Shown here piece after piece: positions 1-64,000 of a stretch of DNA of 64,000 bases. The notes beneath the pieces are model-generated. The model did no database searches. It was not told the DNA's origin and was given only the letters and a program-made list of their open reading frames with translations. Made by a program: the position numbers and the translations under genes. Positions within the stretch are counted from its first letter, which is position 1. Each line of letters starts with the position of its first letter. Source of the DNA: an uncultured Spirochaetota bacterium (GTDB lineage: Bacteria; Spirochaetota; Spirochaetia; SZUA-6; Fen-1364); NCBI GenBank assembly GCA_963734545.1, contig CAVTHO010000003.1, positions 288,001-352,000 of the forward strand, in the 5' to 3' direction.

Positions 1-2
1 TG

Positions 3-302
3 AGCGAACGGAACGCCAACAAGCTCTCGGTCCGCATGGAGCTGCAGGCAGATTTCCTGGCCGGCGTCTGGGCGCATTATGCCCGGGAGTCGAAAGGCTT
101 CATCGACTCGGCCGACATCGAGGAGGGGATCAACGCGGCCGGCGCGGTGGGTGACGACAGAATCATGAAGCGGACGCGGGGCAGCGTCGTGCCCGACGCA
201 TTCACCCACGGCACCTCGGAACAGCGCGTCCGCTGGTTCAGGAAGGGGCTGGAGACCGGGGATATCCGCCAGGGAGACACGTTCGGCGCCGCCAGGCTCT
301 GA
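3..302 (+). CDS. Neutral zinc metallopeptidase (YpfJ-like), C-terminal part, truncated by window start
   Basis: ELQADFLAGVWA, GDDRI and FTHGTSEQRVRWF motifs; frame is open back to position 3. Confidence 0.85.
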   Translation, partial: SERNANKLSVRMELQADFLAGVWAHYARESKGFIDSADIEEGINAAGAVGDDRIMKRTRGSVVPDAFTHGTSEQRVRWFRKGLETGDIRQGDTFGAARL

Positions 303-427
303 CAGTTCCCCGCCGCGCGCAATCCTGGCCAGGAAATGATGCCGGGCGCAAGGCCGCCGCTTCATTGGGTTTTTGCGTCCGCGAGTGTATAGTTAATGGT
401 ATGCCGGTGTCCGGGGGAGAACGACGC

Positions 428-2665
428 ATGAAGGTCTCTTGCAGGAAGTCCCTTCTGCTTGTCGTCGCCTTGACGGCCGTGGTGATGATCGCGGGCTGTC
501 CGCTCCCCTTCGAGTATAACGGCCCGGGCACGGGCACCTCCCACACCACAGATCCGAGCAGCCCCAGCATAACAGCCCCTGTGACGGTGTCCTATTCCGT
601 GCAGGGCGGGCCATCGGGGACCGTCGGGGACGGCGGTACCTTCTATGCGGGCGACACGATGACCGTGACCCTGTCCACCGCCACGGTGAGCGCTCTCATC
701 TTCTATACCGACGACGGGACTCCGCTCGCCCTCACCGGCCTGGGCTCGGCCAAAAAGATAAGCGCGTCGAGCGGAGAGATCACGATCACCCGGGCCACCT
801 CTCTCCAGTCCCTGGACATTCACGCCATTGCGATCGGCCCCAATATGCTGCCCAGTGCGGTTGTCCACGCGATTGTGGGTGTCAGCCCCTACCCGATCCT
901 TTCGATCACCCGGGACAACGCTTTCGCGAGCGAGGATGGGGGAACGGCGACCTTCACCATTACCTCCTCCAGCGCTCCGGCCAGTGACATCACCGTGAAC
1001 CTCGCGACCAGCGGCGACTATGAGTCGGGCGACGTGGCCGGCCTCCCCGCGTCGGGCTCGCCTCTCTCCGCGACGCTCCTCGCAGGCGCGACCACGATCA
1101 CTATTCCCATCACCGGGCAGCCGGATGCTGACCTCGTCAACGATACGGTCACCCTGATGCTCCAGGCCGGCTCGACAACGCCCCCTCTCTACACGGTTGG
1201 CGCGCCCGCGAGCGCGAACGTGGTGATTCAGGACAACCAGACGCCGAAGTACACGGTGACGTACGACGGCAACGGAAACACCGGCGGAAGCGTCCCGACG
1301 GACAGCAACAGCTACCTGCAGGGAGCGCCAGTTACCGTCAAGGGCAACACGGGCAGCCTGGTCAGGACAGCCTATGCCTTCACAGGCTGGAACACCCAAG
1401 CCGGCGGTGGCGGGACAACGTACACTGTTGGGGCAACTTTCCCGATGGGTACATCAAATGTGACCCTGTACGCGGTCTGGACGCCGACCTACACGGTGAC
1501 GTACAACGGGAACCTGAGCACCGGGGGCACAGTGCCGACCGACAGCAACAGCTATCTGTCCGGCGCAACGGTCACCGTGAAGCTTCCTGGCACAATGGTC
1601 AGAGCCGGATTCACCTTCAACGGGTGGAATACGGCTGCCGATGGGACCGGCACTCCTCGTGCCGCCGGCTCCACCATGACGATGGGATCGGCAAACGTAA
1701 CCTTGTACGCCATGTGGATAAGATATTTCGTGACGTACAACGGCAATGGAAATGACGGCGGCGGGGTGCCGATCGACGGCAATGGCTATCCCGCGGGCGG
1801 GACCGTGGCGGTTCTCGGTGCGGGCACTATGTCGCTCAGCACGGGCTTCTTCGTGGGCTGGAATACCGCCGCAAACGGGTCAGGAACAACCTATCTGGGC
1901 GGTCAGACGTTCACGATGGGCTCCGCAAACGTGACTCTCTATGCGATGTGGGCCATAGTGACCGGTACGACGCTCACCTCTGTTCCATTGAATGCGACGA
2001 ACGTCGTGGTTCCTGAAGGCGTCACGGACATTGGCACTGCCCTCAGGGATCTTCCCAACCTGGTCAGCGTGACCCTTCCGTCCACTCTTGCCACCGTCAC
2101 CCTTCAGGCCTTGTACGTGTGTCCCCAGCTGACCACGATCATCAGCAACAGCACGCGATTCCAGGTCATCAACGGGGCGTTGGTCGATACTGCAGCCAAC
2201 AGACTCATTCAGGTTCCCGTAAAGCTGAGCGGCGCATTTGCCATTCCCGCGGGAGTGACAAACATCGACGCTTACGCCTTCGGCGACTGCGCGAATCTCA
2301 CCAGTATCTCGATTCCCGCCTCCCTGACGACGATCAGCGGCAATGGCTTCTCCGGTCTGCACAGCTATATTCCTATTGTCCTTCCCTCTACGGTCACGAA
2401 CATCGGTGCCTACGCCTTCATATACAGCTGGGTCACGAGCATCACCATTCCCGCGAGCGTCACCTTCATCGGCACGAAAGCCATGGCAGGCAGCACGTAT
2501 CTCACGAATGTCTACATGGCAGCGAGCACCCCACCCACGCTTGGCGCGGCTGACGTGTTTTCTTCGTCCTCCCCGACCGTCCATGTGCCCACCGCCGCCG
2601 CGGTGGCCGCCTATCAAGCTAACGCGAACTGGGCTGCGAGCGGAGTCTCGATCGTGACCCCGTAG
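428..2665 (+). CDS. Surface lipoprotein with Ig/Fn3-like domains, three Listeria-Bacteroides (InlB B-type) repeats and a BspA-type LRR domain
   Basis: Signal peptide ending MIAG-C; three YTVTYxGN...FxGWNT...VTLYAxW repeats; C-terminal IPASVTxIGxxAF-type LRRs; SD-like GGGGAGA upstream of ATG 428. Confidence 0.85.
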   Translation: MKVSCRKSLLLVVALTAVVMIAGCPLPFEYNGPGTGTSHTTDPSSPSITAPVTVSYSVQGGPSGTVGDGGTFYAGDTMTVTLSTATVSALIFYTDDGTPLALTGLGSAKKISASSGEITITRATSLQSLDIHAIAIGPNMLPSAVVHAIVGVSPYPILSITRDNAFASEDGGTATFTITSSSAPASDITVNLATSGDYESGDVAGLPASGSPLSATLLAGATTITIPITGQPDADLVNDTVTLMLQAGSTTPPLYTVGAPASANVVIQDNQTPKYTVTYDGNGNTGGSVPTDSNSYLQGAPVTVKGNTGSLVRTAYAFTGWNTQAGGGGTTYTVGATFPMGTSNVTLYAVWTPTYTVTYNGNLSTGGTVPTDSNSYLSGATVTVKLPGTMVRAGFTFNGWNTAADGTGTPRAAGSTMTMGSANVTLYAMWIRYFVTYNGNGNDGGGVPIDGNGYPAGGTVAVLGAGTMSLSTGFFVGWNTAANGSGTTYLGGQTFTMGSANVTLYAMWAIVTGTTLTSVPLNATNVVVPEGVTDIGTALRDLPNLVSVTLPSTLATVTLQALYVCPQLTTIISNSTRFQVINGALVDTAANRLIQVPVKLSGAFAIPAGVTNIDAYAFGDCANLTSISIPASLTTISGNGFSGLHSYIPIVLPSTVTNIGAYAFIYSWVTSITIPASVTFIGTKAMAGSTYLTNVYMAASTPPTLGAADVFSSSSPTVHVPTAAAVAAYQANANWAASGVSIVTP
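1250..1951 (+). repeat. Three intragenic ~78-80 aa B-type repeats
   Basis: Units start at 1250, 1490 and 1724 and share gtgacgtac(g/a)acgg. Confidence 0.85.
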
Positions 2666-2707
2666 GGGTGATCAGCTGATGAACGCAGCTGCTGAAGGCA
2701 AAACGCC

Positions 2708-3439
2708 CTATCTTCTCTGCGCGGATATCTTGATGCTATAGCGATCGCTGCGGATGAATAATTCTGACAGAAGAACTGGAAGGCCTCGTTTATCGTGTAC
2801 GATCGTTCTGACATGCAAGAGGGGGTGGCCCTGGCGGCAGGAAAGGGTCTTGGCAAGCTGCGGAGTTGCCAGAATCGCCCTGACATCCTTCTCACCGTAG
2901 AGCAGGGCTATTCCGCTTGACTCCAGCTTGACGAACAGGGACTCGTTCTCGCCCAGCTCGGAAATCCGGGCCTGTTCGGCAATCGCCAGCGGCAGGAAAG
3001 TGTCGTCGCGCAGCAACACTTCATTGTCTACGTAGCGGATGCGTTGGAGGTGATGAATCGACGGCGCGGTCTGCTGAAGGTCCCGCGCCACATTGGGGAG
3101 ATCCACAACCTCGTTTGCCCTGACGACAGATCGGACCACCCGCCCTTGAGACTCCATTTCTTCGCTCAGCCCGGCGAGGTGCTCTTGATTACGGACGATC
3201 TGACGTTTGGCCGCAAAAGTACCTATCCCTCGCTCTTTGTACAACACGCGCTCGTCGGCGAGTTCGTCCAGGGCTTTGCGCAAGGTCATCCGGCTGACGC
3301 CGTAGAACGCTACAAGCTCGACCTCAGTTGGGATCTTTGCGCCGACCACCCACTCCCCGGAGTTGATCCTGGAAATAATGTCCTCTTTGATTTGGAAGTA
3401 CGCCGAAATGCCCTTCTTGAACGAAATACCAGATTTCAT
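2708..3439 (-). CDS. GntR-family transcriptional regulator (HutC/UTRA subfamily)
   Basis: wHTH IPTEVELVAFYGVSRMTLRKAL, RGIGTF, C-terminal UTRA-like domain. Confidence 0.92.
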   Translation of the reverse strand: MKSGISFKKGISAYFQIKEDIISRINSGEWVVGAKIPTEVELVAFYGVSRMTLRKALDELADERVLYKERGIGTFAAKRQIVRNQEHLAGLSEEMESQGRVVRSVVRANEVVDLPNVARDLQQTAPSIHHLQRIRYVDNEVLLRDDTFLPLAIAEQARISELGENESLFVKLESSGIALLYGEKDVRAILATPQLAKTLSCRQGHPLLHVRTIVHDKRGLPVLLSELFIRSDRYSIKISAQRR

Positions 3440-3466
3440 GGCAGGGTCCCCATATAGGCGAAAAGC

Positions 3467-4537
3467 TTATTCACCAGAGTCCGCACCTTGCAGTATCCCT
3501 GCTATATCGGCAGGCGTCGGCAGCGAAGGAATAACGCCTTCAATCTGCACTGCGTGCGCAGCGGCGGCTGAAGCGTAATCACCGATTGTCCGCAACTCAT
3601 TCGTGTCCAGCCGGGCGCCGCGGAGATTGGCTTTCAGAGAAATGGTTCTCGCCAGGAGGGCAGCCATATAGGCATCCCCGGCGCCTGTCGTGTCCACGAC
3701 ACGCTCTTCCGGCACTTTGGCGGCAGCGATGCGCTCATAAACAGTTCGCGAGCTGGCCAGAATTGAGCCCTTGCGCCCGTCGGTGAGTGCCAGGAGTCGC
3801 AGGTTGGGTGCATAGTCAAAAATCGCTTCCCAACGTGCGTTCTGAGCGCGGCTGTTGTGCAACACGAACTCCAATTCTCTCACATCAATCTTCAGTATGT
3901 CTACTAGTCGCAGTAGTCTGCGAATCTCCCATTGCGCTTCTGAGGAAGTCCGCCATAGACTTGCCCGAAGGTTGACATCGAAAGCGACTTGCACACCAGC
4001 GCGGCGCGCATAGTGCACCGCGGAAAAGCAGGTGGTTCGCAACGGCTTGGCCACGAGCGCCATCGAGCTCGTATAGAGGACGTGAGCGTTTCGGAGCGTG
4101 CGGAGAGGTACGTGCTGCCGGGCCAGGTAGGTGTTCGCGCAGGGGTGACGAAAGAACACATACTCAGGTACCCGCTGGGCATTCAGCGAGATGAACGCGA
4201 TCCCAGTTCGGCGTTTGGGATCTCGACTGACTGACGCCGTCCCGACGTTGAGAGTCTGCATGGTTTCCAGCAGAAAATCGCCAAAGGGATCGGTCCCTAG
4301 TCGTGTGACAATGCAGGCCGTCTTGCCGAGTCGCGACACTCCGGCGGCGACATTCCCTGCTGATCCTCCTGGGTACCGTCTGAACTGGATCGCTTCGGCA
4401 AGCCGCTGTTGCCCTGACGCAATGAAGTCGACCATCAATTCACCAAGGCACACCACATCGAACCGTTCGTTTCCTTCTGCAGGGATCCCGGTGACCTTTA
4501 CCCCAGACAGGGGAGCATCGGCCGTGTTGTTTCCCAT
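3467..4537 (-). CDS. PfkB-family carbohydrate kinase
   Basis: GGSAGNVA, FDVNLRASLW and DTTGAGDAY signatures. Confidence 0.92.
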   Translation of the reverse strand: MGNNTADAPLSGVKVTGIPAEGNERFDVVCLGELMVDFIASGQQRLAEAIQFRRYPGGSAGNVAAGVSRLGKTACIVTRLGTDPFGDFLLETMQTLNVGTASVSRDPKRRTGIAFISLNAQRVPEYVFFRHPCANTYLARQHVPLRTLRNAHVLYTSSMALVAKPLRTTCFSAVHYARRAGVQVAFDVNLRASLWRTSSEAQWEIRRLLRLVDILKIDVRELEFVLHNSRAQNARWEAIFDYAPNLRLLALTDGRKGSILASSRTVYERIAAAKVPEERVVDTTGAGDAYMAALLARTISLKANLRGARLDTNELRTIGDYASAAAAHAVQIEGVIPSLPTPADIAGILQGADSGE

Positions 4538-4587
4538 CCGCTTGTCTCCGCTCTGTTCACGATGATAGCCTTGCGTTCAACAGCCTC

Positions 4588-5289
4588 TTAGAAAAGATCC
4601 GCCCAATTCTCCCTGTTGTTGAAAGCAGCGGCGGTCTCTTCCAGGATCATATGCCCGGTCTTCATTACATAAACTCGATCCGATACTCGTAATGCCTGAG
4701 GTATGTTCTGCTCAACAAGCAATATGGCAGTTCCAAGGCTCTGCCGAATCTGAAGCAGGGTATCCATCAGCACCCCGACAAGGTGAGGCGATAGCCCCAA
4801 CGAGGGCTCATCCAGGAACAACAACTGTGGATTCGTGATCAGCGCCATTCCTATGCCCAACATGCGCCTCTCTCCCCCGCTCAGGGTCGAGGAATTCTGC
4901 CCCTGTCTCTCTTCCAATATTGGAAACACGCCATATATGTCCTTCAATCTGCTCGGAATATCAGCCACTCGCACGGTATAGGCCCCCAGCTCCAGATTCT
5001 CTCTGACGGTCAAACCCGGAAACGTGAATCTCTCCTGTGGTATGAAGCTGATCCCGTCTTTCACGTTGTCCCGCGGTGATCGCTGCGTGATGACCGTTCC
5101 GTTGAAGACCACGCTTCCTGAAAGCGGAGGCAGGATTCCGAAAACACTCGCCAGGGTTGTTGTCTTTCCCGCGCCGTTGTGTCCAAGAATGGAAACGATC
5201 TCGCCCTTGTCGATACCCAGGGACACACCATCAATCACGATTCGCTTCCCGTAGCCCGCCCGGAGGTCATTGACTTCCAACAACACCAT
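4588..5289 (-). CDS. livF: LIV-type ABC ATP-binding protein (LivF-like)
   Basis: GHNGAGKT, LSGGERRML, LFLDEPSLGL. Confidence 0.9.
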   Translation of the reverse strand: MVLLEVNDLRAGYGKRIVIDGVSLGIDKGEIVSILGHNGAGKTTTLASVFGILPPLSGSVVFNGTVITQRSPRDNVKDGISFIPQERFTFPGLTVRENLELGAYTVRVADIPSRLKDIYGVFPILEERQGQNSSTLSGGERRMLGIGMALITNPQLLFLDEPSLGLSPHLVGVLMDTLLQIRQSLGTAILLVEQNIPQALRVSDRVYVMKTGHMILEETAAAFNNRENWADLF

Positions 5290-5295
5290 CGTCTC

Positions 5296-7032
5296 CTATG
5301 TCGCTATCGCTTTCCTGCCAAAATACATCTCCACGAGCTCGTCATTTGACATGAGTTCCGACGGCGTACCCGAAGCTATGACGCGCCCTTGCGCCATGAA
5401 GTACGAGAAATCAGCCAGCTTGCTGACTATCTCCAGGTTGTGCTCAACGATGCAGATTGTCTTGCCGAAAGCCGCCAGGCGGCGAATGAGCGCCAGCTCC
5501 TTGTCGATTGCCGTCGGATCCGTTCCCGATGCCACTTCGTCCAGGAGAAGGATGTCCGCACCGGTAGCCAGCGCGCAGGCGAGCACCAGCATTTTGTGCT
5601 CGGCAAATGAGAGATTGGTGGCCAGTTCCCTGGCCTTGTCGCCAAGTCCGACAAAGTTGAGACTTGTCATCGCCCGCCGGATGCTTTTTCTGTCCTGCCG
5701 CGCCACTCTCCTGGGAAGGAAGAACAGAAATCGCAGCTTCTCGCCGTCCTGTTTAGGGCAGCCGAGCATGACGTTATCGAGTACGGACAGGTTCTTGAAG
5801 AAGCGAACCTCCTGAAATGTCCGGACGATCCCGAGGCGAGCCCTCGAAAATGGTGGTAGTTTCGTGATATCCAGGCCATAGAGATACACGCTGCCCGCAT
5901 CAGGCTTGATGAAGCCGGTAATGAGGTTGAAAACCGTGGTCTTGCCGGCGCCATTGGGACCGATCAGAGCAGTAATCCTGCCTTCCCTCAAGGCAAAGGA
6001 GGCATCGTTCACGGCCGTGACTCCGCCAAAATGCTTGCTCAGTCCCTTCACCTCAAGGGTCACATCCCCGTCGTGTCTGACTGAGTCATTCGTATGCCCG
6101 AGGATTTCTTCCTTGTAACTTTCTGATGACTCGAGTGAGGGGCTTGTGGTTCCGAATCCGCTATGCTCGGGCACCAGGCCCTGGGGCCTGAATCTCACGA
6201 ACAGAATCAACAGCAAACCATACATGCCGGCCTGGATCGTTCCTATTATCCCCTGACCTCCACTTGCGGATAATCGTATGAACCGAAGAGCTTCCGGCAA
6301 TGATATAAGAAGAAAGGCGCCAAGTATGGAACCCCACACGTTGGCAGATCCTCCGACAACCACCATGGCGACAATGAGAATCGATTGGTCGGCTGAGAAG
6401 CTCAAGGGACTGATGAACCTCGTGTAGACGGCAAACAGGTAGCCGCCAACCGCTGCCAGAGCGCCGCTCATGCCGAACACCAGAAGCTTGAATCGAGCGA
6501 TATTCTTCCCCAGGGCCACCGTTGCTAATTCATCCTCGCGTATGCCTTTGAGGACACGGCCGAAAGCCGAGTGCGTGGTCCGCCACACAACGAAGACACA
6601 GGGGATGAACAAGGCCAGTATCACGGGCAAGAACGATACGGGAGCAACGGGATGGTATCCGAAAAGGACGAAAGCGGGTATGCCAGAGAGCCCGCCTCCG
6701 CCTCCGGTGACACGTGACAACGTCACTATCAATCCGCTGACAAGATTCTGAATACCCAGCGTGAGAAGGATAACGAGGTCATTCTTGACTCGGAAAACAG
6801 GAAAGCTGACCAGGATACCGAACAGCCATGCGGAAGCAATGGCGATGAGAAGCACCAGGATAGAGCCGAGGCCGAGGTTGATCGCCAGGATTGCCGATAC
6901 ATATGCGCCGACGCCGAAAAAGGCCGCCTGGCTCATCGTAAGAACGCCGGTGTAGCCCTGGAGAAGATTGAGCGAAAGGGCCAGGATCGAGAAGATGAGA
7001 GCCAGATCTATTATATGGAATATGTAAGGCAT
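5296..7032 (-). CDS. Fused LIV-type permease/ATPase (LivM-LivG)
   Basis: N-terminal TM domain (LSLNLLQGYTG, RPQGL); C-terminal GPNGAGKT and LLLDE. Confidence 0.9.
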   Translation of the reverse strand: MPYIFHIIDLALIFSILALSLNLLQGYTGVLTMSQAAFFGVGAYVSAILAINLGLGSILVLLIAIASAWLFGILVSFPVFRVKNDLVILLTLGIQNLVSGLIVTLSRVTGGGGGLSGIPAFVLFGYHPVAPVSFLPVILALFIPCVFVVWRTTHSAFGRVLKGIREDELATVALGKNIARFKLLVFGMSGALAAVGGYLFAVYTRFISPLSFSADQSILIVAMVVVGGSANVWGSILGAFLLISLPEALRFIRLSASGGQGIIGTIQAGMYGLLLILFVRFRPQGLVPEHSGFGTTSPSLESSESYKEEILGHTNDSVRHDGDVTLEVKGLSKHFGGVTAVNDASFALREGRITALIGPNGAGKTTVFNLITGFIKPDAGSVYLYGLDITKLPPFSRARLGIVRTFQEVRFFKNLSVLDNVMLGCPKQDGEKLRFLFFLPRRVARQDRKSIRRAMTSLNFVGLGDKARELATNLSFAEHKMLVLACALATGADILLLDEVASGTDPTAIDKELALIRRLAAFGKTICIVEHNLEIVSKLADFSYFMAQGRVIASGTPSELMSNDELVEMYFGRKAIAT

Positions 7033-7059
7033 GCACTCTTCCTCTTGCTCCGGGTACTT

Positions 7060-7935
7060 CTATTTCCTGGGCTCGAAAATTCCCTGTGGCCTGACAAGCA
7101 CGATCAGGATGAGGATCGCGAACGTGATGACGATCTGCCATTGAGATGGTATGAAAACCAGGGGCACGTTTTGCGCAAGCCCAAGGAGGATGCCGCCCAC
7201 CACTGCGCCGGCGATGCTGCCGACTCCTCCCAGAAAGGTGACAATAATGCAGGAGAAGAATGGAGCCATGCCCATACTCGGAATAACGGCTCCCCCAAGA
7301 GAATAGAGAACTGCAGCGACAGCCGCCATTCCCGATCCCAAGCCGAAAGTCAGCAGGAACGTCCGGTTCTTGTTGATACCAATGATCTCGGACATTGTCG
7401 GGTTGCATGCAACAGCCCGCATTGTCTTGCCGGCCCCGCTCCGCGCCAGGTATATCTTGAGGGATAGAATAACGAGTCCGCTCAAGGCTATTTTGAGCGC
7501 CTGCGTGCTGTCAAATGCGATACCGCCGAAATTGAGGGACCTTGTCGTGAAGCCGCTGATTGTGCGATAGTTGGCACCGAACGCGAGCTGAATGAGGCTT
7601 TGCCCCAGGATCGCCGTTCCCATTGCCGATACAAAGATGCTGAATTGGGTGGCACCCAGCCGCCTGAGCGGAGAATAGATCCCACGCTCGATGAGGTATC
7701 CCACGGCGACTGCCGCCAGAATTGCCGCGAAGAAGCCTGCTGCGAGAGGAAGGCCCAGATTCGTTGTCGCGAACACGGCTGCGTATGCTGCAGACGTGAT
7801 AACGAGAATGTGCGCGAAATGGAATGTTCCCGTCGTGCTGTAGATGAGGCTCCAGCTCAGTCCGAAGAGAGCGTACAGCATTCCGCTTGAAAGCCCGTTC
7901 AACGCAAACTGCGCCAGCAGCATTGGCATCTGCAT
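7060..7935 (-). CDS. livH: LIV-type ABC permease (LivH-like)
   Basis: NGLSSGMLYAL, FHFAH, LGGVGS, RPQG. Confidence 0.88.
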   Translation of the reverse strand: MQMPMLLAQFALNGLSSGMLYALFGLSWSLIYSTTGTFHFAHILVITSAAYAAVFATTNLGLPLAAGFFAAILAAVAVGYLIERGIYSPLRRLGATQFSIFVSAMGTAILGQSLIQLAFGANYRTISGFTTRSLNFGGIAFDSTQALKIALSGLVILSLKIYLARSGAGKTMRAVACNPTMSEIIGINKNRTFLLTFGLGSGMAAVAAVLYSLGGAVIPSMGMAPFFSCIIVTFLGGVGSIAGAVVGGILLGLAQNVPLVFIPSQWQIVITFAILILIVLVRPQGIFEPRK

Positions 7936-8147
7936 TCGCTCCTTCTCAGGACTCCTTCACCAGCCACCGCGCCACCGCGATCGCCCCCACCTTATCAACA
8001 CGACGAGCGCCTGGCTACATGCACTTTCGTGATATTTTTGTCGTGTGCGCTTTAGAGCAATCATGTACAAGGCGGATGCCAGGTCCCGCACCCGATCTCA
8101 CAGACAGGTGCAGGATGACCGGCGAACCCAGCCAGCCTTCATGCCTC

Positions 8148-8181
8148 CCCTGCTGCCTGCAATGCACTGCTGGCAGCAGGG
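8148..8181 (-). terminator. Stem-loop downstream of the SBP gene (mRNA stabiliser or partial terminator)
   Basis: CCCTGCTGCCTGCA...TGCTGGCAGCAGGG inverted repeat with one mismatch; no strong U-tract. Confidence 0.5.
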
Positions 8182-8235
8182 CGAAGCTCTCATCATGTTC
8201 TTGTTCGACTTTCTACAAGCTGTGCACCATCGACT

Positions 8236-9390
8236 CTATTCGCTGCCCAGGAACACCCGTGCACTGTTCTGCCACTTGGAAAGCGCAATCGGCTTGGAGC
8301 ACGAGCCATCGTCGTTCAACGTGACTGTCGGGCCGAAAAGCGAGGGGAATGTCCGTATCTTCATGAGCGCATTTTCGAGCTGGGTCCCGTCAAAGGGATT
8401 TCCACTATTCTTCAGAACAAAGGCAACTGTATCACGCAGGATGTACATCAATTCGTAGTAGTTTGCGGAATAGTACTCCGCCTCCTCGCCATACTTCGCC
8501 TTGTACGCCGCCGCGAACTTCTTCGCCCAGTCATTCGCGGGTGCAAAGTAGTCTTCGGCCCAGATATAGCCCTCAAGCGTATCTCCGGCTATCTTGACGG
8601 ATCCCGGGTTCAGCTGGGTACCCCCGATGGGCACCGTAATCCCCATCTCTCGAGCCTGTCTGATGATGTACCCCTGGTCGGTTTCATAGGCAAAGATGAC
8701 CAGGGCATCCGGCTTGGCGGCCATTGCCTTCGAGATATATGAGCGGAAATCGGTGGTAACTGCGACCGGGTCGTACATCTCCTTGTCCACGATCGTCATC
8801 CCCAGCTGCGCAGCCAATGACTCGGTTGTGGACATCTCGCCCTTGCCTTCATTGTTGCCGCGATAGATGACCGATATCTTCTTGATTCCGGGCTGCTTGC
8901 CAAGATACTTGATCAAAGTAGGGCTGAGGCTCAGGCTCCGCGTGTTGTGCAGTCCCTTGACGTTGAGGAGATCCAGAGCGGCACCACCGCCGTTCATCAG
9001 GACAACATGGTTCTCCCAGGCGACCGGTGCAACGGTCAAGGTGATATTAGGCCACGAGCTATTGATCCAGGGGACCTGGTCCAGGGAAATCAGCTTCCGG
9101 GCGCCGTTGAGTCCCGCTGTCGCGTCTCCACTCTTCATGTCCTCGACGACGAGGGTCAATTTGAACGGTAAAGCGCCTGAGGCGTTGATCTCATCCAGCG
9201 CCAGCTGCTGACCTTGAGTCATGACTTTCCCGTAAAATGCCCCATCACCCGTCACTGCCATCAGCGCGCCGATTTTCATCTCTTTGGGAAGAGATGTCGT
9301 GGATTTCTCGGCACTCGGACCAGCAAAGCCGAAGGTTGCCACCACCACCAACACCAACAGAGCGATGAACCATCTCTTTCTCCCGTACAT
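8236..9390 (-). CDS. LIV-type ABC substrate-binding protein
   Basis: SD TAAGGAGG before ATG 9390; signal peptide MYGRKRWFIALL; KIGALMAVTG, LALDEINASG, DFRSYISK. Confidence 0.9.
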   Translation of the reverse strand: MYGRKRWFIALLVLVVVATFGFAGPSAEKSTTSLPKEMKIGALMAVTGDGAFYGKVMTQGQQLALDEINASGALPFKLTLVVEDMKSGDATAGLNGARKLISLDQVPWINSSWPNITLTVAPVAWENHVVLMNGGGAALDLLNVKGLHNTRSLSLSPTLIKYLGKQPGIKKISVIYRGNNEGKGEMSTTESLAAQLGMTIVDKEMYDPVAVTTDFRSYISKAMAAKPDALVIFAYETDQGYIIRQAREMGITVPIGGTQLNPGSVKIAGDTLEGYIWAEDYFAPANDWAKKFAAAYKAKYGEEAEYYSANYYELMYILRDTVAFVLKNSGNPFDGTQLENALMKIRTFPSLFGPTVTLNDDGSCSKPIALSKWQNSARVFLGSE

Positions 9391-9636
9391 TTCATGTACC
9401 TCCTTATAGAGATCTTTTGACCGGGCTTTCAGCGCGTGAGTACAGTTTCGGGGCGACTTCCTGCACGAGTTCACAACCGCCGGCTGCGTCGTTCGGGTTG
9501 GCCTCTGCCCCCTCTGGAGGGCCGGGTTCCGCGGGTCCCGGCAGGGAGGCTCGTCGGGTTCCTGCTCTGCAGCCGATGACTCCAGTTCGAACTGCCCCAC
9601 GCACCTCCTGACCGTCTACCTGTATAGACGTATGCT

Positions 9637-9665
9637 ATTCTACACGACTGTCCCCTCAGTGTCAA
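9637..9665 (-). promoter_or_regulatory. Sigma70 promoter for the ABC/kinase/GntR operon
   Basis: TTGACA-17 bp-TAGAAT on the minus strand. Confidence 0.75.
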
Positions 9666-9754
9666 GGCAGAAGTCGCGGGGATAACGGGAGGCATCGATG
9701 CGATGCCTCCAGGATCATGGAATCCGCATTGAAGAGGTCGCCTCGGCACATAAC

Positions 9755-9783
9755 TTGACAGCATGAATCCAGAGGTCTAATAT
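9755..9783 (+). promoter_or_regulatory. Sigma70 promoter for the E2 catalytic-domain gene
   Basis: TTGACA-17 bp-TAATAT. Confidence 0.72.
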
Positions 9784-9786
9784 GAG

Positions 9787-9802
9787 GTATGGACATCTAT
9801 AC
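9787..9802. promoter_or_regulatory. Putative GntR/HutC-type operator
   Basis: GTATGGACATCTATAC, an imperfect palindrome over the expected TSS; related motifs at 10613-10628 and 9621-9630. Confidence 0.6.
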
Positions 9803-9883
9803 ATTCTGTTTGCGGTGATTCTGTGAACTTCGAGCGCCAATTTGGCCATATCCATGGGTCTCTTGGAGAAAGGGAAGGACCAC

Positions 9884-10558
9884 GTGACGGAGAAAAGGAT
9901 CAAGCTGAGGGGCGTGCAGCGTCGTGTGGCCGAGCAGGTCGCGAAGAGCGCGTTTACGATCCCTCACGTGACAACGATTCGCGAAGTCAGGATGCAAAAG
10001 GTCGACGAGGTCAGGAGAAACCTTGCCGGCCAGTTCGGGAAGCTCACGACAATGCCTTTCATCATCAAGGCAGTCGTGTCGTCGATACAGCAGCAACCCG
10101 TGCTCAACGCGAGTCTTGACGGTGACGACATCGTTCTGCATGACTCGGTCAACATTGGAATTGCAGTCACGGTAGGGAATGACCTCTTTGTGCCGGTCAT
10201 GAGGGAAGTCCAGTCCATGGCTTTTCGAAATGTCGTGGAGAGCCTGGACGACCTCGTCGACAGGACGAGGTCACGAAAGCTGCAACTGGAAGATCTTCGC
10301 AATGCGACTTTCACGATCACCAACTCGGGCGCGTTGGGCGGCGAAATCTTCACGCCAATCATAAGTGTTCCGCAATCGGCGATCCTTGGTATCGGCCGAA
10401 TACAGAACAAGCCCGTGGTGGACTCAAACAATGCCATCGTCGTCTGCCCAATGATGTATCTGTGTCTCTCCTATGACCACCGAATAATCAATGGGAGTGA
10501 CGCCGTGCGTTTTCTCGACGCAATTGACAGGTGGCTCCAGGACCCGGTGCCGGACTAG
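9884..10558 (+). CDS. Stand-alone 2-oxoacid dehydrogenase E2 acyltransferase catalytic domain
   Basis: IPHVT, TFTITNSG, FTPII, LSYDHRIING; no lipoyl or subunit-binding domain; GTG start after GGGAAGGA. Confidence 0.88.
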   Translation: MTEKRIKLRGVQRRVAEQVAKSAFTIPHVTTIREVRMQKVDEVRRNLAGQFGKLTTMPFIIKAVVSSIQQQPVLNASLDGDDIVLHDSVNIGIAVTVGNDLFVPVMREVQSMAFRNVVESLDDLVDRTRSRKLQLEDLRNATFTITNSGALGGEIFTPIISVPQSAILGIGRIQNKPVVDSNNAIVVCPMMYLCLSYDHRIINGSDAVRFLDAIDRWLQDPVPD

Positions 10559-10580
10559 AGATCTCTCTCCGATGTTGTCC

Positions 10581-10608
10581 TTGACAATGCTTATGGGGCT
10601 GGTACAAT
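10581..10608 (+). promoter_or_regulatory. Sigma70 promoter for the E1/CoA-transferase operon
   Basis: TTGACA-16 bp-TACAAT with extended -10 TGn. Confidence 0.72.
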
Positions 10609-10612
10609 ATAC

Positions 10613-10628
10613 GTATCGATGACTATAC
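10613..10628. promoter_or_regulatory. Putative GntR/HutC-type operator
   Basis: GTATCGATGACTATAC; shares GTATnGAnnnCTATAC with 9787-9802. Confidence 0.6.
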
Positions 10629-10674
10629 AATCTCCATCTCCTCCAAGTGTTTCAAGGTGCGGAGGATCGGCACA

Positions 10675-11634
10675 ATGCTTCTAGACACAAACGCATTGCT
10701 GGATCTCTACTATTATCTTTTCCTGACGCGGAGCTTTGAGAACTCGCTTGTCGAGATGTTTGCTGATAAGTCCTTGCCCGAAAAGCCAATGACGAGCATA
10801 GGCCAGGAAGCGACAGCCGTCGGCGCCACGTTTTGCCTCCGCAAGGATGACTATGTGCTCCCTGCGTTGAGAACGCGCGGTGCCTTCTTCACCAAGGGCA
10901 TCACTGCTACAGAATACCTGCTCGAAGTACTTCGGAAGGGCACAAGCATATCAGGCGGGAGATGGACTGCGCACCACCTGGGCGACATTACTCGTGGGAT
11001 CATTCTCGGGAGTGCCGTTGTCAGCAGCTCTTTGCCAGTGGCGGCAGGCACGGCCCTGTCAGCAAAGATCCGCGGCACCGATCAGGTCACGCTTGCTTTT
11101 TTTGGCGACGGCGGAAGCAGCACCGGAGAAGTCCATTCCGCCATGAATTTTGCCGCGGTTCTGAACCTCCCGGTCGTGTTCGTCTGCGAGAACAATCGCT
11201 ATTCCCTTTCCACGCCGATAGCACTTCAAACCCGCAATGAAGACATTGCGGATCGTGCGTTCGGCTATGGGATGGAAGGAGACATCGTGGACGGCCAGGA
11301 TGTCATCGAGGTGGTTCATTCTGTCTCGAGGGCAGTCCAGCGCGCACGGCGTGGAAGCGGGCCTTCTCTGGTCGAATGCAAGACATATCACTTTCGAGGT
11401 CATTCCGAAAGCCACCATCCAGACGACGGAAGACCAGTTGAGGAGCTTGCCAGGTGGCGTGCGCGAGATCCGGTACAACTGTTCGAGGCATACCTGAAGA
11501 ATAATGGATTCTCGGATCGTCAGCTCGAATCCATCCGATCTCGGGTAGCTTCCGAGATCCAGACCGCCCGAGAGGTCGCCGCCGCCGCGCCGGAGCCTGC
11601 GACGGACGCCGTCCTCTGGAACGCGTATGCCTGA
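10675..11634 (+). CDS. TPP-dependent dehydrogenase E1 alpha subunit
   Basis: IGQEA, TPP motif GDGG...ENN, VDGQD, FRGHS. Confidence 0.92.
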   Translation: MLLDTNALLDLYYYLFLTRSFENSLVEMFADKSLPEKPMTSIGQEATAVGATFCLRKDDYVLPALRTRGAFFTKGITATEYLLEVLRKGTSISGGRWTAHHLGDITRGIILGSAVVSSSLPVAAGTALSAKIRGTDQVTLAFFGDGGSSTGEVHSAMNFAAVLNLPVVFVCENNRYSLSTPIALQTRNEDIADRAFGYGMEGDIVDGQDVIEVVHSVSRAVQRARRGSGPSLVECKTYHFRGHSESHHPDDGRPVEELARWRARDPVQLFEAYLKNNGFSDRQLESIRSRVASEIQTAREVAAAAPEPATDAVLWNAYA

Positions 11635-11671
11635 GATCGGCCAGCCAACCGGCGATTGAGGAGTATGCACA

Positions 11672-12673
11672 ATGGTAACAACTGTGTCCGGTGCATTGAG
11701 GGAGGCACTCAAGAAGGCCTTGCGCGATGACAACACAGTCTTTCTCATGGGTGAGGACATCGCGGAATACGGGGGCATATACAGGGTCACGCGAGGTCTG
11801 AGCGACGAATTCGGCCGTGATCGAGTCATTGATACGCCGATGGCGGAGATCAGCATCGTTGGCGCAGGCATCGGGGCGGCAGTCACCGGTCTGCGACCGG
11901 TGGTGGAGATAATGTATGCCGACTTTCTGCCAATCACGATGGATCAAATAGTAAACAACGCCGCCAAGTTCTACTTCCTGTCCGGCGGCAAGACACCGGT
12001 CCCGTTGGTCGTTCGGTGCAACTTCGGCGCCGGGAAGGCGGAGGGGGCGCTCCAGAGTCAGACTCCCGAAGCATGGTTCCTCAATTTCCCTGGCGTCAAA
12101 GTGGTGATGCCCTCCAACCCGCAAGACGCCTATGGATTGCTGCTGAGCAGCATCTACGACAACAATCCCGTTTTGTTCTGCGAGCACAAGATGCTCTATG
12201 CTTTGCGCGGCGAACTCGACGTGAGTCAGCCGCTGCCTCCCATTGGCTCGGCGTCTGTCAGCAGAAAGGGCGAAGAGATCACAATCGTTTCCTGCGGACA
12301 CATGCTTCACAAATGCCTCGACGCGGCAGCCCAGCTCTCCAAGGACGGCATTTCCGCGGAGGTGATTGACGTACGTACATTGAAACCTCTCGATGAGTCG
12401 ACGGTCTGCGAATCGGTCCGAAAGACCGGTCGTCTCCTCGTTGCAGAAGAGAACCCCAGGACCGGCGGCTGGGGACTGCAAGTCCTTGAATCGGTGGTCA
12501 CGAATTGCTTCTCGGAGATGAAGGAACCACCCCGACGGATCTCTGCGATGGACGTGCCGCTTCCCGCAGCGAAGAATCTCGAAGAGTTTGCCGTGCCGAC
12601 GGTGGGCAGCATTGTCAGCGCAGTCCGGCACGTGCTTGTGCCCGGCAAGAAGCTGCAGAGGAGCCACTCGTGA
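11672..12673 (+). CDS. TPP-dependent dehydrogenase E1 beta subunit
   Basis: GEDI, DTPMAE, RPVVEIMYADF, DVRTLKPLD, SVRKTGR. Confidence 0.92.
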   Translation: MVTTVSGALREALKKALRDDNTVFLMGEDIAEYGGIYRVTRGLSDEFGRDRVIDTPMAEISIVGAGIGAAVTGLRPVVEIMYADFLPITMDQIVNNAAKFYFLSGGKTPVPLVVRCNFGAGKAEGALQSQTPEAWFLNFPGVKVVMPSNPQDAYGLLLSSIYDNNPVLFCEHKMLYALRGELDVSQPLPPIGSASVSRKGEEITIVSCGHMLHKCLDAAAQLSKDGISAEVIDVRTLKPLDESTVCESVRKTGRLLVAEENPRTGGWGLQVLESVVTNCFSEMKEPPRRISAMDVPLPAAKNLEEFAVPTVGSIVSAVRHVLVPGKKLQRSHS

Positions 12674-12912
12674 AAGAGAAAGCAGTAGTCATCCCGCGGG
12701 TCGACGATGTGCCCGAGGTCGAGATATCCAAATGGTATGTTCACGAAGGCGACCGGATAACACCTGATGCATTGCTCGCTGAATTGCTAGCCGACAAAGC
12801 AGCCGTGGAGCTTCGGTCCGAGGATTCCGGCAAAGTCGTGCGGGTCCTGAAGGCGGAGGGCGAGGTGGTCAAAGTCGGGGACACTGTCCTCATCATCGAG
12901 TGCGATGAATAA
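12670..12912 (+). CDS. Stand-alone lipoyl carrier domain protein (80 aa)
   Basis: WYVHEGD, ADKAAVE (lipoyl Lys), GEVVKVG; GTGA overlap with the E1 beta stop. Confidence 0.88.
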   Translation: MKEKAVVIPRVDDVPEVEISKWYVHEGDRITPDALLAELLADKAAVELRSEDSGKVVRVLKAEGEVVKVGDTVLIIECDE

Positions 12913-12947
12913 CGTCCTGATCCAGCACATTTAAGGAGGATATTGCA

Positions 12948-14138
12948 ATGCGTGGCTCACTGGAAGGAATCAGGGTGCTGGACCTGTCGCGCGTAATTTC
13001 CGGACCCCATTGCTGCATGATACTGGGGGACCTGGGAGCTGAGGTCATAAAGGTGGAAAAACCCCACACGGGGGATATGTCCCGGCAGAATTATCCGAAG
13101 GTCAACGATGAAAGCACCTACTTCATGGCGTACAACCGGAACAAGAGGAGCATCACGCTGGATTTCCGACATCCGGACGCGAAGGCGCTCTTCCTGAAAC
13201 TGCTGAAAAAAGCCGATGTTGTCGTGGAGAATTTCCGCGCAGGGACGATGGAAGAGATGAAACTTGGGTATGACGAACTGAGCAAGGTCAACCCCGGAAT
13301 CATTCTCACCAGGATATCAGGATTCGGCCAGGATGGACCGAGTTCGCACCGGACATGCTTTGACCCGGTGGCACAGGCGATCAGCGGGTTGATGGATGTG
13401 ACGGGACCCGAGGACGGTCCGCCCATCGTGCTTGGAACGTATGTCGTCGATTGTGCGAGCGCCCTGTACGCGGTGATCGGCACGCTGGCAGCACTCCACG
13501 CGCGCGAAAAAACCGGCAGGGGACAAGTGGTCGATGTGGCGCTGCTCGATACCGCTGTTTCGCTTCTGCACACCGCGATACCGGACTATCAACTCCTGGG
13601 TCAGAAGCTGACGAGAATCGGCAACAACGACCGCTATGCCTGGCCGGCCAATATCTACCAGGCCAGCAACGGGCGCTGGGTCTACATCCATGCGGGCATG
13701 GACAACACCTTCTCCGCGTTGATGAAGATCATGGGGAGGGAAGAGCTGCGGGAAGACGAAAGGTACAAAACGCGCAAAGCCCGGGAGGCCAACAAGCGGG
13801 CGTGTGATGATCTCGTCCAGTCATGGGTTTCTACGCTGCCCGCTGAAGAGGTGGTCGAGGTCGTGTCCCAGGCGGGCATCCCGTGCGCCCGGATCAACGA
13901 TGTGACCGAAATGATCGTGGACCCGCAGGTAAATCACCGGGGCATGGTGGCAAAGGTCGATCATCCGAAGGTGGGCGAGCTGCATCTCACCGGTCCGGTT
14001 GTGCACTTCTCAGATACAAAAGCGAGCATACGCAGCGCTCCGCCGCTGCTGGGCGAGCACAACAAAGATGTCTATGGCGAACTGCTGGGCCTGACGGAGA
14101 AGGAAATTGCTTCCCTGTCGGCAGACGGCCTGATATAG
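12948..14138 (+). CDS. CaiB/BaiF (family III) CoA-transferase
   Basis: LEGIRVLDLS, GAEVIKVE, NRNKRSITLD, ENFRAG, ISGFGQDGP, PPLLGEH. Confidence 0.93.
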   Translation: MRGSLEGIRVLDLSRVISGPHCCMILGDLGAEVIKVEKPHTGDMSRQNYPKVNDESTYFMAYNRNKRSITLDFRHPDAKALFLKLLKKADVVVENFRAGTMEEMKLGYDELSKVNPGIILTRISGFGQDGPSSHRTCFDPVAQAISGLMDVTGPEDGPPIVLGTYVVDCASALYAVIGTLAALHAREKTGRGQVVDVALLDTAVSLLHTAIPDYQLLGQKLTRIGNNDRYAWPANIYQASNGRWVYIHAGMDNTFSALMKIMGREELREDERYKTRKAREANKRACDDLVQSWVSTLPAEEVVEVVSQAGIPCARINDVTEMIVDPQVNHRGMVAKVDHPKVGELHLTGPVVHFSDTKASIRSAPPLLGEHNKDVYGELLGLTEKEIASLSADGLI

Positions 14139-14174
14139 CCGCAATTTGTATTGACGGCAGGAGGGGTAGATCAG

Positions 14175-15062
14175 ATGAAGAGTAAGCTTACAGACTTGAG
14201 CACGGCAGCACGAAAGGTACCCTCCGGAAGCAGTATCGCCATTGGAGGAAGCATCATTCGCCGGCAGCCGACGGCCTTCGCGCGCGAGCTGATTCGAAAC
14301 GGAATCAAGAACCTGACGATCTATGGTTATCCATGCGGATTGGCAACCGATATGCTTGCCGGCGTCGGGGCAGTGAAACGCATCGAGGCGGTATACACCG
14401 GACTTTTCGAATACGGCATGGCCTACAATATCCGCCGCGGCGTCGAGTCGGGCGCCATAGAAATGATTGATTTTCCCGAGGTTGCGCAATGTGCACGGTT
14501 TCAGGCCGCGGAGATGGGACTCCCTTTCCTGCCGACGAGGACGCTCAAAGCGACCGGGATGGCGCACTATAACCCGGAGCAGATCAAAGAGATCACCTGT
14601 CCGTTCACGGGTGAAAAGATGCATGCGGTGCCTGCAATCAATGCGGATTTCACGGTGCTGCACGGGTACTCCGGAGACGAATACGGAAATGTCCAGTGGC
14701 CGGAGCATCGTGACGCCGACGACCTCGACCCCCTGATGGCCAAGGCCGCCCGGAGGCTCATCGTGACAGTGGAAAAGATCGTTCCGCACTCGGAAATCAT
14801 CAAGATACCAAACAGCACATACATACCGCACCACTGGGTGGAAGCCATCGTCGAGGTTCCCTTCGGCGCTCATCCAGCCCAATGTGATGCGTTCTACGAC
14901 GAGGATGAAACTCACCTGGAGTACTACCAGGAGTGTGCCAGGGACCCTCAAAGGTGGGTCGCTGAGTACGCGCAGAAGTACATCTATGGAGTGAAAAGTC
15001 ACGAGGAATACCTGAACCTGGCAGTATCGCCGTATCGGCTCGCCAAGCTCATTGTACGATAG
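14175..15062 (+). CDS. Family I CoA-transferase-fold alpha subunit (GctA-like)
   Basis: GGSIIRRQP, AAEMGLPFLP, CPFTGE, DEYGNV, PFGAHP. Confidence 0.85.
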   Translation: MKSKLTDLSTAARKVPSGSSIAIGGSIIRRQPTAFARELIRNGIKNLTIYGYPCGLATDMLAGVGAVKRIEAVYTGLFEYGMAYNIRRGVESGAIEMIDFPEVAQCARFQAAEMGLPFLPTRTLKATGMAHYNPEQIKEITCPFTGEKMHAVPAINADFTVLHGYSGDEYGNVQWPEHRDADDLDPLMAKAARRLIVTVEKIVPHSEIIKIPNSTYIPHHWVEAIVEVPFGAHPAQCDAFYDEDETHLEYYQECARDPQRWVAEYAQKYIYGVKSHEEYLNLAVSPYRLAKLIVR

Positions 15063-15074
15063 AAGGAGTTCATC

Positions 15075-15884
15075 ATGCCGGATGTTGGCGATTACACGGT
15101 GAACGAATTGATGGTGGCCGCCACTTCTCGCGAACTGCGGGATGGCGAGCTGGGTTTCATCGGGGTCGGAACGGCGGGGCGGGCGTATACGCTGGCAGTG
15201 GGGATTCCCATGGCCGCAGCCCGTCTTGCGCAGTGCACACATGCACCCGACTTCACCATTTTCTGGAACAACCTTCTGAGCCCGGACCTGGGTCAGATCC
15301 CACCGAAACTGACCCAGAACTATCTCACGAGGTGGCCGACAGCATATCAACCGGTATGTTCGGCGGACAAGAACGGCATGCTGGCTCGGGGCGAGTTCGA
15401 TGTCTCATTCGATTCTGCTCCACAGATAGACAAGTTCGGGAACCTGAACATCACCGCGATCGGCGATTACAGGAAGCCCAAGGTGAGGCTGGTCGGCTGC
15501 CTCGCGCAGACAGACCATTTCTCGTTCATCAAGCGTCCCATCATCATCACCGATTTGAAGAAGCGCGCCTTCGTCGAGAAGGTCGATTTCATCACCAGTG
15601 TCGGGTATCTGAGCGGAGGCGACAGCCGTGTACAAGCCGGCCTGTTGCCGTACGGACCGTGGAAGGTGATCACCGAAAGATGCATCTTCAACTTCCATGA
15701 GGTGCAGAAGGTCATGCAGATTGAATCCCTGCATCCCGGCGTCACGCTGGAAGAGGTTCTGGACAATATGAGCTTCACGCCGCTCATTCCCGAGAATATT
15801 CCAGTAACGGACGCGCCGACAGACGCGGAGGTGAAGCTCATTCGAGAAGTCATAGATCCGAACAGGATCCTCTTGAGGGCCTGA
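15075..15884 (+). CDS. Family I CoA-transferase-fold beta subunit (GctB-like), canonical Glu not evident
   Basis: QIDKFGNLN, FVEKVDFITS, SLHPGV, IDP terminus; expected ESG region reads IFWNN. Confidence 0.82.
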   Translation: MPDVGDYTVNELMVAATSRELRDGELGFIGVGTAGRAYTLAVGIPMAAARLAQCTHAPDFTIFWNNLLSPDLGQIPPKLTQNYLTRWPTAYQPVCSADKNGMLARGEFDVSFDSAPQIDKFGNLNITAIGDYRKPKVRLVGCLAQTDHFSFIKRPIIITDLKKRAFVEKVDFITSVGYLSGGDSRVQAGLLPYGPWKVITERCIFNFHEVQKVMQIESLHPGVTLEEVLDNMSFTPLIPENIPVTDAPTDAEVKLIREVIDPNRILLRA

Positions 15885-15899
15885 CAAGGAGCGCACCGA

Positions 15900-16838
15900 A
15901 TGATTATTGATACTCACTATCACTATGACGATTGGCCAAAGGACCCGGAGTCACAAAAAAGAAAGGCGTTGGGGTGGCTGTACGATGCCGAACGGTGTGG
16001 AGTGAAGAAGCCGTTGGACGAGGCCATGCCTTTCTATGCGGAGAACGTGGATGATCCCGACTGTCACAAGCTTATCAAGCGAATGGATGATTGTGGAATC
16101 AACCTGACCGTGCTGCTGATGCTGGACAACATCGATGAGGGCTTGGATGACGAGGCTGTTGTTTCCTGCAATGAAAAATGTGCCCGGGCGGCGGCCAGGT
16201 ATCCGGGCCGCCTTATTGCCATGGCGGGAATTGACCCCCGGCGCAGGGATGCGCCATCGCTATTTCGTCATTGCGTCGAGAAACTGCACATGAGCGGGCT
16301 GAAATGGCATCCAGATGTGGGCTATTACCCCAATAGCAGGGAAGCATATGCTGTTCTGGAAGTAGCAAACGAATTGGGGCTGCCGCTTGTCATCCATACG
16401 GGACCTCTTTCGGGTTCAAAAGCCAAGTATTCACATCCAATCCACCTTGATGAAATAGCCCTGGATTTCCCAAATATAAATATCGTGGCCGCACATTCGG
16501 GCGATATCTTCTGGCATGATTGGGCAGCGGTCGCGCACTACAAAAAGAACATCTATGGGGATCTCGCCATGTGGCAGCTGAGAGCTGAAAGCAAGCCTCA
16601 TCTCTTTCGCCGATATTTGAGAGAAATGCTGGATATCGTCGGGCCCGAACAAATCCTCTTCTGTACTGATGGAGTGGCATTTGACCTTCATGTGCCAGTT
16701 CAGAGATGGATAAACATAGTCAAGTCTCTGCCGGAAGATGTGCAGGATGGAATACGGTTCACCCAAAGTGAAATTGATGCGATTTTATGGCGAAATGCTC
16801 TAAAAGCCTTTCATCTGGAAAGACTTGTGCAATCATAG
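15900..16838 (+). CDS. Amidohydrolase_2-family metal-dependent hydrolase or decarboxylase
   Basis: IIDTHYH, GLKWHP, IHTG, AAHSG, LFCTD. Confidence 0.88.
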   Translation: MIIDTHYHYDDWPKDPESQKRKALGWLYDAERCGVKKPLDEAMPFYAENVDDPDCHKLIKRMDDCGINLTVLLMLDNIDEGLDDEAVVSCNEKCARAAARYPGRLIAMAGIDPRRRDAPSLFRHCVEKLHMSGLKWHPDVGYYPNSREAYAVLEVANELGLPLVIHTGPLSGSKAKYSHPIHLDEIALDFPNINIVAAHSGDIFWHDWAAVAHYKKNIYGDLAMWQLRAESKPHLFRRYLREMLDIVGPEQILFCTDGVAFDLHVPVQRWINIVKSLPEDVQDGIRFTQSEIDAILWRNALKAFHLERLVQS

Positions 16839-16893
16839 AGGAGTATGCTGCGCCCCGCGAAGTCGCACGATCGTCTCAAGAGGAATCAGGAGT

Positions 16894-16978
16894 TGCTGCG
16901 GACTGGACTTGAACCAGCACACCCTTTCGGGCACTAGCCCCTCAAGCTAGCGTGTCTACCAAATTCCACCACCGCAGC
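16894..16978 (-). tRNA. tRNA-Leu(GAG)
   Basis: GCTGCGG acceptor stem, D-loop GGAATTTGGTAGAC, anticodon loop TT-GAG-GG, long variable arm, GGTTCAAGTCC; CCA not encoded. Confidence 0.95.
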
Positions 16979-16989
16979 GAGAATGGCGA

Positions 16990-17018
16990 ACTATAGCCAT
17001 TCCCGGAACGCGTGTCAA
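16990..17018 (-). promoter_or_regulatory. Sigma70 promoter of the tRNA
   Basis: TTGACA-17 bp-TATAGT, 11 nt upstream of the tRNA. Confidence 0.78.
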
Positions 17019-17149
17019 TATTCGGTGCCGCCGGACACGTCCCGACCGTGTATCGGCATGCCCGCGCCCGGGCGCGAACACCCGTCCCCCGGGTACCCGC
17101 GCCGGATTCTCACCTTCCCGCGTGTCGTTTTCCTCCTTATATTGGGCCT

Positions 17150-18379
17150 GTGACCATGCACGGCAAAGAAGCAGCTTTCCTGCTCGAGCACTGCGATGTC
17201 GTTCTGCCCGACCAGCTGGTGCGGTCAGGGGCAGTGCTCGCCGCGGACGGGAAGATCCTCTTTGCGGGCGCAGCAGCCGACCTGCCGCACCCGGTTCCTC
17301 CCGGCTGCCGGCGGATACCGGCGGAGGGGGCCCTGGCGTGCCCCGCGCTCTGGGAGACGCACGTGCATGGCTGCGGCGGGGTGAGCACGGAGAACATGAG
17401 CGCGCAATCCCTGGCTGAAATGGCGGGGTTTCTGGCGGCCCGCGGCGTCGGGGCCTTCCTGCCCACCACGGTTGCGGATGAACGCTACCTGGCGAGCCTG
17501 GGTGACGCGCTGCATTCCGCGGCTGATGACGTGCGGGACCGGGCGCTCGGCATCCACGTCGAGGGTCCGTTCGTTGCGCGTTCCCGCCGGGGCGCGATAG
17601 ACGAGGCGCTGATCCGGCCGATATCGATCGAGTACCTGGAACGGATGATCTCGCTTGCCCGGGAGAAGATCCGCATCATGACATTTGCGCCGGAGCTTTC
17701 CGGCGCCGTCATGCTGGCGGATCGGCTGCGGGGTCTCGGCATCCTGCCATCCCTTGGACATTCCGCGGCGTCCTACGAATCGCTGGGCCCGTTTGACGCG
17801 GTCTCCCCGCTCTGCGTCACGCACCTGTTCAACGGCATGAGCGGCATATCCCACAAGGAACCGGGTCTCGCGCATTGGGCGCTCCTGAACAGGGAGGTCT
17901 TCACGGAGCTCAACTGCGACGGCACGCACGTGCACGACGCCGGCGTGCGGCTCGCGCTCAGGGCGCGTCCGTGGGAGAAGCTCGTCGTCATATCCGATGC
18001 GGTGACTCCCGCCGGTCTGTCCCTGCAGGATGCCGGCGGGAGCCCCGGCCGAGCCCCGGAGCCCGCCCACTCCCTGTATGGCAGGCCGCTCGTCGAAAGA
18101 GGCAATGGGCTGTACTACGCGGATACCGGTGTGCTGGTAGGCTCCCGCTGTCTCGTGCCTGATTGCGTGGCCCGGCTGGTCTTCGAGCTCGATGTGCCCC
18201 TTCCCGCGGCGGTCGCCATGGCCGCGCTGAATCCGGCGCGGCTTCTCGGCTTCCGCCGAAAAGGCGCCCTCCTTCCCGGTTATGACGCGGATGTGGCCCT
18301 GTTCAGCCGGGATTTCAAGCGCTGCTCGTTCCTTTCCTGGGAGGGACGGACGATCCACGAGGCCGCGCAGGAGGCATGA
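17150..18379 (+). CDS. nagA: N-acetylglucosamine-6-phosphate deacetylase
   Basis: HVHGCGG, HVEGPF, APE, GHS, THLFNGM, DGTHV, SDA; start GTG 17150 or ATG 17156. Confidence 0.88.
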   Translation: MTMHGKEAAFLLEHCDVVLPDQLVRSGAVLAADGKILFAGAAADLPHPVPPGCRRIPAEGALACPALWETHVHGCGGVSTENMSAQSLAEMAGFLAARGVGAFLPTTVADERYLASLGDALHSAADDVRDRALGIHVEGPFVARSRRGAIDEALIRPISIEYLERMISLAREKIRIMTFAPELSGAVMLADRLRGLGILPSLGHSAASYESLGPFDAVSPLCVTHLFNGMSGISHKEPGLAHWALLNREVFTELNCDGTHVHDAGVRLALRARPWEKLVVISDAVTPAGLSLQDAGGSPGRAPEPAHSLYGRPLVERGNGLYYADTGVLVGSRCLVPDCVARLVFELDVPLPAAVAMAALNPARLLGFRRKGALLPGYDADVALFSRDFKRCSFLSWEGRTIHEAAQEA

Positions 18380-18444
18380 AGCCTTGCCATCGAATCACCT
18401 CCCCGGTAGAGTAGCGCCATACTGGGGCAGAAAGGTGATCGATC

Positions 18445-19767
18445 ATGGCAGGGAGAAACGTCGTCATCATGGGCGCCGCGGGGCGCGATTTTCACAACTT
18501 CAACTGCGTGTTCCGCGACGATGCCTCCGTGCGTGTCGTCGCCTTCACGGCCACCCAGATTCCCGACATCGCCGACCGAAGGTATCCGCCGGACCTGGCA
18601 GGCGCGCTCTATCCCGAGGGGATACCCATTGTCGCTGAAAGCGAGCTGGAGGAGCTTTTCAAGCGGCAGAAATTCGACGAGGCGGTGTTCTCCTATTCCG
18701 ACGTCTCCCACCAGCACGTGATGGAGCAGGCATCCCGCGTGGTCGCCCTGGGCGCGGACTTCAAGCTCCTTGCCGCCGCGCCGACCATGATCAAGTCTCA
18801 CGTGCCCGTCGTGGCAGTCTGCGCGGTGCGCACGGGAAGCGGCAAGAGCCAGACCACTCGGCGGGTCGCCCAGATACTGAAGGGCCTGGGCAAGAAACCG
18901 GTGATCGTCCGCCACCCCATGCCGTACGGCGATCTTTCCGAGCAGAAGGTGCAGCGTTTCGCGACGCTGGAAGACATGCGTGTGCACAAGTGCACCATCG
19001 AGGAGATGGAGGAATACGAGCCGCACATCGACGAGGGTTTTGTCGTCTACGCCGGTGTCGACTATGCCGCGATCCTCCGGCAGGCAGAAACGGAATGCGA
19101 CACGATTCTCTGGGACGGAGGCAACAATGACCTTCCGTTCTACGCGCCGGACGTGCATATCACGGTCGTCGATCCCCATCGGCCCGGGCACGAGCTCACG
19201 TACTTTCCCGGCAGGATCAACCTGGCCATGGCGCACGTGATCGTGATCAACAAGATGGACACCGCGACCCCCGCGGGCATCGAGAAGGTCCGCGCCAGCA
19301 TACTCGCGGTGAATCCGCGCGCGCAGGTGGTGGATGCCGCTTCCCCCATTTTCGTGGACAGGGCGGGGGAGATCCGCGGCAAGCGCGTCCTTGTCGTCGA
19401 GGACGGACCCACCCTCACTCACGGGGAGATGAGCTACGGGTCCGGCACCGTTGCCGCGAAGAAGCACGGCGCCGGCGAGATCGTCAATCCGCGGCCGTAT
19501 GTCACCGGCAAGATCAAGGCCACATTCGACAAGTACCCGGGCATAGGCGCGCTGCTGCCGGCAGTGGGCTACGGGGACGAGCAGGTGCGCGATCTGGAGG
19601 ACACGATCCGCCGGGTGCCCTGTGACCTCGTGATCGTCGCGACCCCGGTGGATCTCACCCGCATCATCAGGATTGACAAGCCGATGCTCCGCGTGCGCTA
19701 CGCGCTGCAGGAGATCGGCACGCCGAATCTGGAAGACGTATTGAAAGCGAGGTTGAAATGGCGGTAG
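18445..19767 (+). CDS. arcE: Probable arginine synthetase (ArcE-like; often annotated as GTPase or cyclic 2,3-diphosphoglycerate synthase-like)
   Basis: GAAGRDFHNFN, FTATQIP, RTGSGKSQT, RHPMPYGDL, WDGGNND, EDGPTLTHG; overlaps the OTC gene. Confidence 0.72.
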   Translation: MAGRNVVIMGAAGRDFHNFNCVFRDDASVRVVAFTATQIPDIADRRYPPDLAGALYPEGIPIVAESELEELFKRQKFDEAVFSYSDVSHQHVMEQASRVVALGADFKLLAAAPTMIKSHVPVVAVCAVRTGSGKSQTTRRVAQILKGLGKKPVIVRHPMPYGDLSEQKVQRFATLEDMRVHKCTIEEMEEYEPHIDEGFVVYAGVDYAAILRQAETECDTILWDGGNNDLPFYAPDVHITVVDPHRPGHELTYFPGRINLAMAHVIVINKMDTATPAGIEKVRASILAVNPRAQVVDAASPIFVDRAGEIRGKRVLVVEDGPTLTHGEMSYGSGTVAAKKHGAGEIVNPRPYVTGKIKATFDKYPGIGALLPAVGYGDEQVRDLEDTIRRVPCDLVIVATPVDLTRIIRIDKPMLRVRYALQEIGTPNLEDVLKARLKWR

Positions 19768-20699
19768 ATCTCAAGGGAAGGTCCCTGCTCACGCTCAAGG
19801 ACTGGACACCGGAGGAAGTGCGCCACGTGCTGGACCTCTCGCGGCGCGTGAAGAAGGAGCGCGGGAACGGAAAGCGGCAGGAGCGTTTCAAGGGCATGAC
19901 CCTCGCCCTGCTGTTCGAGAAGCGCTCCACGCGCACGCGGTGCGCATTCGAGACTGCATTCGGCGAGGAAGGCGGGCACCCGGTGTTCCTGTCCACGGCG
20001 GACATCCACCTCGGCACAAAGGAAGCCGTGGAGGACACGGCCCGGGTCTTTGGCCGCATGTTCGACGCCATCCAGTTCCGCGGCTTTTCGCAATCGACCG
20101 TGGAGACGCTGGCGCACTGGGCGGGGGTGCCCGTGTACAACGGACTGACGGACGACTGGCATCCTACCCAGGTCCTCGCGGATCTGATGACGCTGGAGGA
20201 AACCATGGGTTCCCTTCCGGGCAGGAAGCTCGTCTTTGTCGGAGACGGAAGGAACAATGTCGCCCACACGCTGCTCGTCGGCTGCTCCCAGATGGGCGTG
20301 CACATCACGATCGTTGCGCCCGCATCATTATCGCCGGCGCAGGAACACGTGGAATGGGCGCGGGCAATGGGCGCGAAGACGGGCGCGCAGGTCCTTGTCA
20401 CGAGCGATGTGGAGACAGGCGTGAAGGGCGCGGACGCGGTCTACACCGATGTCTGGGTTTCGATGGGTGAAGAGGAGAAGAGCGCCGAACGCATCGCCCT
20501 TCTTGCCCCTTACCAGGTAAATGACGCAATGATGGAGAAGACCGGCAACCCGAAGGCCATTTTCCTGCACTGCCTGCCCGCGGTGAAAGGCAAGGAGGTC
20601 ACCGTGCAGGTGATCGAGGGAAGCAGGTCACGCGTCTGGGACGAGGCGGAGAACCGCAAGCATACGATCAAGGCGATGATGCTCGCCACGCTCCATTGA
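19758..20699 (+). CDS. argF: Ornithine carbamoyltransferase
   Basis: STRTR, HPTQ, DVWVSMG, HCLP, AENR. Confidence 0.95.
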   Translation: MAVDLKGRSLLTLKDWTPEEVRHVLDLSRRVKKERGNGKRQERFKGMTLALLFEKRSTRTRCAFETAFGEEGGHPVFLSTADIHLGTKEAVEDTARVFGRMFDAIQFRGFSQSTVETLAHWAGVPVYNGLTDDWHPTQVLADLMTLEETMGSLPGRKLVFVGDGRNNVAHTLLVGCSQMGVHITIVAPASLSPAQEHVEWARAMGAKTGAQVLVTSDVETGVKGADAVYTDVWVSMGEEEKSAERIALLAPYQVNDAMMEKTGNPKAIFLHCLPAVKGKEVTVQVIEGSRSRVWDEAENRKHTIKAMMLATLH

Positions 20700-20772
20700 G
20701 AATAGCCTTGAAATGGCGTGTGAAACCACTATTATATGAGTTGTGGACTTTCACAGTGTCAGGAGGCTCCGG

Positions 20773-21189
20773 ATGAAGAAGGCAGTCATACTATTCGCGG
20801 CAGCGCTGTTTCTGCTGGCGAGCCTTCCCGTTTTCTCGCAGGCTCAGAACACCTACGCGAAGGATGTCTACTATAAGACCCTCCCGCTCCTGAAGGTCTG
20901 GGTGCACGATCTGGGCTACAAGGTGCAGTTCTTCAACAGCAATTCCCGGGTATCGGACATCTACGTGCCCCTGACCTGGTTCAACAAAGGCGGGCTTTCC
21001 AAGGCGAATATCGTGTATGGAAACGAGAAAGGCTTCCCCTACTGCTCCATCGTCTGGGTGGACGGCGCATTCGAGCACATCACCCTGTATCTTCTCAACG
21101 ATTTCGAATCCCAGACGTGGGGCGTGCTGAACGTGCCGGGTGACCTGAGCGCCCAGTTCAATGTCCAGGAAGTTCCAAAGGAGTTCTGA
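20773..21189 (+). CDS. Hypothetical secreted protein
   Basis: SD AGGAGG; signal peptide MKKAVILFAAALF; host-like codon use. Confidence 0.75.
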   Translation: MKKAVILFAAALFLLASLPVFSQAQNTYAKDVYYKTLPLLKVWVHDLGYKVQFFNSNSRVSDIYVPLTWFNKGGLSKANIVYGNEKGFPYCSIVWVDGAFEHITLYLLNDFESQTWGVLNVPGDLSAQFNVQEVPKEF

Positions 21190-21206
21190 GCCTACCGGCT
21201 CACTGC

Positions 21207-22376
21207 ATGCTTGACATCCTGAAATCGCAAAAAGCCATCCGGGAGGAAGGCCTCGCGGCATGGCTTCTCTACAATGTGTTCCACAGGGACGAGATCGCCG
21301 AGCTGGTGCTGGAGGTGCCGTCCGAGCGCACCAACACGAGGCCGTGGGTGTGCATCCTTTTCCCTGACAGGCTGCCGGTGAAGATTGCCCACGTCATCGA
21401 GCCGTCAATCCTCGGTCACGTTCCCGGCGACACGGTTCTCTATTCCTCGCGCGATGAGTTCACACGGGCGGTCGCCAAGGCGCTGCCGGCGAACGGGAAG
21501 GTGGCAGCGGATTACTCCACCGGCATTCCCGTGGGCTCGTTTCTCGACCATGGCACGGCGCTGTTTCTCCAGTCCCTGGGCGCCCAGCTCGCGCCTGCGG
21601 AAAGCCTCGTTGCCCGCTATCTCGGGACCATCGACAGGCAGGGCAGGGAATCTCACGAGAGAGCGGGCAGGGTATTGTACGCGGCAATCGAAGAGGCATG
21701 GACAAGGGTTGCGGCGGCCATGCAGGGAGGCCGTGTCGTACGCGAGGGCGAAGTGCGCGACTGGATAGCCCGCGCAATCGCGGATGCCGGGCTGGTGCAC
21801 GAGGGCCAGCCTGTTGCGGGCGCGGGCCGTCACACCGCGGATCCTCACTTCGGCGTCTCGGGCAGCGGCGCGCCGCTGGAAAAGGGTGACGTGGTCCAGT
21901 TCGACGTCTGGGCGCGGGAGAAGTCACCCGGCGCCGTCTTCGCCGACATCTCCTGGCTCGGCGTCTGCGCCTCCTCCCCGACCCCCGTTCAGAAAAAGGT
22001 GTTCGACGCCGTTCTGGAGGCGCGGGAAGCGGCACTCTCCCTTCTCCAGCGCAGCTTTGCCCAGGGGGCGCCGGTGCGGGGCGCGGATGTCGACCGCGAA
22101 GCCCGCGCGGTCCTTGCCCGGCGCGGCTTCGAGAATGCCATTCGACACAGGACGGGGCATTCCATCGGGACCCGGGTGCACGGGTTCGGGGTGAACCTCG
22201 ACTCCGTCGAGTTTCCGGATGAACGGGTCATCACCGAAGGCTCCTGCTTTTCGATCGAGCCGGGGATCTACCTGGAGCAGTTCGGCATGCGCACCGAGAT
22301 CGATTGCTGCATTCGCGGCGGACGCCCGGAGGTGACCGGGGGGGAGCGCCAGTCCGCGCTCCTCACCCTGGAGTAG
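21207..22376 (+). CDS. M24-family aminopeptidase (Xaa-Pro)
   Basis: DPH, FADIS, HRTGHSIG, FSIEPGIY, MRTE. Confidence 0.9.
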   Translation: MLDILKSQKAIREEGLAAWLLYNVFHRDEIAELVLEVPSERTNTRPWVCILFPDRLPVKIAHVIEPSILGHVPGDTVLYSSRDEFTRAVAKALPANGKVAADYSTGIPVGSFLDHGTALFLQSLGAQLAPAESLVARYLGTIDRQGRESHERAGRVLYAAIEEAWTRVAAAMQGGRVVREGEVRDWIARAIADAGLVHEGQPVAGAGRHTADPHFGVSGSGAPLEKGDVVQFDVWAREKSPGAVFADISWLGVCASSPTPVQKKVFDAVLEAREAALSLLQRSFAQGAPVRGADVDREARAVLARRGFENAIRHRTGHSIGTRVHGFGVNLDSVEFPDERVITEGSCFSIEPGIYLEQFGMRTEIDCCIRGGRPEVTGGERQSALLTLE

Positions 22377-22380
22377 GCGC

Positions 22381-23346
22381 ATGTACGACTGCCGGGATGC
22401 TGCACAGTTCATCCGCTCGCATTCCTCTTTTCTCGTGCTCGGCCACAAGGAGCCGGATGGGGACTGCATCGCTTCGCAGCTCACCATTGCTGCCCTGCTC
22501 GAGGCCCTGGGCAAGACGGCGAGCCTCCATTCCGTCGGACCTTTCGACAGGCCGGAGATCTCGTCATTCAACTCCCTGTTCTCCGCGCGCATTCCGGATG
22601 AGAAGCGGACGGGAGCTGCCGCGATAATCGTGGACTGCTCGACCCCGGACCGCACGGGCGCCCTCGGAGAACGGGTGAAGGATCTTCCCTGCCTGGTGAT
22701 CGACCATCACTCCGCGGGGGAGCTCTTCGGGAGCGCGCGCGTCGTGGAGCCCTCGGCCCCTTCCACCACGATGCTGGTGCTCCAGCTCTTCGAGGACATG
22801 GGCGTGGCCCTGAAGGCCGAGACGGGCAGGCTGCTGCTGTTCGGTCTGTGCACCGACACCGGCTTTTTTCGTCACCTCGGTCAGAACAGCGCGGAAACCT
22901 TCCGCGCCGTCGCGCGGCTGGTGGAAACAGGCACGTCGACCGCCGAGGTGTACATGATGATGTACGGGAGGCGCGCGCTTTCCGGCAGGAAGCTGCTGGC
23001 GGAAATGCTCGCGCGGGTGGAGAGCCACTGGGACGACCGTCTGCTTCTGACCTGGCAGACGATTGCGGACCGGGCGCGGCTGGGCGAGGCCCAGCGGGGA
23101 GAGGACGACCTCTACCGGCTGCTGCAGACCATCAAGGGGAACATGGTCGTCGCGCTGGTCAAGGAGGAGGCGGAAGGCGTCTTCTCCGTGGGTCTGCGCT
23201 CCAATTCCTCCCAGGACGTGGGTGCCATCGCGGCTTCCTTCGGGGGCGGCGGGCACCGCCAGGCGTCCGGCTTCGACATTTCCGGCACGCTGGAGACCGT
23301 GAAGAAAACCCTCATCGATACATTCTCTCCGCTGCTGGCGGAATAG
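22381..23346 (+). CDS. nrnA: DHH/DHHA1 phosphoesterase (oligoribonuclease/pAp phosphatase)
   Basis: HKEPDGD, IDHH, TDTGFF, GGGGH. Confidence 0.88.
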   Translation: MYDCRDAAQFIRSHSSFLVLGHKEPDGDCIASQLTIAALLEALGKTASLHSVGPFDRPEISSFNSLFSARIPDEKRTGAAAIIVDCSTPDRTGALGERVKDLPCLVIDHHSAGELFGSARVVEPSAPSTTMLVLQLFEDMGVALKAETGRLLLFGLCTDTGFFRHLGQNSAETFRAVARLVETGTSTAEVYMMMYGRRALSGRKLLAEMLARVESHWDDRLLLTWQTIADRARLGEAQRGEDDLYRLLQTIKGNMVVALVKEEAEGVFSVGLRSNSSQDVGAIAASFGGGGHRQASGFDISGTLETVKKTLIDTFSPLLAE

Positions 23347-23483
23347 CCGCCGCGCGCTGCGCCCGGCGCCGGGTTTTTGTAAGCGAATGTTAAGGGAGGG
23401 GCGCGCGTTGCCCCTTCTCCGTCTTTCATCCTGGCACATCTCTTGCTCTTTCCTCCGCGCGCGTCAGTGCGCAGGAGGAAAAA

Positions 23484-24350
23484 ATGGAAAGTCTCACTGA
23501 AAAAGTGCTCCTGTATCAGAAGACCCGGGAAGGCCTGCACGACATCGTCAGCGCGCTCGCTCCCCGGGTGTACCAGTTTCCAAGGCGGAAGATGGGCTGG
23601 GATGAAGATGCCTGCGGCGAGTTTTTTGTCTTTGTCCATCCCCGCCTGATCCGGCTGCTGGATCGGTTCAACGACCAGGGCAAGCCCTTCGAATCCTATC
23701 TGTCAGCGGTGCTCAACTGGCAGCTTCGCAACTTTGCGCGCGACAGGAAGCGCGGGGAAAGATCGTGGAACGTTTCGCTGCGGCTCGACGCGGAGGATCC
23801 CGAGGCGCAGGAGACGAGGGAGAGGCTCGTGTCGGAACCGACGGCCGAAATCGTGCGCGTGCCGGGGGACTTTGCCGCCCTCATCAGGAGCGATGCGGAC
23901 CGAAGGAACTTCCTCTTTCTGGCGCTCAAGTGCGCCCGTACGATCGGTCCTGAAAATGCCCCTGCGCTGGCGGCCGCAGCCGGGATCGATGAGAGCCGGA
24001 TCCTCAGCCTGTCAGCCTCACTGAGGGAAATGCGTGCTCCACGGGAGCTCAGGCTGGAAGTCTTTCGCGCCCGGCGAAACCGGGCGTTTGCCCAGTCCCG
24101 GCTCCTTGAAACCGAGCTCCAGGCAGAAGTCGAGGCCGAGCGCGCCGCTGTTCTGCGCGCTTCGCTCGTAAAGGCCCGGCGGCGGATGCGCGCGGCCATG
24201 CACCGGATGGCGCGGGTGAAGCTCGCGCCGACCAACAGGGAGATCGCCCGGGCCGTGGGGGTGCCCAAGGGCACCGTGGATTCAGGTCTCTACTGGTTGA
24301 AGAGGAAACTCGCGTCGGTATATGATCCCGACATCCCGAGGCAGGCATGA
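23484..24350 (+). CDS. Divergent sigma70-like DNA-binding protein
   Basis: Region-2-like LLDRF...PFESYL and C-terminal HTH TNREIARAVGVPKGTVDSGL. Confidence 0.6.
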   Translation: MESLTEKVLLYQKTREGLHDIVSALAPRVYQFPRRKMGWDEDACGEFFVFVHPRLIRLLDRFNDQGKPFESYLSAVLNWQLRNFARDRKRGERSWNVSLRLDAEDPEAQETRERLVSEPTAEIVRVPGDFAALIRSDADRRNFLFLALKCARTIGPENAPALAAAAGIDESRILSLSASLREMRAPRELRLEVFRARRNRAFAQSRLLETELQAEVEAERAAVLRASLVKARRRMRAAMHRMARVKLAPTNREIARAVGVPKGTVDSGLYWLKRKLASVYDPDIPRQA

Positions 24351-24946
24351 TGGAAATGGAATTTCTCCTCGCATCGAATAATGCACACAAGCACCAGGAG
24401 TTCGTCCGCCTGTTCCCCGGGATTCGCATCCTCATGCCGCGCGATGCGGGCCTGGAATTCGAGTTCGAAGAGACGGCGGACACCTTCCTGGAGAACGCCT
24501 ACGGCAAGGCCATGGCCCTCTTTCACGAGGTGAAACGGCCCGTGATAGGGGACGATTCCGGGTTGTGCGTGCAGGCGCTGGGCGGGGAGCCGGGCATTCT
24601 CTCCTCACGCTACGGATCAGGGGCCGGGGGCGTGGTCCTCGACGCGCCCCGGCGCAACGCCTACCTGTTGGACAGGATGGAGGGCATCCAGGACCGCGCC
24701 GCGTATTTTGTGTGCTGCCTGGTGCTCGTCTTCGAGGAGAGTCGGTTCGTGGCGGTCCAGGAAACGGTCCACGGCCGCATCGCAGAGGGCCCCCGCGGGG
24801 AAAACGGCTTCGGCTACGACCCCCTTTTCATCGTGCCGGGGCACGAGAAGACCATCGCGGAGCTTCCCGACCAGGAAAAGGATGCGATCTCGCACCGCGG
24901 CCTGGCGGCCCGCCGCATCCTCGCCATGTTGCGCGGCGAAAGCTGA
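24347..24946 (+). CDS. rdgB: Non-canonical purine NTP pyrophosphatase (RdgB/HAM1)
   Basis: ASNNAHK, DDSGL, GFGYDPLF, ISHRG. Confidence 0.95.
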   Translation: MMEMEFLLASNNAHKHQEFVRLFPGIRILMPRDAGLEFEFEETADTFLENAYGKAMALFHEVKRPVIGDDSGLCVQALGGEPGILSSRYGSGAGGVVLDAPRRNAYLLDRMEGIQDRAAYFVCCLVLVFEESRFVAVQETVHGRIAEGPRGENGFGYDPLFIVPGHEKTIAELPDQEKDAISHRGLAARRILAMLRGES

Positions 24947-24962
24947 AGAGAGAGGAGCGTCC

Positions 24963-26015
24963 ATGGACCTGATTTCCACGTACGTCAACGGCGTGTCCGA
25001 GCTCACCAATTTCTCCCGCTCCCTCGAGGAGGCGCCCCTCATCGTGGACGTGATAGTCAACCCGCACGCGGGGTTCTTCAAGAGCCAGGCCACCGTGCGG
25101 AAGCTGATCCAGGAGCTCGAGAGCAAGCTCGATGACCTGCGCCGCAGCCATCCCCGCCGGAAAGTGGAAATCAATACCGTTCACTTCACCGAACGTCCCG
25201 GGCACGCGCGTCTCATCACCGAGGGGATCATGAACACGGAGGTGAAATCCGCTTCGGGGATCGAGCGGCTCCTGATCGGCTGCGGGGGTGACGGGACGAG
25301 CAATGAGATCTGCTCGGCGCTGGTGCACGCGGATGCCTCCCTGCTGGAAAGGCTGAAGCTCCTTCGGCTCCCGCTGGGCACCGGCAACGATGTGGCGGAT
25401 GCGCATACGTTCGGGGACGCGTACGACCTGATCCTCGGCTCCCAGCGGACGGAGAAGACGGGCGCGCTCCTCGTGACGGCCGGAGCCGGCGAGCCGCGCT
25501 ATTCCTTCAACGTGGGGAGCATCGGGCTGGACGCCTACATCGCCGGTCTGACCAACCGGTTCAAACGCGTCATCCCCGGCGACGCATACAAGTCCCTCGT
25601 CGATTTCGGCTCCCTTTTCTACGAGCAGAGAGTGAATCCCCAGCCCATGGAGGTCACGATCCACAATGAGAACGGGGAAACGAAGATCGCCGCCTTTGTT
25701 CCGTCCATGGTGGTGGTCGGGATCAGCGGCGCACGGACCTACGGAGGACATCTGCCGGTCCTTCCGGGCAATGAGAACGTTTGCCTTATCGGCAGGATGA
25801 GCGCGCTGAGGAAGATACGCGTCAAGAAGCTGTTCTATCTGGGCAAGCATGGGGAGCTTCCCGAGGTGAGCTTCTACCGCGCGTACAAGGTGGATGTCCA
25901 CTACAATGGGCGAATCCCCATGCAGCTCGATGGGGAGCTCACCTGGCTGGACCCGGGGGATTTCCCCATCACGATGCAGATCCTGGAGCCCAAGATCAAG
26001 GTATTGCGCAACTAG
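24963..26015 (+). CDS. Diacylglycerol/lipid kinase family protein
   Basis: IVNPHAG, GGDGT, LPLGTGND, QLDGE. Confidence 0.88.
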   Translation: MDLISTYVNGVSELTNFSRSLEEAPLIVDVIVNPHAGFFKSQATVRKLIQELESKLDDLRRSHPRRKVEINTVHFTERPGHARLITEGIMNTEVKSASGIERLLIGCGGDGTSNEICSALVHADASLLERLKLLRLPLGTGNDVADAHTFGDAYDLILGSQRTEKTGALLVTAGAGEPRYSFNVGSIGLDAYIAGLTNRFKRVIPGDAYKSLVDFGSLFYEQRVNPQPMEVTIHNENGETKIAAFVPSMVVVGISGARTYGGHLPVLPGNENVCLIGRMSALRKIRVKKLFYLGKHGELPEVSFYRAYKVDVHYNGRIPMQLDGELTWLDPGDFPITMQILEPKIKVLRN

Positions 26016-26016
26016 C

Positions 26017-27198
26017 ATGGAACACGATCCCCGCTCCGGCCGTGTCACTCTCACGGACGCGGACAGGCGCAGGGGGCTTTTCTTCGTCGCCCTGGCCGCC
26101 GCGTTCGTCGGCGTGGCGCTCACGCTCCAGATCACGCTCAACAACAACTTCCTCGTGGAGGAAATCGGCATCAGCGGCTTTCAAGCCGGCCTCCTGGAGG
26201 CGGTGCGGGAAAGCTGCGGCATCGCTGCCCTGGGGGTATTCGTCCTCATAGCCGGGCTCACCGAGCCGGTCATCGCCTCGCTCTTCCTCGTGCTGATCGC
26301 CGTGGGCATGGGCTCGTATTCCCTGGCGCCCACGTACAGGTTCGTGATGCTGCTGAGTGTCACGTGGAGCCTGGGTTTCCACGTCTGGACGCCGCTTCCC
26401 AACTCCATGACTCTCGCCCTGGCGGAGCCGGGCAGGGCGGGGGCCCGTCTGGGACAGGTCGGCGCCGCGGGCGCCCTGGGCTCCGCGGCAGGGCTCGGCA
26501 TTGCGTTCGCCCTGACCCTGCTCGGCGTGAGGATCCGGCCCTTGTACGTGATTGCCGGAGCTGCCGCGCTCCTGGCCGCGGCGGCCTGCCTGGGTATTCC
26601 GCGGCGGATCAAGGCTGCGGGCCCCAGCTTCGTCTTCCGCAGGCGCTATGCCCGCTACTACGTGCTGAACTTTCTCGAGGGCTGGCGCAAGCAGATCGCG
26701 ATAGCATTCGGCGGCTTCCTCCTGGTGAAAGTCCACAATGCGGGGCTCCTCGACATCATCGTGCTCGCCGCCCTCATCCAGACCATCGGCTACTTCGCTT
26801 CCCCGCGCATCGGGAAGCTGATCGACCGGGTGGGGGAGCGCAAGGTGCTCGTCTTCTACTATTCCCTGGTGACGGTGCTGTTCATCGGCTACGCGCTCAT
26901 CCGCGCCAAGTATGTGCTCTACGCGGTCTACGTGCTCGACAACGCCACATTCGTGTTCAATACGGGCCTCACGACGTACGTGAACAAGATCGCGCCCCCG
27001 AGCGAGCATCGCCCGACTCTGAGCATGGGCGTGGCGGCAAACCATGTCGCTTCGGTTGCCATGCCCTTTCTCGGCGGAATCCTTTGGACTATACTCGGCT
27101 ATCAGTGGGCCTTCCTGATCGGGATTCCTGCTGCCGCGGCGAGCATCGCGATCGTGCTCAAGATGCCGCGGGGGACGTCGCAAGCGGTGCAGACCTGA
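26017..27198 (+). CDS. MFS transporter
   Basis: About 12 hydrophobic segments; GKLIDRVGER motif. Confidence 0.85.
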   Translation: MEHDPRSGRVTLTDADRRRGLFFVALAAAFVGVALTLQITLNNNFLVEEIGISGFQAGLLEAVRESCGIAALGVFVLIAGLTEPVIASLFLVLIAVGMGSYSLAPTYRFVMLLSVTWSLGFHVWTPLPNSMTLALAEPGRAGARLGQVGAAGALGSAAGLGIAFALTLLGVRIRPLYVIAGAAALLAAAACLGIPRRIKAAGPSFVFRRRYARYYVLNFLEGWRKQIAIAFGGFLLVKVHNAGLLDIIVLAALIQTIGYFASPRIGKLIDRVGERKVLVFYYSLVTVLFIGYALIRAKYVLYAVYVLDNATFVFNTGLTTYVNKIAPPSEHRPTLSMGVAANHVASVAMPFLGGILWTILGYQWAFLIGIPAAAASIAIVLKMPRGTSQAVQT

Positions 27199-27245
27199 CC
27201 GGCGTGCCGGTGGAGTGAACCGCGGTCTTGGGGGGGTACCGACGA

Positions 27246-30200
27246 ATGCCTGACCTCGGCATCGACATCGGCTCCATATCCATCAATACCGTCCTCATGA
27301 ACGCCAGCGGGAGCATCCTGGAGAACCACTACGACTATTGCAGCGGAAAGCCGTTCCACGTCGTGCGGACCCGGCTCGCGGACATCCTTGCGCGCCGCGG
27401 CGAGGGCTCCATAGGAACGGTTGCCGTCACCGGCACGGGGGGAGCGCTCGCCGCCGGGCTGATCGGCGGCACATTCGTGAACGAGATCGTCGCCCAGTCC
27501 ACCTCCGTCTGCCGCCTGTATCCGCAGGCCCGGACCATCATCGAGATGGGCGGCGAGGACACCAAGCTCATGTTTCTCCGCGAAGCGGCGCTCTCCGACT
27601 TCGTCATGAACAGCATCTGCGCGGCGGGCACGGGGTCGTTTCTCGATCAGCAGGCGCGCCGGATCAACGTGTCCATCGTGGAGGAGTTCGGCCGTCTCGC
27701 GCTGCTGTCCCGCGACCCGCCGCGGATCGCCGGCCGCTGCAGCGTGTTCGCCAAGAGCGACATGATCCACCACCAGCAGATCGCCACGCCGGTCCACGAC
27801 ATCATCGCGGGCCTCTGCTTCGCCGTGGCGAGGAATGTCAAAAGCACCCTCGCGCGAGGCAGGGACCTCGAGAAGCCTGTCGTGTTCCAGGGCGGCGTGG
27901 CGGCGAACGCCGGGATGGTCAGGGCGTTCCGTGAGCTGTTCGGCCTGCGGGACGGTGAGCTCATCATCCCCGACCACCACGCCTCCATGGGGGCCATCGG
28001 CGCGCTGTTTCACGTCGCGGCTCGGCCCCCTGGCGCCCGTGGGGATTTCAAGGGCCTCGCCGCGCTGGACCGGTACCTGGCCTCGGGAGGGTCCGACGGG
28101 GACCACCTCGACCCGCTCGTTCCGCCGCGCGCGGTTTCCGTCACCGAGCCCGTTCCCCTTACCGAGGGAGACCGCCGGCTGCCCGTTTTTCTCGGTGTCG
28201 ACGTCGGCTCCCTCAGCACGAATGTCGTGCTCATCGACGGGCGGAACAGGGTGATCGCCCGGCGGTACCTTCCCACGGCAGGCAGGCCCCTCGAGGCGAT
28301 CCAGAAGGGCCTGCAGGAGATCGGCGGCGAGGTGGGGGCGAAGGTGGAGGTGAAGGCGGCGGGGAGCACCGGCTCGGGCCGGTACCTGACGGGAGACTTC
28401 GTCGGCGCGGACCGGATCGTGAACGAGATCACCGCGCAGGCCACCGCGGCCATCGCTGTCGATCCCACGGTGGATACGATCTTCGAGATTGGAGGGCAGG
28501 ATTCGAAGTTCGTCTCGGTCGAGAACGGCGTGGTCGTGGACTTCGAGATGAACAAGGTCTGCGCGGCGGGAACCGGTTCGTTCCTGGAGGAGCAGGCCGA
28601 GAAGCTCGGGGTGAAAATCGCCGGAGAGTTCGGCTCACTGGCCCTTTCCGCCGGTGCTCCCGCGCACATGGGAGACCGCTGCACGGTCTTCATGGAGTCC
28701 GATCTCAACACCCGGCAGCAGAAAGGCGCGGCAAGGGAGAACCTGATCGCGGGGCTGGCCTACTCGATCGTGCAGAACTACCTGCAGAAGGTAGTCGGCG
28801 AGAAGACGATCGGGACAAGGATCTTCTTCCAGGGTGGCGTGGCGCACAACAGGGCCGTGCTGTCCGCTTTCGAAAAGGTGGTCGGCCGGCCCATCGTGGT
28901 GCCGCCTCATTTCGACGTGACGGGCGCCATCGGCGCCGCAATGCTCGCCCGGGATTCCACGAATGGCGGAGGCAGCAGGTTCAAGGGATTCGCCATCGCC
29001 TCCCGGCCCTGGTCCCAGGACAGGTTCACCTGCAAGTCATGTCCCAACCAGTGCGAGATCAGCAGGGTAAGGATCGCGGGGGAGGAGAAGCCGCTCTTCT
29101 ACGGCGGGCGATGCGAGCGCTACGAGGTGGCGGAGAGGAGGAACAGGGGAAAAGACATTCCCGATCTCTTTGCGGAAAGAATGCGCCTGCTCCTGGACGG
29201 GTTCGAGGAAGCTGGATCTGCCAATGAAAACACGCGCGCGGCACAAGGACCGGTGATCGGTCTGCCCCGGGCCCTTTCGGTCTTCCACCAGCGCTTCCCT
29301 TTCTGGCGGACGTTTTTCAGCGAGCTGGGGATGCGGGTCGTTCTTTCGCGGCCGACCGACCAGGCATTGATCTCGCGTTCCCTCGAGACGCTCGCCGCCG
29401 AGACCTGCTTCCCCGTGGAGGTGATGCACGGGCACGTGCTCGACCTTCTGGAAAAAGGCGTGGACGGGATTTTCCTTCCCTTTGTCGTGAACGAAGAGGC
29501 CGTATCCGGCAACCCGACGCACAACTGCAACTGTCCGTGGATCCAGACGTATCCCTTCATCGTGAAAAACGCGCTGAAAGAGGGACGCGATCTTTCGAAG
29601 CTCCTCATCCCCACGCTCCACTTCCGCTACTCGCGGGGGCTTCTGCACGCGGAGCTCGCCCGGTTCATGCGGGAAAAGTTCGGCGTCGTTTCGCGTGAGG
29701 TCTCGCGGGCGATGAGGAAGGCCGACCGGGCGCAGAAGGATTTCGAGCTTCGGGTGCGCACGCGCGGCAGGCTGGCCCTTGCGTCCCTGATTCCGGGAAG
29801 AACGGCGGCGGTCATCCTCGGCAGGCCCTACAACTACGGGGACCCGGCCATGAACCTGCGCATCGTGGAGAAGCTCATCAGCCTCGATGTGCTTCCGATC
29901 CCCGCGGATTTCCTGCCGCTCGAAGAGGAGGCTGTCTTCGGAGAGTATCCGTCGATGTACTGGCCGAACGGCCGCAGGATCCTGCAGGCTGCCCGTATCG
30001 TGGCGCGGGACGCGCGGCTGCAGGCCATTCACCTCGGGAACTTCCGCTGCGGTCCGGACTCGTTCATTTCTCATTTCGTGCGTGAAGAGCTCCGGGGCAA
30101 GCCCTACCTGCAGCTCGAGATGGACGAGCACAGCGCCGACGCCGGGCTCGTCACCCGGCTGGAGGCCTTCTTCGACAGCGTGAGGGGCAGGCGGGAGGCA

Positions 30201-31516
30201 GGTTCGGGAAGTCCCGTCCGGCCCCGGCGCCGCGGGCGGCCCGGCCCGATACGCGCACGACCCGGCCCCCGGCGCCGCGGACGGCCCGGCCCGATACGCG
30301 CGCGCGGACCCTCTACTTTCCGTACATGTCCGACGGCGCGTTCGCGCTTGCCGCCGCCTGCCGATGCTGTGGAATGAAAGCGGAGGTCCTGCCGGCGCAG
30401 GACGAGCGGGACATAGAGCTCGGCAGGAGGCATACGTCGTCCCGCGAATGCTTCCCCATGATCTGCACGACCGGGAGCTTTCTCCGCAAGCTTCAGGAGC
30501 CGGGTGTCGACCCCGCGCAGGTCAGCTTCTTCATGCCGGATCACAACGGTCCGTGCAGGTTCGGCCAGTACAATCGGCTGCAGCGGATCATCCTGGACAG
30601 GCTCGGATTCACCGACGCCGAGATCGTGCACCCCAGCAACGAGGACTCCTACGCGGGGCTGACCGCCGGCAGCGGCGTCAGGTTCCGGCTCGCCGTCTGG
30701 CGGGGCATCGTGGCCGTCGATATTCTGCGCAAGCTGCTGCTGGAGCGCCGCGCTTACGAGGTGCGGCCCGGCGAGGCGGAGGCGGTTTACCGGCGCCAGC
30801 TCGCGCGTGTCGTGGAATGCATCGAGCAGGGCGGCGGCCGCATCGGACGCGTGCTGAGGAGCGCGTGCGCCGACTTCTCCCGGGTCCAGGTGAACCGGGT
30901 GAAGAGGAAGCCCGTCATCTCCGTGATCGGGGAAATATTCATGAGGGACAACCCGTTCTGCAGCGGTAACCTCGTGAACAAGCTCGAGCGGCTCGGCGCG
31001 GAGATCCTCATCAGCCCCGTGCGAGACTGGGTCAGCTACTCCACCTACCGGTTCACGCGCGACAGCAGGCGGAAAGGCAGACCATGGGGGTTCGTGCGCT
31101 CGAAGCTCCAGGCGCTCCTCCAGGGCTTTATCGAAGAGAGGCTCGTTCGTCTTGCGGAACAGGGCGGAGCCGAGATGCACCGGGACATCCCCGTGCGGAA
31201 AATGCTCGAACTGTGCATGCCGTATCTCCACAGGGATTATGACGGAGAGCCCGTGATCGCGATGGGAGGTGTCGCCGGTCAGTGCATGACAGGCATATCA
31301 GGGGTCGTGCACCTCCTGCCGTTCACCTGTCTGCCGGGTACGCTGGTATCGGCCATGTCACCGGGATTCAGCCAGGACCACGAGGGGCTCCCGTGGATCA
31401 ACATCGCCTACGACGGACAGGAGGAGGCAAGCGTGGACACGCGGCTGCAGGCCTTTTTGTATCGTGCGGAGGAATACGCGCAGCGCAACGGCCACGACGC
31501 GCCCCGGGCGTGGTGA
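27246..31516 (+). CDS. Acyl-CoA dehydratase activase fusion (two BadF/BcrAD ATPase domains plus DUF2229-like Fe-S domains); one frameshift near 30222
   Basis: GIDIGS/GVDVGS, GGEDTK/GGQDSK, two CAAGTGSFL, CxxCxNxC, CGPDSF; reading continues in ORF 30326-31516 if one C is added. Confidence 0.85.
30218..30301 (+). repeat. Two-copy ~45-bp intragenic tandem repeat
   Basis: ccggcccc(c)ggcgccgcgg(g/a)cggcccggcccgatacgcgc at 30218 and 30262. Confidence 0.9.
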
Positions 31517-31553
31517 CGCGCTCTTCTTCACGCACCGGTGCCGCGCGGGCCCC

Positions 31554-34500
31554 CTATGCGCGCCCCGTGTCGATCAGGGTCAGGAAATCGTTCCAGCGAT
31601 AACCGCTTTTCGCGGCGGCCTCCAGGAGAGGAGCGATGTCCGGCGTGCGTTCGCTGTCCGTGGATTGAACCAGCGCAGCAAGACACGAGAGCAGCAATTC
31701 CAGCGCTTCCTTGCTGAACCAGCGGACACCTTCGAACTCATTGACACGCAGGAAGCCCTCCGCAGCGGGGATTCGAAGAAGCTCCTGCATTGCCGACTGC
31801 TCCCGGATTTCTCCGCGCGTCGGCGCGCGCTTCGCCGGTGTGCGCCGGGCAGGCCGGCGGGAAACCTTTGCCGGCCGGCGCGAACTCCCCCCGAGGCTTT
31901 CGCCGTGCAGGGCAACGTCGAAAAGCGCGGGAAACGCCGCGGCTGACTGCGTGTCCCACCCCGCGCGCGCGAGGTAGTCGGAGAGAATCGGCGCGAGCAT
32001 CCATTCGTGCAGCCACGAAACAACGGGAGAGCCGGGCAGATCGGCGCCGCAGAGCGGCCGCAGGATCGTCCAGGGCCAGAGAAATGCGCGGGCAGGCGCG
32101 GTCTCTGCGGACATCCTCCCGGCAGCCACCCTCTCGGCAGCCGCGGGCGTCTCCTTCGGCCCCGCGCCAGGTCTGACCAGCTGCTTCAGCCGGGCCTGGA
32201 AGTCGGTCATGCTCGCGCGTTCATTCACCCGGCCCCGCGCACGCTCCGCCGCGGGGCGCAGGAACTGCTCGAAACCGCGCAGAAGCATCTCCGGGTCCGA
32301 CCTTCCCGGATCGAGAGCCAGAAGAGCGGCAAACGGGTTTCGCACAGGCCTGAGCTCCCGCTCTCTCAGGGCTTCATCCATGCGGGGGACGCCCCTGCCG
32401 GCAAGCTCGGCCGCCAGGCCCGACCACCGCTTGTGCGCGTCGTCGAGCACGACGGAAAAATCGAGATACACCTGGCATCGGTAGGCGCCCAGCTCGGCGT
32501 ACAGGCCCCTTTCCCACAGCTCGCGGCAGTTGCGGATGTACTGCAGGCCGGAGAAGTACTCCCGGAAAATCGCGTACGCCCCCGGGTCGTTCGGCAGGGC
32601 AAGGCCTTCGCCGAGACATTTCTGCACGAGGGACTTTCCTTCGGCTGTTTTCACCGCAAACGCGGCGGAGGTGCGGATCCAGCCGCGGGTATCCGCGTAC
32701 CGGTTGTTGTACAGCACCAGGCCGCGCTCGTCCCCGCTCCTGTTGGAGTAGGCGAATACGTCCTCGTTCACACGGCCCTCGACGGAGAAAAAGTCGTACA
32801 GGAGAAAGCTCTCCACCCCGGAGAAGATGTGGCGCCTCTTGAGGAGCGGGAAGATCTCCCTTTCGTGCCGCGCCACCAGCCCCGTGTTCGGGAGCTCGTT
32901 CCAGTAGGCGCGTCGGAACTCCATTCCGTATTTTTCCCGGATCCCTTCCACCTGGCCGTGCGCGAACATGGGCAGGCCCGGCATCGTCGACATGAGCGTG
33001 CACACGCCGAAGTACTTGTCACCGTCTCCGAACTGCTCGATGGCCGTCTGCTCGTCCGGGTTGCTCATGAAGTTCACGAACCTCTTGAGGACCTCGGGAT
33101 CGAATTCCAGGGTGTTGCGGATCGTCTGGCGGTAGCCGGCATTGTCCTCCGCCTTCAGCATGTGCATGAATGCGCTGTTGTAGACCCGGTGCATGCCGAG
33201 CGTGCGTACGAAGAACCCCTCCAGCATCCAGAACGCTTCGGCGAGCAGGAGCGTGCCGGGCGCTTCCCGCGCGACCCTGTCCACGACCTCCCGCCAGAAC
33301 TCGACCGGCATGGCCTTGTCGAAGTCGTGCCGGCTCAGGCCATTGCCCGCCCGGGAGGCGATGTCGCCTCCCTTGCCCGGCTCGGGGAACCAGAGCCGCT
33401 GGAAATGCTTCTTGGCAAGGGTCATTGCCGCGTCGAACCGGATGATCGGGAACATCCGCGCCACGTGCAGGATGGTCTGGATGACCGCCTCCCGTGTCTC
33501 GGGGTTCAGAAAGTTGAGCTGGGCCGTGTCGTTCCACGGCATGTGGGTGCCGTCGTTGCCATGATAGATCAGGCGCGTGTTTCCGGACCCGAAATCGACG
33601 CGCTTGAAAACCACCGCGGCGTCCGTCCTGTCCCAGTAGTGGTCCTCCAGATAGATCCCCACGCCGGGCACCTGGGATATGTTGGGCCCATTGAACGAGT
33701 AGGAGGGGAATGGCGGCCACGGATGGGGCCAACTGAGGAACCGGTCCGGGTGCTCGGCAATCCACCGCGAATCCACGCCCGTGTGGTTGGGGACCATGTC
33801 GCTCGCCAGGCGGATCCCCCGCTGGCCGGCCCGCCACTTCAGCGCGTCCAGCGCCTGCTGGCCTCCCAGCTCGTTCGCCACGACATAGTCGTACAGCGAG
33901 TACGCGGATGCCTCGGCGTCCTGATTTCCCATCCGGCGCTTTATCTCCCGTGACGCGGCGCTCCTTTCCCAGACGCCGATGAGCCAGAGCGAGGTGAATC
34001 CTGCCCGGGCCAGCCTGTCCAGCTCCTCGTCGGGGACCTGGTCCAGCCGCCGTATCTCCCGGCCGTGCGAGCGGGAAAGCTGGTCCAGCCAGACGAGCGC
34101 GTTCTTCGCGATCATCACGGCGCGCGGCATCCACTCCGTGTCGGAGCTGAATGCCTCGACCTCCGCGGTCATTCCTATGTACTCGTAGACTTCGGGCGGT
34201 CCGGGCGTGAACGCGCCGAACCGCAGCTTCTCCTCTTCCCGCAGCAGGTCGATGCCGGTGAGCAGGCGCAGCAGGAGGTCTCCCAGGAGCGCGCCCCAGT
34301 GCGTGCGTATGAACTCGAGCTGCCCGGCGAGGGACAACGGGGCCGCGCGCATCGGGCTGGCAAGCATTTCGACCAGGGGCTGATTGTCGGGGCCGAACAC
34401 GGGCTCCCCCTGGAAGAACTCCGCGAGTGTCTCCATGAGGGACGGGTACGAGGTTTCCGCGGCAAGGTCCGCGTGGTCGAAGAGCTCGGCAAAGGGGCCG

Positions 34501-34991
34501 AAGGCGGGGTTGGCGTTTGCCAGGGAAATGCCGAGCATCTCTTCCAGAGCGATTTCCCGGCGGGGCGTTCCTGATTCCTCACCTGACAGGTATTCCTCCA
34601 CCGACTGTTCGCCGGCTTCCACGTCAGGCGGCGGGAACTCTGAAACGAAACGCGCGAGCGCCTCGTCCACCGCGGGCGCGCCCAGCCGATCCACGGCAAA
34701 GGAGAGGGCTTTCGAAAGCGCTGCCTTGTTCACGCGGGCGCGATAGAGGCCTGCCACGTAATGCAGGATTTCGTCGATCAACCCCATGGCGTTCATGTCG
34801 CCGGCCCGAAGGGATTCTTCGGGTTTCGCGCCTGCCGCGGCGCGCACCTGGTTCATTCGCTGCGTGTAAAGCCGCGCGACGTGCAGGTCGAGGGACACGA
34901 CGTTGCCCGTGCTCGAGGAGATCTCTCCGGGAAAACCGTAGCGGGCGCGCGCCGCGCGCGACACGTGAAAGTGGAAAATCGGCCCCGGCAT
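31554..34991 (-). CDS. Large GH13 alpha-amylase-family protein
   Basis: Starts MPGPIFHFH at a TGATG overlap; DMVPNH, RFDAAM, LAEAFW, NPDE catalytic regions. Confidence 0.85.
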   Translation of the reverse strand: MPGPIFHFHVSRAARARYGFPGEISSSTGNVVSLDLHVARLYTQRMNQVRAAAGAKPEESLRAGDMNAMGLIDEILHYVAGLYRARVNKAALSKALSFAVDRLGAPAVDEALARFVSEFPPPDVEAGEQSVEEYLSGEESGTPRREIALEEMLGISLANANPAFGPFAELFDHADLAAETSYPSLMETLAEFFQGEPVFGPDNQPLVEMLASPMRAAPLSLAGQLEFIRTHWGALLGDLLLRLLTGIDLLREEEKLRFGAFTPGPPEVYEYIGMTAEVEAFSSDTEWMPRAVMIAKNALVWLDQLSRSHGREIRRLDQVPDEELDRLARAGFTSLWLIGVWERSAASREIKRRMGNQDAEASAYSLYDYVVANELGGQQALDALKWRAGQRGIRLASDMVPNHTGVDSRWIAEHPDRFLSWPHPWPPFPSYSFNGPNISQVPGVGIYLEDHYWDRTDAAVVFKRVDFGSGNTRLIYHGNDGTHMPWNDTAQLNFLNPETREAVIQTILHVARMFPIIRFDAAMTLAKKHFQRLWFPEPGKGGDIASRAGNGLSRHDFDKAMPVEFWREVVDRVAREAPGTLLLAEAFWMLEGFFVRTLGMHRVYNSAFMHMLKAEDNAGYRQTIRNTLEFDPEVLKRFVNFMSNPDEQTAIEQFGDGDKYFGVCTLMSTMPGLPMFAHGQVEGIREKYGMEFRRAYWNELPNTGLVARHEREIFPLLKRRHIFSGVESFLLYDFFSVEGRVNEDVFAYSNRSGDERGLVLYNNRYADTRGWIRTSAAFAVKTAEGKSLVQKCLGEGLALPNDPGAYAIFREYFSGLQYIRNCRELWERGLYAELGAYRCQVYLDFSVVLDDAHKRWSGLAAELAGRGVPRMDEALRERELRPVRNPFAALLALDPGRSDPEMLLRGFEQFLRPAAERARGRVNERASMTDFQARLKQLVRPGAGPKETPAAAERVAAGRMSAETAPARAFLWPWTILRPLCGADLPGSPVVSWLHEWMLAPILSDYLARAGWDTQSAAAFPALFDVALHGESLGGSSRRPAKVSRRPARRTPAKRAPTRGEIREQSAMQELLRIPAAEGFLRVNEFEGVRWFSKEALELLLSCLAALVQSTDSERTPDIAPLLEAAAKSGYRWNDFLTLIDTGRA

Positions 34992-37001
34992 CAGGCGGTT
35001 CCCTCCAGCGGGCGCGCGGCGCGCCCGACAGTCAGCGCGCGGATGCGCTCCGAAAGCTGCGTGCGCGCCGCCAGCTCGTCCACCGACAATGGCATGCGCC
35101 ACGTCCAGTTTTCCCCGGTCACGGTGCCCGGCACATTGATCCTGCCGTCCCGGGGGTCGTGCGCCCAGAGTGTCTCGTCCAGGTCGAGCAGGTCCTGCAG
35201 CTGGAACATGCACAGGATGCTTCCCGCGCCGCAGCAGGCGGCCAGGATCTTCTCCAGCAGGCCGGGGAGTCATGCGGGGGGGGCAGGCCCCCTTCTCTCC
35301 GAGTGAACGAAAGAACAGCTCGCGCTCCGCCGCGTCCTCCTCCCACCATCCCCGAATCGTCGAGGTGTCGTGCACGGACGGCGTGCAGACAGTGAGCGGC
35401 GGGTAGCGCGCGGGGGGAATGAAAGCCGCCGGCGCGCCCGGCCCGGCCTGGTCGTATTCCCGGGACCACCGCACGATGCGCAGCCCCAGGATGCGAAGGT
35501 CCGCGAGCACGCGGGGAACGCAGCGGGGCACATCGCCCAGATCCTCCGCGCAGACAAGCATGTCGGTGGCGCCGCGGAGTATGGCGAGGAGCTCGTGACC
35601 CCTGGACTCCCACACCTCTTCCGATTCGCTCCGCCGCTTGTCGATCATCGCGCGCAGCCTCGATTTCTCTTCTTCGGCCAGGCTCTGGAATCCCCTGGTC
35701 CTGTCCATGTACCAGGAGGGGAAACGCACTCCCGGGTCATCCCCGGCGCTTTCTCCGAGCAGGGCCCTGTTCGCGTGCCAGGAGCGGAGGAAGCTCTTCA
35801 CTTCCGGTGGCTCGGCAAGCCCCTGGATCGCGGATTCGCTGTCGATCTCGGGCGCGATGTTGTACAAGTCCTCCGTGCCGACGCGCCGGAGCCAGCGCTC
35901 CGCTGCCCGCGGCGCCTCGGGACCGAGGGCAGCTTTCAGCTCGGCGCCGCCTATGTGCGGAACAGAAAGCCAGCGAAGGCGCCCCGCATCGAAGCCGAGC
36001 TCCTGCATGTCATGGGCAGAGAGACCGACGGACGGAGAGAACCTTCCCAGGAGGCCGGTGATTTCCCCACGGGGGATGCGCCAGATCCGGAAAAAGCCGA
36101 GAACGTGGTCGATACGGAAGGCATGGAAGAATTTGCCCGCCTGCCGCAGCCTCTCTTTCCACCACCCGTTGCCGTCCATCCCGAGATTGTCCCAGTTGTA
36201 GACGGGGAAACCCCAGTTCTGTCCGTCCGGTGAAAACATGTCCGGAGGCGCGCCTGCCAGCGCTCCGAGGTCGAAATACTTCCTCTGCGCCCATACATCG
36301 GCGCTGTCCAGGCTCATCAGGATGGGCAGATCGCCCTTGAGGTATACGCCCATGGCTTCCAGCGCCCGCGAGGCGGCGGCAAGCTGTGTCTCCAGTTGAA
36401 ACTGCGCCCACGCCTGCGCCAGGCACTGCGCCGGGTGGGAATCCCACCACGCGGAGATCTGTCCCGGGTCAGCGTCGGTCAGCGTCGGCCATGAAGGCCA
36501 TTGAGCCTCCCGATTGTCCTTCCTCAAGGCGGTGAACACGGCATAAGGCACAACCCAGGCATTCTCGGCTCGCCATCGAGTGAAAGCCCGGTCCGCGAGG
36601 ATCGCCGACGTGTTGTCTGCAAAGATGCGCTCGACTATGGAGAGCTTGAAATCGAGAGTCTCCCGGTAGGAGAAGCGCCCGCGCGCCGCATCCTCCCGGG
36701 CTGTCGATTCCTCGCGAAACCGCCGTATCTCGGCCGCGTAGATCTCCGCGCCGGGCAGCGCCTGCAGCCGGAGATACAGGGGATGCAGGGCAAATGCGGA
36801 GATTGCGCTGTAGGGGGAGCTGTTGCCGCCGGTGTCGTTGACGGGAAGGAGCTGGATCAGGTCCAGACCCGCGGCCCTGCACCATCCTCCCAGAGACACG
36901 AGGTCGGCGAACTCCCCCACGCCGCAGCTTTCCGCGGTTCTCAGCGCCGCGACCGGAATGGAGACACCGGTGAAGTACCGATCCAGGGGCGCGAAGCGCA
37001 T
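34991..37001 (-). CDS. malQ: 4-alpha-glucanotransferase (GH77); frameshift near 35265
   Basis: QLLPVND, SPYS, GAPPD, GQNWGFP, RIDHVLG, AEDLG, HDT; true C-terminus RINVPG...NWTWR lies in ORF 34991-35209. Confidence 0.9.
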
Positions 37002-37088
37002 GTCCCTCAATGGTAGAGGATGCGCCCCCCTGCTGTCAAACCTGCCGGAGGGAGTGCCGGGCAGGGACCGGCGGACAGGGCTCCTGCG

Positions 37089-37745
37089 CTAAGGTGTCGA
37101 CGTAAAGTGCACATCCTCCTGATTTGCCACCACGTATACGGAGCCTGCCATGACTGAAGAACCGAGATTGGTTGTCGAGTTTACTGCCGCGACTGTCACG
37201 GTTATTGGTTTACCGGAAAGGAGGATGTTTGCAGGAATATCATAGGAGGTCCAGGTGCTGGGAACAGTGACTGAAAAAGGATCTCCGGTGGCAGTGTTAG
37301 AGGAAACGCTCACCACGACATTGTCCAGAGGAGGAGCGACGAGGTTCCAGCTGATCGTGATGGGGTTGGTTACCAGGGTTGTCGCGGCCACAACGTTGAG
37401 CGGCTTGGCCGGCATCTTGAGTGTCTTGAGGATGTCAACGTCGTCAAAGGAGAAATGCATGGTGACATCGTCCCCCACGGCTATCGGGTTGAGGGTGTAG
37501 CTTATGTTGCCCAGGAACGAGGGGGGGACATCCTGGCCGTTCACGGTCACCGTCGCGGTCTCTACCGGGAAAAGTGCTCCACCCTCAATGCACACCACAA
37601 AAGCCCCAAAACCGCCCGCTGCCAGCCAATCCACCTCGGCAGCAAGGAGCTTCCCCTTGTTGGTGTCGCAGCCGATCAGCGCACCAAGGGCCACAGCGAC
37701 CACGCAGAGTGCCGACAATATGCCGACGTTGGGTCGATTTCTCAT
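37089..37745 (-). CDS. Hypothetical lipoprotein
   Basis: Signal peptide ending LIG-C; beta-rich, Ig-like mature part. Confidence 0.7.
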   Translation of the reverse strand: MRNRPNVGILSALCVVAVALGALIGCDTNKGKLLAAEVDWLAAGGFGAFVVCIEGGALFPVETATVTVNGQDVPPSFLGNISYTLNPIAVGDDVTMHFSFDDVDILKTLKMPAKPLNVVAATTLVTNPITISWNLVAPPLDNVVVSVSSNTATGDPFSVTVPSTWTSYDIPANILLSGKPITVTVAAVNSTTNLGSSVMAGSVYVVANQEDVHFTSTP

Positions 37746-37802
37746 GGTTGGCCTCGCTTGTTTGTGTACAGGAACCTCTAAAATTGTATCGCGGGGCCTG
37801 CG

Positions 37803-38577
37803 CTATTTCCTGCTCACCACCTCGGGGGAGCGGTAGTCCCAGTCTTTCTTGTCCAGGTCGGCAAGTATTTTCACCACCGCGTCCACCAGGGCCTCGCGCA
37901 TCTTCTTTCCCTTTTCCGGCGTCCCCTTTGTAGGATCGCCGCTCGCCCCGGTGTTGCGTCAGCTCGTTGAAGAGCCATTTCACGTCCACGTATTTCGGAA
38001 GGTGCGGGACCACCCCGGCGGCTTTGGATACGTCGCAGAGCTCGGGGAACAGCTCCAGGCAGATCGAGGTTTCTCCTTCACCGGCGTGGCCGAGTCCCTT
38101 CCATACCTCGAAGAAGCCCTGCGGCAGCAGGTCTCCCATCATCATCCACCACGCGTCCAGGGACACGATCTTCATCTCCGGGTGGGCCACTTTCGTCGAA
38201 CGGCCCGCCACCTCGATCGGAGCGATGTTGCCGTCGTGCCCGTTCATGATGAAAACCTTGCGGATCCCTTCCCGGTGGATCGACTCGAAGATGTCTCTCA
38301 GGAACGCGATTTCCGTCTCGAACTGCACGGAGATGGTGAATGGAAAATCCTTGTAGTGCTCGCTCACCCCGTAGTTCAGGGGCGGAAGCACCGCGGTTTT
38401 CGGCACCCGGGCGGCAATGTCCAGCGCGATCAGGTGAGCGGTCAGCGCGTCCGTGCCCAGGGGCAGGTGCCCCCCGTGGCTTTCCAGGGACCCCAGGGGC
38501 AGGATGACCTTTTCGAAGGGCGATGCTTTGTAGTCGAACGTGGTGATGTGCTGTATTTCCAGCGGGTTCTTCTTCAC
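37803..38577 (-). CDS. Creatininase-family amidohydrolase; frameshift near 37956
   Basis: GSLESHGGHLPLGTD, NGHDGN, GHAGEGETS; removing one base restores TNTGASGDP...EKGK to the stop at 37803. Confidence 0.88.
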
Positions 38578-38594
38578 GGGTCTGCCTCCTTCTG

Positions 38595-38623
38595 AAAAAA
38601 GCGGGCCGCTCCTCGCGGCCCGC
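38595..38623 (-). terminator. Rho-independent terminator after the SBP gene
   Basis: Perfect 9-bp stem GCGGGCCGC/GCGGCCCGC followed by T6 on the minus strand. Confidence 0.8.
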
Positions 38624-38642
38624 CAGAATCGTACGTCTCGGC

Positions 38643-39815
38643 TCAGGGTGCCGGTACCTTCTCAGGCACTACTTCCTGCGCCAGGGTGAACTTCCCGTCC
38701 TTCACCAGGATGACCGTGACCCCCTTCTGGGGGATACGGCTCCCCGGCTGGAAAGTGATTGCCCCGGTGACTCCCGGCAGGTCTTTCGTTGCGTTCAGCG
38801 CTTCCCGGATGGCCTTGGGGTCGGCGGAGCCGGCGCGCTTGATGGCGTCCACCAGAAGCTTCACCGTGTCGTAGCCGAGACCGGCGAAAGCGTTTTCCGG
38901 CGGCGTCTTGTATTCCGCCTGGTAGGCGGCGATGAATGCCTTGACCGCGTCCGTGCCGAGGCTCGCGTCCATGAGAGAGTGCGTGGTGAAATAGACTCCC
39001 TCGGCGCCGGCACCCGCCACCTGGATGAGCAGGGGCGTGTCGTAGCCGTCACCGCCCATGATCGGCTTCTTGATCCCGGCGTCGCGGAACTGCTTGACGA
39101 TGGTCCCGATATCATCCGGACCCGCCGAGATGTAGAGCATGTCGGGCTGGGTCTTCAGGCCCCGGAGCTTCGTGATCTGGGCGGAATAGTCCTTGTCCCC
39201 GGTCTGGTAGTTGTCTTCCAGGACGACCTTCCCGCCCAGCTCGGTGAACCGCTCCTTGAAGTATTTGCCGAGCAGGAGCGTGTACTCCATGCCCTTGTCG
39301 ATCAGAAGGTAGGTGGTCTTCACTTTCAGGCTGCTGACCGCGTATTCCGCCCCTGCGGCGGCCTGCACATTGTCGCCAAAGCAGGCCAGGTAGAGATAGT
39401 CGGGCACCTGGTCAGGCAGTTTCGGCGAGGTTGCCCCTGAAGAGACGAACACGATGCCGGCTTTTGCAGCGGTCGGCGCCGCGGCCATCACCATGTCGCT
39501 GTCGCTGAACCCGAGCATCGCCACGACCTTGTCGGTCTGGGTGAGCTGGGTGGCGGAGTTCGCGATCGTGGCGGCGTCCGTCTTGCCGTCGAACGCCACG
39601 AGCTGGATCTGCTTGCCCAGCACGCCGCCGGCAGCGTTCACTTCTTTTGCGGCGAGCTTGGCGCCGTTTGCCGACGGTGCGTCGAGTGACGCCTGCGCGC
39701 CGGTCATGTTGTAGATCATGCCGATCTTGATTGTATTGCCCCCGCCCTTGCCGCCGCAGCCGACTGCGAGCAGGGACGCGGCTATCACCAGCACGAGTGC
39801 CAGTCTGGTTTTCAT
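38643..39815 (-). CDS. LIV-type ABC substrate-binding lipoprotein
   Basis: Lipobox AVG-C; EVNAAGGVLGK, DYSAQITK, GVTGAI. Confidence 0.92.
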   Translation of the reverse strand: MKTRLALVLVIAASLLAVGCGGKGGGNTIKIGMIYNMTGAQASLDAPSANGAKLAAKEVNAAGGVLGKQIQLVAFDGKTDAATIANSATQLTQTDKVVAMLGFSDSDMVMAAAPTAAKAGIVFVSSGATSPKLPDQVPDYLYLACFGDNVQAAAGAEYAVSSLKVKTTYLLIDKGMEYTLLLGKYFKERFTELGGKVVLEDNYQTGDKDYSAQITKLRGLKTQPDMLYISAGPDDIGTIVKQFRDAGIKKPIMGGDGYDTPLLIQVAGAGAEGVYFTTHSLMDASLGTDAVKAFIAAYQAEYKTPPENAFAGLGYDTVKLLVDAIKRAGSADPKAIREALNATKDLPGVTGAITFQPGSRIPQKGVTVILVKDGKFTLAQEVVPEKVPAP

Positions 39816-39846
39816 ATACGATCCTCCTTCAATGGGGCAGATTATG

Positions 39847-40905
39847 TCACGACGGACGGCCCCGCTTCCAGCCCCCTTTGATGATCCGCCGGATGAGGCT
39901 TCCCAGCTCTATCTCGCGCCCGCCCATCAGGCCGGCCGGCTTGAACACGATGATCAACACGAACAGGATCGCCATCAGGATCTGGCTGGCTCCGTAGATG
40001 GGCGGAATATGCACGGATCCGACGTCCAGGCCGCGCTCCGCGTTGCGCAGGACCTCCGACAACACCGTGATGATGAAGACCCCGATGACGGATCCGCTTA
40101 CCGAGCCCAGGCCGCCGATGACCAGCATGGTGATGACGGTGAATGCCTGCACGAAGAAGAATGACTTCGGCGAGAAGGAAGTGATGAAGTGGGCCCACAG
40201 GGATCCGGCAACGCCGGTGAGAAAGGCGCTGAAGCAGAAGGCCAGGAGCCGTGACCGGATGACGCTGACCCCGAGAGAGCGGGCGGCGATCTCGTCGTCC
40301 CGTGCCGCCCTCATGTCGCGGCCGAACTGCGACCTGCCGATCCTCCAGACCAGGTAGACGCTGAGCGCCGCCCAGATCCAGACGTTCCAGATGCTGGAAT
40401 AGGGCGGCACCCCGGCAAACGTCCGGGCCCCCCTGGTCACCTGGTCCCAGTTCACCAGGACGACCTGGACGATCACGAGGAAACCGAGGGTCGCCACCGA
40501 CACGTAGGCGCCCTTGAGCCTCATCAGGGATATCCCGACGACGAACGCAACGCACATGGCCACCGCTCCGCCGATCAGGGTCGCCGGAAGAAACGGGAGC
40601 GCCGCGTGCGACATCCACCCGGGCAGGCTGGGGAGATTGACCGCCTTCAGTGCCACGGGAAGCGTGCACACCGACGCGGCATACGCCCCGATTGCCATGA
40701 ATCCCGTGTGGCCGAGGGAGAACACACCGGTGAACCCGCTGGACAGGTTGAGACTCACCACCAGGATGATATTGATGCCGATTCCGATCACGATCCTCTG
40801 CACGTAGTCGCCGGCAAAAAGCTCGGCCGCCGCGAGCAGAAGGGCGAGGAGCGCCAGCAGCAGTGCCGGGGGTGCCAGACGGAGCGCCGGCGCCTCGGGC
40901 CGCAT
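39847..40905 (-). CDS. livM: LIV-type ABC permease (LivM-like)
   Basis: SLNL, FSLGH, RLKGAY, GGLGSVSG. Confidence 0.9.
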   Translation of the reverse strand: MRPEAPALRLAPPALLLALLALLLAAAELFAGDYVQRIVIGIGINIILVVSLNLSSGFTGVFSLGHTGFMAIGAYAASVCTLPVALKAVNLPSLPGWMSHAALPFLPATLIGGAVAMCVAFVVGISLMRLKGAYVSVATLGFLVIVQVVLVNWDQVTRGARTFAGVPPYSSIWNVWIWAALSVYLVWRIGRSQFGRDMRAARDDEIAARSLGVSVIRSRLLAFCFSAFLTGVAGSLWAHFITSFSPKSFFFVQAFTVITMLVIGGLGSVSGSVIGVFIITVLSEVLRNAERGLDVGSVHIPPIYGASQILMAILFVLIIVFKPAGLMGGREIELGSLIRRIIKGGWKRGRPS

Positions 40906-41797
40906 CAGATCTTCTCCTTTTCCGTGCTGCCCAGGATCCCGTTGGGCCGGAACAGGAGCAGGGCGATCAGGATGACGAACACGAACGCGTCACGGTAGGG
41001 CGTGAGCGCGGAGGGCAGGAGGCCCTGCAGGAGGATCTCCAGTCCGCCGAGAACATACGCGCCGATCACCGCGCCGGGAAGGCTTCCCAGGCCGCCGATG
41101 ACCGACGCGACAAAAGCCTTCAGCACCGGGTTGAATCCCATCAGGGGATCGATCTTTCCGACCCGTGCGCTCCAGAGAATGCCGACCACGCCCGCCAGGA
41201 ATGAACCGATGGCGAACGCCGCCGCGATGACCTTGTTGACGTTGATGCCCATGAGCCGCGCAGCCAGGAGGTCCTGCGCCGCCGCCCGCATCGAGATGCC
41301 GACCTCGGTGCGCGTGACGAACAGGGTAAGGGCAAGAAGCAGGAAGGCCGCGACCGCGATGGCAATCAGGTCCAGGCTCGCCAGGCGCAGCGCGCCTGCC
41401 TCTATCACCGAGCGCAGGATTGCCGGCGCGGGGAAGGGGCGGGAAGTCGGCCGAAACAGGATGATCGCCAGGTTTTCCAGGAGGATCGTCACGGAGAAGG
41501 AGGTGAGCAGCATGGCGATCTCGTGGGCGCCGCGGATGGGCCGGTACGCCAGGCGTTCCATGAGCAGTCCCGCGAGCGTGCTCGCCAGGATCCCCGCCGC
41601 CGCGGCGACGAGGAAGGGGAGTCCCAGGACGATCAGAAGCAGCGCAACATAGCTTCCGACCATGATCAGGTCCCCGTGCGCGAAATTGATCAGTCTCAAT
41701 ATCCCGAACACCATCGCGAGCCCGATGGCCATGAGCGCGTACAGGCTTCCCACGCTGACCGCATTGATGAGCTGCTGCAGAATGAGCTCGGGTCCTG

Positions 41798-41801
<4 letters not shown>
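40905..41801 (-). CDS. livH: LIV-type ABC permease (LivH-like)
   Basis: INFAHGD, LKAFVASVIGGLGS, RPNGILG. Confidence 0.92.
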
Positions 41802-42506
<705 letters not shown>

Positions 42507-42523
<17 letters not shown>

Positions 42524-43316
42524 CTTCCTCGACCTGTCCCAGGTAGGATTCGATCACCCGTGGATCACTGCGCACCTTTTCAGGCGTCCCTTCGGCAATG
42601 ATCTGGCCGTAGTTCAACACCTGGATACGCTCGCAGAGCCGCATGACGAGCGGCATATTGTGCTCGACCAGGATGAGGGTGAGCTGATACTGGTCCCGAA
42701 TGCGGCGGATGAGGTCGAGCACGAACGCGCTCTCGGCGCTGTTCATGCCGGCGGTCGGCTCGTCCAGCAGCAGGAGCTTCGGCTTCAGCGCGAGCGCGCG
42801 CACGATCTCCAGGCGCCGCTGGTCGCCGTAGGGAAGCGAGGTGGCCATTGCCCCTGCGCGGTCTTCCAGGCCGAACAGCCGAAGCTCGTCCAGGGATTCT
42901 TTCACCAGCCGTTCCTCGACCCGCTGGAATGAAGGCCACGTGAGGAGAGTCGGCAGCATGCGGCTCCGATCGTGGAGCTGGCGCGCGCAGGCCACGTTCT
43001 CCATCACCGTCATGCTGGAAAAGAGGCGGATATTCTGAAAGGTGCGGCCGATCCCCAGGTGCGCAATGCGGTCGGGGGGGAACCCCGTTATGTCGCGTCC
43101 TTGAAACCGGACGGTCCCCTGCGTGGGGCTGATGTGGCCCGTCAGCAGGTTGAAAACGGTGGATTTCCCCGCGCCGTTGGGTCCGATGATGCCGAGGATT
43201 TCCCCGGCGTGAAGCCGCAGCCGGTACCGTTCCACCGCGCGCAGGCCCTTGAACGTCTTGGACAGATCCTCGACTTCAAGCAGTACCCCACGCGAGCTGT
43301 CAGCGGTGCCGGGCAT
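42507..43316 (-). CDS. livG: ABC ATP-binding protein (LivG-like)
   Basis: GPNGAGKS, RTFQNIRLF, LPYGDQRRLEI, DEPTAG. Confidence 0.93.
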
Positions 43317-43399
43317 CGGTCCGTGTATAACACAACGCGACGGCTTGGGGAAGGCGGCCCGTAGGCAGGGATGCCGAGGGACGCTATAATCTGCCCCTC

Positions 43400-44596
43400 A
43401 TGCCGGATGCAGGTGGATACGGCCTCGACACGTCTCACCTGAACGCAACCGAGACATACCGCGATTTCCAGCTCGGCCATATCACTGAAAAGCTCACGCT
43501 CGTCGACTCTTCGCTCGCGCTTTCGGACGCCGTCATGTTCGTCGAAAAGGATCCCACGCTGCGCGGGCTCGCGGTGGAGGAGCTGGACAAGGTCATCGGC
43601 GTCGTGACCCGGGAGACCATCATGGAAAAGGCCGGCTCACGAATCGAGTTGTTCAAGGGCAAAGCCATCAAGGCCTATCTGCTGGACGACTCGATACGCT
43701 ACGACGCGCGGGACTATTGCGAGAAGGCGTTCTACGAAGTCATCAGGATCGAAGACAGGAAAATCGTCAATCTCATCATCTACGAGGGGACGCATTTCTT
43801 CGGCGTCATTCCGGTCAATCATCTGATCCGGCACGTCTCGCGGATACGCGAGCTGGCGTACGAGCAGGCCAGATACATCCAGCAGTTCTTCCTGCAGAAG
43901 AGCGACGAAAGGATCGAAGGCCTGGACTTTGCGCACCTCATCAGGATGGCCCACCAGATCGGCGGGGATTTCTTTCACATCAGGAAGATCTCGGCCACCC
44001 AGTCCCTCTTTGCCTGCTTCGACGTGGCCAACAAGGACATCGCTGCCTCTCTCACCACCGGGCTCCTGAGCTCGTTCTTCTCCATGTACTTCGATCTGCA
44101 GAGACAGGACTTCGAGCCGCAGGACCTGACGAGCGCATTGAACAGGATTCTCGTCGAGCAGACGCCGGCGGATATCTTCGTGGTGGGGGTGATACTGTTT
44201 TTCGATCGGGAGCGGAAAATCGTCAGGATATTCAATCACGGGTTCTCGCCGCTCTTTATATCGACGCCCCGGGAGAACAACCTTTCGAAGCTGGTGCGCC
44301 AGAACTCCAGCCTTCTGCCGCTTGGAATAAACGCGGATCTCGACATCCCGGCCGGAGTCCGGGAAGTGCCGATCGCGCCTCACACGAAGTTTTTCATCTA
44401 CTCGGACGGCCTGCTCGACGCGCTGGACATCCGCGGGAACCGTTTCGGAGAGAACCGGATCAAGGAGTTCGTCGTTTCGAACATGAAGCTGAGGCCGGCT
44501 GCATTCGTGAAAAACCTGCAGGAGGAATTCGACGCATTTGTCGGGGATGCGATACAGGCCGATGATTTCACCGCAATCATGATCGAGGTCGAGTAG
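43400..44596 (+). CDS. CBS-like domain plus SpoIIE/PP2C phosphatase
   Basis: GGDFF, DVANK, YSDGL, DDFT; N-terminal CBS-like IGVVTRE. Confidence 0.82.
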   Translation: MPDAGGYGLDTSHLNATETYRDFQLGHITEKLTLVDSSLALSDAVMFVEKDPTLRGLAVEELDKVIGVVTRETIMEKAGSRIELFKGKAIKAYLLDDSIRYDARDYCEKAFYEVIRIEDRKIVNLIIYEGTHFFGVIPVNHLIRHVSRIRELAYEQARYIQQFFLQKSDERIEGLDFAHLIRMAHQIGGDFFHIRKISATQSLFACFDVANKDIAASLTTGLLSSFFSMYFDLQRQDFEPQDLTSALNRILVEQTPADIFVVGVILFFDRERKIVRIFNHGFSPLFISTPRENNLSKLVRQNSSLLPLGINADLDIPAGVREVPIAPHTKFFIYSDGLLDALDIRGNRFGENRIKEFVVSNMKLRPAAFVKNLQEEFDAFVGDAIQADDFTAIMIEVE

Positions 44597-44602
44597 CGCC
44601 TT

Positions 44603-44779
44603 TTATTCGTCGATTGCCATGGGATTGCAGAGGTTGTCGTCACACGCGGCGACCCTGCCGCAGTTGAAGCAGATGAAACGGGGCGCGCGGGCCATCTCCT
44701 GGATCTCCTTGAACTTTCCGCTGCCCGCCAGCACGCAGAGATGTCCCTCGTGCTCTCCTTTGCATGATGCCTGTTTCAT
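44603..44779 (-). CDS. 58-aa Cys/His-rich small protein (not in the ORF track)
   Basis: MKQASCKGEHEGHLCVL...FICFNCGRVAACDDNLCNPMAIDE; own promoter TTGACT-17-TGTAAT. Confidence 0.75.
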   Translation of the reverse strand: MKQASCKGEHEGHLCVLAGSGKFKEIQEMARAPRFICFNCGRVAACDDNLCNPMAIDE

Positions 44780-44812
44780 GATGGCCCATTACACCCGCCC
44801 CTTGAGCAAAAG

Positions 44813-45457
44813 TCAAGCGAGGAGGGAGGTGATGGAGCGGGCCATGGACCCGAGAAGCAGTGCGCACGAAGCGGCTCCCGGGTCCAGGTTTCCGCGCGAC
44901 CGTTCTCCGAGCCGGCTGGCGCGTCCGACCTTTGCCACGAGGTCTCTGGTCGATTCCTTGCCCTTCTCTGCTGCCGCTGCCATGTCCGCGAGCGCCCGCG
45001 CAAAATCGTTCCCGGAGGCAGCCGCTTCCTTGTACGCCCCGAGGGCCGGAACAAGGGCATCGATCATTGTCTTGTCGCCGATTCCGGCGTTCCCCAGGGA
45101 TGAGACCGCGTTCGTTCCCCGCTCGAGCATCTGCTGAAAGACGTCGATGCCGACGGCTTCGTGATCCCGCGCCGCCCGGGACATCTCGAGGAAGAAGCTT
45201 CCGTACAGGGGCCCCATGGCCCCGCCGATCTCGGCCATGAGCACGCGTCCGAGGGTCTGGAGCCCTTTGGCAAAGCCCCCCGGGTCGGCCTCCAGGAGCT
45301 GCCGGCAGAGCGTGAACCCCTTGTTCATGTTGACCCCGTGGTCGCCGTCACCGATGGCGCCGTCGATCTCGCTCAGAAGGCCGAAATTCTCCTGGATCGT
45401 CTTGATCATGTCGAGGACGATGCCTTCACCGTCCCGGTCCTGAAAGGCTTTTTTCAC
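44813..45457 (-). CDS. dhaL: Dihydroxyacetone kinase L subunit
   Basis: GDGDHG, GGAMGPLYG, GDKTMIDAL, GRAS, DPGA; GTG overlaps the dhaK stop. Confidence 0.9.
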   Translation of the reverse strand: MKKAFQDRDGEGIVLDMIKTIQENFGLLSEIDGAIGDGDHGVNMNKGFTLCRQLLEADPGGFAKGLQTLGRVLMAEIGGAMGPLYGSFFLEMSRAARDHEAVGIDVFQQMLERGTNAVSSLGNAGIGDKTMIDALVPALGAYKEAAASGNDFARALADMAAAAEKGKESTRDLVAKVGRASRLGERSRGNLDPGAASCALLLGSMARSITSLLA

Positions 45458-46470
45458 CGCGCCGCCTTCCGGCCGAATTGCGTGAGACCCATGGATTCCG
45501 CCTCCAGGTCCACCAGCTCTTTCAGCTCGCCGTCGAGCCTCATCAGCGTCAGGGTCACTCCCATCATTTCGAGCGATGTGAAGTAGTTGCCGACATACGG
45601 CCTGTAGACGGTAATCCGGCTCTTTTCGAGCAGACGCGCGACAGCGTCGTACAGGATATAGAGCTCCATGACAGGCGTGGCGCCGAGACCGGAAACCAGG
45701 GCCACGACTTCGTCTCCCGATGAGAACGGCAGGTCGGGCAGAATCACATCGAGCATCATTTCGGCCATGTCCGCTGCCGGCTTCAGGGTATCCACGCTGA
45801 TTCCCGGCTCGCCGTGGTGGCCGATTCCCACCTCCATCCTGCCGGCCTCGATCGTGAAGTTGGGCTTTCCGACCGCCGGGATGGTGCAGGGCGTAAGGCC
45901 GATGCCGATGCTGCGTGTATTGTCGATGGCTTTCCGGGCGGCCGCAATCACCTCGTCGAGACTGCCGCCAAGGGCCGCCTTTGCGCCGCCGACTTTCCAC
46001 ATGAGCACCTCGCCGGCCACCCCGCGGCGTTTTTCCCGCTCGGTCTTCGGGGCCGACGGCACGTCATCGTTGGCGACAACGGTTTTGACTTCGATCCCGT
46101 CGTCCCGGGCAAGCTGTATTGCCAGCTTGACGTTCATATTGTCCCCGGCATAGTTGCCGTAGAGGCAGGCCACGCCTTTGCCCGCGTGGGCGGCCCTGAA
46201 CGCGTCTGAGAAGGCCTGGGCGGACGGCGAGGTGAAGACCTCGCCCACCGCCACGGCATCCACCATGTTCTTTCCGACATAGCCGATGAAAGCCGGTTTG
46301 TGGCCCGAGCCCCCACCGGTGACAACCCCCACTTTGCCCGGGATCGGGGCATGCACGTACGAGAGGACCCGGGGGTTCTTCGTCCCCTTGACGAGATTCG
46401 GATGCGCCAGGGCAAAACCTTTGAGCATATCCTCCACGACCTGATTGGGATCATTGATGATGCGCTGCAT
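45454..46470 (-). CDS. dhaK: Dihydroxyacetone kinase K subunit
   Basis: GGGSGHKP, FTSPS, NYAGD, RRGVAG, GHHGEPG, TSLEM. Confidence 0.9.
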   Translation of the reverse strand: MQRIINDPNQVVEDMLKGFALAHPNLVKGTKNPRVLSYVHAPIPGKVGVVTGGGSGHKPAFIGYVGKNMVDAVAVGEVFTSPSAQAFSDAFRAAHAGKGVACLYGNYAGDNMNVKLAIQLARDDGIEVKTVVANDDVPSAPKTEREKRRGVAGEVLMWKVGGAKAALGGSLDEVIAAARKAIDNTRSIGIGLTPCTIPAVGKPNFTIEAGRMEVGIGHHGEPGISVDTLKPAADMAEMMLDVILPDLPFSSGDEVVALVSGLGATPVMELYILYDAVARLLEKSRITVYRPYVGNYFTSLEMMGVTLTLMRLDGELKELVDLEAESMGLTQFGRKAAR

Positions 46471-46476
46471 GGTGAC

Positions 46477-47361
46477 CTATGCCTGGCGCCGTCCCGGCAG
46501 CGGGAGCAGGCCGGACCGTATCCCCATGTGCGCGGCATACCCCGGGTGCCGCGCGAGCATCCGCCTGTCCATCATCGGCACGCTCACTCCCAGGAAAAGA
46601 CCGGTGATGGCGATGGGCCCGATGATCGTCCACCACCAGGCGGGATTCGCCGCCAGCCCGAACAGGTACACGCCCCACCAGAACAGAACCTCGCCGAAAT
46701 AGTTGGGATGACGGGAGAGCGCCCACAGGCCGGTGTCCAGGATCTGCCCGCGAGCTCTCTCGGAGGCCAGGAACCGCCGGAGTTGCCTGTCCGCGAGGCC
46801 TTCGACGCCGATTGCCGTCACGGTGACCACGAGGGCCAGGAGATCGAGCACGCCGGCAGCGCGGCTGCCTTCCGCCAGCGCGGGAACGAGAGACATGCAC
46901 CCGAGGAAAACCAGGATCGTGGGAAAAAGATGAAATCCGAGGAAGCTGACCGGCCAGTATGCGGCACCCAGGCGCCGATAATCGGCATACCGCCAGTCCT
47001 CGTCGGCCAGACCATGCCAGCGGCGCAGCCAGTTTGCCGTCAGGCGCACCGCCCAGAAGAGGACGAGCGCAAGGAGGACGAGCTGGCGCGGCGTCAGGCC
47101 GGCGGAGAACTGCAGCATCCAGTAAAGCCCGATGGGAAAGGGCGCGACGCTCCAATAGGGATCGTAGACGCTGGAGTTGTCCAGCGCGAGGCTGAAAGCG
47201 AAAACCACGATGGTTGCCGCAATGTCGGCAAGCGCCGCGGCAAGCACGGGTGAACCGCTGCCGGCCAGGCGACAGACTCCGGCCGCGGTGAGGCCCGCGA
47301 CCAGGTAGGCCAGGAGGATCAGAAGGAGGGAGCGGTTTTTGCTCATCTTTGTCGTCGGCAT
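46477..47361 (-). CDS. DUF1295 (steroid 5-alpha-reductase-like) membrane protein
   Basis: NSSVYDPYWS, EDWRY, ADRQL, GLWALSRHPNYFGE. Confidence 0.88.
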   Translation of the reverse strand: MPTTKMSKNRSLLLILLAYLVAGLTAAGVCRLAGSGSPVLAAALADIAATIVVFAFSLALDNSSVYDPYWSVAPFPIGLYWMLQFSAGLTPRQLVLLALVLFWAVRLTANWLRRWHGLADEDWRYADYRRLGAAYWPVSFLGFHLFPTILVFLGCMSLVPALAEGSRAAGVLDLLALVVTVTAIGVEGLADRQLRRFLASERARGQILDTGLWALSRHPNYFGEVLFWWGVYLFGLAANPAWWWTIIGPIAITGLFLGVSVPMMDRRMLARHPGYAAHMGIRSGLLPLPGRRQA

Positions 47362-47383
47362 CGTATGTCCTTTCTCTTCGATC

Positions 47384-48223
47384 CTACCATGGGATCGGCT
47401 GTTTGCGTATTGCCGGCTGGCAGGAAGGGCAGTAGAACGAATCGTAGCCCAGCACTCCGGCACGCCGAATCGTGGTTCCACACCTGGGGCAGGGCTGGTC
47501 CTTCCTTCCGCGGACCCGCATATGGTCGCGGACCTTCACCTCGATGGGCATTCCCGCCTTTTCCACCTCGGCGATTCCCCACGCGATCACCGACCGGATG
47601 CTGTCATAGAGACCGCGGCGCTGCTCGGTGGAGAGGCTGCTGCATGAAGTTTTCGGGTGGATGCCTGCCGCGAACAGGATCTCATCCGCGTAGGCGTTTC
47701 CGATGGCGCTCAGCGCGGTCTGATCCATCAGGAACACCCTTGCCTGGTGCCGGCGCCCGGCGATCAGCCCTTCGAACTTTTCAAAGGTGAATGCATCCGA
47801 CAGAACATCCACGCCCTGTCCCTCGTAGCCGGGGATCGATTCATGACTTCCCGGGGCCGTGAGGTAGACCTTGCCCATGCGTTTGTCGTCGCCGTACCGA
47901 AGCCATTCCCCGTTGTCCAGGCGCAGGGAAAAGCACTGGTGGGGGACGGGCTTTTCCCCTGCCGCGGCTATCTGGAGCCTGCCGGCGAGCATGCAGTGCA
48001 CGATGAGCTCGGCGCGGCCGCTCAGCCCGAAGGCCAGAAACGGGCCATGCCGGGCCAGGCTCTCGATCCGCCTGCCCTGCAGCGCCGCGATGAAGCCGCC
48101 CGTGCCGGCCAGGAGCATGCGGATGACGATCGGCTCCTTCACGACGATCTCGTCGATACGCCGGTTCTCGATCCGGTGCCCGAGGTGTGTGACGATGTAG
48201 TGCAGGTCGGGAAGCTCCGGCAC
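47384..48223 (-). CDS. Fpg/Nei-family DNA glycosylase
   Basis: N-terminal PELPD, H2TH IGNAYADE, zinc finger CPRC...CPSC. Confidence 0.9.
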   Translation of the reverse strand: MPELPDLHYIVTHLGHRIENRRIDEIVVKEPIVIRMLLAGTGGFIAALQGRRIESLARHGPFLAFGLSGRAELIVHCMLAGRLQIAAAGEKPVPHQCFSLRLDNGEWLRYGDDKRMGKVYLTAPGSHESIPGYEGQGVDVLSDAFTFEKFEGLIAGRRHQARVFLMDQTALSAIGNAYADEILFAAGIHPKTSCSSLSTEQRRGLYDSIRSVIAWGIAEVEKAGMPIEVKVRDHMRVRGRKDQPCPRCGTTIRRAGVLGYDSFYCPSCQPAIRKQPIPW

Positions 48224-48230
48224 GTTCTCG

Positions 48231-48259
48231 AGTTGACCGCGCGGAACGCCTCTTGTCAA
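48231..48259 (-). promoter_or_regulatory. Sigma70 promoter for the glycosylase gene (probably leaderless)
   Basis: TTGACA-17 bp-TCAACT, 7 nt before GTG. Confidence 0.55.
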
Positions 48260-48325
48260 CGACCGATCGGCCGCGTCAAGGAAATTTCCTGAGCCATGGC
48301 AGCAACCTGGATCTTATCTCGTTCA

Positions 48326-48356
48326 TATTAATGGTTTGGTGTTCCAATCATTAATA
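48326..48356. promoter_or_regulatory. AT-rich palindrome (operator or hairpin)
   Basis: TATTAATG-gtttggtgttccaat-CATTAATA. Confidence 0.5.
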
Positions 48357-48374
48357 AGGCAGGAACGCTTTCCA

Positions 48375-48477
48375 GTACGGCGGGGTAGGGCGGGGTATGG
48401 CTGGGTACGGCGGGAACGGCTGGCTACGGCGGGGAACGGCTGGGTAGGGCGGGGTAGGCGGCGGGGTGCGGCCTGGC
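48375..48477. repeat. Degenerate 10-bp tandem repeat, about 10 copies
   Basis: Units gtacggcggg, gtagggcggg, gtatggctgg, gtacggcggg, aacggctgg, ctacggcggg, gaacggctgg, gtagggcggg and further degenerate copies. Confidence 0.85.
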
Positions 48478-48506
48478 TTGTTCATGTCTGCCAAAGGCGG
48501 CGACCT

Positions 48507-49811
48507 CTACATCCGGCGTTTGTCCACCACGCGCCGTGTCTTGCCCTCGATCTGCCGGGCAATGGTCCGGGGTTCCACCAGCGTGACCCGCGCCTTGACG
48601 CCGATGAGGGAGTCTATCTCCGCCGCGACGCGCACCTTCAGCTTTTCCAGGGATTTCATCTCATCCATTTCCGGCATGGATTCCGAGATCTCCACGCGCA
48701 CCTCGAGGGTATCGATGCCCGCCTCCCGGTCCACCACTATTTCATAGTGGGGCTGCAGGCCGCTCACGCTCAGGATGATCTGCTCGATCTGGGAAGGGAA
48801 AACCTTCGAGGCCCCCATGATGATCAGGTCGTCGATCCTTCCGCGCACGCGTGACATCCGCTTCAATGTTCTTCCGCACACGCACGTCTCGGTGGAGAGG
48901 ACGCCGAGGTCCCCGGTCCTGTAGCGGATCAGGGGAAAGCCCTCTTTCGTGATGGTGGTGAATACCAGCTCCCCTTCCGCTCCCGGGGGCACGGGCGTAA
49001 GGGTACGGCTGTCCACCGCCTCGACGATGAAATGGTCCTCGTTGACATGCAGCCCGGCCCGGGCCTCGCACTCGAAGGAAACCCCGGGGCCCAGGATTTC
49101 CGTGAGCCCGTAGTTGTCGAAGGTGGTGATACGGAGGGAGCTCTCGATCTGCTCACGCAGCCCTTCGCTCCAGGGCTCGGCGCCGAGAAAGCCCGCTTTC
49201 AGGGACAGCTTTTCCGGATCTATGCCCTTTTCCGCCAGCGCGGCGGCAATGGCGATTGCGTACCCGGGCGTGCACGCAAGCGCGGTGGGCTTGAAGTCCC
49301 TCATGATGAGGGCCTGCTTCTCCAGCGCTCCGGTAGAAGCGGGGATCACGGAGGCGCCGATCTTCTCCGCGCCGTAGTGGAACCCCAGGCCGCCGGTGAA
49401 CAGACCGTAGGTGAAGGCCACCTGGATCACGTCGTGCTCGGTCATGCCCCCCGCGGAAAGCACGCGCGCCACGCACTCGGCCCACATCCTTATGTCGTTT
49501 CTCGTATAGCCGACCACGACAGGGCTGCCCATGGTGCCGGAGGTGGACTGGATGCGCACGATGTCGCGCAGGGGGAACGCGAACATGCCGTACGGATAGC
49601 TTTGCCTCAGGTCTTCCTTCGTCGTGAAGGGGAGCCCGGCCAGGTCGGAGAGAGAGCGCACGTCATCCGCGCGGGCGCCCTTGCCCGACAACCCCTGCCG
49701 GTAGAAGGCCACATTGCGCACGGCGCGATTCAGCGTTGCCTGCAGCCTTTCCAGCTGCAGCTGCGCCATCGCCTCCGCGTCCAGCTTTTCGTACTTCTCG
49801 TTCCAGATCAT
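48507..49811 (-). CDS. paaK: Phenylacetate-CoA ligase family protein
   Basis: [39 protein letters not shown]. Confidence 0.9.
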   Translation of the reverse strand: MIWNEKYEKLDAEAMAQLQLERLQATLNRAVRNVAFYRQGLSGKGARADDVRSLSDLAGLPFTTKEDLRQSYPYGMFAFPLRDIVRIQSTSGTMGSPVVVGYTRNDIRMWAECVARVLSAGGMTEHDVIQVAFTYGLFTGGLGFHYGAEKIGASVIPASTGALEKQALIMRDFKPTALACTPGYAIAIAAALAEKGIDPEKLSLKAGFLGAEPWSEGLREQIESSLRITTFDNYGLTEILGPGVSFECEARAGLHVNEDHFIVEAVDSRTLTPVPPGAEGELVFTTITKEGFPLIRYRTGDLGVLSTETCVCGRTLKRMSRVRGRIDDLIIMGASKVFPSQIEQIILSVSGLQPHYEIVVDREAGIDTLEVRVEISESMPEMDEMKSLEKLKVRVAAEIDSLIGVKARVTLVEPRTIARQIEGKTRRVVDKRRM

Positions 49812-49826
49812 CTCACGTGCGTCCTT

Positions 49827-50561
49827 TCACTCGTCGATGCGCCGGTACTCCCTGCCCAGGTATGCGCGGCGCACGTCGTGATTGCCCGCCAGCTCCTCCG
49901 CGGTGCCCTCCACCATGACGCGGCCTGTCTCCATCACGTATCCGCGATCCGCTATGGCCAGCGCCGCCCGCGCGTTCTGCTCCACGAGGAGCACCGTCTT
50001 TCCCTGCCGGCGAAGCCCGGCGATCACGGAGAAGATCTCCCGCACCACGAGAGGGGCAAGGCCGATGGACGGCTCGTCCAGCATGAGGAGGCCCGGCTTC
50101 GCCATGAGCGCGCGGCCGAGGGCGAGCATCTGCTGCTCGCCGCCGGACAGCGTGCCCGCCGTCTGTGCGTGCCTTCCGCCCAGGACCGGGAAAAGCGCAT
50201 AGATCTCCTCGATGTCGCTGTCCACCCGGCGCCGCCCGTCCCGCCGCGCCCTCAGGTAGGCGCCCAGGAGCAGGTTCTCCCTCACGGAAAGCTCGGCAAA
50301 GATCTGTCTGCCTTCCGGCACCAGGACGCATCCCCGGGAGGCGACGGCCTCGGCGGGCAGCGAGGTGATGTCGGCCGATGCGAATACGGCCGTGCCCGAG
50401 GAGGACCTGACGATCCCCGCAATGGCATTGAGCAGCGTGCTCTTGCCGGCCCCGTTCGCGCCGATGATGGTCACGATCTCGCCGGCGTTCACGTGCAGGG
50501 ACACTCCGTGCAGGACCTCCAGGCCGTCGTAGCCGGCGCGCAGGTTCCGTATCCTAAGCAT
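49827..50561 (-). CDS. livF: ABC ATP-binding protein (LivF-like)
   Basis: GANGAGKS, LSGGEQQM, DEPSIGLAP. Confidence 0.92.
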   Translation of the reverse strand: MLRIRNLRAGYDGLEVLHGVSLHVNAGEIVTIIGANGAGKSTLLNAIAGIVRSSSGTAVFASADITSLPAEAVASRGCVLVPEGRQIFAELSVRENLLLGAYLRARRDGRRRVDSDIEEIYALFPVLGGRHAQTAGTLSGGEQQMLALGRALMAKPGLLMLDEPSIGLAPLVVREIFSVIAGLRRQGKTVLLVEQNARAALAIADRGYVMETGRVMVEGTAEELAGNHDVRRAYLGREYRRIDE

Positions 50562-51324
50562 CGCCCTCTCCCAGGTACACGGCCACGACATGTCGATCCG
50601 CCTGCACGTCCCGCGGCGCGCCCTCGGCGATTCTGCGGCCCGCGCTGAGCACGAGCACCTCGTCGGAGATGCCCATGACCAGGGACATGTCGTGCTCGAC
50701 GATCAGCACGGTGATCCCGCGGTCCCTGATTTTCCCGATCAAAGCCCCCATGTCCTCCGTCTCCGCGGGATTCAGGCCGCACGCCGGCTCGTCCAGCAGC
50801 AGCAGGCGCGGCTCGGATGCCAGGGCGCGGGCGATCTCCACCACCCTCTGCCGTCCGAAGGGAAGGCTTGCCGCGTCACGATGCGCGAGATCGGCCGCTC
50901 CCAGCTCATCCAGCACGGCCAGGCACGCCTCCCGCGCGTGCGCCTCTCTCCGGCCGGTGATCGCGGGGCCGATGATGCTTGCCGCGAACCCGCCGCGGGT
51001 GCGGACGTGCCGGCCCACCATCACGTTTTCCAGGACGCTCATGCGGGGGAAAAGGCGCGTGGCCTGGAAGGTGCGGGAGACGCCGCGCCGGGCGATCTGG
51101 TGGGGCGGCAGCCCACCTGTCGGGCGTCCGTCGAACAGGATGGATCCGGACGCGGGCGCGAGGCTTCCCGCGATGAGATTGAAGAGGGTGGTCTTTCCCG
51201 CGCCGTTCGGGCCGATGATGGCCTTCACGATTCCGGCGCGGCAGGAAAAGCTCACGTCGTCGATGACGTGCAGGCCGCCGAACCAGCGGTGAAGCCTGCT
51301 CACTTCGAGAAGCGCGTGGCTCAT
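50554..51324 (-). CDS. livG: ABC ATP-binding protein (LivG-like)
   Basis: GPNGAGKT, RTFQ, LLLDEPACG. Confidence 0.92.
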   Translation of the reverse strand: MSHALLEVSRLHRWFGGLHVIDDVSFSCRAGIVKAIIGPNGAGKTTLFNLIAGSLAPASGSILFDGRPTGGLPPHQIARRGVSRTFQATRLFPRMSVLENVMVGRHVRTRGGFAASIIGPAITGRREAHAREACLAVLDELGAADLAHRDAASLPFGRQRVVEIARALASEPRLLLLDEPACGLNPAETEDMGALIGKIRDRGITVLIVEHDMSLVMGISDEVLVLSAGRRIAEGAPRDVQADRHVVAVYLGEGDA

Positions 51325-52284
51325 CGCGCGTTTCCCGCGCGGCCGCGCCGCGCGAACAGGCCGAACACTCCCTGCGGCGCGAACAGCATGATCCCCACGA
51401 GGATGGCGCCGAATACCGCGTCATCGTAGAGACCGAATGCCCCGCGCAGCGAGAGGAAGGTAAGCACCGTGGAAACGGCAAGGGTTCCCCAGAGGCTCCC
51501 CATGCCGCCGGCCGCCACGAGCGCCACGTAGCGCACGGACTTCATCACTCCTGCCTCACCGGGGCCTATGCCGCCGTTGAAGAACGCGAGGCAGGCCCCG
51601 CCCACCCCGGCGTACAGCGCGCTCAGGACGAACGTGGCAAGCTTGAATCGCGCCACGTCGACACCCATGGCCGCGGCGGCGTCCTCGTTGCCGTGTATGG
51701 CCCGGAGCGCCCGGCCCACGCGCGAGTGCACGAGGTTGATCGCCGTCAAGAGGCCGGCCAGGACCAGGCCCCACGCGATGTAGTAGTTCGGCACGCGCAG
51801 CGCCTTCCTGCCCGGTGATTGCCAGTCCGGCAAACAGGGGGAAGGCCGGGATGTCGGAGAGACCGTCCGCTCCGCCGAACAGGTTTGTGCCGAGCAGGAC
51901 GCGGAGCACAATGATGCCGAACGCCAGTGTCGCCATGGCGAGGTAGTGCCCCCGCAGGCGCAGGACGGGGATCCCGATCAGGAGCGCCACGAGACCCGTG
52001 ATGAGGATCGCGGCCGGCAGCGACACCCATGATGCGAAGCCCACGGTTGCCAGCACGGCCGCCCCGTACCCGCCGATTGCGAAGAAGCCCCCGTGCCCCA
52101 TGGAGACCTGGCCGGCATAGCCCATGAGCAGGCAAAGGCCCAGCGCCACCAGTGTGTAGTAGGCGGACATGGTGAGCTGGGTCATGTAGAACTCGAGCTT
52201 CAGCGCGGAAAGCCCCACCTGGACGAGGATGATGAGCAGGAGAAGGCAGAAGACAGGGAAGTAACGCCTGAGGTACGTACGCAC
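51321..52284 (-). CDS. livM: LIV-type permease (LivM-like); frameshift near 51812
   Basis: GYAGQVSMGH and RLRGHYLAMAT in the first frame; GRALRAI and GGMGS in the second. Confidence 0.82.
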
Positions 52285-52294
52285 GCGGCGCCTT

Positions 52295-53191
52295 TCAGCC
52301 GCCGGCCCGGACGGGCGCCGCCTGCCTGCGCGCGAAAAGGCCCTGCGGCTTGAGGACGAGGATCAGGAGCAGGATCCCCAGCGCCACCACATCCTTGTAC
52401 GCCAGCGGCAGGACACTCACGCTTGCCGTTTCCAGCACTCCCACCACCAGGCCGGCAGCCACGGCAGCAGGGACGCTCCCCGAGCCCTCCCAGCACGGCA
52501 CAGGTGAATCCTTTGACTGCAAGTGATGAGCCCATGTCGTACTGGGTTTGCGTGAGCGGGGAGACGGCGCAGCCGGCCAGGGCGCCCATCGCGGCCGCCA
52601 GGAAGAAGGAAAGCGTGACCACGGTGGAGGCGCGGATGCCGCAGAGACGGGCCGCCGTGGGATTGGACGCGCAGGCGCGCATGGCCTTGCCCAGCAGCGT
52701 GGACCGGAAGAACAGGGTGAGGCCGACCACCATGAGCCCGGAGATCAGCAGCACCCAGAGAAGCTGGGGCGAGATGCGGGCGCCCAGCACGGCCAGGGAG
52801 GAGGTCTCATCACCGGAGAAGAACGGCAGGGCGTGCACTTTTTCATCCCAGATGTGCAGCCCCGCCTCCCGCAGGAGGATGGACAAGACCGATCGTGATG
52901 ATGATCATCCGCAGCACGGCGGGGTTCTTCAGCCAGGAGAGGAACACGATCTGCAGAAGGACCCCCGCGGCGCCGGTGGCGAGCACGGCCACGGCAATTG
53001 CCGCGGGGAGCGGCAGCACGGGGGCCAGAGAAATGGCGATCATGCCCGCCGAGCATCAGGAACTCGCCCTGGGCGAAGTTGATGATGCCCGTCGCGTTGT
53101 AGACGACGGTGAACCCGATGGCAACGACGGCGTACACGCTCCCGGTCGCGATCCCGGCCAGCAGGTACTGGAGGAGCTGTGTCGCCTGCAT
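52295..53191 (-). CDS. livH: LIV-type permease (LivH-like); frameshifts near 53046, 52886 and 52480
   Basis: INFAQGE, GKAMRA, KGFTCAVLGGLG and KPQGLF are spread over four frame segments. Confidence 0.8.
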
Positions 53192-53203
53192 GCTCCCGCG
53201 CGC

Positions 53204-54353
53204 CTACTTCTTGTACAGCGCGAACTCGCCGTTCTTCACGGTGAGCATCTCGAACGCGTCCATCGTGAGCCCGTTGTGGTCCGTCGGAGAGAAGCTGAAG
53301 ATCCCCCCCGTGCCGGCGATGCCCTTCAGGCCTTCAATGGCATCCCGGACTTTGCCATGGTCAACGCTCCCCGCGCGCTTCACCGCCTCAGTCAGCACGA
53401 GAAAGGCGTCGTACGCGTGCCCGCCGAAGGTGCTGACGTCTTCCTTGAACCTCGCCTCGTATTCCTTCTTGTAGGAGGTGAGAACCTGCTTCTGCGGATG
53501 CCCCGCGGGGAGCACGTCCGCGACCAGGAGCCTGCCGGCAGGGAAGATGATGCCGTCCGCGGCCTTTCCCGCCATGGTCACGTAGTTGATGTTTCCGAAC
53601 CCGTGACTCTGGAACAGGGGAATCTCGAAACCCATCTGCTTCATGTTCTTGGGCACCAGTGACTGAGCCGGCTCGACGGACCAGTTGACCACGGCCTGCA
53701 CGTTCTGCAGCCTTGATCTTGGTGAGAACGCCGGTGAGGTCGGTTGCGGTGGACTCGTACACCTCGGTGATTGCCAGGTCGATGCCATTGGCCGGCGCCA
53801 GCTTTTCAAGCTGCGCCTTGCCGCCCTGGCCGAAGCCTGAGTTGCTCACCACGGCCCCGATCCGGGTAATGCCCAGCTTCTTCATGGTGGTGAAGATCAT
53901 CTGAGCGGCAAAGCTGTCCATCTGCGGGGTCTTGAAAACCCATTTGGCCACGGGATTGACGATTGTCTCCGCAGCGGCGCAGGAGATGAGGATCGTCTCA
54001 TTCTCGTCGCAGTAGCTCTTGATCTTCATGCTCTCACCGGTGGTGGAGGGCCCGATGATCGCCAGGACCTCCTGCTCCTCGACGAGCTGCTTGGCGAAGG
54101 AGAGGGCCTTTTCGGCGTTGCCCTGCGAGTCCTTCATGAAAAGCTCGATCTTCCTGCCGCCGATCCCTCCCGCCGCGTTGGCGTCATCGACGAGCATCTG
54201 CATGGTCCTGGATTCAGGCAGGCCGAGGTTGGCGGCAGGGCCGGTAATAGCGAAGATGGCGCCGATTCTGATGGCCCCTGTATCAGCCGCAAAGCTGGAA
54301 GCGGTCAGAAGCGCCGCAAGACCCAGACAGAGGACGAGTTTCTTACTGGACAT
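53204..54353 (-). CDS. LIV-type ABC substrate-binding protein; frameshift near 53712
   Basis: Signal peptide, NAAGGIGGRKIE and GPSTTGES in the first frame; QSHG and FGGHAYD in the second. Confidence 0.85.
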
Positions 54354-54441
54354 GACCTTCTCCTTGGAAATGCGGGAATTGAATATTTATACATACAAGT
54401 GGATTTTCTGCCGTCTGTCAAGAACGCGGCAGAGGCGCGAT

Positions 54442-55737
54442 TCACGGATCGGAGTTGGGGTCCATGTCCGATTCGCCTGTTTCCGCGCGGTCCTTCCCGA
54501 GAGTCTTGGCCCGGTACAAGGCGCGATCTGCACGCGCAATGAGCAGCTCCGCGGTAATGGCCTCATTCGCGCGCGTTGATGCGATCCCCATGCTGATGGT
54601 CACCCGTCGATTCATCGTGGAGCCCTCGTTTTCCATCCGCAGGGCCCTGAGATCGTCGAGGACCGCTTCAGCCACCATGCGCGCGCCCTCCAGAGGGGTG
54701 TCGGGCAGCAGCAAGGCAAACTCGTCGCCGCCGAAGCGCGATACAAAATCAGCGGGCCGGCGCGCGCCTCGGGCAAGGGCTCCTGCCACGGCGACAAGGC
54801 ACCGGTCACCTGCCTGGTGGCCGTACGTGTCGTTGTATTCCTTGAAGAAATCCACGTCACAAAGAATGAACGAGAGCGATCGAGGGAGGGGCCTCTGCCG
54901 TCCCTGGCGGGCCAGGGAACGGCACTCCTGTTCGAAGCGCGCGTCCAGTCCGCGCCGGTTGGCGAGCTTCGTGAGGTCATCCGTTATGGCCATTGCGCCG
55001 AGCTCCTCGTTGAGACGAGCGAGCGTGGCGGCCCTGCCCTGGAACCCGATATACTCGTGCGCCGTGATGTAAAGCAGAGAAGTGGCGAAGCAGAGGAACC
55101 CGTATTCCAATATGAACTGCACGCCTGCGATGATGCCGTTGGACACCAGTGCATCGTGAATGCCCAGCGCAATGAAGACGAAGAGCCCCGCGGCGAAAAT
55201 GCGCCTGTAGGACCTTTCCCGCGTTTTGATCGTTATCCAGAAGAACAGGGAGAAGAGGGCTGCGGCCAGGAGGAGCGCCATGAACAGGGCTCCCATCGGT
55301 CCCAGCGCCGATTCAACGTAAGGCCGCGGCACCCATCGAAAGGACCGGGAGACCAGCACGGGGCTCACGATCAGGTCCGTCAACCACAGGACGCCCAGCA
55401 CGACGAGAAAGAGGGGACCTCCGATACGGTGATACCACCGCCCCGGAATCTGGAGAAAGGAAAAGGTGTAGCCGCAGATGGAATGCGCCATCAGGACAAG
55501 GAAGGAAAACTGCGCCTTGTCCAGGGTCTGCTGGAGGGGGGTCGCGGGCGCGATGAACTGGAGGAAGACGAAAAAGGCGTAGCCCGCGGAGGAGAGGGAA
55601 AAAAGCGCTGCCCATGCATTCGATGTAAGCTTCCGCTGCCTGACGAAGAATATGCTCTCGAATGCGACAAAAAAGAGCGCCACGACCGATACGGAGAGCG
55701 AACCAGCCGCGGACAGTGGAAGCGAGTTCCAGGTCAT
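54442..55737 (-). CDS. Membrane-bound diguanylate cyclase
   Basis: About 7 TM helices; DDLTKLANRR, DVDFFKEYND, I-site RPAD, RFGGDEF. Confidence 0.92.
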   Translation of the reverse strand: MTWNSLPLSAAGSLSVSVVALFFVAFESIFFVRQRKLTSNAWAALFSLSSAGYAFFVFLQFIAPATPLQQTLDKAQFSFLVLMAHSICGYTFSFLQIPGRWYHRIGGPLFLVVLGVLWLTDLIVSPVLVSRSFRWVPRPYVESALGPMGALFMALLLAAALFSLFFWITIKTRERSYRRIFAAGLFVFIALGIHDALVSNGIIAGVQFILEYGFLCFATSLLYITAHEYIGFQGRAATLARLNEELGAMAITDDLTKLANRRGLDARFEQECRSLARQGRQRPLPRSLSFILCDVDFFKEYNDTYGHQAGDRCLVAVAGALARGARRPADFVSRFGGDEFALLLPDTPLEGARMVAEAVLDDLRALRMENEGSTMNRRVTISMGIASTRANEAITAELLIARADRALYRAKTLGKDRAETGESDMDPNSDP

Positions 55738-55753
55738 CGAGGGACCATGGTTG

Positions 55754-56185
55754 TTACAGCGCCTTCAGCTCTTCCGCGCGCACGATGGCGATGCCGTTCT
55801 TTTCCAGCACCTGTAAGGCGCGCTCCCTGTCATCGATCTTGCAGATCACGATGGCGTTGTCCCGGGTCTTTTCCACGTAGGCATACATGTACTCGACATT
55901 CACGTTGTCCTCGTCGAGCACCTCGAGAATTCTTGCCAGCCCGCCCGGCTTGTCTTCCACCTCGACGGCGATCACCTCCGTCACCTGGGCAACGAAGCTG
56001 TTTGCCTTGAGAACTGTCAGGCATCTCTCGGGGTTGTTCACGATGATCCGCAGCACGCCGAAGTCCGCCGTGTCCGCCAGGGAGAGGGCCCTGATATTGA
56101 TTTTCTCCCGTGAGAGTGTCTGGGTGACTTCCGCCAGCCTTCCCTTCTTGTTCTCCAGGAATACGGATATCTGTTTGACGCTCAT
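55754..56185 (-). CDS. Tandem ACT-domain protein
   Basis: QISVFLENKKGRL, DTADFGVLR, DKPGGL, VEYMYA. Confidence 0.92.
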   Translation of the reverse strand: MSVKQISVFLENKKGRLAEVTQTLSREKINIRALSLADTADFGVLRIIVNNPERCLTVLKANSFVAQVTEVIAVEVEDKPGGLARILEVLDEDNVNVEYMYAYVEKTRDNAIVICKIDDRERALQVLEKNGIAIVRAEELKAL

Positions 56186-56194
56186 GATGCCCTC

Positions 56195-57494
56195 CTATAC
56201 CTGCCGCTTGTCGATGATCCGCTTCGCCTTGCCCTCGCTGCGCGCAATGGTTTTCGGCTCCACGAGGCGCACACGCGTGTGGATGTTCAGGGCTGCGTAC
56301 AGCTCCTCCTCGATTCGCCTTTCCATCCGCTCGAGGCCCCTGATCTCGTCGGAAAACACTTTTTCATTCATCTCCACCTGCACTTCCAGCTCGTCAAGCT
56401 GGTCGCGGCGCTCCACAACGAGCTGGTAGTGGGGCTCGGTGCCTTCCACTTTCAATATAATCTCCTCGATCTGGGAGGGGAACACGTTGACGCCGCGGAT
56501 GATGAGCATGTCATCGGTGCGCCCCAGGACCCGGTGCATGCGCACCGTGGTCCTGCCGCACGTGCAGGGCGCCCGCTCGAGGTAGGTAATGTCCCGGGTG
56601 CGATAGCGGAGCACCGGCGTGCCCTCCTTGGTGAGGGTGGTGATCACCAGCTCGCCCTTCTCGCCGTCCGGCAGCACCTTCCCCGTGCCGGGATCTATGA
56701 CCTCGGCGTAGAAATGGTCCTCGTTGATGTGCAGGCCGGCGTGATGCTCGCATTCCATTGCCACCCCCGGGCCGATGATCTCCGTGAGCCCGTAGATGTC
56801 GATGGAGAGGAGGCGCAGCTTCTGCTCGATCTCGGTGCGCATGCTCTCGCTCCACGGCTCGGCCCCGAAGAACCCGGCCTTCAGTCCTACCTCCGATAGA
56901 TCCAGACCTTCTTCCCGGGCCGCCTCGGCAAGGTAGAGCGAGTAGGACGGGGTGCAGGTCAGTACCGTGGACTTGAAGTCCCGCAGAATGGCGAGCTGGC
57001 GCTTCGTGTTGCCGCCCGAGATGGGGATCACCGTGGCGCCGATCCTGCGCGCCCCGTAATGCACACCGAGACCGCCGGTGAACAGGCCGTACCCGTAGGC
57101 GTTCTGCACGATGTCGTGCCGGGTGGTTCCCCCTGCTGCCAGCGTGCGCGCCATGGCCTCGGCCCACACGTCGATGTCGCCGGCCGTGTACGCGTCCACG
57201 ACCGGTTTTCCCGTCGTGCCGGATGACGTGTGGATCTCAACGATGTCGTGGAGCCCCACCGCGAGGAGCCCGTACGGATACACATCGCGCATCTCGTCCT
57301 TGGTGGTAAACGGCAGGCGCGTAATGTCGCCGATTCCCTGGATGTCCTGGGGCCTCACGCCCATACCGGCCATCTTCTTCTGATAGAAGGGGACCCTCCG
57401 ATACAGGACATCCACGAGGCGTCCCAGCCTTTCCCCCTGCAGGTGCGCCATGGCCGGCGCCGGCGAGGGACTCGAAGTCCGTGTTCCAGATCAT
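56195..57494 (-). CDS. paaK: Phenylacetate-CoA ligase family protein; frameshift near 57465
   Basis: MIWN start after a GGAG SD; [34 protein letters not shown]. Confidence 0.9.
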
Positions 57495-57504
57495 CAGGCT
57501 CCTC

Positions 57505-57933
57505 CTACAATCTGTATATCTCGGCGTCGGAGATGAGGCGAATGCTGGTGCCGGCAAGCGCTTTTTCAGCCTCGGGGAATTTTTCAACCTCGAATACTAT
57601 AGCGGCCTTTTTTCCTTCCTCGATCACGAAGCCGTAGCAGTCCTCCACGTTCACTTTCGCGGATGCGAGGCCCACCAGAAGCTCGTGCATGGCGCCCGGC
57701 CTGTCGTCGATCAGGGCCACGAGGATCCTGCGCCGGGTGACCGTGAACCTGCCTTCCTTCAGCGCCTCCAGCCCGCGATCCGGATCGTTCACCAGCACGC
57801 GCACGACGCCGAACTCGCCCGTGCTGGCCATCGAGATGGCGCGGATGTTCAGGCCCCTCTCCGTCAGCGCGCGGGTGATCTTTTCCAGCTTCCCCGGCTC
57901 ATTGACCACGAACACGGACAGGTGGTACGCCAT
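57505..57933 (-). CDS. Tandem ACT-domain protein
   Basis: LSVFVVNEPGKL, EFGVVR, DRPG. Confidence 0.88.
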   Translation of the reverse strand: MAYHLSVFVVNEPGKLEKITRALTERGLNIRAISMASTGEFGVVRVLVNDPDRGLEALKEGRFTVTRRRILVALIDDRPGAMHELLVGLASAKVNVEDCYGFVIEEGKKAAIVFEVEKFPEAEKALAGTSIRLISDAEIYRL

Positions 57934-57934
57934 C

Positions 57935-59242
57935 TCAGCACCCCTGCCCGGAAAGCTTCCGCTTGTCGATCACGCGCACCGCTTTGCCCTCCGCCGCGGG
58001 CAGGCTGCCCGCCTCCAGCAGCCTCACCACGGGCGTCAGGCCCGTCTCTTCCTTCAGCGCGCCCAGCACGCGCGCCTGCAGGCCTTCCAGCTGGGACAGC
58101 GTTCCCTGGAACGCATCCGCCGCCAGCTCCACGCTCACGTGCAGCCGGTCCATGTAGTTCTCGTCGTGGATCTCGATGAGGTAGTTGTTCCCGATGCCCG
58201 GCAGGCGCATCAGGCTCTGCTCGATCTGCATGGGGAAGACGTTCACCCCGTTGATGATGAGCATGTCGTCCGACCGGCCGCGGATGCGGTCGATGCGCCT
58301 GTGCGTGCGCCCGCAGGGACAGGGGCCCGGAAGGATCCGCGTGAGGTCCCGTGTGCGGTAGCGCACGAGCGGCGTGCCTTCACGGGCAATCGAGGTGAGC
58401 ACCAGCTCTCCGCACTCGCCGTCCGGAAGGACCTTGCCGCTCTCCGGGTCGATGATCTCCACGATGAACTGGTCCTCCCAGATGTGCATGCCGGACTGTT
58501 CAGGGCACTCGAAGGCCACGCCGGGACCGCACATCTCGGAGAGACCATAGGAATTGTACGCGCGGATGTTCCATGTCTGCTCGATCCGCTGCCGGGTCTC
58601 TTCCGTGTGCGGCTCGGCGCCGACGAATGCCATGCGGAGGCTGAAGTCCCTGCGCGGATCCAGCCCCATCTCCTCGACATGGGTGGCGAGCCGCAGCGCA
58701 TAGCTGGGAAGGATGTGGATCACCGTGGTCTTGAAATTCTGCATGAACCAGATCTGCCGCTTGCTGGTGCCCGTGCCGATGGGGATCGTCATGGCCCCGA
58801 GCTTCTCGGCGCCATAGTGGAAGCCGAGGCCGCCGGTGAACAGGCCATAACCCATCATGTTCTGGAAAACGTCCGTGCGGCGCATGCCGGCCATGTACAT
58901 GCAGCGCGCAACCAGGTCTCCCCACGTTTCGATATCCTTGTCCGTGTGGTAGATCACGGTGGGGTTGCCCGTGGTGCCCGAAGAGGAGTGCAGGCGCACG
59001 ATGCTCTCCAGCGGGACCGCGAGGAAGCCGTAGGGAAACCCTTCCCGCAGGTCGGCCTTGGTCGTAAAGGGAAGGCGCGAAAGCTCGCGGGGCGAGGAAA
59101 GACCACGCGCGCCGTTGCTCCCGTAGAGCCTCGCGTAGAAGGGTGCCTGCAGCGCGCGCTCGACGGTCGCCGTGAGCCGCTCACACTGCAGCCGTTCGAG
59201 GGACTCCCGGTCCATCGTCTCGATATCCTTGTCCCAGTACAT
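57935..59242 (-). CDS. paaK: Phenylacetate-CoA ligase family protein
   Basis: [36 protein letters not shown]. Confidence 0.9.
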   Translation of the reverse strand: MYWDKDIETMDRESLERLQCERLTATVERALQAPFYARLYGSNGARGLSSPRELSRLPFTTKADLREGFPYGFLAVPLESIVRLHSSSGTTGNPTVIYHTDKDIETWGDLVARCMYMAGMRRTDVFQNMMGYGLFTGGLGFHYGAEKLGAMTIPIGTGTSKRQIWFMQNFKTTVIHILPSYALRLATHVEEMGLDPRRDFSLRMAFVGAEPHTEETRQRIEQTWNIRAYNSYGLSEMCGPGVAFECPEQSGMHIWEDQFIVEIIDPESGKVLPDGECGELVLTSIAREGTPLVRYRTRDLTRILPGPCPCGRTHRRIDRIRGRSDDMLIINGVNVFPMQIEQSLMRLPGIGNNYLIEIHDENYMDRLHVSVELAADAFQGTLSQLEGLQARVLGALKEETGLTPVVRLLEAGSLPAAEGKAVRVIDKRKLSGQGC

Positions 59243-59302
59243 GGTGGTGCCTTCGGTGTATACCGGAAATGAATGCTTTTGCAAGCTCGCGCGCCGGGTC
59301 GA

Positions 59303-60223
59303 CTAGTCGTCCATGAGATCTCTTAGTGCGTCGGCCGCCTGTGCCGCGAAACTCTCGGGAAGATCATGTTCGACATCCTTCATTATGCGCGCCACAACAC
59401 GGACGCCGGCCGACTCCAACGCTGAAACCACCGGACGGGATCGCGTGTTGGCAGGGTCGCGCTCCCCGAGCAGAAAAGCCCCGCGCGTATGCCCGGGAAC
59501 GGCAACGAGTGGCGAAAAATCGTATCCGGAAGGGAATGACGGGATGACGGACAGCCACGGAATGCCTGCCTCGTGAGCCAATTCCAGCGCGAGCCTCCCG
59601 CCCTGGGACGCCCCGGCAATGATCATTCCTTCCATCTGGATGCCTCGTTTGCGCCGGCAGTCATCCAGATGCGTGCGAAGCTCCCCGCGCGCCAGCTCCG
59701 TGTCGTCCCAGCAGAAGCCCGCGCTGTCGAACACCTGCGAGGACTGGGGAATGATCAGCGTCCAGCCCTGGTCCACGAGCTGCCGCCAATGCGCGGCGAA
59801 ACCCGAAGCCGTGTCTCCGCGCCGATGGATTGCGACGAGGGTGCGCGGCTCCCACGTTGCCGTGGCAGGCGCCAGCACCAGGCATTGAGGGCGTGAGAGC
59901 GCCTGCGCTGCGCGGAACCGCAGGCCGCATTCTTCCCGCACGGCCGCGAAGCCGGCAGCGCCGCGAACGGGATCGAGGTCGCCGTCATCGTCGAGCTTCC
60001 GCGGGCTCCACCACTGCCCCTCGTCGAGTCCCTCCCGGAGCGCGGATACGGCCGCTTCAGCGTTTCCGAGAAGGCTCTGCATGCACGCCTGCCAGAACCA
60101 GGTTTTCGCGTGTTCCTCCGGACACTCCTCGTGCGCGGCACGGGCGATGCGGGCACCGGCCTCGAAGTCGCGTGCCGCATGAGCTTCCAGAAGCTGGAGG
60201 AAATACTTTTGAATGACAGTCAT
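59303..60223 (-). CDS. TPR-like N-terminus plus alpha/beta-hydrolase (esterase-like)
   Basis: Nucleophile elbow GASQGG, GERD, EHD; N-terminal helical WQAC...AVSALREG. Confidence 0.7.
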   Translation of the reverse strand: MTVIQKYFLQLLEAHAARDFEAGARIARAAHEECPEEHAKTWFWQACMQSLLGNAEAAVSALREGLDEGQWWSPRKLDDDGDLDPVRGAAGFAAVREECGLRFRAAQALSRPQCLVLAPATATWEPRTLVAIHRRGDTASGFAAHWRQLVDQGWTLIIPQSSQVFDSAGFCWDDTELARGELRTHLDDCRRKRGIQMEGMIIAGASQGGRLALELAHEAGIPWLSVIPSFPSGYDFSPLVAVPGHTRGAFLLGERDPANTRSRPVVSALESAGVRVVARIMKDVEHDLPESFAAQAADALRDLMDD

Positions 60224-60316
60224 CGCTTGCGTTCAATATATAGAAGGAACATGTGATCGAGGGAGTCGTGCGGATGGGCGCGGCTGCCGCGGCGCCGTCC
60301 GAACGGCGTCCCGCGG

Positions 60317-61900
60317 CTATTTCCGGGGGTCCGCGAGCAGGGCAGGGGTCAGAACGATCCGCTCTCCCTCCATGCTCTCCAGGCCCTTGTCCCGCAGCGT
60401 GGTCCCGCTCGCGGCGGCGAGGTCCACCGACGCCCTGCGGAACCGGCTGTAGCTCTGCAGCTCGCTCTTGCGAGCGTCCGAGAGCGCCTGCTCCACCTCG
60501 TAGACCCGGCGGATGTCGCTCTTCCCCGTATCGAAGCGCGAGAGCTCCACGTCGAGCAGCCGCTTCTTGAACCCGGACACGGTTCGGGCAACCTCGGCCT
60601 GCCGTCCGTAGGAGAGCATGCGCTGAAAGAGGGCCCCGGTGGATATCGCGGTGTCACGCTCCATTGCCTGCAGCTTGCGGACCGCCAGCTCCTTCCTCAG
60701 CCTGGCCTCCTCGAGCAGGCTCTCTCCCTGCAGGTTTCCCAGGAGGGGAAGACGGAGGTCCAGGCCCACGGACCAGGAGGGGAAACCCTGGCTCTGGAGC
60801 CTCTGGAGGGAGACGCTCATGGAATTGCCCAGGCCCTGGAACCCGTAGCTGGCGTGCGCGTTCAGCTCAGGGAGCCTCTGATCCAGCCGATAGTCGAGTT
60901 GGATCCCCGACTTCACCAGCTCCCCCCGGCTGATCAGGATCTCGGGCTGCAGCCGCAGCGCTTCGCGCACCCTCGACTCGGTTTCATTCCTCGAAGGCCC
61001 GGCTCCCGGCATTTCTCTCTCCAGCGGCTCCGCCGCGCTTATGTCCACCGTGGAACCGATCCGGCCGCCTCCCAGGATGAGCCGGAGCTGGGCCGCCGCT
61101 TCCGAAACAGCGAGCAGGCTGGATTCCTCCTCCGCGATGCGGATGGCGAGCTGGATTTCAGCCTCGGAGAGATCGAGATCCGACATCTTGCCGACGCTCA
61201 TCCTCTGCCGGGCGTCGGCGGCGATCTCATTCGCGATCCGTACGGAATCCGCGGCGATCCTGTGGAGCTCCTGGGCAAGGGCGAGGTCCCAGTATGCGGA
61301 CTCCACGCTCGACACCACGGAGATCATCTGCTTGCGGTAGGCATGGAAGGCGATGAGCTCCTCATTTCGCGCGAGCCGGACCGGCGCGAGCGGCGAATAC
61401 CGGGCAATCCCCTTCAGGAGGGGCTGGTCGACTTTCAGGCCGAGGTTGGATTCGTATTCGCGTCCGGTGGTTGTGAAATTGCTTTCAGTCGTGGAGAGCG
61501 AATAGCCGAGCCGGTAGCCCGCGCCGCTGAAGAACTTGCCCTCGACCGCGGCCTGGTATTCCGTCTTTGTTTCCGTCATAGTTTCCGTGTACGCGGGCTT
61601 GCCGAAAATGGAGGCAGCCTCTGCTGCCGCATTCAAGCGGTCCAGGTGGCTCCGGTTGAGCCCGGACACGAAAGCCGGCTCGAAGTCGCCCCATGCTCCC
61701 TGCACCTGGCTCTTGCGGATGAGCCATTGCAGCCGGGCTTCCCCCACTGACGGGTTTGCCTGCAGCGCCTCCAGGGCGGCCTCCGAGAGCAAAACGGGCA
61801 GAGGCCCCGCGGCAGGTTCTTCCGCTCGGACCGCGGGAGCCTGCGCCAGAATGAGACATGCTGCACTCAATAGACTTACGTGAAACATTCTGCGATTCAT
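60317..61900 (-). CDS. TolC-family outer membrane efflux protein
   Basis: Signal peptide; QPLLKG, VESAYWDL, LPELN, amphipathic beta and helical repeats. Confidence 0.85.
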   Translation of the reverse strand: MNRRMFHVSLLSAACLILAQAPAVRAEEPAAGPLPVLLSEAALEALQANPSVGEARLQWLIRKSQVQGAWGDFEPAFVSGLNRSHLDRLNAAAEAASIFGKPAYTETMTETKTEYQAAVEGKFFSGAGYRLGYSLSTTESNFTTTGREYESNLGLKVDQPLLKGIARYSPLAPVRLARNEELIAFHAYRKQMISVVSSVESAYWDLALAQELHRIAADSVRIANEIAADARQRMSVGKMSDLDLSEAEIQLAIRIAEEESSLLAVSEAAAQLRLILGGGRIGSTVDISAAEPLEREMPGAGPSRNETESRVREALRLQPEILISRGELVKSGIQLDYRLDQRLPELNAHASYGFQGLGNSMSVSLQRLQSQGFPSWSVGLDLRLPLLGNLQGESLLEEARLRKELAVRKLQAMERDTAISTGALFQRMLSYGRQAEVARTVSGFKKRLLDVELSRFDTGKSDIRRVYEVEQALSDARKSELQSYSRFRRASVDLAAASGTTLRDKGLESMEGERIVLTPALLADPRK

Positions 61901-61966
61901 GTACCACCAGGATGATGTGAAATACTCTATCACAGAGCGGCGCAGGAACGGAAGGGCCGTCGACCC

Positions 61967-62009
61967 GCGCCCCGGTTGCGCTCCTGCGCCCGGGTTGCGC
62001 TCCCGCGCC
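61967..62009. repeat. 19-bp tandem repeat (2.3 copies) in the divergent promoter region
   Basis: gcgccccggttgcgctcct gcgcccgggttgcgctccc gcgcc. Confidence 0.7.
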
Positions 62010-62069
62010 TTTTCCGCTACTATCGATTCGCCAGCATTAAAACGATCAGACATAAAAAGGGCAATCCGG

Positions 62070-62897
62070 ATGATTTTCCCACGCTCGCAGCTTCGATGGT
62101 TCCTCCCGATTTTCCTCCTTTTGTTCAGCGCCATCTCCGCCTCCTCCCAGGCATGGACGTCGCGCGGCATAGTCGAGCCCTACCAGGACGCCAAGGTGAG
62201 CGCCACCGTCGGCGGGACCGTGGTCGCGATCAAGGCCGCGGAAGGTCAGTTCGTCCGGGCCGGCGAGGTGGTGGTCGAGCTGGACAGCGCGCTGGAAGCG
62301 CTGGAGGTGGAACGGCGGAAGCTCGTTGCGGAGAGCGCGGCGGAGCTGGACGCGGCGCAGAGCCGCATGGAGACGCTTCGCCTGGACCTCGAGGGGACCC
62401 GGAAGCTCCAGGAGGAGACCCGGTCGGTGTCCCTGGACGATCTGCGGAAGAAGGAGCTGGAGTTCCGTCTCGCCGAGGCCGAGCACCAGCGCCTTCTCGT
62501 CTCCGAGGAGCGCGAGCGGATCGAAAGCCGGTTCGCGGAGGCGCAGCTTCAGAAGCGATTCATCACCGCCCCTTTCGACGGGGTCATCGTGGAAAAGCTC
62601 CTCGAGGTCGGCGAGGGGTGCAGCCAGCAGCAGGCGCTGTTCCGGATAGTGGACACCCGCAAGTGCCGGCTCGTGGTCCACATGGAGCAGGCGCCGAGCC
62701 TGAAGATGAAGCCGGGCAGACAGGTCACGCTGAGGATCCAGGAGGCAGACGGCCCGGTCACGGTGCGCGGCACCGTGGAGTTCGTCTCCCCCCTGGTGGA
62801 TGCGTCGAGCGGGCTGCGCGAGGTAAAGGTCGTTTTCGACAACCCGGATGGCAGGGTGCACCCCGGCGTGACCGGCGCCGTCGGCACCGAGCGGTAG
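62070..62897 (+). CDS. RND/HlyD-type periplasmic adaptor (MFP)
   Basis: GQFVRAGEVV, ITAPFDGVI, FVSPLVDASSG, PGVTG. Confidence 0.88.
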   Translation: MIFPRSQLRWFLPIFLLLFSAISASSQAWTSRGIVEPYQDAKVSATVGGTVVAIKAAEGQFVRAGEVVVELDSALEALEVERRKLVAESAAELDAAQSRMETLRLDLEGTRKLQEETRSVSLDDLRKKELEFRLAEAEHQRLLVSEERERIESRFAEAQLQKRFITAPFDGVIVEKLLEVGEGCSQQQALFRIVDTRKCRLVVHMEQAPSLKMKPGRQVTLRIQEADGPVTVRGTVEFVSPLVDASSGLREVKVVFDNPDGRVHPGVTGAVGTER

Positions 62898-62905
62898 GAG
62901 CCGGC

Positions 62906-64000
62906 ATGGACAAGGCGCAGGCAGCGGACCGGGAGAGAAACTACCTCCAGTCCCTGGAGGAGATGCAGAGGCTCCGCAGGTTCGACGGTGACCCCTCGCG
63001 CTTCTGGCGGACATACCTCCGGGTTCTCGTCTCCGCCTCGGAGGCAGACAGCGGGATCATCGCGGTGAGGGTCAAATCCGCCGCAATGGGCTGGCGCATC
63101 CTTGTGGCCTCTCCGGAGACTCTCCTCTCCGGGGGGATCGCGGAGACGATGCTGAACGAGGTTTCCGGAACCGCGGCCGAGGCCCTGGACAAGGGAGCCA
63201 CCCGATCGGAGTCCAACGGGCGCGGGGTGCTCGCGGTCCGGCTGCAGACCGACACGGTGGACGAAGGTTGTGTCGGCATCTTTTTCACCGGCACGATGCA
63301 CCCCGCGGAGGCATCCGAGCGGATGCGGCGGGTGCAGCTCGCCTCGGATATCCCTGCGAGCTACCAGCTCGCGCGGGTGGCCACCGAGGCGCGGACCCAG
63401 GTCTCTCACTTTGCCGGCGTGCTGGACCTCATGGTCCTCATCAACGCCGAGAAGAGGTTCCTCTCCGCCGCCATGACATTCTGCAATGAGCTGGCCTCCC
63501 GGCACGGCTGCGAGCGGGTCAGCCTGGGGTGGCTGGAGAAAGGCTACATCCGTCTCCAATCCACGAGCCGAGCGGACCGGTTCGAAAAAAAGACGGAAGC
63601 TGTGCAGCGCCTCGAAGCGGCAATGGAAGAGGCCCTGGACCAGAATACCGAGATCGTCCTGCCCCCGTCGGAGCCGGGCGGTGCTGTCCAGCGGGACCAC
63701 CGGGCCTACGCCGAGGCCTACGATGTGGCTCACGCGTGCTCGCTTCCCCTGCGCGTGGATGGGGAGGCGGTGGGCACGTGCACGTGCGAGCGGAGCTCCT
63801 CACCCTTTCCGGAGACCGAGCTTCGTCTGCTCAGGCTCTCCTGCGATCAGGCCGCGCGGCGCCTGGCGGACCTGAAACGCTCCGACCGCTGGATCGGCGC
63901 GCGCCTGGCCACCTCTCTCCGTGAAAAGCTCGCCCTTCTCCTGGGCTACCAGCACACGGGGGCGAAGGTGATCGCCATCGTCGTCGCGGCCCTCCTCGGC
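62906..64000 (+). CDS. GAF-domain HlyD-type adaptor protein, N-terminal part, truncated by window end
   Basis: Open frame from ATG 62906 (SD AGGAG): MDKAQ...FCNELASRHGCERVSLGW...AMEEALDQ...SLPLRVDGE, then a TM segment KVIAIVVAALLG. Confidence 0.78.
   Translation, partial: MDKAQAADRERNYLQSLEEMQRLRRFDGDPSRFWRTYLRVLVSASEADSGIIAVRVKSAAMGWRILVASPETLLSGGIAETMLNEVSGTAAEALDKGATRSESNGRGVLAVRLQTDTVDEGCVGIFFTGTMHPAEASERMRRVQLASDIPASYQLARVATEARTQVSHFAGVLDLMVLINAEKRFLSAAMTFCNELASRHGCERVSLGWLEKGYIRLQSTSRADRFEKKTEAVQRLEAAMEEALDQNTEIVLPPSEPGGAVQRDHRAYAEAYDVAHACSLPLRVDGEAVGTCTCERSSSPFPETELRLLRLSCDQAARRLADLKRSDRWIGARLATSLREKLALLLGYQHTGAKVIAIVVAALLG

Follow-up and report, generated by a model that had tools for sequence, protein, structure and literature searches.

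IpdAB is the COCHEA-CoA hydrolase of steroid ring C/D catabolism (PDB 6CO6, 6CON). It opens a cyclohex-1-ene-1-carboxyl-CoA ring, and its CoA thioester is made by another enzyme (PMC5380842, available part). AibA/AibB (PDB 5MZW-5N03) is a 3-methylglutaconyl-CoA decarboxylase, which acts on a dicarboxyl-CoA downstream of a (de)hydratase (PMC7756340, available part). Both have the fold of glutaconate CoA-transferase GctAB (PDB 1POI). At the position of the catalytic beta-subunit Glu of GctAB, IpdB is described with a Gly and AibB with a Cys (available parts of PMC5380842 and PMC7756340, respectively).

Here, a further pair of this fold, CtA/CtB, is described in a window of 64,000 nucleotides (the whole stretch analysed) from an uncultured Spirochaetota bacterium. 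It is encoded in an island together with a transporter, a kinase and a thiamine diphosphate (TPP)/lipoyl complex (Table 1). We tentatively propose, with a probability of roughly 0.4, that the island is one horizontally acquired, CoA-ester-dependent pathway of three portable modules that converts a polyhydroxy carboxylic acid into succinyl-CoA and a phosphorylated fragment. The modules probably degrade a plant-derived hydroxy-acid by a previously undescribed route, the substrate itself being a guess. Pathway-directed literature searches found no described pathway with this gene set.

Table 1. Features of the island and its border in window coordinates
Feature	Position	Strand	Basis
Whole island	2708-16893	two divergent arms	14 genes; 6 in minus arm, 8 in plus arm
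GntR/HutC-type regulator with UTRA effector domain	2708-3439	minus	Pfam GntR 2e-17, UTRA 9e-22
PfkB-family sugar or keto-acid kinase	3467-4537	minus	Pfam PfkB 5e-51
ABC ATPase, LivF/UrtE type	4588-5289	minus	ABC_tran 2e-30
Fused LivM-type permease and LivG-type ATPase (LivMG)	5296-7032	minus	one 578-aa ORF; BPD_transp_2 residues 4-247, ABC_tran 342-500
LivH-type permease	7060-7935	minus	BPD_transp_2 1e-29
Periplasmic binding protein, Peripla_BP_6	8236-9390	minus	Pfam 7e-44
Divergent intergenic control region	9391..9841		between the two arms
E2 acyltransferase, catalytic domain only (E2cat)	9842-10558	plus	2-oxoacid_dh 1e-72, profile positions 3-227 of 232
E1 alpha, TPP-binding subunit	10657-11634	plus	E1_dh 2e-65
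E1 beta	11672-12673	plus	Transket_pyr and Transketolase_C
Stand-alone 80-aa lipoyl carrier	12670-12912	plus	Biotin_lipoyl 1e-13
CaiB, family III CoA-transferase (CaiB/Frc/SUGCT type)	12948-14138	plus	CoA_transf_3 1e-129
CtA, alpha subunit of GctAB-fold pair	14151-15062	plus	CoA_trans 8e-24
CtB, beta subunit	15075-15884	plus	CoA_trans 5e-13
Amidohydro_2 metal-dependent TIM-barrel enzyme	15900-16838	plus	Pfam 2e-26
tRNA-Leu(GAG)	16894-16978	minus	ARAGORN; Rfam 50.8 bits

A mosaic island at a tRNA-Leu hot spot

The divergent 14-gene island of an initial annotation was recovered with all 14 ORFs in place and in the families named (Pfam). Its right border at 16893 is the last base before tRNA-Leu(GAG), whereas the last gene ends at 16838. 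The GC content is uniform along the island and amounts to 0.559, compared to 0.624 to the left (1-2707) and 0.643 to the right (16894-64000). The 3' end of tRNA-Leu(GAG), which is outside the pathway, adjoins the island, and partial copies of 57-58 nt of this tRNA gene are seen in congeners. In none of the 24 genomes of the same family that were searched was a CtA homologue detected. The island is low in GC, horizontally acquired and located at a tRNA-Leu hot spot.

Both arms display operon-like spacing, with distances ranging from a 4-bp overlap to 98 bp, except for 300 bp ahead of the binding-protein gene. The control region between them does not match any Rfam family. The binding protein has a signal peptide and a ribosome-binding site (AAGGAGG, 8 nt upstream of the ATG at 9390), and therefore the GTG at 9600 is probably not its start; its E value to the best solved relative is only 1e-19. 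All NCBIfam matches of the LivF/UrtE-type ATPase are below cut-off. The regulator recurs among the related loci only in L043, where a 71% identical homologue follows PfkB. The kinase contains a GAGD motif and has homologues of 34-37% identity in L002-L007 and of 52% in L043.

CaiB, CtA and CtB are found together in all 16 related loci detected with CtA, and CaiB always adjoins CtAB (in L003 in truncated form). In the non-proteobacterial cases (the window and L001-L007, n=8), E1 alpha and E1 beta are present in six and PfkB in seven, within 10 kb. The eighth genome, whose locus L001 contains CaiB-CtAB alone, carries on a separate contig E1 alpha (75%), E1 beta, the lipoyl carrier, PfkB, GntR (71%), E2cat (56%) and MaoC. 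All nine proteobacterial loci encode an ALS-like TPP enzyme (NCBIfam PRK06112, 920 bits), DhaK and DhaL. There, E1ab is substituted by the ALS-like enzyme and PfkB by DhaKL in a non-orthologous replacement, so that the pathway logic is kept. The combination is thereby shared by Spirochaetota and Clostridia, and two proteobacterial classes have it with analogous enzymes; the three gene modules co-travel in gut, plant-associated and wetland bacteria. In most loci, a sugar-type kinase accompanies the CaiB-CtAB/TPP modules. CtA was detected in only one of 399 scored Clostridia genomes, that one being the query's own centre; due to this rarity, its repeated company with a TPP enzyme and a kinase is not chance. 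A lack of co-clustering elsewhere would have refuted the initial annotation, but homologues do cluster across phyla, and kinase, TPP enzyme and CoA chemistry belong together across the related loci, as had been supposed. The 14 genes are, however, not one conserved unit: Neither the Liv-type transporter nor the Amidohydro_2 gene was seen in any related locus, and gene order varies. It is put together, mosaic-like, from reusable modules and is no fixed unit of 14 genes.

CoA enzymes, probable hydratase and TPP/lipoyl complex

CtA, which probably starts at the ATG at 14175 like its homologues, has GctA (3e-36), AibA (4e-29) and IpdA (1e-26) as nearest solved relatives. Its E110 is invariant across 16 aligned CtA and CtA' sequences and aligns with a Glu in the IpdA stretch MDEG, which we take to have a catalytic role in IpdA. 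In CtB, W64 aligns with the catalytic Glu of the GctB motif ESG; neither W64 nor N66 varies in any of the 121 family members. A second pair in Proteobacteria likewise lacks the Glu. Because an invariant Trp replaces the catalytic beta-Glu, CtAB, originally labelled GctAB, is predicted not to be a CoA-transferase; among members of the fold, it is similar to the lyases/hydrolases IpdAB and AibAB. CaiB is most similar to human succinate-hydroxymethylglutarate CoA-transferase (SUGCT, E 1e-79) among solved proteins, and its Asp is aligned with that of SUGCT (vvDcas vs mtDlat). Thus, of the three CoA-transferase-fold proteins that had been assigned to CoA recycling, CaiB would be the sole true transferase, and the assignment falls for CtA and CtB.

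The AlphaFold2 model of the Amidohydro_2 protein (pLDDT 95.4) retrieved the LigJ hydratase as top Foldseek match, followed by non-oxidative decarboxylases and LigY. HxH, H166, H199 and D257 are invariant across 27 homologues. The model places the protein in the LigJ/LigW/LigY branch of hydratases, decarboxylases and C-C hydrolases, and it is probably a hydratase. An amide hydrolase was rejected, as LigJ is structurally nearest. In other loci, a MaoC hydratase takes its place; MaoC of L043 is 39-44% identical to MaoC of six enterobacterial loci, and a search of the genome that contains the window yielded none.

The E2 protein contains the motif DHRIING. A stop codon directly upstream of its ORF precludes an attached lipoyl or peripheral-subunit-binding domain. 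Short E2 proteins (220-231 aa) with Asn in the motif are also encoded in L004, L005, L029, L030 and L043. E1 alpha has the motifs GDG-X26-NN and GHS and is 75% identical to its counterpart in L043 and 51-52% to those in L004, L005 and L030. The lipoyl carrier, whose start overlaps the E1 beta stop (GTGA), contains a DKA lysine motif; equivalent small ORFs are present in L004 (82 aa), L030 (79 aa) and L043. Five further places combine E1ab with a stand-alone carrier and a catalytic-only E2. An E3 gene is not found within the island, and the genome's best E3-like gene reads in three pieces.

The split complex adjoins SucC and SucD in L004 and L030, and methylmalonyl-CoA mutase and MeaB-epimerase in L043; in L005, it lies beside SucC, assigned solely by ORF homology to L004. 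Four loci (L002, L003, L006, L007) carry an Fe-ADH, a butyryl/4-hydroxybutyrate-type CoA-transferase and an AbfD-like dehydratase. Among these, L002, L006 and L007 have E1ab and no E2, L003 is devoid of E1, and no E2 homologue is found anywhere in the Agathobaculum genome. From these contexts (SucCD, methylmalonyl-CoA mutase, 4-hydroxybutyrate route), from sucB as best NCBIfam match of E2cat (218 bits) and from the proximity of CaiB to SUGCT, the product of the complex can be narrowed to succinyl-CoA, which goes beyond the initial annotation. By contrast, E1 beta scores above the cut-off of the NCBIfam pyruvate dehydrogenase E1-beta subfamily model (339.6 vs 321 bits), the only NCBIfam cut-off passed by the island, which at the sequence level would speak against succinyl release. 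2-Oxoglutarate E1 is usually of another type than heterotetrameric E1ab. The E1/E2 module occurs without CaiB-CtAB in L030; therefore, the two modules can work apart.

A candidate route to succinyl-CoA and its rivals

The proposed pathway builds on direct observations, namely the gene families, the nucleophile loss, the division of E2, the clustering of the genes across loci and the contexts of succinyl type. The order of steps, the substrate and C-C cleavage by CtAB are inferred. In a first module of uptake, sensing and phosphorylation, the acid would be imported by the Liv-type ABC system, GntR/UTRA would detect an intermediate, and PfkB might phosphorylate a primary hydroxyl on an open-chain keto intermediate. 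In the CoA-ester module, CaiB, closest to succinyl-CoA:dicarboxylate transferases, would load CoA onto the substrate. On this thioester, the CtA/CtB heterodimer might act as lyase or hydrolase, cleaving a C-C bond or opening a ring like IpdAB or AibAB, while the LigJ-like protein, or MaoC in other hosts, would add or remove water. In the TPP/lipoyl module, E1ab, free lipoyl carrier and catalytic-only E2 would convert the succinyl unit of a 2-oxo or alpha-hydroxy-keto intermediate to succinyl-CoA, which could re-prime CaiB, and a host E3 would re-oxidise the carrier.

The leading, though doubtful, substrate candidate is a hydroaromatic C7 acid resembling shikimate or quinate. Shikimate plus water equals succinic semialdehyde plus triose, which is redox-neutral, and shikimoyl-CoA shares with the IpdAB substrate the structure of a cyclohex-1-ene-1-carboxyl-CoA. 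Neither the enterobacterial cluster nor the window's island encodes a dehydrogenase, which is compatible with a redox-neutral core. Hints at the substrate are carboxylate-type transporters in related loci (TRAP; MFS nearest yhjE) and shikimate-dehydrogenase-family genes in or just beside six of the 16 loci (L004 and L010 Pfam-checked, L005 and L007 by homology to L004, two by tblastn only). Ten loci are without such a gene, the family also includes a 5-ketofructose reductase, and the window's island has neither a member of it nor GFO or MaoC. Moreover, no complete chemical path could be drawn that leads from shikimate to a TPP substrate releasing succinyl: Simple hydration and retro-aldol cleavage yield an aldose-type chain and not the 4-oxo acid needed by the TPP step. 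A sugar, sugar acid or cyclitol fits the regulators across the loci (GntR/HutC, DeoR, LacI) and the sugar-type ABC systems (L004 and Microvirga) at least as well.

Alternatively, though this is rather unlikely, the complex works as a conventional dehydrogenase of 2-oxoglutarate (or pyruvate) that merely oxidises the end product and supplies succinyl-CoA/acetyl-CoA as CoA donor and energy, while CaiB, CtAB, hydratase and kinase convert a sugar acid or ring-opened cyclitol product to 2-oxoglutarate and triose phosphate. The similarity of E2 to sucB and the score of E1 beta would agree with this, succinyl units derived from 2-oxoglutarate normally pass to SucCD, methylmalonyl-CoA mutase or the 4-hydroxybutyrate route, and the sugar-type regulators and the enolase-superfamily dehydratase, GFO, SDR, FGGY, PTS and HAD genes of L043 and L030 are in line with sugar or sugar-acid catabolism. 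In addition, ALS-like 2-oxoglutarate decarboxylases are known in cyanobacteria. However, a dedicated TPP enzyme is present in all nine proteobacterial loci although Proteobacteria own a 2-oxoglutarate dehydrogenase, and to obtain a C5 product together with a phosphorylated C3, a C8 substrate would have to be oxidised, for which the enterobacterial cluster has no dehydrogenase. To our knowledge, no sugar-acid route to 2-oxoglutarate requires CoA esters or a GctAB-fold enzyme.

It is improbable that CaiB turns a 3-hydroxy-dicarboxylate (similar to hydroxymethylglutarate, citrate or hydroxyglutarate) into its mono-CoA ester, which a hydratase/dehydratase converts to a glutaconyl-type enoyl-CoA that CtAB decarboxylates, PfkB and transporter serving otherwise. 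SUGCT and AibAB as nearest and second-nearest solved relatives of CaiB and CtA, respectively, and TRAP and MHS-type transporters, which carry dicarboxylates, would fit. Furthermore, CoA-transferase, (de)hydratase and GctAB-fold pair parallel the sequence from HMG-CoA via methylglutaconyl-CoA to dimethylacrylyl-CoA (PMC7756340, available part). Yet CtB has Trp where AibB has Cys, several loci contain sugar-type binding proteins, GFO, SDH-like and SDR genes, and the kinase would be left without a role despite its presence in all eight non-proteobacterial genomes (seven in-locus, the eighth on another contig) and all nine proteobacterial loci.

The initial annotation, which is partly supported, had proposed that a sugar/cyclitol-acyl conjugate is hydrolysed by the amidohydrolase, phosphorylated and TPP-cleaved to an acyl-CoA, with three CoA-transferases recycling CoA. 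Kinase, TPP enzyme and CoA enzymes do co-occur, a Liv-type binding protein could suit an amino-acid-like conjugate, and L007 has a fructosamine-kinase-family gene near the cluster, but CtAB lacks the transferase nucleophile, the supposed amidohydrolase falls among hydratases and decarboxylases and is confined to this island, and the transporter is not conserved alongside the enzymes. Single unit and CoA recycling by CtAB have to be abandoned, amide or ester hydrolysis of a conjugate finds no support, and the scheme as a whole is very unlikely. That the genes have no joint function and unrelated operons (transporter-kinase, PDH-like complex, CoA-transferase unit) were juxtaposed in a variable region beside a tRNA is hardly credible: The tRNA-Leu hot spot, the modules found apart in L001 and L030 and the differing gene order would allow it, but the same combination recurs across phyla despite the rarity of CtA, the island GC is uniform, and the arms are connected by operon-like spacing and a single divergent control region.

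Comparison with described systems

The pathway favoured here was compared with characterised systems. As initially stated, the island does not match PDH, acetoin, iol, frl or CoA-transferase families, nor OGDH; no NCBIfam equivalog model is passed by its proteins. With PDH, OGDH, BCKDH and AcoABCL it shares an E1 alpha/beta of the heterotetramer type whose TPP motifs are intact, a lipoyl-lysine carrier and an E2 catalytic domain that retains the histidine of DHR. It differs by having the catalytic part of E2 and the 80-aa lipoyl carrier as separate proteins, by the lack of a peripheral-subunit-binding domain and of E3, by DHRIING instead of DHRxxDG, by failing every equivalog cut-off and by gene contexts that indicate a succinyl, not an acetyl, product. 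CaiB matches family III (SUGCT/Frc/CaiB) over its full length with the Asp aligned, but scores below all NCBIfam equivalog cut-offs (303 vs 700, 298 vs 442 and 276 vs 750 bits). The iol pathway likewise combines a TPP enzyme (IolD) and GFO-type dehydrogenases with a PfkB kinase (IolC), whose keto-acid substrate ends in -CO-CH2OH. Among NCBIfam models, IolC matches the island's PfkB best, but with 184 bits against a cut-off of 300 (fructokinase: 178, cut-off 450). Unlike iol, the island lacks IolG, IolE, IolB, IolJ and IolA, and the iol pathway has no CoA esters upstream of malonate semialdehyde.

GctAB, the closest solved sequence relative of CtA and CtB (3e-36 and 4e-28), has the same subunit sizes and gene order; however, its nucleophile Glu54-beta is missing in CtB, and genes for 2-hydroxyglutaryl-CoA dehydratase and glutaconyl-CoA decarboxylase are absent from the island. 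AibAB has likewise lost the catalytic Glu, but AibB matches only the first 170 CtB residues (E 2e-10), and its operon is biosynthetic in myxobacteria whereas the island is catabolic. The match to IpdAB is weak (E 1e-26 and 1e-16), Trp in CtB stands against Gly in IpdB, the island has no steroid genes EchA20, FadA6, IpdC or IpdF, and CtAB is accompanied by a family III transferase, a kinase and a TPP enzyme. What IpdAB and CtAB have in common is the two-subunit glutaconate-CoA-transferase fold without the catalytic beta-Glu and a Glu in IpdA to which E110 of CtA is aligned.

Gene content and origin of the island

All genes named in the initial annotation for the 14-gene island, whose two arms are divergently transcribed, were confirmed by ORF listing and Pfam scans (see table). 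Inside both arms, gene spacing is operon-like. The listed ATG, which has a good ribosome-binding site, is most likely the start of the binding protein. The closest solved relatives of this protein were found at E 1e-19, too remote for a hint at the ligand. An Rfam scan over positions 1-20000 of the window yielded only the tRNA and no riboswitch or other RNA. A 766-aa protein, predicted to be secreted or lipoprotein-like, is encoded at 365-2665 (plus strand). It contains three or four ~70-aa repeats of the type TYTVTY(D/N)GNG..GG..P.D followed by leucine-rich-like repeats, and its gene displays no synteny with the tRNA in congeners.

Features of the catabolic island and the adjacent tRNA gene (window positions)
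Feature	Position	Strand	Basis
GntR/UTRA regulator	2708-3439	-	Pfam
PfkB	3467-4537	-	Pfam
LivF-type ATPase	4588-5289	-	Pfam
Fused LivM permease/LivG ATPase	5296-7032	-	Pfam
LivH-type permease	7060-7935	-	Pfam
Peripla_BP_6 binding protein	start ATG 9390 (most likely)	-	Pfam
E2 catalytic domain alone (E2cat)	9842-10558	+	Pfam
E1 alpha	10657-11634	+	Pfam
E1 beta	11672-12673	+	Pfam
80-aa lipoyl carrier (Lip), overlaps E1 beta stop	12670-12912	+	Pfam
Family III CoA-transferase CaiB	12948-14138	+	Pfam
CtA, CoA_trans subunit	14151-15062	+	Pfam
CtB, CoA_trans subunit	15075-15884	+	Pfam
Amidohydro_2 protein	15900-16838	+	Pfam
tRNA-Leu(GAG)	16894-16978	-	

The island is horizontally acquired. Its GC content (2708-16893) amounts to 0.559 compared to 0.624 on the left and 0.643 on the right. 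The window's genome (5.14 Mb, 10 contigs, 89% complete) contains a single CtA gene, and no homologue was detected in 20 genomes of the same genus and four other genomes of the family. At the order level, 2 of 16 genomes encode a homologue, with only 36-39% identity. The last base of the island directly precedes tRNA-Leu(GAG), so that the island abuts the tRNA 3' end. Of 20 congeners, 19 share this tRNA and the adjoining genes on the right. Neither the island nor the left flank of the window matched any of six congener stretches on the tRNA 3' side (one of 893 bases, one of 5.4 kb). Across the genus, this side is a variable region. Partial tRNA copies recur in congeners: In G006, a 57-nt copy is located at a distance of 6.2 kb from the complete gene, and multiple 58-nt copies are present in several genomes, among them several copies in G014. 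Due to this recurrence, the tRNA-Leu(GAG) site can be considered an integration hot spot. The 57-58-nt copies comprise the 3' part of the tRNA and resemble att remnants of integrative elements. In a repeat search, the tRNA 3' end had no counterpart at the island's left border, and no integrase-like feature emerged; therefore, no att pair was found for the island itself. Wetland metagenome runs, possibly including that of the source sample, match island DNA; among the runs listed, no RNA run carries the island.

The CoA-transferase-fold proteins

CaiB matches the CoA_transf_3 profile over positions 1-366 of 366 (1e-129) and is nearest to human succinate-hydroxymethylglutarate CoA-transferase (E 1e-79). 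The Asp of its VVDCAS stretch falls opposite that of MTDLAT in SUGCT, which we take to be the catalytic Asp.

CtA and CtB carry the CoA_trans fold (PF01144 at 8e-24 and 5e-13, respectively). Genome annotation names their subfamily '3-oxoadipate/glutaconate CoA-transferase', and a protein-atlas look-up returned only generic 'CoA transferase subunit A' clusters. E110 of CtA is invariant in the 16 CtA/CtA' sequences aligned and corresponds to a Glu of IpdA, presumably the catalytic Glu105. Among the closest solved relatives, glutaconate CoA-transferase (1POI) is the best, accompanied by AibAB (decarboxylase; 5MZW) and IpdAB (ring-opening hydrolase; 6CO6, 6CON). In glutaconate CoA-transferase, Glu54 of the beta subunit is the residue that carries CoA as enzyme thioester, and the former Glu position is occupied by Gly in IpdB (both from PMC5380842) and by Cys in AibB (PMC7756340). 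According to the HMMER alignment, W64 of CtB is found opposite the Glu of the GctB ESG motif. Neither W64 nor N66 varies in any of the 121 sequences compared, which comprise the window's CtB and the best 120 of 2,770 homologues. When CtB was compared with class I CoA-transferases, the catalytic glutamate of the beta subunit was absent, and the second, proteobacterial CtA'/CtB' pair likewise lacks this Glu. Judged by these residues, CtAB is predicted not to be a CoA-transferase.

It had been proposed initially that all three CoA-transferase-fold proteins recycle CoA. This view had to be abandoned, as all 121 CtB sequences have Trp in place of the catalytic Glu. Most likely, only CaiB makes a thioester, which is then transformed by CtA and CtB. 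If true, the glutaconate-CoA-transferase fold gains a large and very conserved non-transferase subfamily (~2,770 homologues at E <= 1e-10).

Gene contexts in other genomes and the TPP/lipoyl module

A CtA scan with one genome per prokaryotic species returned 16 loci: one in a Spirochaetales MAG (L001), six in Clostridia (L002-L007), three in Microvirga and six in Enterobacterales. Genes at these loci were counted from tblastn hits of the 14 island proteins (E <= 1e-10, coverage >= 60%) complemented by all-against-all ORF clustering. CtA, CtB and CaiB are present at 16/16 loci, with CaiB of L003 being truncated and fused to a permease. In the Clostridia, PfkB is encoded in L002-L007, E1 alpha and E1 beta in L002, L004, L005, L006 and L007, and E2cat in L004 and L005. 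CaiB-CtAB of L001 are 85-94% identical to those of the window, and L043, another contig of the same genome, encodes E1 alpha (75% identity to the window), E1 beta (69%), Lip (49%), PfkB (52%), GntR (71%), E2cat (56%) and, in addition, a MaoC hydratase. This means, island genes co-cluster elsewhere as modules. The suggestion that they co-occur across phyla holds for the modules in the 16 loci and fails for the Liv-type transporter and the Amidohydro_2 gene, which were absent from all related loci searched. Among 399 scored Clostridia genomes, CtA was detected at E <= 1e-60 only in the query's own centre genome. Since CtA is rare, its repeated gene company is meaningful. The 399-genome sample contributed no further CtA gene contexts.

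Some neighbouring features deserve mention. In L003 (Lachnospiraceae MAG, 8253-9998), the initial ~120 profile positions are absent from CaiB, which shares its reading frame with an ABC permease domain. This locus also has no E1ab, and the arrangement resembles a deletion or an assembly chimera. In L007 (18568-19473), a fructosamine-kinase-family gene (1e-76) follows the Lachnospiraceae cluster at a distance of a few genes. Glycyl-radical enzymes and GFO-type dehydrogenases share operons with the split E1/E2 complex in L004 (19228-20880) and in L030 (1739-5013), a further locus of the E1/E2 module without CaiB-CtAB. These operons belong to gut or metagenome Clostridia, and that of L030 includes an activase.

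All nine proteobacterial loci combine CaiB and CtAB with DhaK, DhaL, LacI regulators and a TPP enzyme of the ALS-like NCBIfam subfamily PRK06112 (920 bits), and eight of them contain the second CtA'/CtB' pair. The six enterobacterial loci additionally encode a MaoC protein and an MFS transporter with E. coli yhjE as sole match (66-70% over 16-28% of length). Extra genes in the Microvirga loci comprise TRAP, sugar-ABC, Fe-ADH, GFO, SDR and a split MaoC; the PLSDB annotation of the Microvirga plasmid shows no features. Proteobacteria keep the pathway logic with other enzymes. From their gene sets it follows that CaiB-CtAB have as regular companions a TPP enzyme, either E1ab or ALS-like, and a hydroxy-carbonyl kinase, either PfkB or DhaKL; L003 has no E1. 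Beside the Pantoea cluster, L012:4544-5437 passes the equivalog model for sulfolactaldehyde 3-reductase (480 bits; cut-off 348), and a DeoR gene is also nearby; both probably derive from a neighbouring sulfoquinovose operon and are unrelated to the island pathway. Breakdown of oxalate/erythrulose from ascorbate by the proteobacterial clusters was dismissed, because the TPP enzyme groups with an ALS-like subfamily and not with oxalyl-CoA decarboxylase, and because E1ab enzymes are inactive on CoA esters.

MaoC of L043 shares 39-44% identity with the enterobacterial proteins, and no MaoC homologue of this kind is present in the window's genome. The AlphaFold2 model of the Amidohydro_2 protein (pLDDT 95.4) is closest to the LigJ hydratase, followed by non-oxidative decarboxylases and LigY, with TM values of 0.6-0.7 at 15-19% identity. 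An amide-hydrolysis step, which the amidohydrolase of the initial annotation would imply, disagrees with this model. Instead, the Amidohydro_2 protein may be a hydratase standing in for the unrelated MaoC hydratase.

E1 alpha (E1_dh 2e-65) displays the TPP motif GDGGSS...CENN and the GHS loop RGHSESH. In 2-oxoacid dehydrogenase E2, lipoyl, subunit-binding and catalytic domains are combined in one chain, whereas the 238-aa island E2 consists of the catalytic domain only, with the lipoyl domain in a separate 80-aa ORF. The split arrangement was also found in L004, L030 and L043 (lipoyl ORFs of 79-82 aa), and short E2 forms of 220-231 aa in L004, L005, L029 (a further locus), L030 and L043. Six of the seven short forms examined share the motif DHRI(I/V)NG (DHRIING or DHRIVNG). 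In this motif, His and Arg are kept, whereas Asn takes the place of the Asp of the 2-oxoacid dehydrogenase E2 motif DHRxxDG. As the motif is common to six of seven short forms, the exchange is a family trait and not decay. If the proposed reading is true, a conserved split E2 form composed of a free lipoyl carrier and a catalytic-only core with DHRIING would be defined. No E3 (dihydrolipoamide dehydrogenase) gene is located in the island; the L030 operon encodes one. In the window's genome, which has two lipoate/biotin-ligase-family genes, the best E3-like gene (contig C8:82038-83413, 368 bits) scores below the cut-off of 408.8 and is matched in three pieces. These cover family positions 2-71, 74-117 and 108-461, suggesting frameshifts or assembly errors, and an E2-like gene is located immediately upstream.

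Regarding the product, sucB is the nearest NCBIfam model for island E2. In L004 and L030, SucC and SucD come after either the split complex or CtAB, and a SucC was assigned in L005 by ORF homology only. In L043, a methylmalonyl-CoA mutase and a MeaB-epimerase fusion precede E1 alpha. The fusion gene (13859-15250), situated between mutase and E1 alpha, combines a MeaB GTPase with a glyoxalase-type (methylmalonyl-CoA epimerase-like) domain. L002, L003, L006 and L007 encode an Fe-ADH together with a butyryl/4-hydroxybutyrate-type CoA-transferase and a dehydratase resembling AbfD; by this set, succinic semialdehyde is classically converted to crotonyl-CoA. These succinyl-type contexts suggest a succinyl unit as the group held by the TPP enzyme. 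In L002, L006 and L007, E1ab occurs without E2, and the Agathobaculum genome encodes no E2 homologue, so that its E1ab must work non-oxidatively. It appears that the succinyl unit leaves as succinic semialdehyde without E2 and as succinyl-CoA when E2 and lipoyl carrier are present.

Proposed pathway, substrate and relation to known systems

The modules, which recur together with their gene contexts, can be tentatively combined into one CoA/TPP catabolic pathway. In the order that we infer, an acid would be imported, and CaiB would then activate it to a CoA ester, taking CoA from succinyl-CoA or from the product thioester. Rearrangement and cleavage of the ester would be the task of the hydratase and CtAB, PfkB would phosphorylate the resulting open-chain hydroxy-keto product, and the E1ab/Lip/E2 system would release succinyl-CoA and a phosphorylated fragment.

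A narrower and rather improbable version is that the CaiB-CtAB-hydratase-kinase-TPP set constitutes a non-aromatising CoA-dependent pathway for hydroaromatic plant acids like shikimate and quinate. The acid would be activated to a cyclohexene-carboxyl-CoA, and its ring opened by an enzyme of the glutaconate-CoA-transferase fold that represents a third catalytic type, with the invariant Trp-x-Asn as marker. The TPP enzyme would split the C7 chain into a succinyl unit and triose phosphate, a step that the new split E2/lipoyl form would make oxidative in some hosts. Old physiological work describes a use of quinate and shikimate by fermenting anaerobes that bypasses aromatic intermediates, and such a pathway, if true, would explain it. 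Shikimate-dehydrogenase-family genes are present at 6 of 16 loci (L004, L005, L007, L010 and, just outside, L008 and L009), the two Microvirga genes being shikimate-dehydrogenase-like on the basis of tblastn only. Transporters at related loci are carboxylate types. The conversion of shikimate plus H2O into succinic semialdehyde plus glyceraldehyde or dihydroxyacetone is redox-neutral, and this balance fits the dehydrogenase-free clusters of Enterobacterales and of the window. Furthermore, shikimoyl-CoA would share the cyclohex-1-ene-1-carboxyl-CoA type with the substrate reported for IpdAB (PMC5380842). Against a shikimate-type substrate argue sugar-type regulators, some sugar-type transporters, the 10 of 16 loci without a shikimate-dehydrogenase-family gene and the fact that this family also includes 5-ketofructose reductase. 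In addition, no complete mechanism could be written that leads from shikimate to a TPP substrate able to release a succinyl unit. Due to this counter-evidence, we assign the pathway as a whole a probability of about 0.4 and regard a hydroaromatic substrate as clearly less probable.

The island is a good experimental lead, not a solved system. As culturable carriers exist (Pantoea, Erwinia, Microvirga, Agathobaculum), the pathway is directly testable. If true, gut Clostridia, Proteobacteria associated with legumes and plants, and wetland spirochaetes would all be connected to a plant-derived acid through one portable catabolic route, whose end product (succinate, propionate or butyrate) would depend on the host.

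The proposal of one undescribed CoA/TPP catabolic system is in agreement with the curated models: No island gene reached an NCBIfam equivalog cut-off (e.g. E2 with sucB 218 vs 379 and with acetoin E2 36 vs 307; PDH E1 alpha 251 vs 411), and the sole cut-off passed was that of the PDH E1 beta subfamily model (339.6 vs 321 bits). The literature searched, mostly at abstract level, yielded no described pathway with this gene set. In line with the initial annotation, the island does not match the PDH, acetoin, iol, frl and gct systems, with scores below the equivalog cut-offs and the CtB Glu absent. In the iol operon, IolC is accompanied by IolG, IolE, IolD, IolB and IolJ, whereas the island PfkB scores only 184 vs 300 with the IolC model and the other families are absent. 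The frl operon combines the kinase FrlD with the deglycase FrlB; in contrast, the island has an FrlD score of 40.6 vs 247 and no SIS-domain gene. AibAB differs from CtAB by Cys instead of Trp at the former Glu position and by its partners HMG-CoA synthase and LiuC, for which the island has no genes. IpdAB acts in a steroid-catabolic context with EchA20, IpdC, IpdF, the FadA6 thiolase and KstR2, whereas no crotonase, thiolase or TetR is found among the 14 island genes. The beta-subunit Glu is lost in CtAB as in IpdAB, and the invariant E110 of CtA aligns with a Glu of IpdA, presumably the catalytic one.

Follow-up and report, generated by a model that had tools for sequence, protein, structure and literature searches.

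The 64,000-nucleotide stretch of DNA analysed here (the window) encodes an adjacent pair of proteins with the class I (glutaconate) CoA-transferase fold, and the beta subunit of this pair has lost the glutamate on which CoA transfer depends in that enzyme class. The loss goes together with three further active-site changes, and all four are conserved in a family that is found in several phyla, mostly beside a gene for a separate CaiB-type CoA-transferase. The explanation favoured here, held at slightly less than even confidence, is that CaiB makes a thioester and that the pair is a non-transferase, acyl-CoA C–C cleaving enzyme. The model for this is the IpdA/IpdB enzyme of Rhodococcus jostii RHA1 and Mycobacterium tuberculosis (PDB 6CO6, 6CO9, 6COJ, 6CON), a hydrolase of COCHEA-CoA that opens a steroid ring; enzymes of this type cleave a cyclic beta-oxo-enoyl-CoA hydrolytically or by a retro-aldol reaction.

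Active-site residues of the two subunits

Both subunits match PF01144, as class I enzymes with two side-by-side subunits do, and the top Foldseek matches are all chains of this fold (mean pLDDT of the AF2 models 87.1 for alpha and 84.1 for beta). The best relative of both, in sequence and in fold, is GctA/GctB of Acidaminococcus fermentans (PDB 1POI; Foldseek TM 0.78–0.81), which shares the alpha-then-beta two-gene layout. Against PDB chains, phmmer matched alpha to GctA (3.4e-36), AibA (4.4e-29) and IpdA (1e-26), and beta to GctB (3.6e-28), IpdB (9.9e-17) and AibB (2.1e-10). Foldseek ranked 1poi_B (2.1e-21), AibB (1.9e-18) and IpdB (2.7e-16) for beta. AibA/AibB (PDB 5MZW and variants) decarboxylates 3-methylglutaconyl-CoA in Myxococcus xanthus. 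ATG 14175 is likely to be the true alpha start, as judged from a GGAGG Shine–Dalgarno sequence 8 nt 5' of it; a longer alpha reading frame from TTG 14151 was rejected as an artefact. Coordinates are collected in Table 1.

Table 1. Genes and active-site features of the pair and its surroundings in the window
Feature	Positions	Strand	Length (aa)	Matches and remarks
GntR/UTRA transcription regulator	2708..3439	-		PF00392, PF07702
PfkB-family sugar/sugar-acid kinase	3467..4537	-		PF00294 5e-51; divergent transporter/regulator unit
Liv-type ABC importer	4588..9600	-		PF00005, PF02653, PF13458
 ATPase	4588-5289
 permease-ATPase fusion	5296-7032
 permease	7060-7935
 binding protein	8236-9600
Split E2, 2-oxoacid dehydrogenase E2 catalytic domain only	9842..10558	+	238	PF00198 1e-72
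ThDP-dependent E1 alpha	10657..11634	+		PF00676 2.2e-65
ThDP-dependent E1 beta	11672..12673	+		PF02779, PF02780
Free-standing lipoyl-domain protein	12670..12912	+	80	PF00364 3.4e-14
CaiB/BaiF class III CoA-transferase	12948..14138	+	396	PF02515 1.1e-129, full length
Alpha subunit, GctA-like	14175..15062	+	295	PF01144 7.7e-24
 Glu102 codon	14478-14480			putative active-site residue
Beta subunit, GctB-like	15075..15884	+	269	ATG 15075, stop 15884; PF01144 4.7e-13
 TAGRAYTLAV loop	15171-15200			residues 33-42
 Trp64 codon	15264-15266
Amidohydrolase_2 protein, final operon gene	15900..16838	+	312	PF04909 1.7e-26

In the class I CoA-transferases the catalytic glutamate lies in an E-x-G motif; in glutaconate CoA-transferase it is Glu54-beta, according to PMC5380842. 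The corresponding beta sequence of the window is THAPDFTIFWNNLL. In the phmmer alignment with PDB chains its 'ftif.WNN' stands opposite 'hiivESG' of GctB, which places Trp64 at the position of the ESG glutamate, and a MAFFT alignment with the canonical paralogues of related loci pairs 'IF WNN' with 'VF ESG' in the same way. On these alignments the beta subunit lacks the transferase nucleophile, as does IpdB, and has Trp64 in its place. In the pairwise IpdB alignment Trp64 falls one residue off the glycine that the paper equates with Glu54, an offset that we judge to lie inside alignment uncertainty. The second canonical signature is also replaced: where GctB and two Glu-bearing homologues of the same order (L043 and L044, 41–42% identical) have the glycine motif GGAQID, the window's beta subunit reads FDSAPQID (residues 112–119). 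L043 and L044 carry FEAGG at the glutamate site and no inserted loop. The MAFFT alignment shows the insertion as 11 residues (GTAGRAYTLAV) that the canonical paralogues lack; GctB too is without it, and IpdB, which aligned only from residue 43 on, shows no visible counterpart.

The alpha subunit has Glu102 within DFPEVAQ, separated from LPFLP by exactly 13 residues (VAQCARFQAAEMG). In the alignment its counterpart is IpdA chain position 117, the sole residue at which 6co6_A (Glu) and 6coj_A (Ala) differ. We take the glutamate changed to alanine in 6COJ to be the catalytic base of IpdAB, and alignment to IpdA makes Glu102 a putative active-site residue. Gln occupies the position in GctA, Gly in AibA, and His or Asn in the alpha partners of canonical ESG-type beta subunits. 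The initial annotation had called the pair GctAB-like, with a beta subunit that lacks the catalytic glutamate and contains an inserted TAGRAYTLAV and with an alpha glutamate 13 residues ahead of LPFLP, all of which was borne out; the equivalence of that glutamate to the one in IpdA, suggested there, holds at the level of alignment.

Conservation and phylogeny of the family

Trp64, the loop and the alpha glutamate are family-wide traits. Among the 120 best beta homologues, W[NG]N is present in 119 and the loop motif in 115, a pattern that is not due to chance. At the FDSAPQID site the same 120 sequences have DSAP (99), DSAS (15), DSAA (2), ESAP (2), NSAP (1) or none of these (1). Glu102 is kept in all 17 aligned alpha sequences, and its equivalent is found without exception in the alpha partners of W-type and 'type-2' Glu-less beta subunits. 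A proton relay through Glu72-beta is a trait of AibAB-type decarboxylases; the 19 aligned beta sequences, all of which keep Trp64, share no invariant glutamate.

When the pair is compared with its nearest Glu-bearing homologues (L043, L044, L031, L032 and L037), four changes occur together: E to W, GGAQID to DSAPQID, gain of the 11-residue loop, and N/H to E in alpha. Loss of the beta glutamate is not rare, being seen in 78 of 124 scorable representative clusters and spread over at least three groups of the tree; the combination of loop and glutamate was found in none of the 124. A quick beta tree with SH-aLRT support only was built from 118 rows, comprising the window's beta subunit and 117 of the 150 best representatives (the other 33 did not cover the motif region or fell outside 200–330 aa). 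One of its clades (SH-aLRT 97) contains 17 rows that have the loop and lack the glutamate, the window's beta subunit among them, and stands apart from another clade in which 43 of the 44 Glu-bearing rows are found; the PDB sequences of IpdB and AibB lie outside this data set. A search of the ESM Atlas returned generic CoA-transferase clusters only.

Gene neighbourhoods

Of 41 related loci from several phyla, 38 contain a CaiB homologue at most 8 kb from the pair (this and the following neighbour counts are approximate, the genes of the loci having been called by a crude ORF caller). It is mostly directly adjacent, and the genes often overlap or nearly abut. This agrees with the suggestion made in the initial annotation that CaiB activates the substrate, and CaiB is the probable thioester-forming partner of the pair. 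Its best PDB chains are succinate–hydroxymethylglutarate CoA-transferase (1.2e-79) and formyl-CoA transferase (8.7e-74). A ThDP enzyme was found in 22 of 42 loci, a sugar-type kinase in 25 of 42, PfkB homologues in 11 of 41 related loci, and MaoC-like hydratases in 8 of 42, the last pointing to CoA-ester chemistry. The ThDP enzymes and kinases are of non-homologous types in different phyla, which suggests conserved pathway steps rather than an inherited gene order. The module of CaiB, pair, ThDP enzyme and kinase occurs in soil Alphaproteobacteria, Burkholderiales, Actinomycetes, Chloroflexia, NC10, Clostridia and Spirochaetales. However, in 20 of the 42 loci the 8-kb surroundings contain no ThDP enzyme, and L001, the closest relative at 94% identity, has CaiB, alpha and beta only, so this pathway logic is not universal.

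The ThDP enzyme of the window is an E1 alpha/beta with a split E2. E1 alpha scores 251 bits against pyruvate dehydrogenase E1 alpha models and E2 gives sucB as its best NCBIfam match (218 bits), both under the cut-offs, and E1 beta exceeds the NF006667 cut-off of 321 with 339.6 bits. The lipoyl-domain protein has the DKA lysine motif and a GTG start that overlaps the E1 beta stop codon. In Alphaproteobacteria the ThDP enzyme is AHAS-like (uncharacterised NCBIfam subfamily NF004772, 934.7 bits) and shows no specific closeness to 2-hydroxyacyl-CoA lyases or glyoxylate carboligase. The PfkB kinase of the window best matches IolC (184 bits) and fructokinase (178 bits), again under the cut-offs. 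The Amidohydrolase_2 protein could be a lactonase, a hydratase or a decarboxylase; among PDB entries it matches the uncharacterised BB4693 best (2.1e-7), and homologues were found in none of the 41 related loci. Antisense reading frames at 14010–15350 and 15405–15923 have no Pfam match and were taken as non-coding. The gene cluster appears to have been horizontally acquired.

By these annotations the window's gene context is one of carbohydrate or sugar-acid catabolism, not of steroid catabolism. The pair is surrounded by transporters, sugar kinases, ThDP enzymes and CaiB rather than by a KstR2-type steroid context, and no echA20, ipdC or fadA6 was found among the genes annotated here. Moreover, GctAB and not IpdAB is the closest solved relative (128.6 vs 97 bits for alpha, 101.9 vs 64 for beta). 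By these scores and this context, the pair is not an IpdAB orthologue. For the alphaproteobacterial loci, a ribose-binding-protein-like ABC binding protein (1.2e-42) indicates a ligand that is probably monosaccharide-like, and nothing narrower; the solved relatives of the TRAP binding protein in the Lachnospiraceae operon are distant (best 1.4e-29). As candidate pathways, an aldonyl-CoA retro-aldol route, quinate/shikimate ring opening, a homocitrate-like lyase route and 2-carboxy-aldonate decarboxylation were considered and rejected, since none accounts for all gene contexts.

Candidate reactions and their significance

The reading modelled on IpdAB is preferred because the nucleophile is gone, the four changes co-occur, the alpha glutamate matches that of IpdA, and IpdAB offers a precedent. 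A separate CaiB, a ThDP enzyme and a kinase also recur beside the pair, and the loop-bearing Glu-less clade is distinct. IpdAB has the same fold as the pair; according to PMC5380842 it lacks the beta glutamate, gave no sign of CoA-transferase activity, and is presented as a retro-aldol hydrolase of a CoA ester that another enzyme produces. By analogy, CaiB would convert a carbohydrate-derived (hydroxy)acid to its CoA thioester, and the pair, a class I fold that would have given up CoA transfer, would act on this thioester with the invariant Glu102 as general base. The likeliest reaction would be a retro-aldol or retro-Claisen C–C cleavage of the IpdAB kind, with or without water. A carbonyl or 2-oxo-acid fragment could then pass to the co-encoded ThDP enzyme and a small sugar fragment to the co-encoded kinase, and CaiB could recycle the shorter acyl-CoA. 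The counterpoint is that the pair is nearer to GctAB, a true transferase, than to IpdAB. This same relationship is an argument for a very unlikely alternative, namely that the pair is still a CoA-transferase and uses another nucleophile, such as alpha Glu102 or beta Asp113; each subunit does have an invariant acidic residue. Both the E-x-G glutamate and GGAQID are replaced, however, the Glu-bearing relatives all lack the loop, a dedicated CaiB is already co-encoded, and IpdAB, with the same alpha glutamate, did not show transfer (PMC5380842).

Chemistry on a CoA ester that leaves the carbon skeleton intact (hydration or dehydration, isomerisation, epimerisation or plain thioester hydrolysis) is unlikely, though less so. 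A general-base glutamate beside a thioester-binding site can serve any of these reactions, the conserved Asp113 of FDSAPQID and the conserved loop could be accounted for by a different chemistry, and the wide spread of Glu-less clusters makes many functions in the superfamily likely. Against this, some loci already encode MaoC-type hydratases, and a CoA-transferase followed by a plain thioesterase would be a futile pair. It is distinctly improbable that the pair is an AibA/AibB-like decarboxylase, for which CaiB would activate a dicarboxylic acid and CO2 would be lost from a (vinylogous) beta-carboxy thioester. AibA/AibB is, according to PMC7756340, a solved GctAB-fold decarboxylase that acts on a CoA ester with the beta glutamate replaced by Cys56-beta. 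It is second-best for beta by fold and for alpha in the PDB sequence search, and the best PDB relative of CaiB moves CoA onto dicarboxylates. Yet Trp64 occupies the position of Cys56 and the invariant Glu102 that of a glycine in AibA, the match of beta to AibB is weak and confined to residues 6–174 in the N-terminal part, and neither HMG-CoA nor isovalerate genes turned up near the pair. Finally, the substrate could instead be a phosphorylated compound without CoA, as the conserved GxGTxGR-like loop and the neighbouring sugar kinases might indicate: the pair would bind a sugar phosphate or sugar-acid phosphate as an isomerase or a non-catalytic binding protein, with CaiB acting elsewhere in the pathway. 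NagB/RpiA-like sugar-phosphate isomerases are classed together with the CoA-transferase fold, and the invariant inserted G-x-G-T-x-G-R resembles a phosphate- or carboxylate-binding loop. Given the tight adjacency of CaiB and the binding of CoA esters by all solved relatives, we consider this very improbable.

The widespread family to which the pair belongs probably cuts or reshapes CoA-bound sugar-derived acids instead of transferring CoA. A literature search outside most subscription journals found no paper on the loop-bearing Glu-less clade, whose members are automatically named 'glutaconate' or '3-oxoacid CoA-transferase subunit B'. As a name for this clade, CoA-transferase is almost certainly incorrect, and it may be so for most of the Glu-less clusters as well. 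To our knowledge, IpdAB and AibAB are the only non-transferase functions known for the CoA-transferase fold, and a third would widen its known chemistry. A more far-reaching and rather doubtful possibility is that the clade is a new enzyme class, a beta-hydroxy/beta-oxo-acyl-CoA C–C lyase, and forms with CaiB, the ThDP enzyme and the kinase an undescribed CoA-dependent breakdown route for a sugar acid or hydroaromatic acid that is common and of plant or dietary origin. Aldonates, aldarate derivatives and quinate/shikimate-derived acids would be candidates for the substrate.

The recurrence of the module is a sign that some abundant compound is degraded by a pathway which the literature searched does not describe. 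In Lachnospiraceae the genes of the pair stand next to those for conversion of 4-hydroxybutyrate to crotonyl-CoA, and if the proposed lyase route is true it would lead in gut members of this family by way of succinate semialdehyde and 4-hydroxybutyrate to butyrate formation. In Lachnospiraceae and Agathobaculum, where the module is joined to butyrate-forming genes, it may thus be an unrecognised dietary source of butyrate.

Fold and active-site residues of the alpha/beta pair

Both subunits of the pair carry a PF01144 (CoA_trans) domain. The alpha start codon is preceded by GGAGG 8 nt upstream, so the longer ORF from TTG 14151 is regarded as an artefact, and the beta ATG is preceded by AGGAG; no Pfam match was seen in the long antisense ORFs over the pair. 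Comparison with PDB sequences gave glutaconate CoA-transferase GctAB (1POI) as the best solved relative (alpha 3.4e-36, beta 3.6e-28), followed by the decarboxylase AibA/AibB (5MZW) and the steroid ring-opening hydrolase IpdAB (6CO6, 6CON). AlphaFold2 models of both subunits were confident (mean pLDDT 87.1 for alpha, 84.1 for beta), and a Foldseek search with the beta model returned the same enzymes as its top three (1poi_B 2.1e-21, AibB 1.9e-18, IpdB 2.7e-16). Together with the PF01144 domains, these relatives bear out the GctAB fold assigned in the initial annotation.

The beta subunit (THAPDFTIFWNNLL) had been noted to lack the catalytic Glu. Indeed, Trp64 aligns with the Glu of the GctB motif ivESG, and the excerpt of PMC5380842 describes that residue, Glu54-beta, as the one forming the CoA anhydride or thioester. 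The loop TAGRAYTLAV (residues 33-42) proved to be a true insertion, as had been proposed: 11 residues are missing there in the canonical ESG paralogues from related loci, and also in two homologues (41-42% identical) from same-order genomes, both of which read FEAGG. Moreover, a change absent from the initial annotation was found, in that FDSAPQID stands where GctB and the Glu-bearing relatives read GGAQID.

The Glu of DFPEVAQ in the alpha subunit, 13 residues before LPFLP, is confirmed as Glu102. Its suggested equivalence to the IpdA Glu holds at the level of alignment, an indirect check: Glu102 aligns with IpdA chain position 117, where 6co6_A has Glu but 6coj_A has Ala, the sole difference between these two PDB sequences. 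The same position is Gln in GctA, Gly in AibA, and His or Asn in the alpha partners of canonical ESG betas. Near the aligned active-site region of alpha, the sole invariant acidic residue is this Glu, which is common to IpdA. This Glu is said, in a 2018 structure paper, to be the catalytic base of IpdA.

A loop-bearing clade and its gene neighbourhoods

Among the best 120 of 2,791 homologues at E <= 1e-5 (60-93% identical), W[NG]N was present in 119, the loop motif in 115 and DSAP in 99. Trp64 was invariant in 19/19 aligned betas, which contain no invariant Glu, and Glu102 in 17/17 alphas. A 50%-identity representative library held 1,817 beta relatives at E <= 1e-3 (65 at E <= 1e-30); motifs were scored in the best 150, of which 124 cover the motif region. 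Glu without the loop was seen in 46, the loop without Glu in 26, neither in 52 and both in none. A quick maximum-likelihood tree was built from 118 rows. In it, 17 loop-bearing sequences, the window's beta among them, group as a single clade (SH-aLRT 97), apart from the clade to which 43 of the 44 Glu-bearing sequences belong. Betas that have lost the Glu are thus common in the superfamily, and the loop-bearing clade is distinct and coherent. No publication on this clade was found in the part of the literature searched.

A second loop-bearing, Glu-less subtype within the clade, 'type-2', reads ILLAG[WC]xHNP in beta, and its alpha partner likewise has the Glu. Type-2 pairs (alpha DYPE) adjoin a sugar ABC importer in the same loci as pairs of the W[NG]N type in Azospirillum (L020-L024, L039) and Burkholderiales (L028, L031); in L031, canonical ESG, type-2 and W[NG]N pairs lie inside 8 kb.

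The 41 related loci, taken from named genome records, span Spirochaetales (including a relative whose beta is 94% identical to the window's), Lachnospiraceae and other Clostridia, NC10/Methylomirabilis, Chloroflexia, Actinomycetes, Azospirillum, Rhizobiales, Burkholderiales and one Bathyarchaeia bin. In 38 of the 41, a CaiB homologue is encoded no more than 8 kb from the pair, directly adjacent as a rule; none was found within that distance in L018, L035 and L041. The best solved relatives of CaiB are succinate--hydroxymethylglutarate CoA-transferase and formyl-CoA transferases. In the Subtercola locus L018, a fusion protein of 960 aa (8812-11694 of that locus) comes after the pair; it joins FAD-linked oxidase, 4Fe-4S and CCG domains and resembles glycolate/D-lactate oxidase.

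Other neighbours were counted over 42 loci including the window, from crude ORF calls and clustering. ThDP enzymes occur in 22 (E1 alpha/beta in 6, AHAS-like, NCBIfam NF004772, in 16) and kinases in 25 (PfkB 9, DhaK 12, the remainder FGGY), followed by LacI regulators (17), GFO/IDH/MocA dehydrogenases (10), AroE-like dehydrogenases (8), MaoC-like hydratases (8) and SDRs (7). Sugar ABC or TRAP importers, enolase-superfamily dehydratases, DHDPS-like proteins, aldehyde dehydrogenases, PF04199 cyclases, DUF2090 and xylose-isomerase-like barrels were also seen.

The operon and a probable genomic island

In the window the pair belongs to an operon that begins with a 2-oxoacid-dehydrogenase-like system and ends with an Amidohydrolase_2 gene, divergent from a Liv-type ABC importer, a PfkB kinase and a GntR/UTRA regulator. 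Annotation of the operon showed no E3 gene. The E2 of this system is split into a catalytic-domain protein and a free lipoyl protein; in the Clostridia loci L002 and L016, an 82-aa lipoyl protein directly precedes the E2 catalytic domain (L016 8-256 and 269-964).

Features of the operon and its surroundings in the window
Feature	Position	Strand	Remarks
766-aa repeat protein	365-2665		Island edge
E2 catalytic domain only	9842-10558		Operon, upstream of E1 alpha/beta
E1 alpha	10657-11634		Operon
E1 beta	11672-12673		Operon
Free lipoyl protein, 80 aa	12670-12912		Operon, downstream of E1; GTG overlaps E1 beta stop
CaiB	12948-14138		Operon
Alpha subunit	14175 (ATG)-15062	+	Operon; 295 aa; PF01144
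Alpha Glu102 codon	14478-14480		
Beta subunit	15075-15884	+	Operon; 269 aa; PF01144
Beta Trp64 codon	15264-15266		
Amidohydrolase_2	15900-16838		Operon, after beta
Amidohydrolase-family ORF	17012-18379		455 aa; just outside low-G+C block

G+C content is 0.555-0.582 over about 2000-16900, against 0.59-0.69 elsewhere in the window; the entire operon falls inside this block, as do the regulator, kinase and ABC importer. Since the beta gene was also not found when 20 genomes of the same genus and 4 of the same family were searched (completeness 60-99%), the block probably represents a catabolic island gained by horizontal transfer. The protein at its edge, with BspA-type leucine-rich and Listeria-Bacteroides repeats, is probably a surface protein. 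The amidohydrolase-family ORF matches Pfam near its C-terminus only (residues 392-435), and its called start may lie too far upstream.

Possible reaction of the pair

Beyond the sequence features and gene neighbourhoods, we infer a pathway in which CaiB would form the CoA thioester of the substrate and the pair would act on it as a non-transferase, most likely cleaving, with Glu102 as base, a C-C bond that lies beta to the thioester. This reading is preferred tentatively, at somewhat under an even chance. It is suggested by the replacement of both nucleophile and glycine motif, the almost constant supply of a separate CoA-transferase, the alpha Glu common to IpdA, and the precedent of IpdAB, for which the excerpt of PMC5380842 shows no CoA transfer and describes ring opening by retro-aldol type hydrolysis of a CoA ester. 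One fragment would be a carbonyl or 2-oxo-acid compound, the other a small sugar; the recurring ThDP enzymes and kinases, of non-homologous types across phyla, would fit such a pathway. CoA-bound sugar-acid catabolism has a precedent, proposed for deoxyribonate on fitness data, in the excerpt of PMC6365646.

Several observations count against this reading. GctAB, not IpdAB, is the closer relative of the pair, pairwise alignment with IpdB shifts the Glu position by one residue, a nearby ThDP enzyme is absent in 20/42 loci, and the nearest relative, L001, has the three-gene CaiB-alpha-beta module only. That the pair performs a different CoA-ester transformation is unlikely, and an AibAB-like decarboxylase is less probable again: AibAB is a solved relative, but the hallmark residue of AibB, Cys56-beta, is absent. 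A transferase using another nucleophile, to which the proximity to GctAB might point, is very unlikely in view of the lost glycine motif and the accompanying CaiB. Phosphosugar binding, with a G-x-G-T-x-G-R-like loop and kinases near the pair in its favour, has similarly little probability.

The pair shares the fold of class I CoA-transferases such as GctAB but lacks both defining features tested, the catalytic Glu and GGAQID, and on sequence grounds, classifying it as a CoA-transferase would be inappropriate. With IpdAB it shares two hallmarks, absence of the beta Glu and presence of the alpha Glu, but it is not an orthologue and its metabolic context differs. It is rated as a putative additional functional clade within the GctAB fold, as yet uncharacterised.

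In five Lachnospiraceae/Agathobaculum loci (L003, L004, L005, L006 and L019), CaiB-alpha-beta, a TRAP importer, E1 alpha/beta, PfkB and an AroE-like dehydrogenase share one operon, in which no E2 was seen. These operons run on into Fe-alcohol dehydrogenase, HpaB-family, acetyl-CoA hydrolase/transferase-family and NifU genes. By family membership these include 4-hydroxybutyrate dehydrogenase, CoA-transferase and dehydratase types, and the set may represent the route from 4-hydroxybutyrate to crotonyl-CoA. Such an arrangement hints at a role of the pathway in supplying butyrate formation in gut bacteria.
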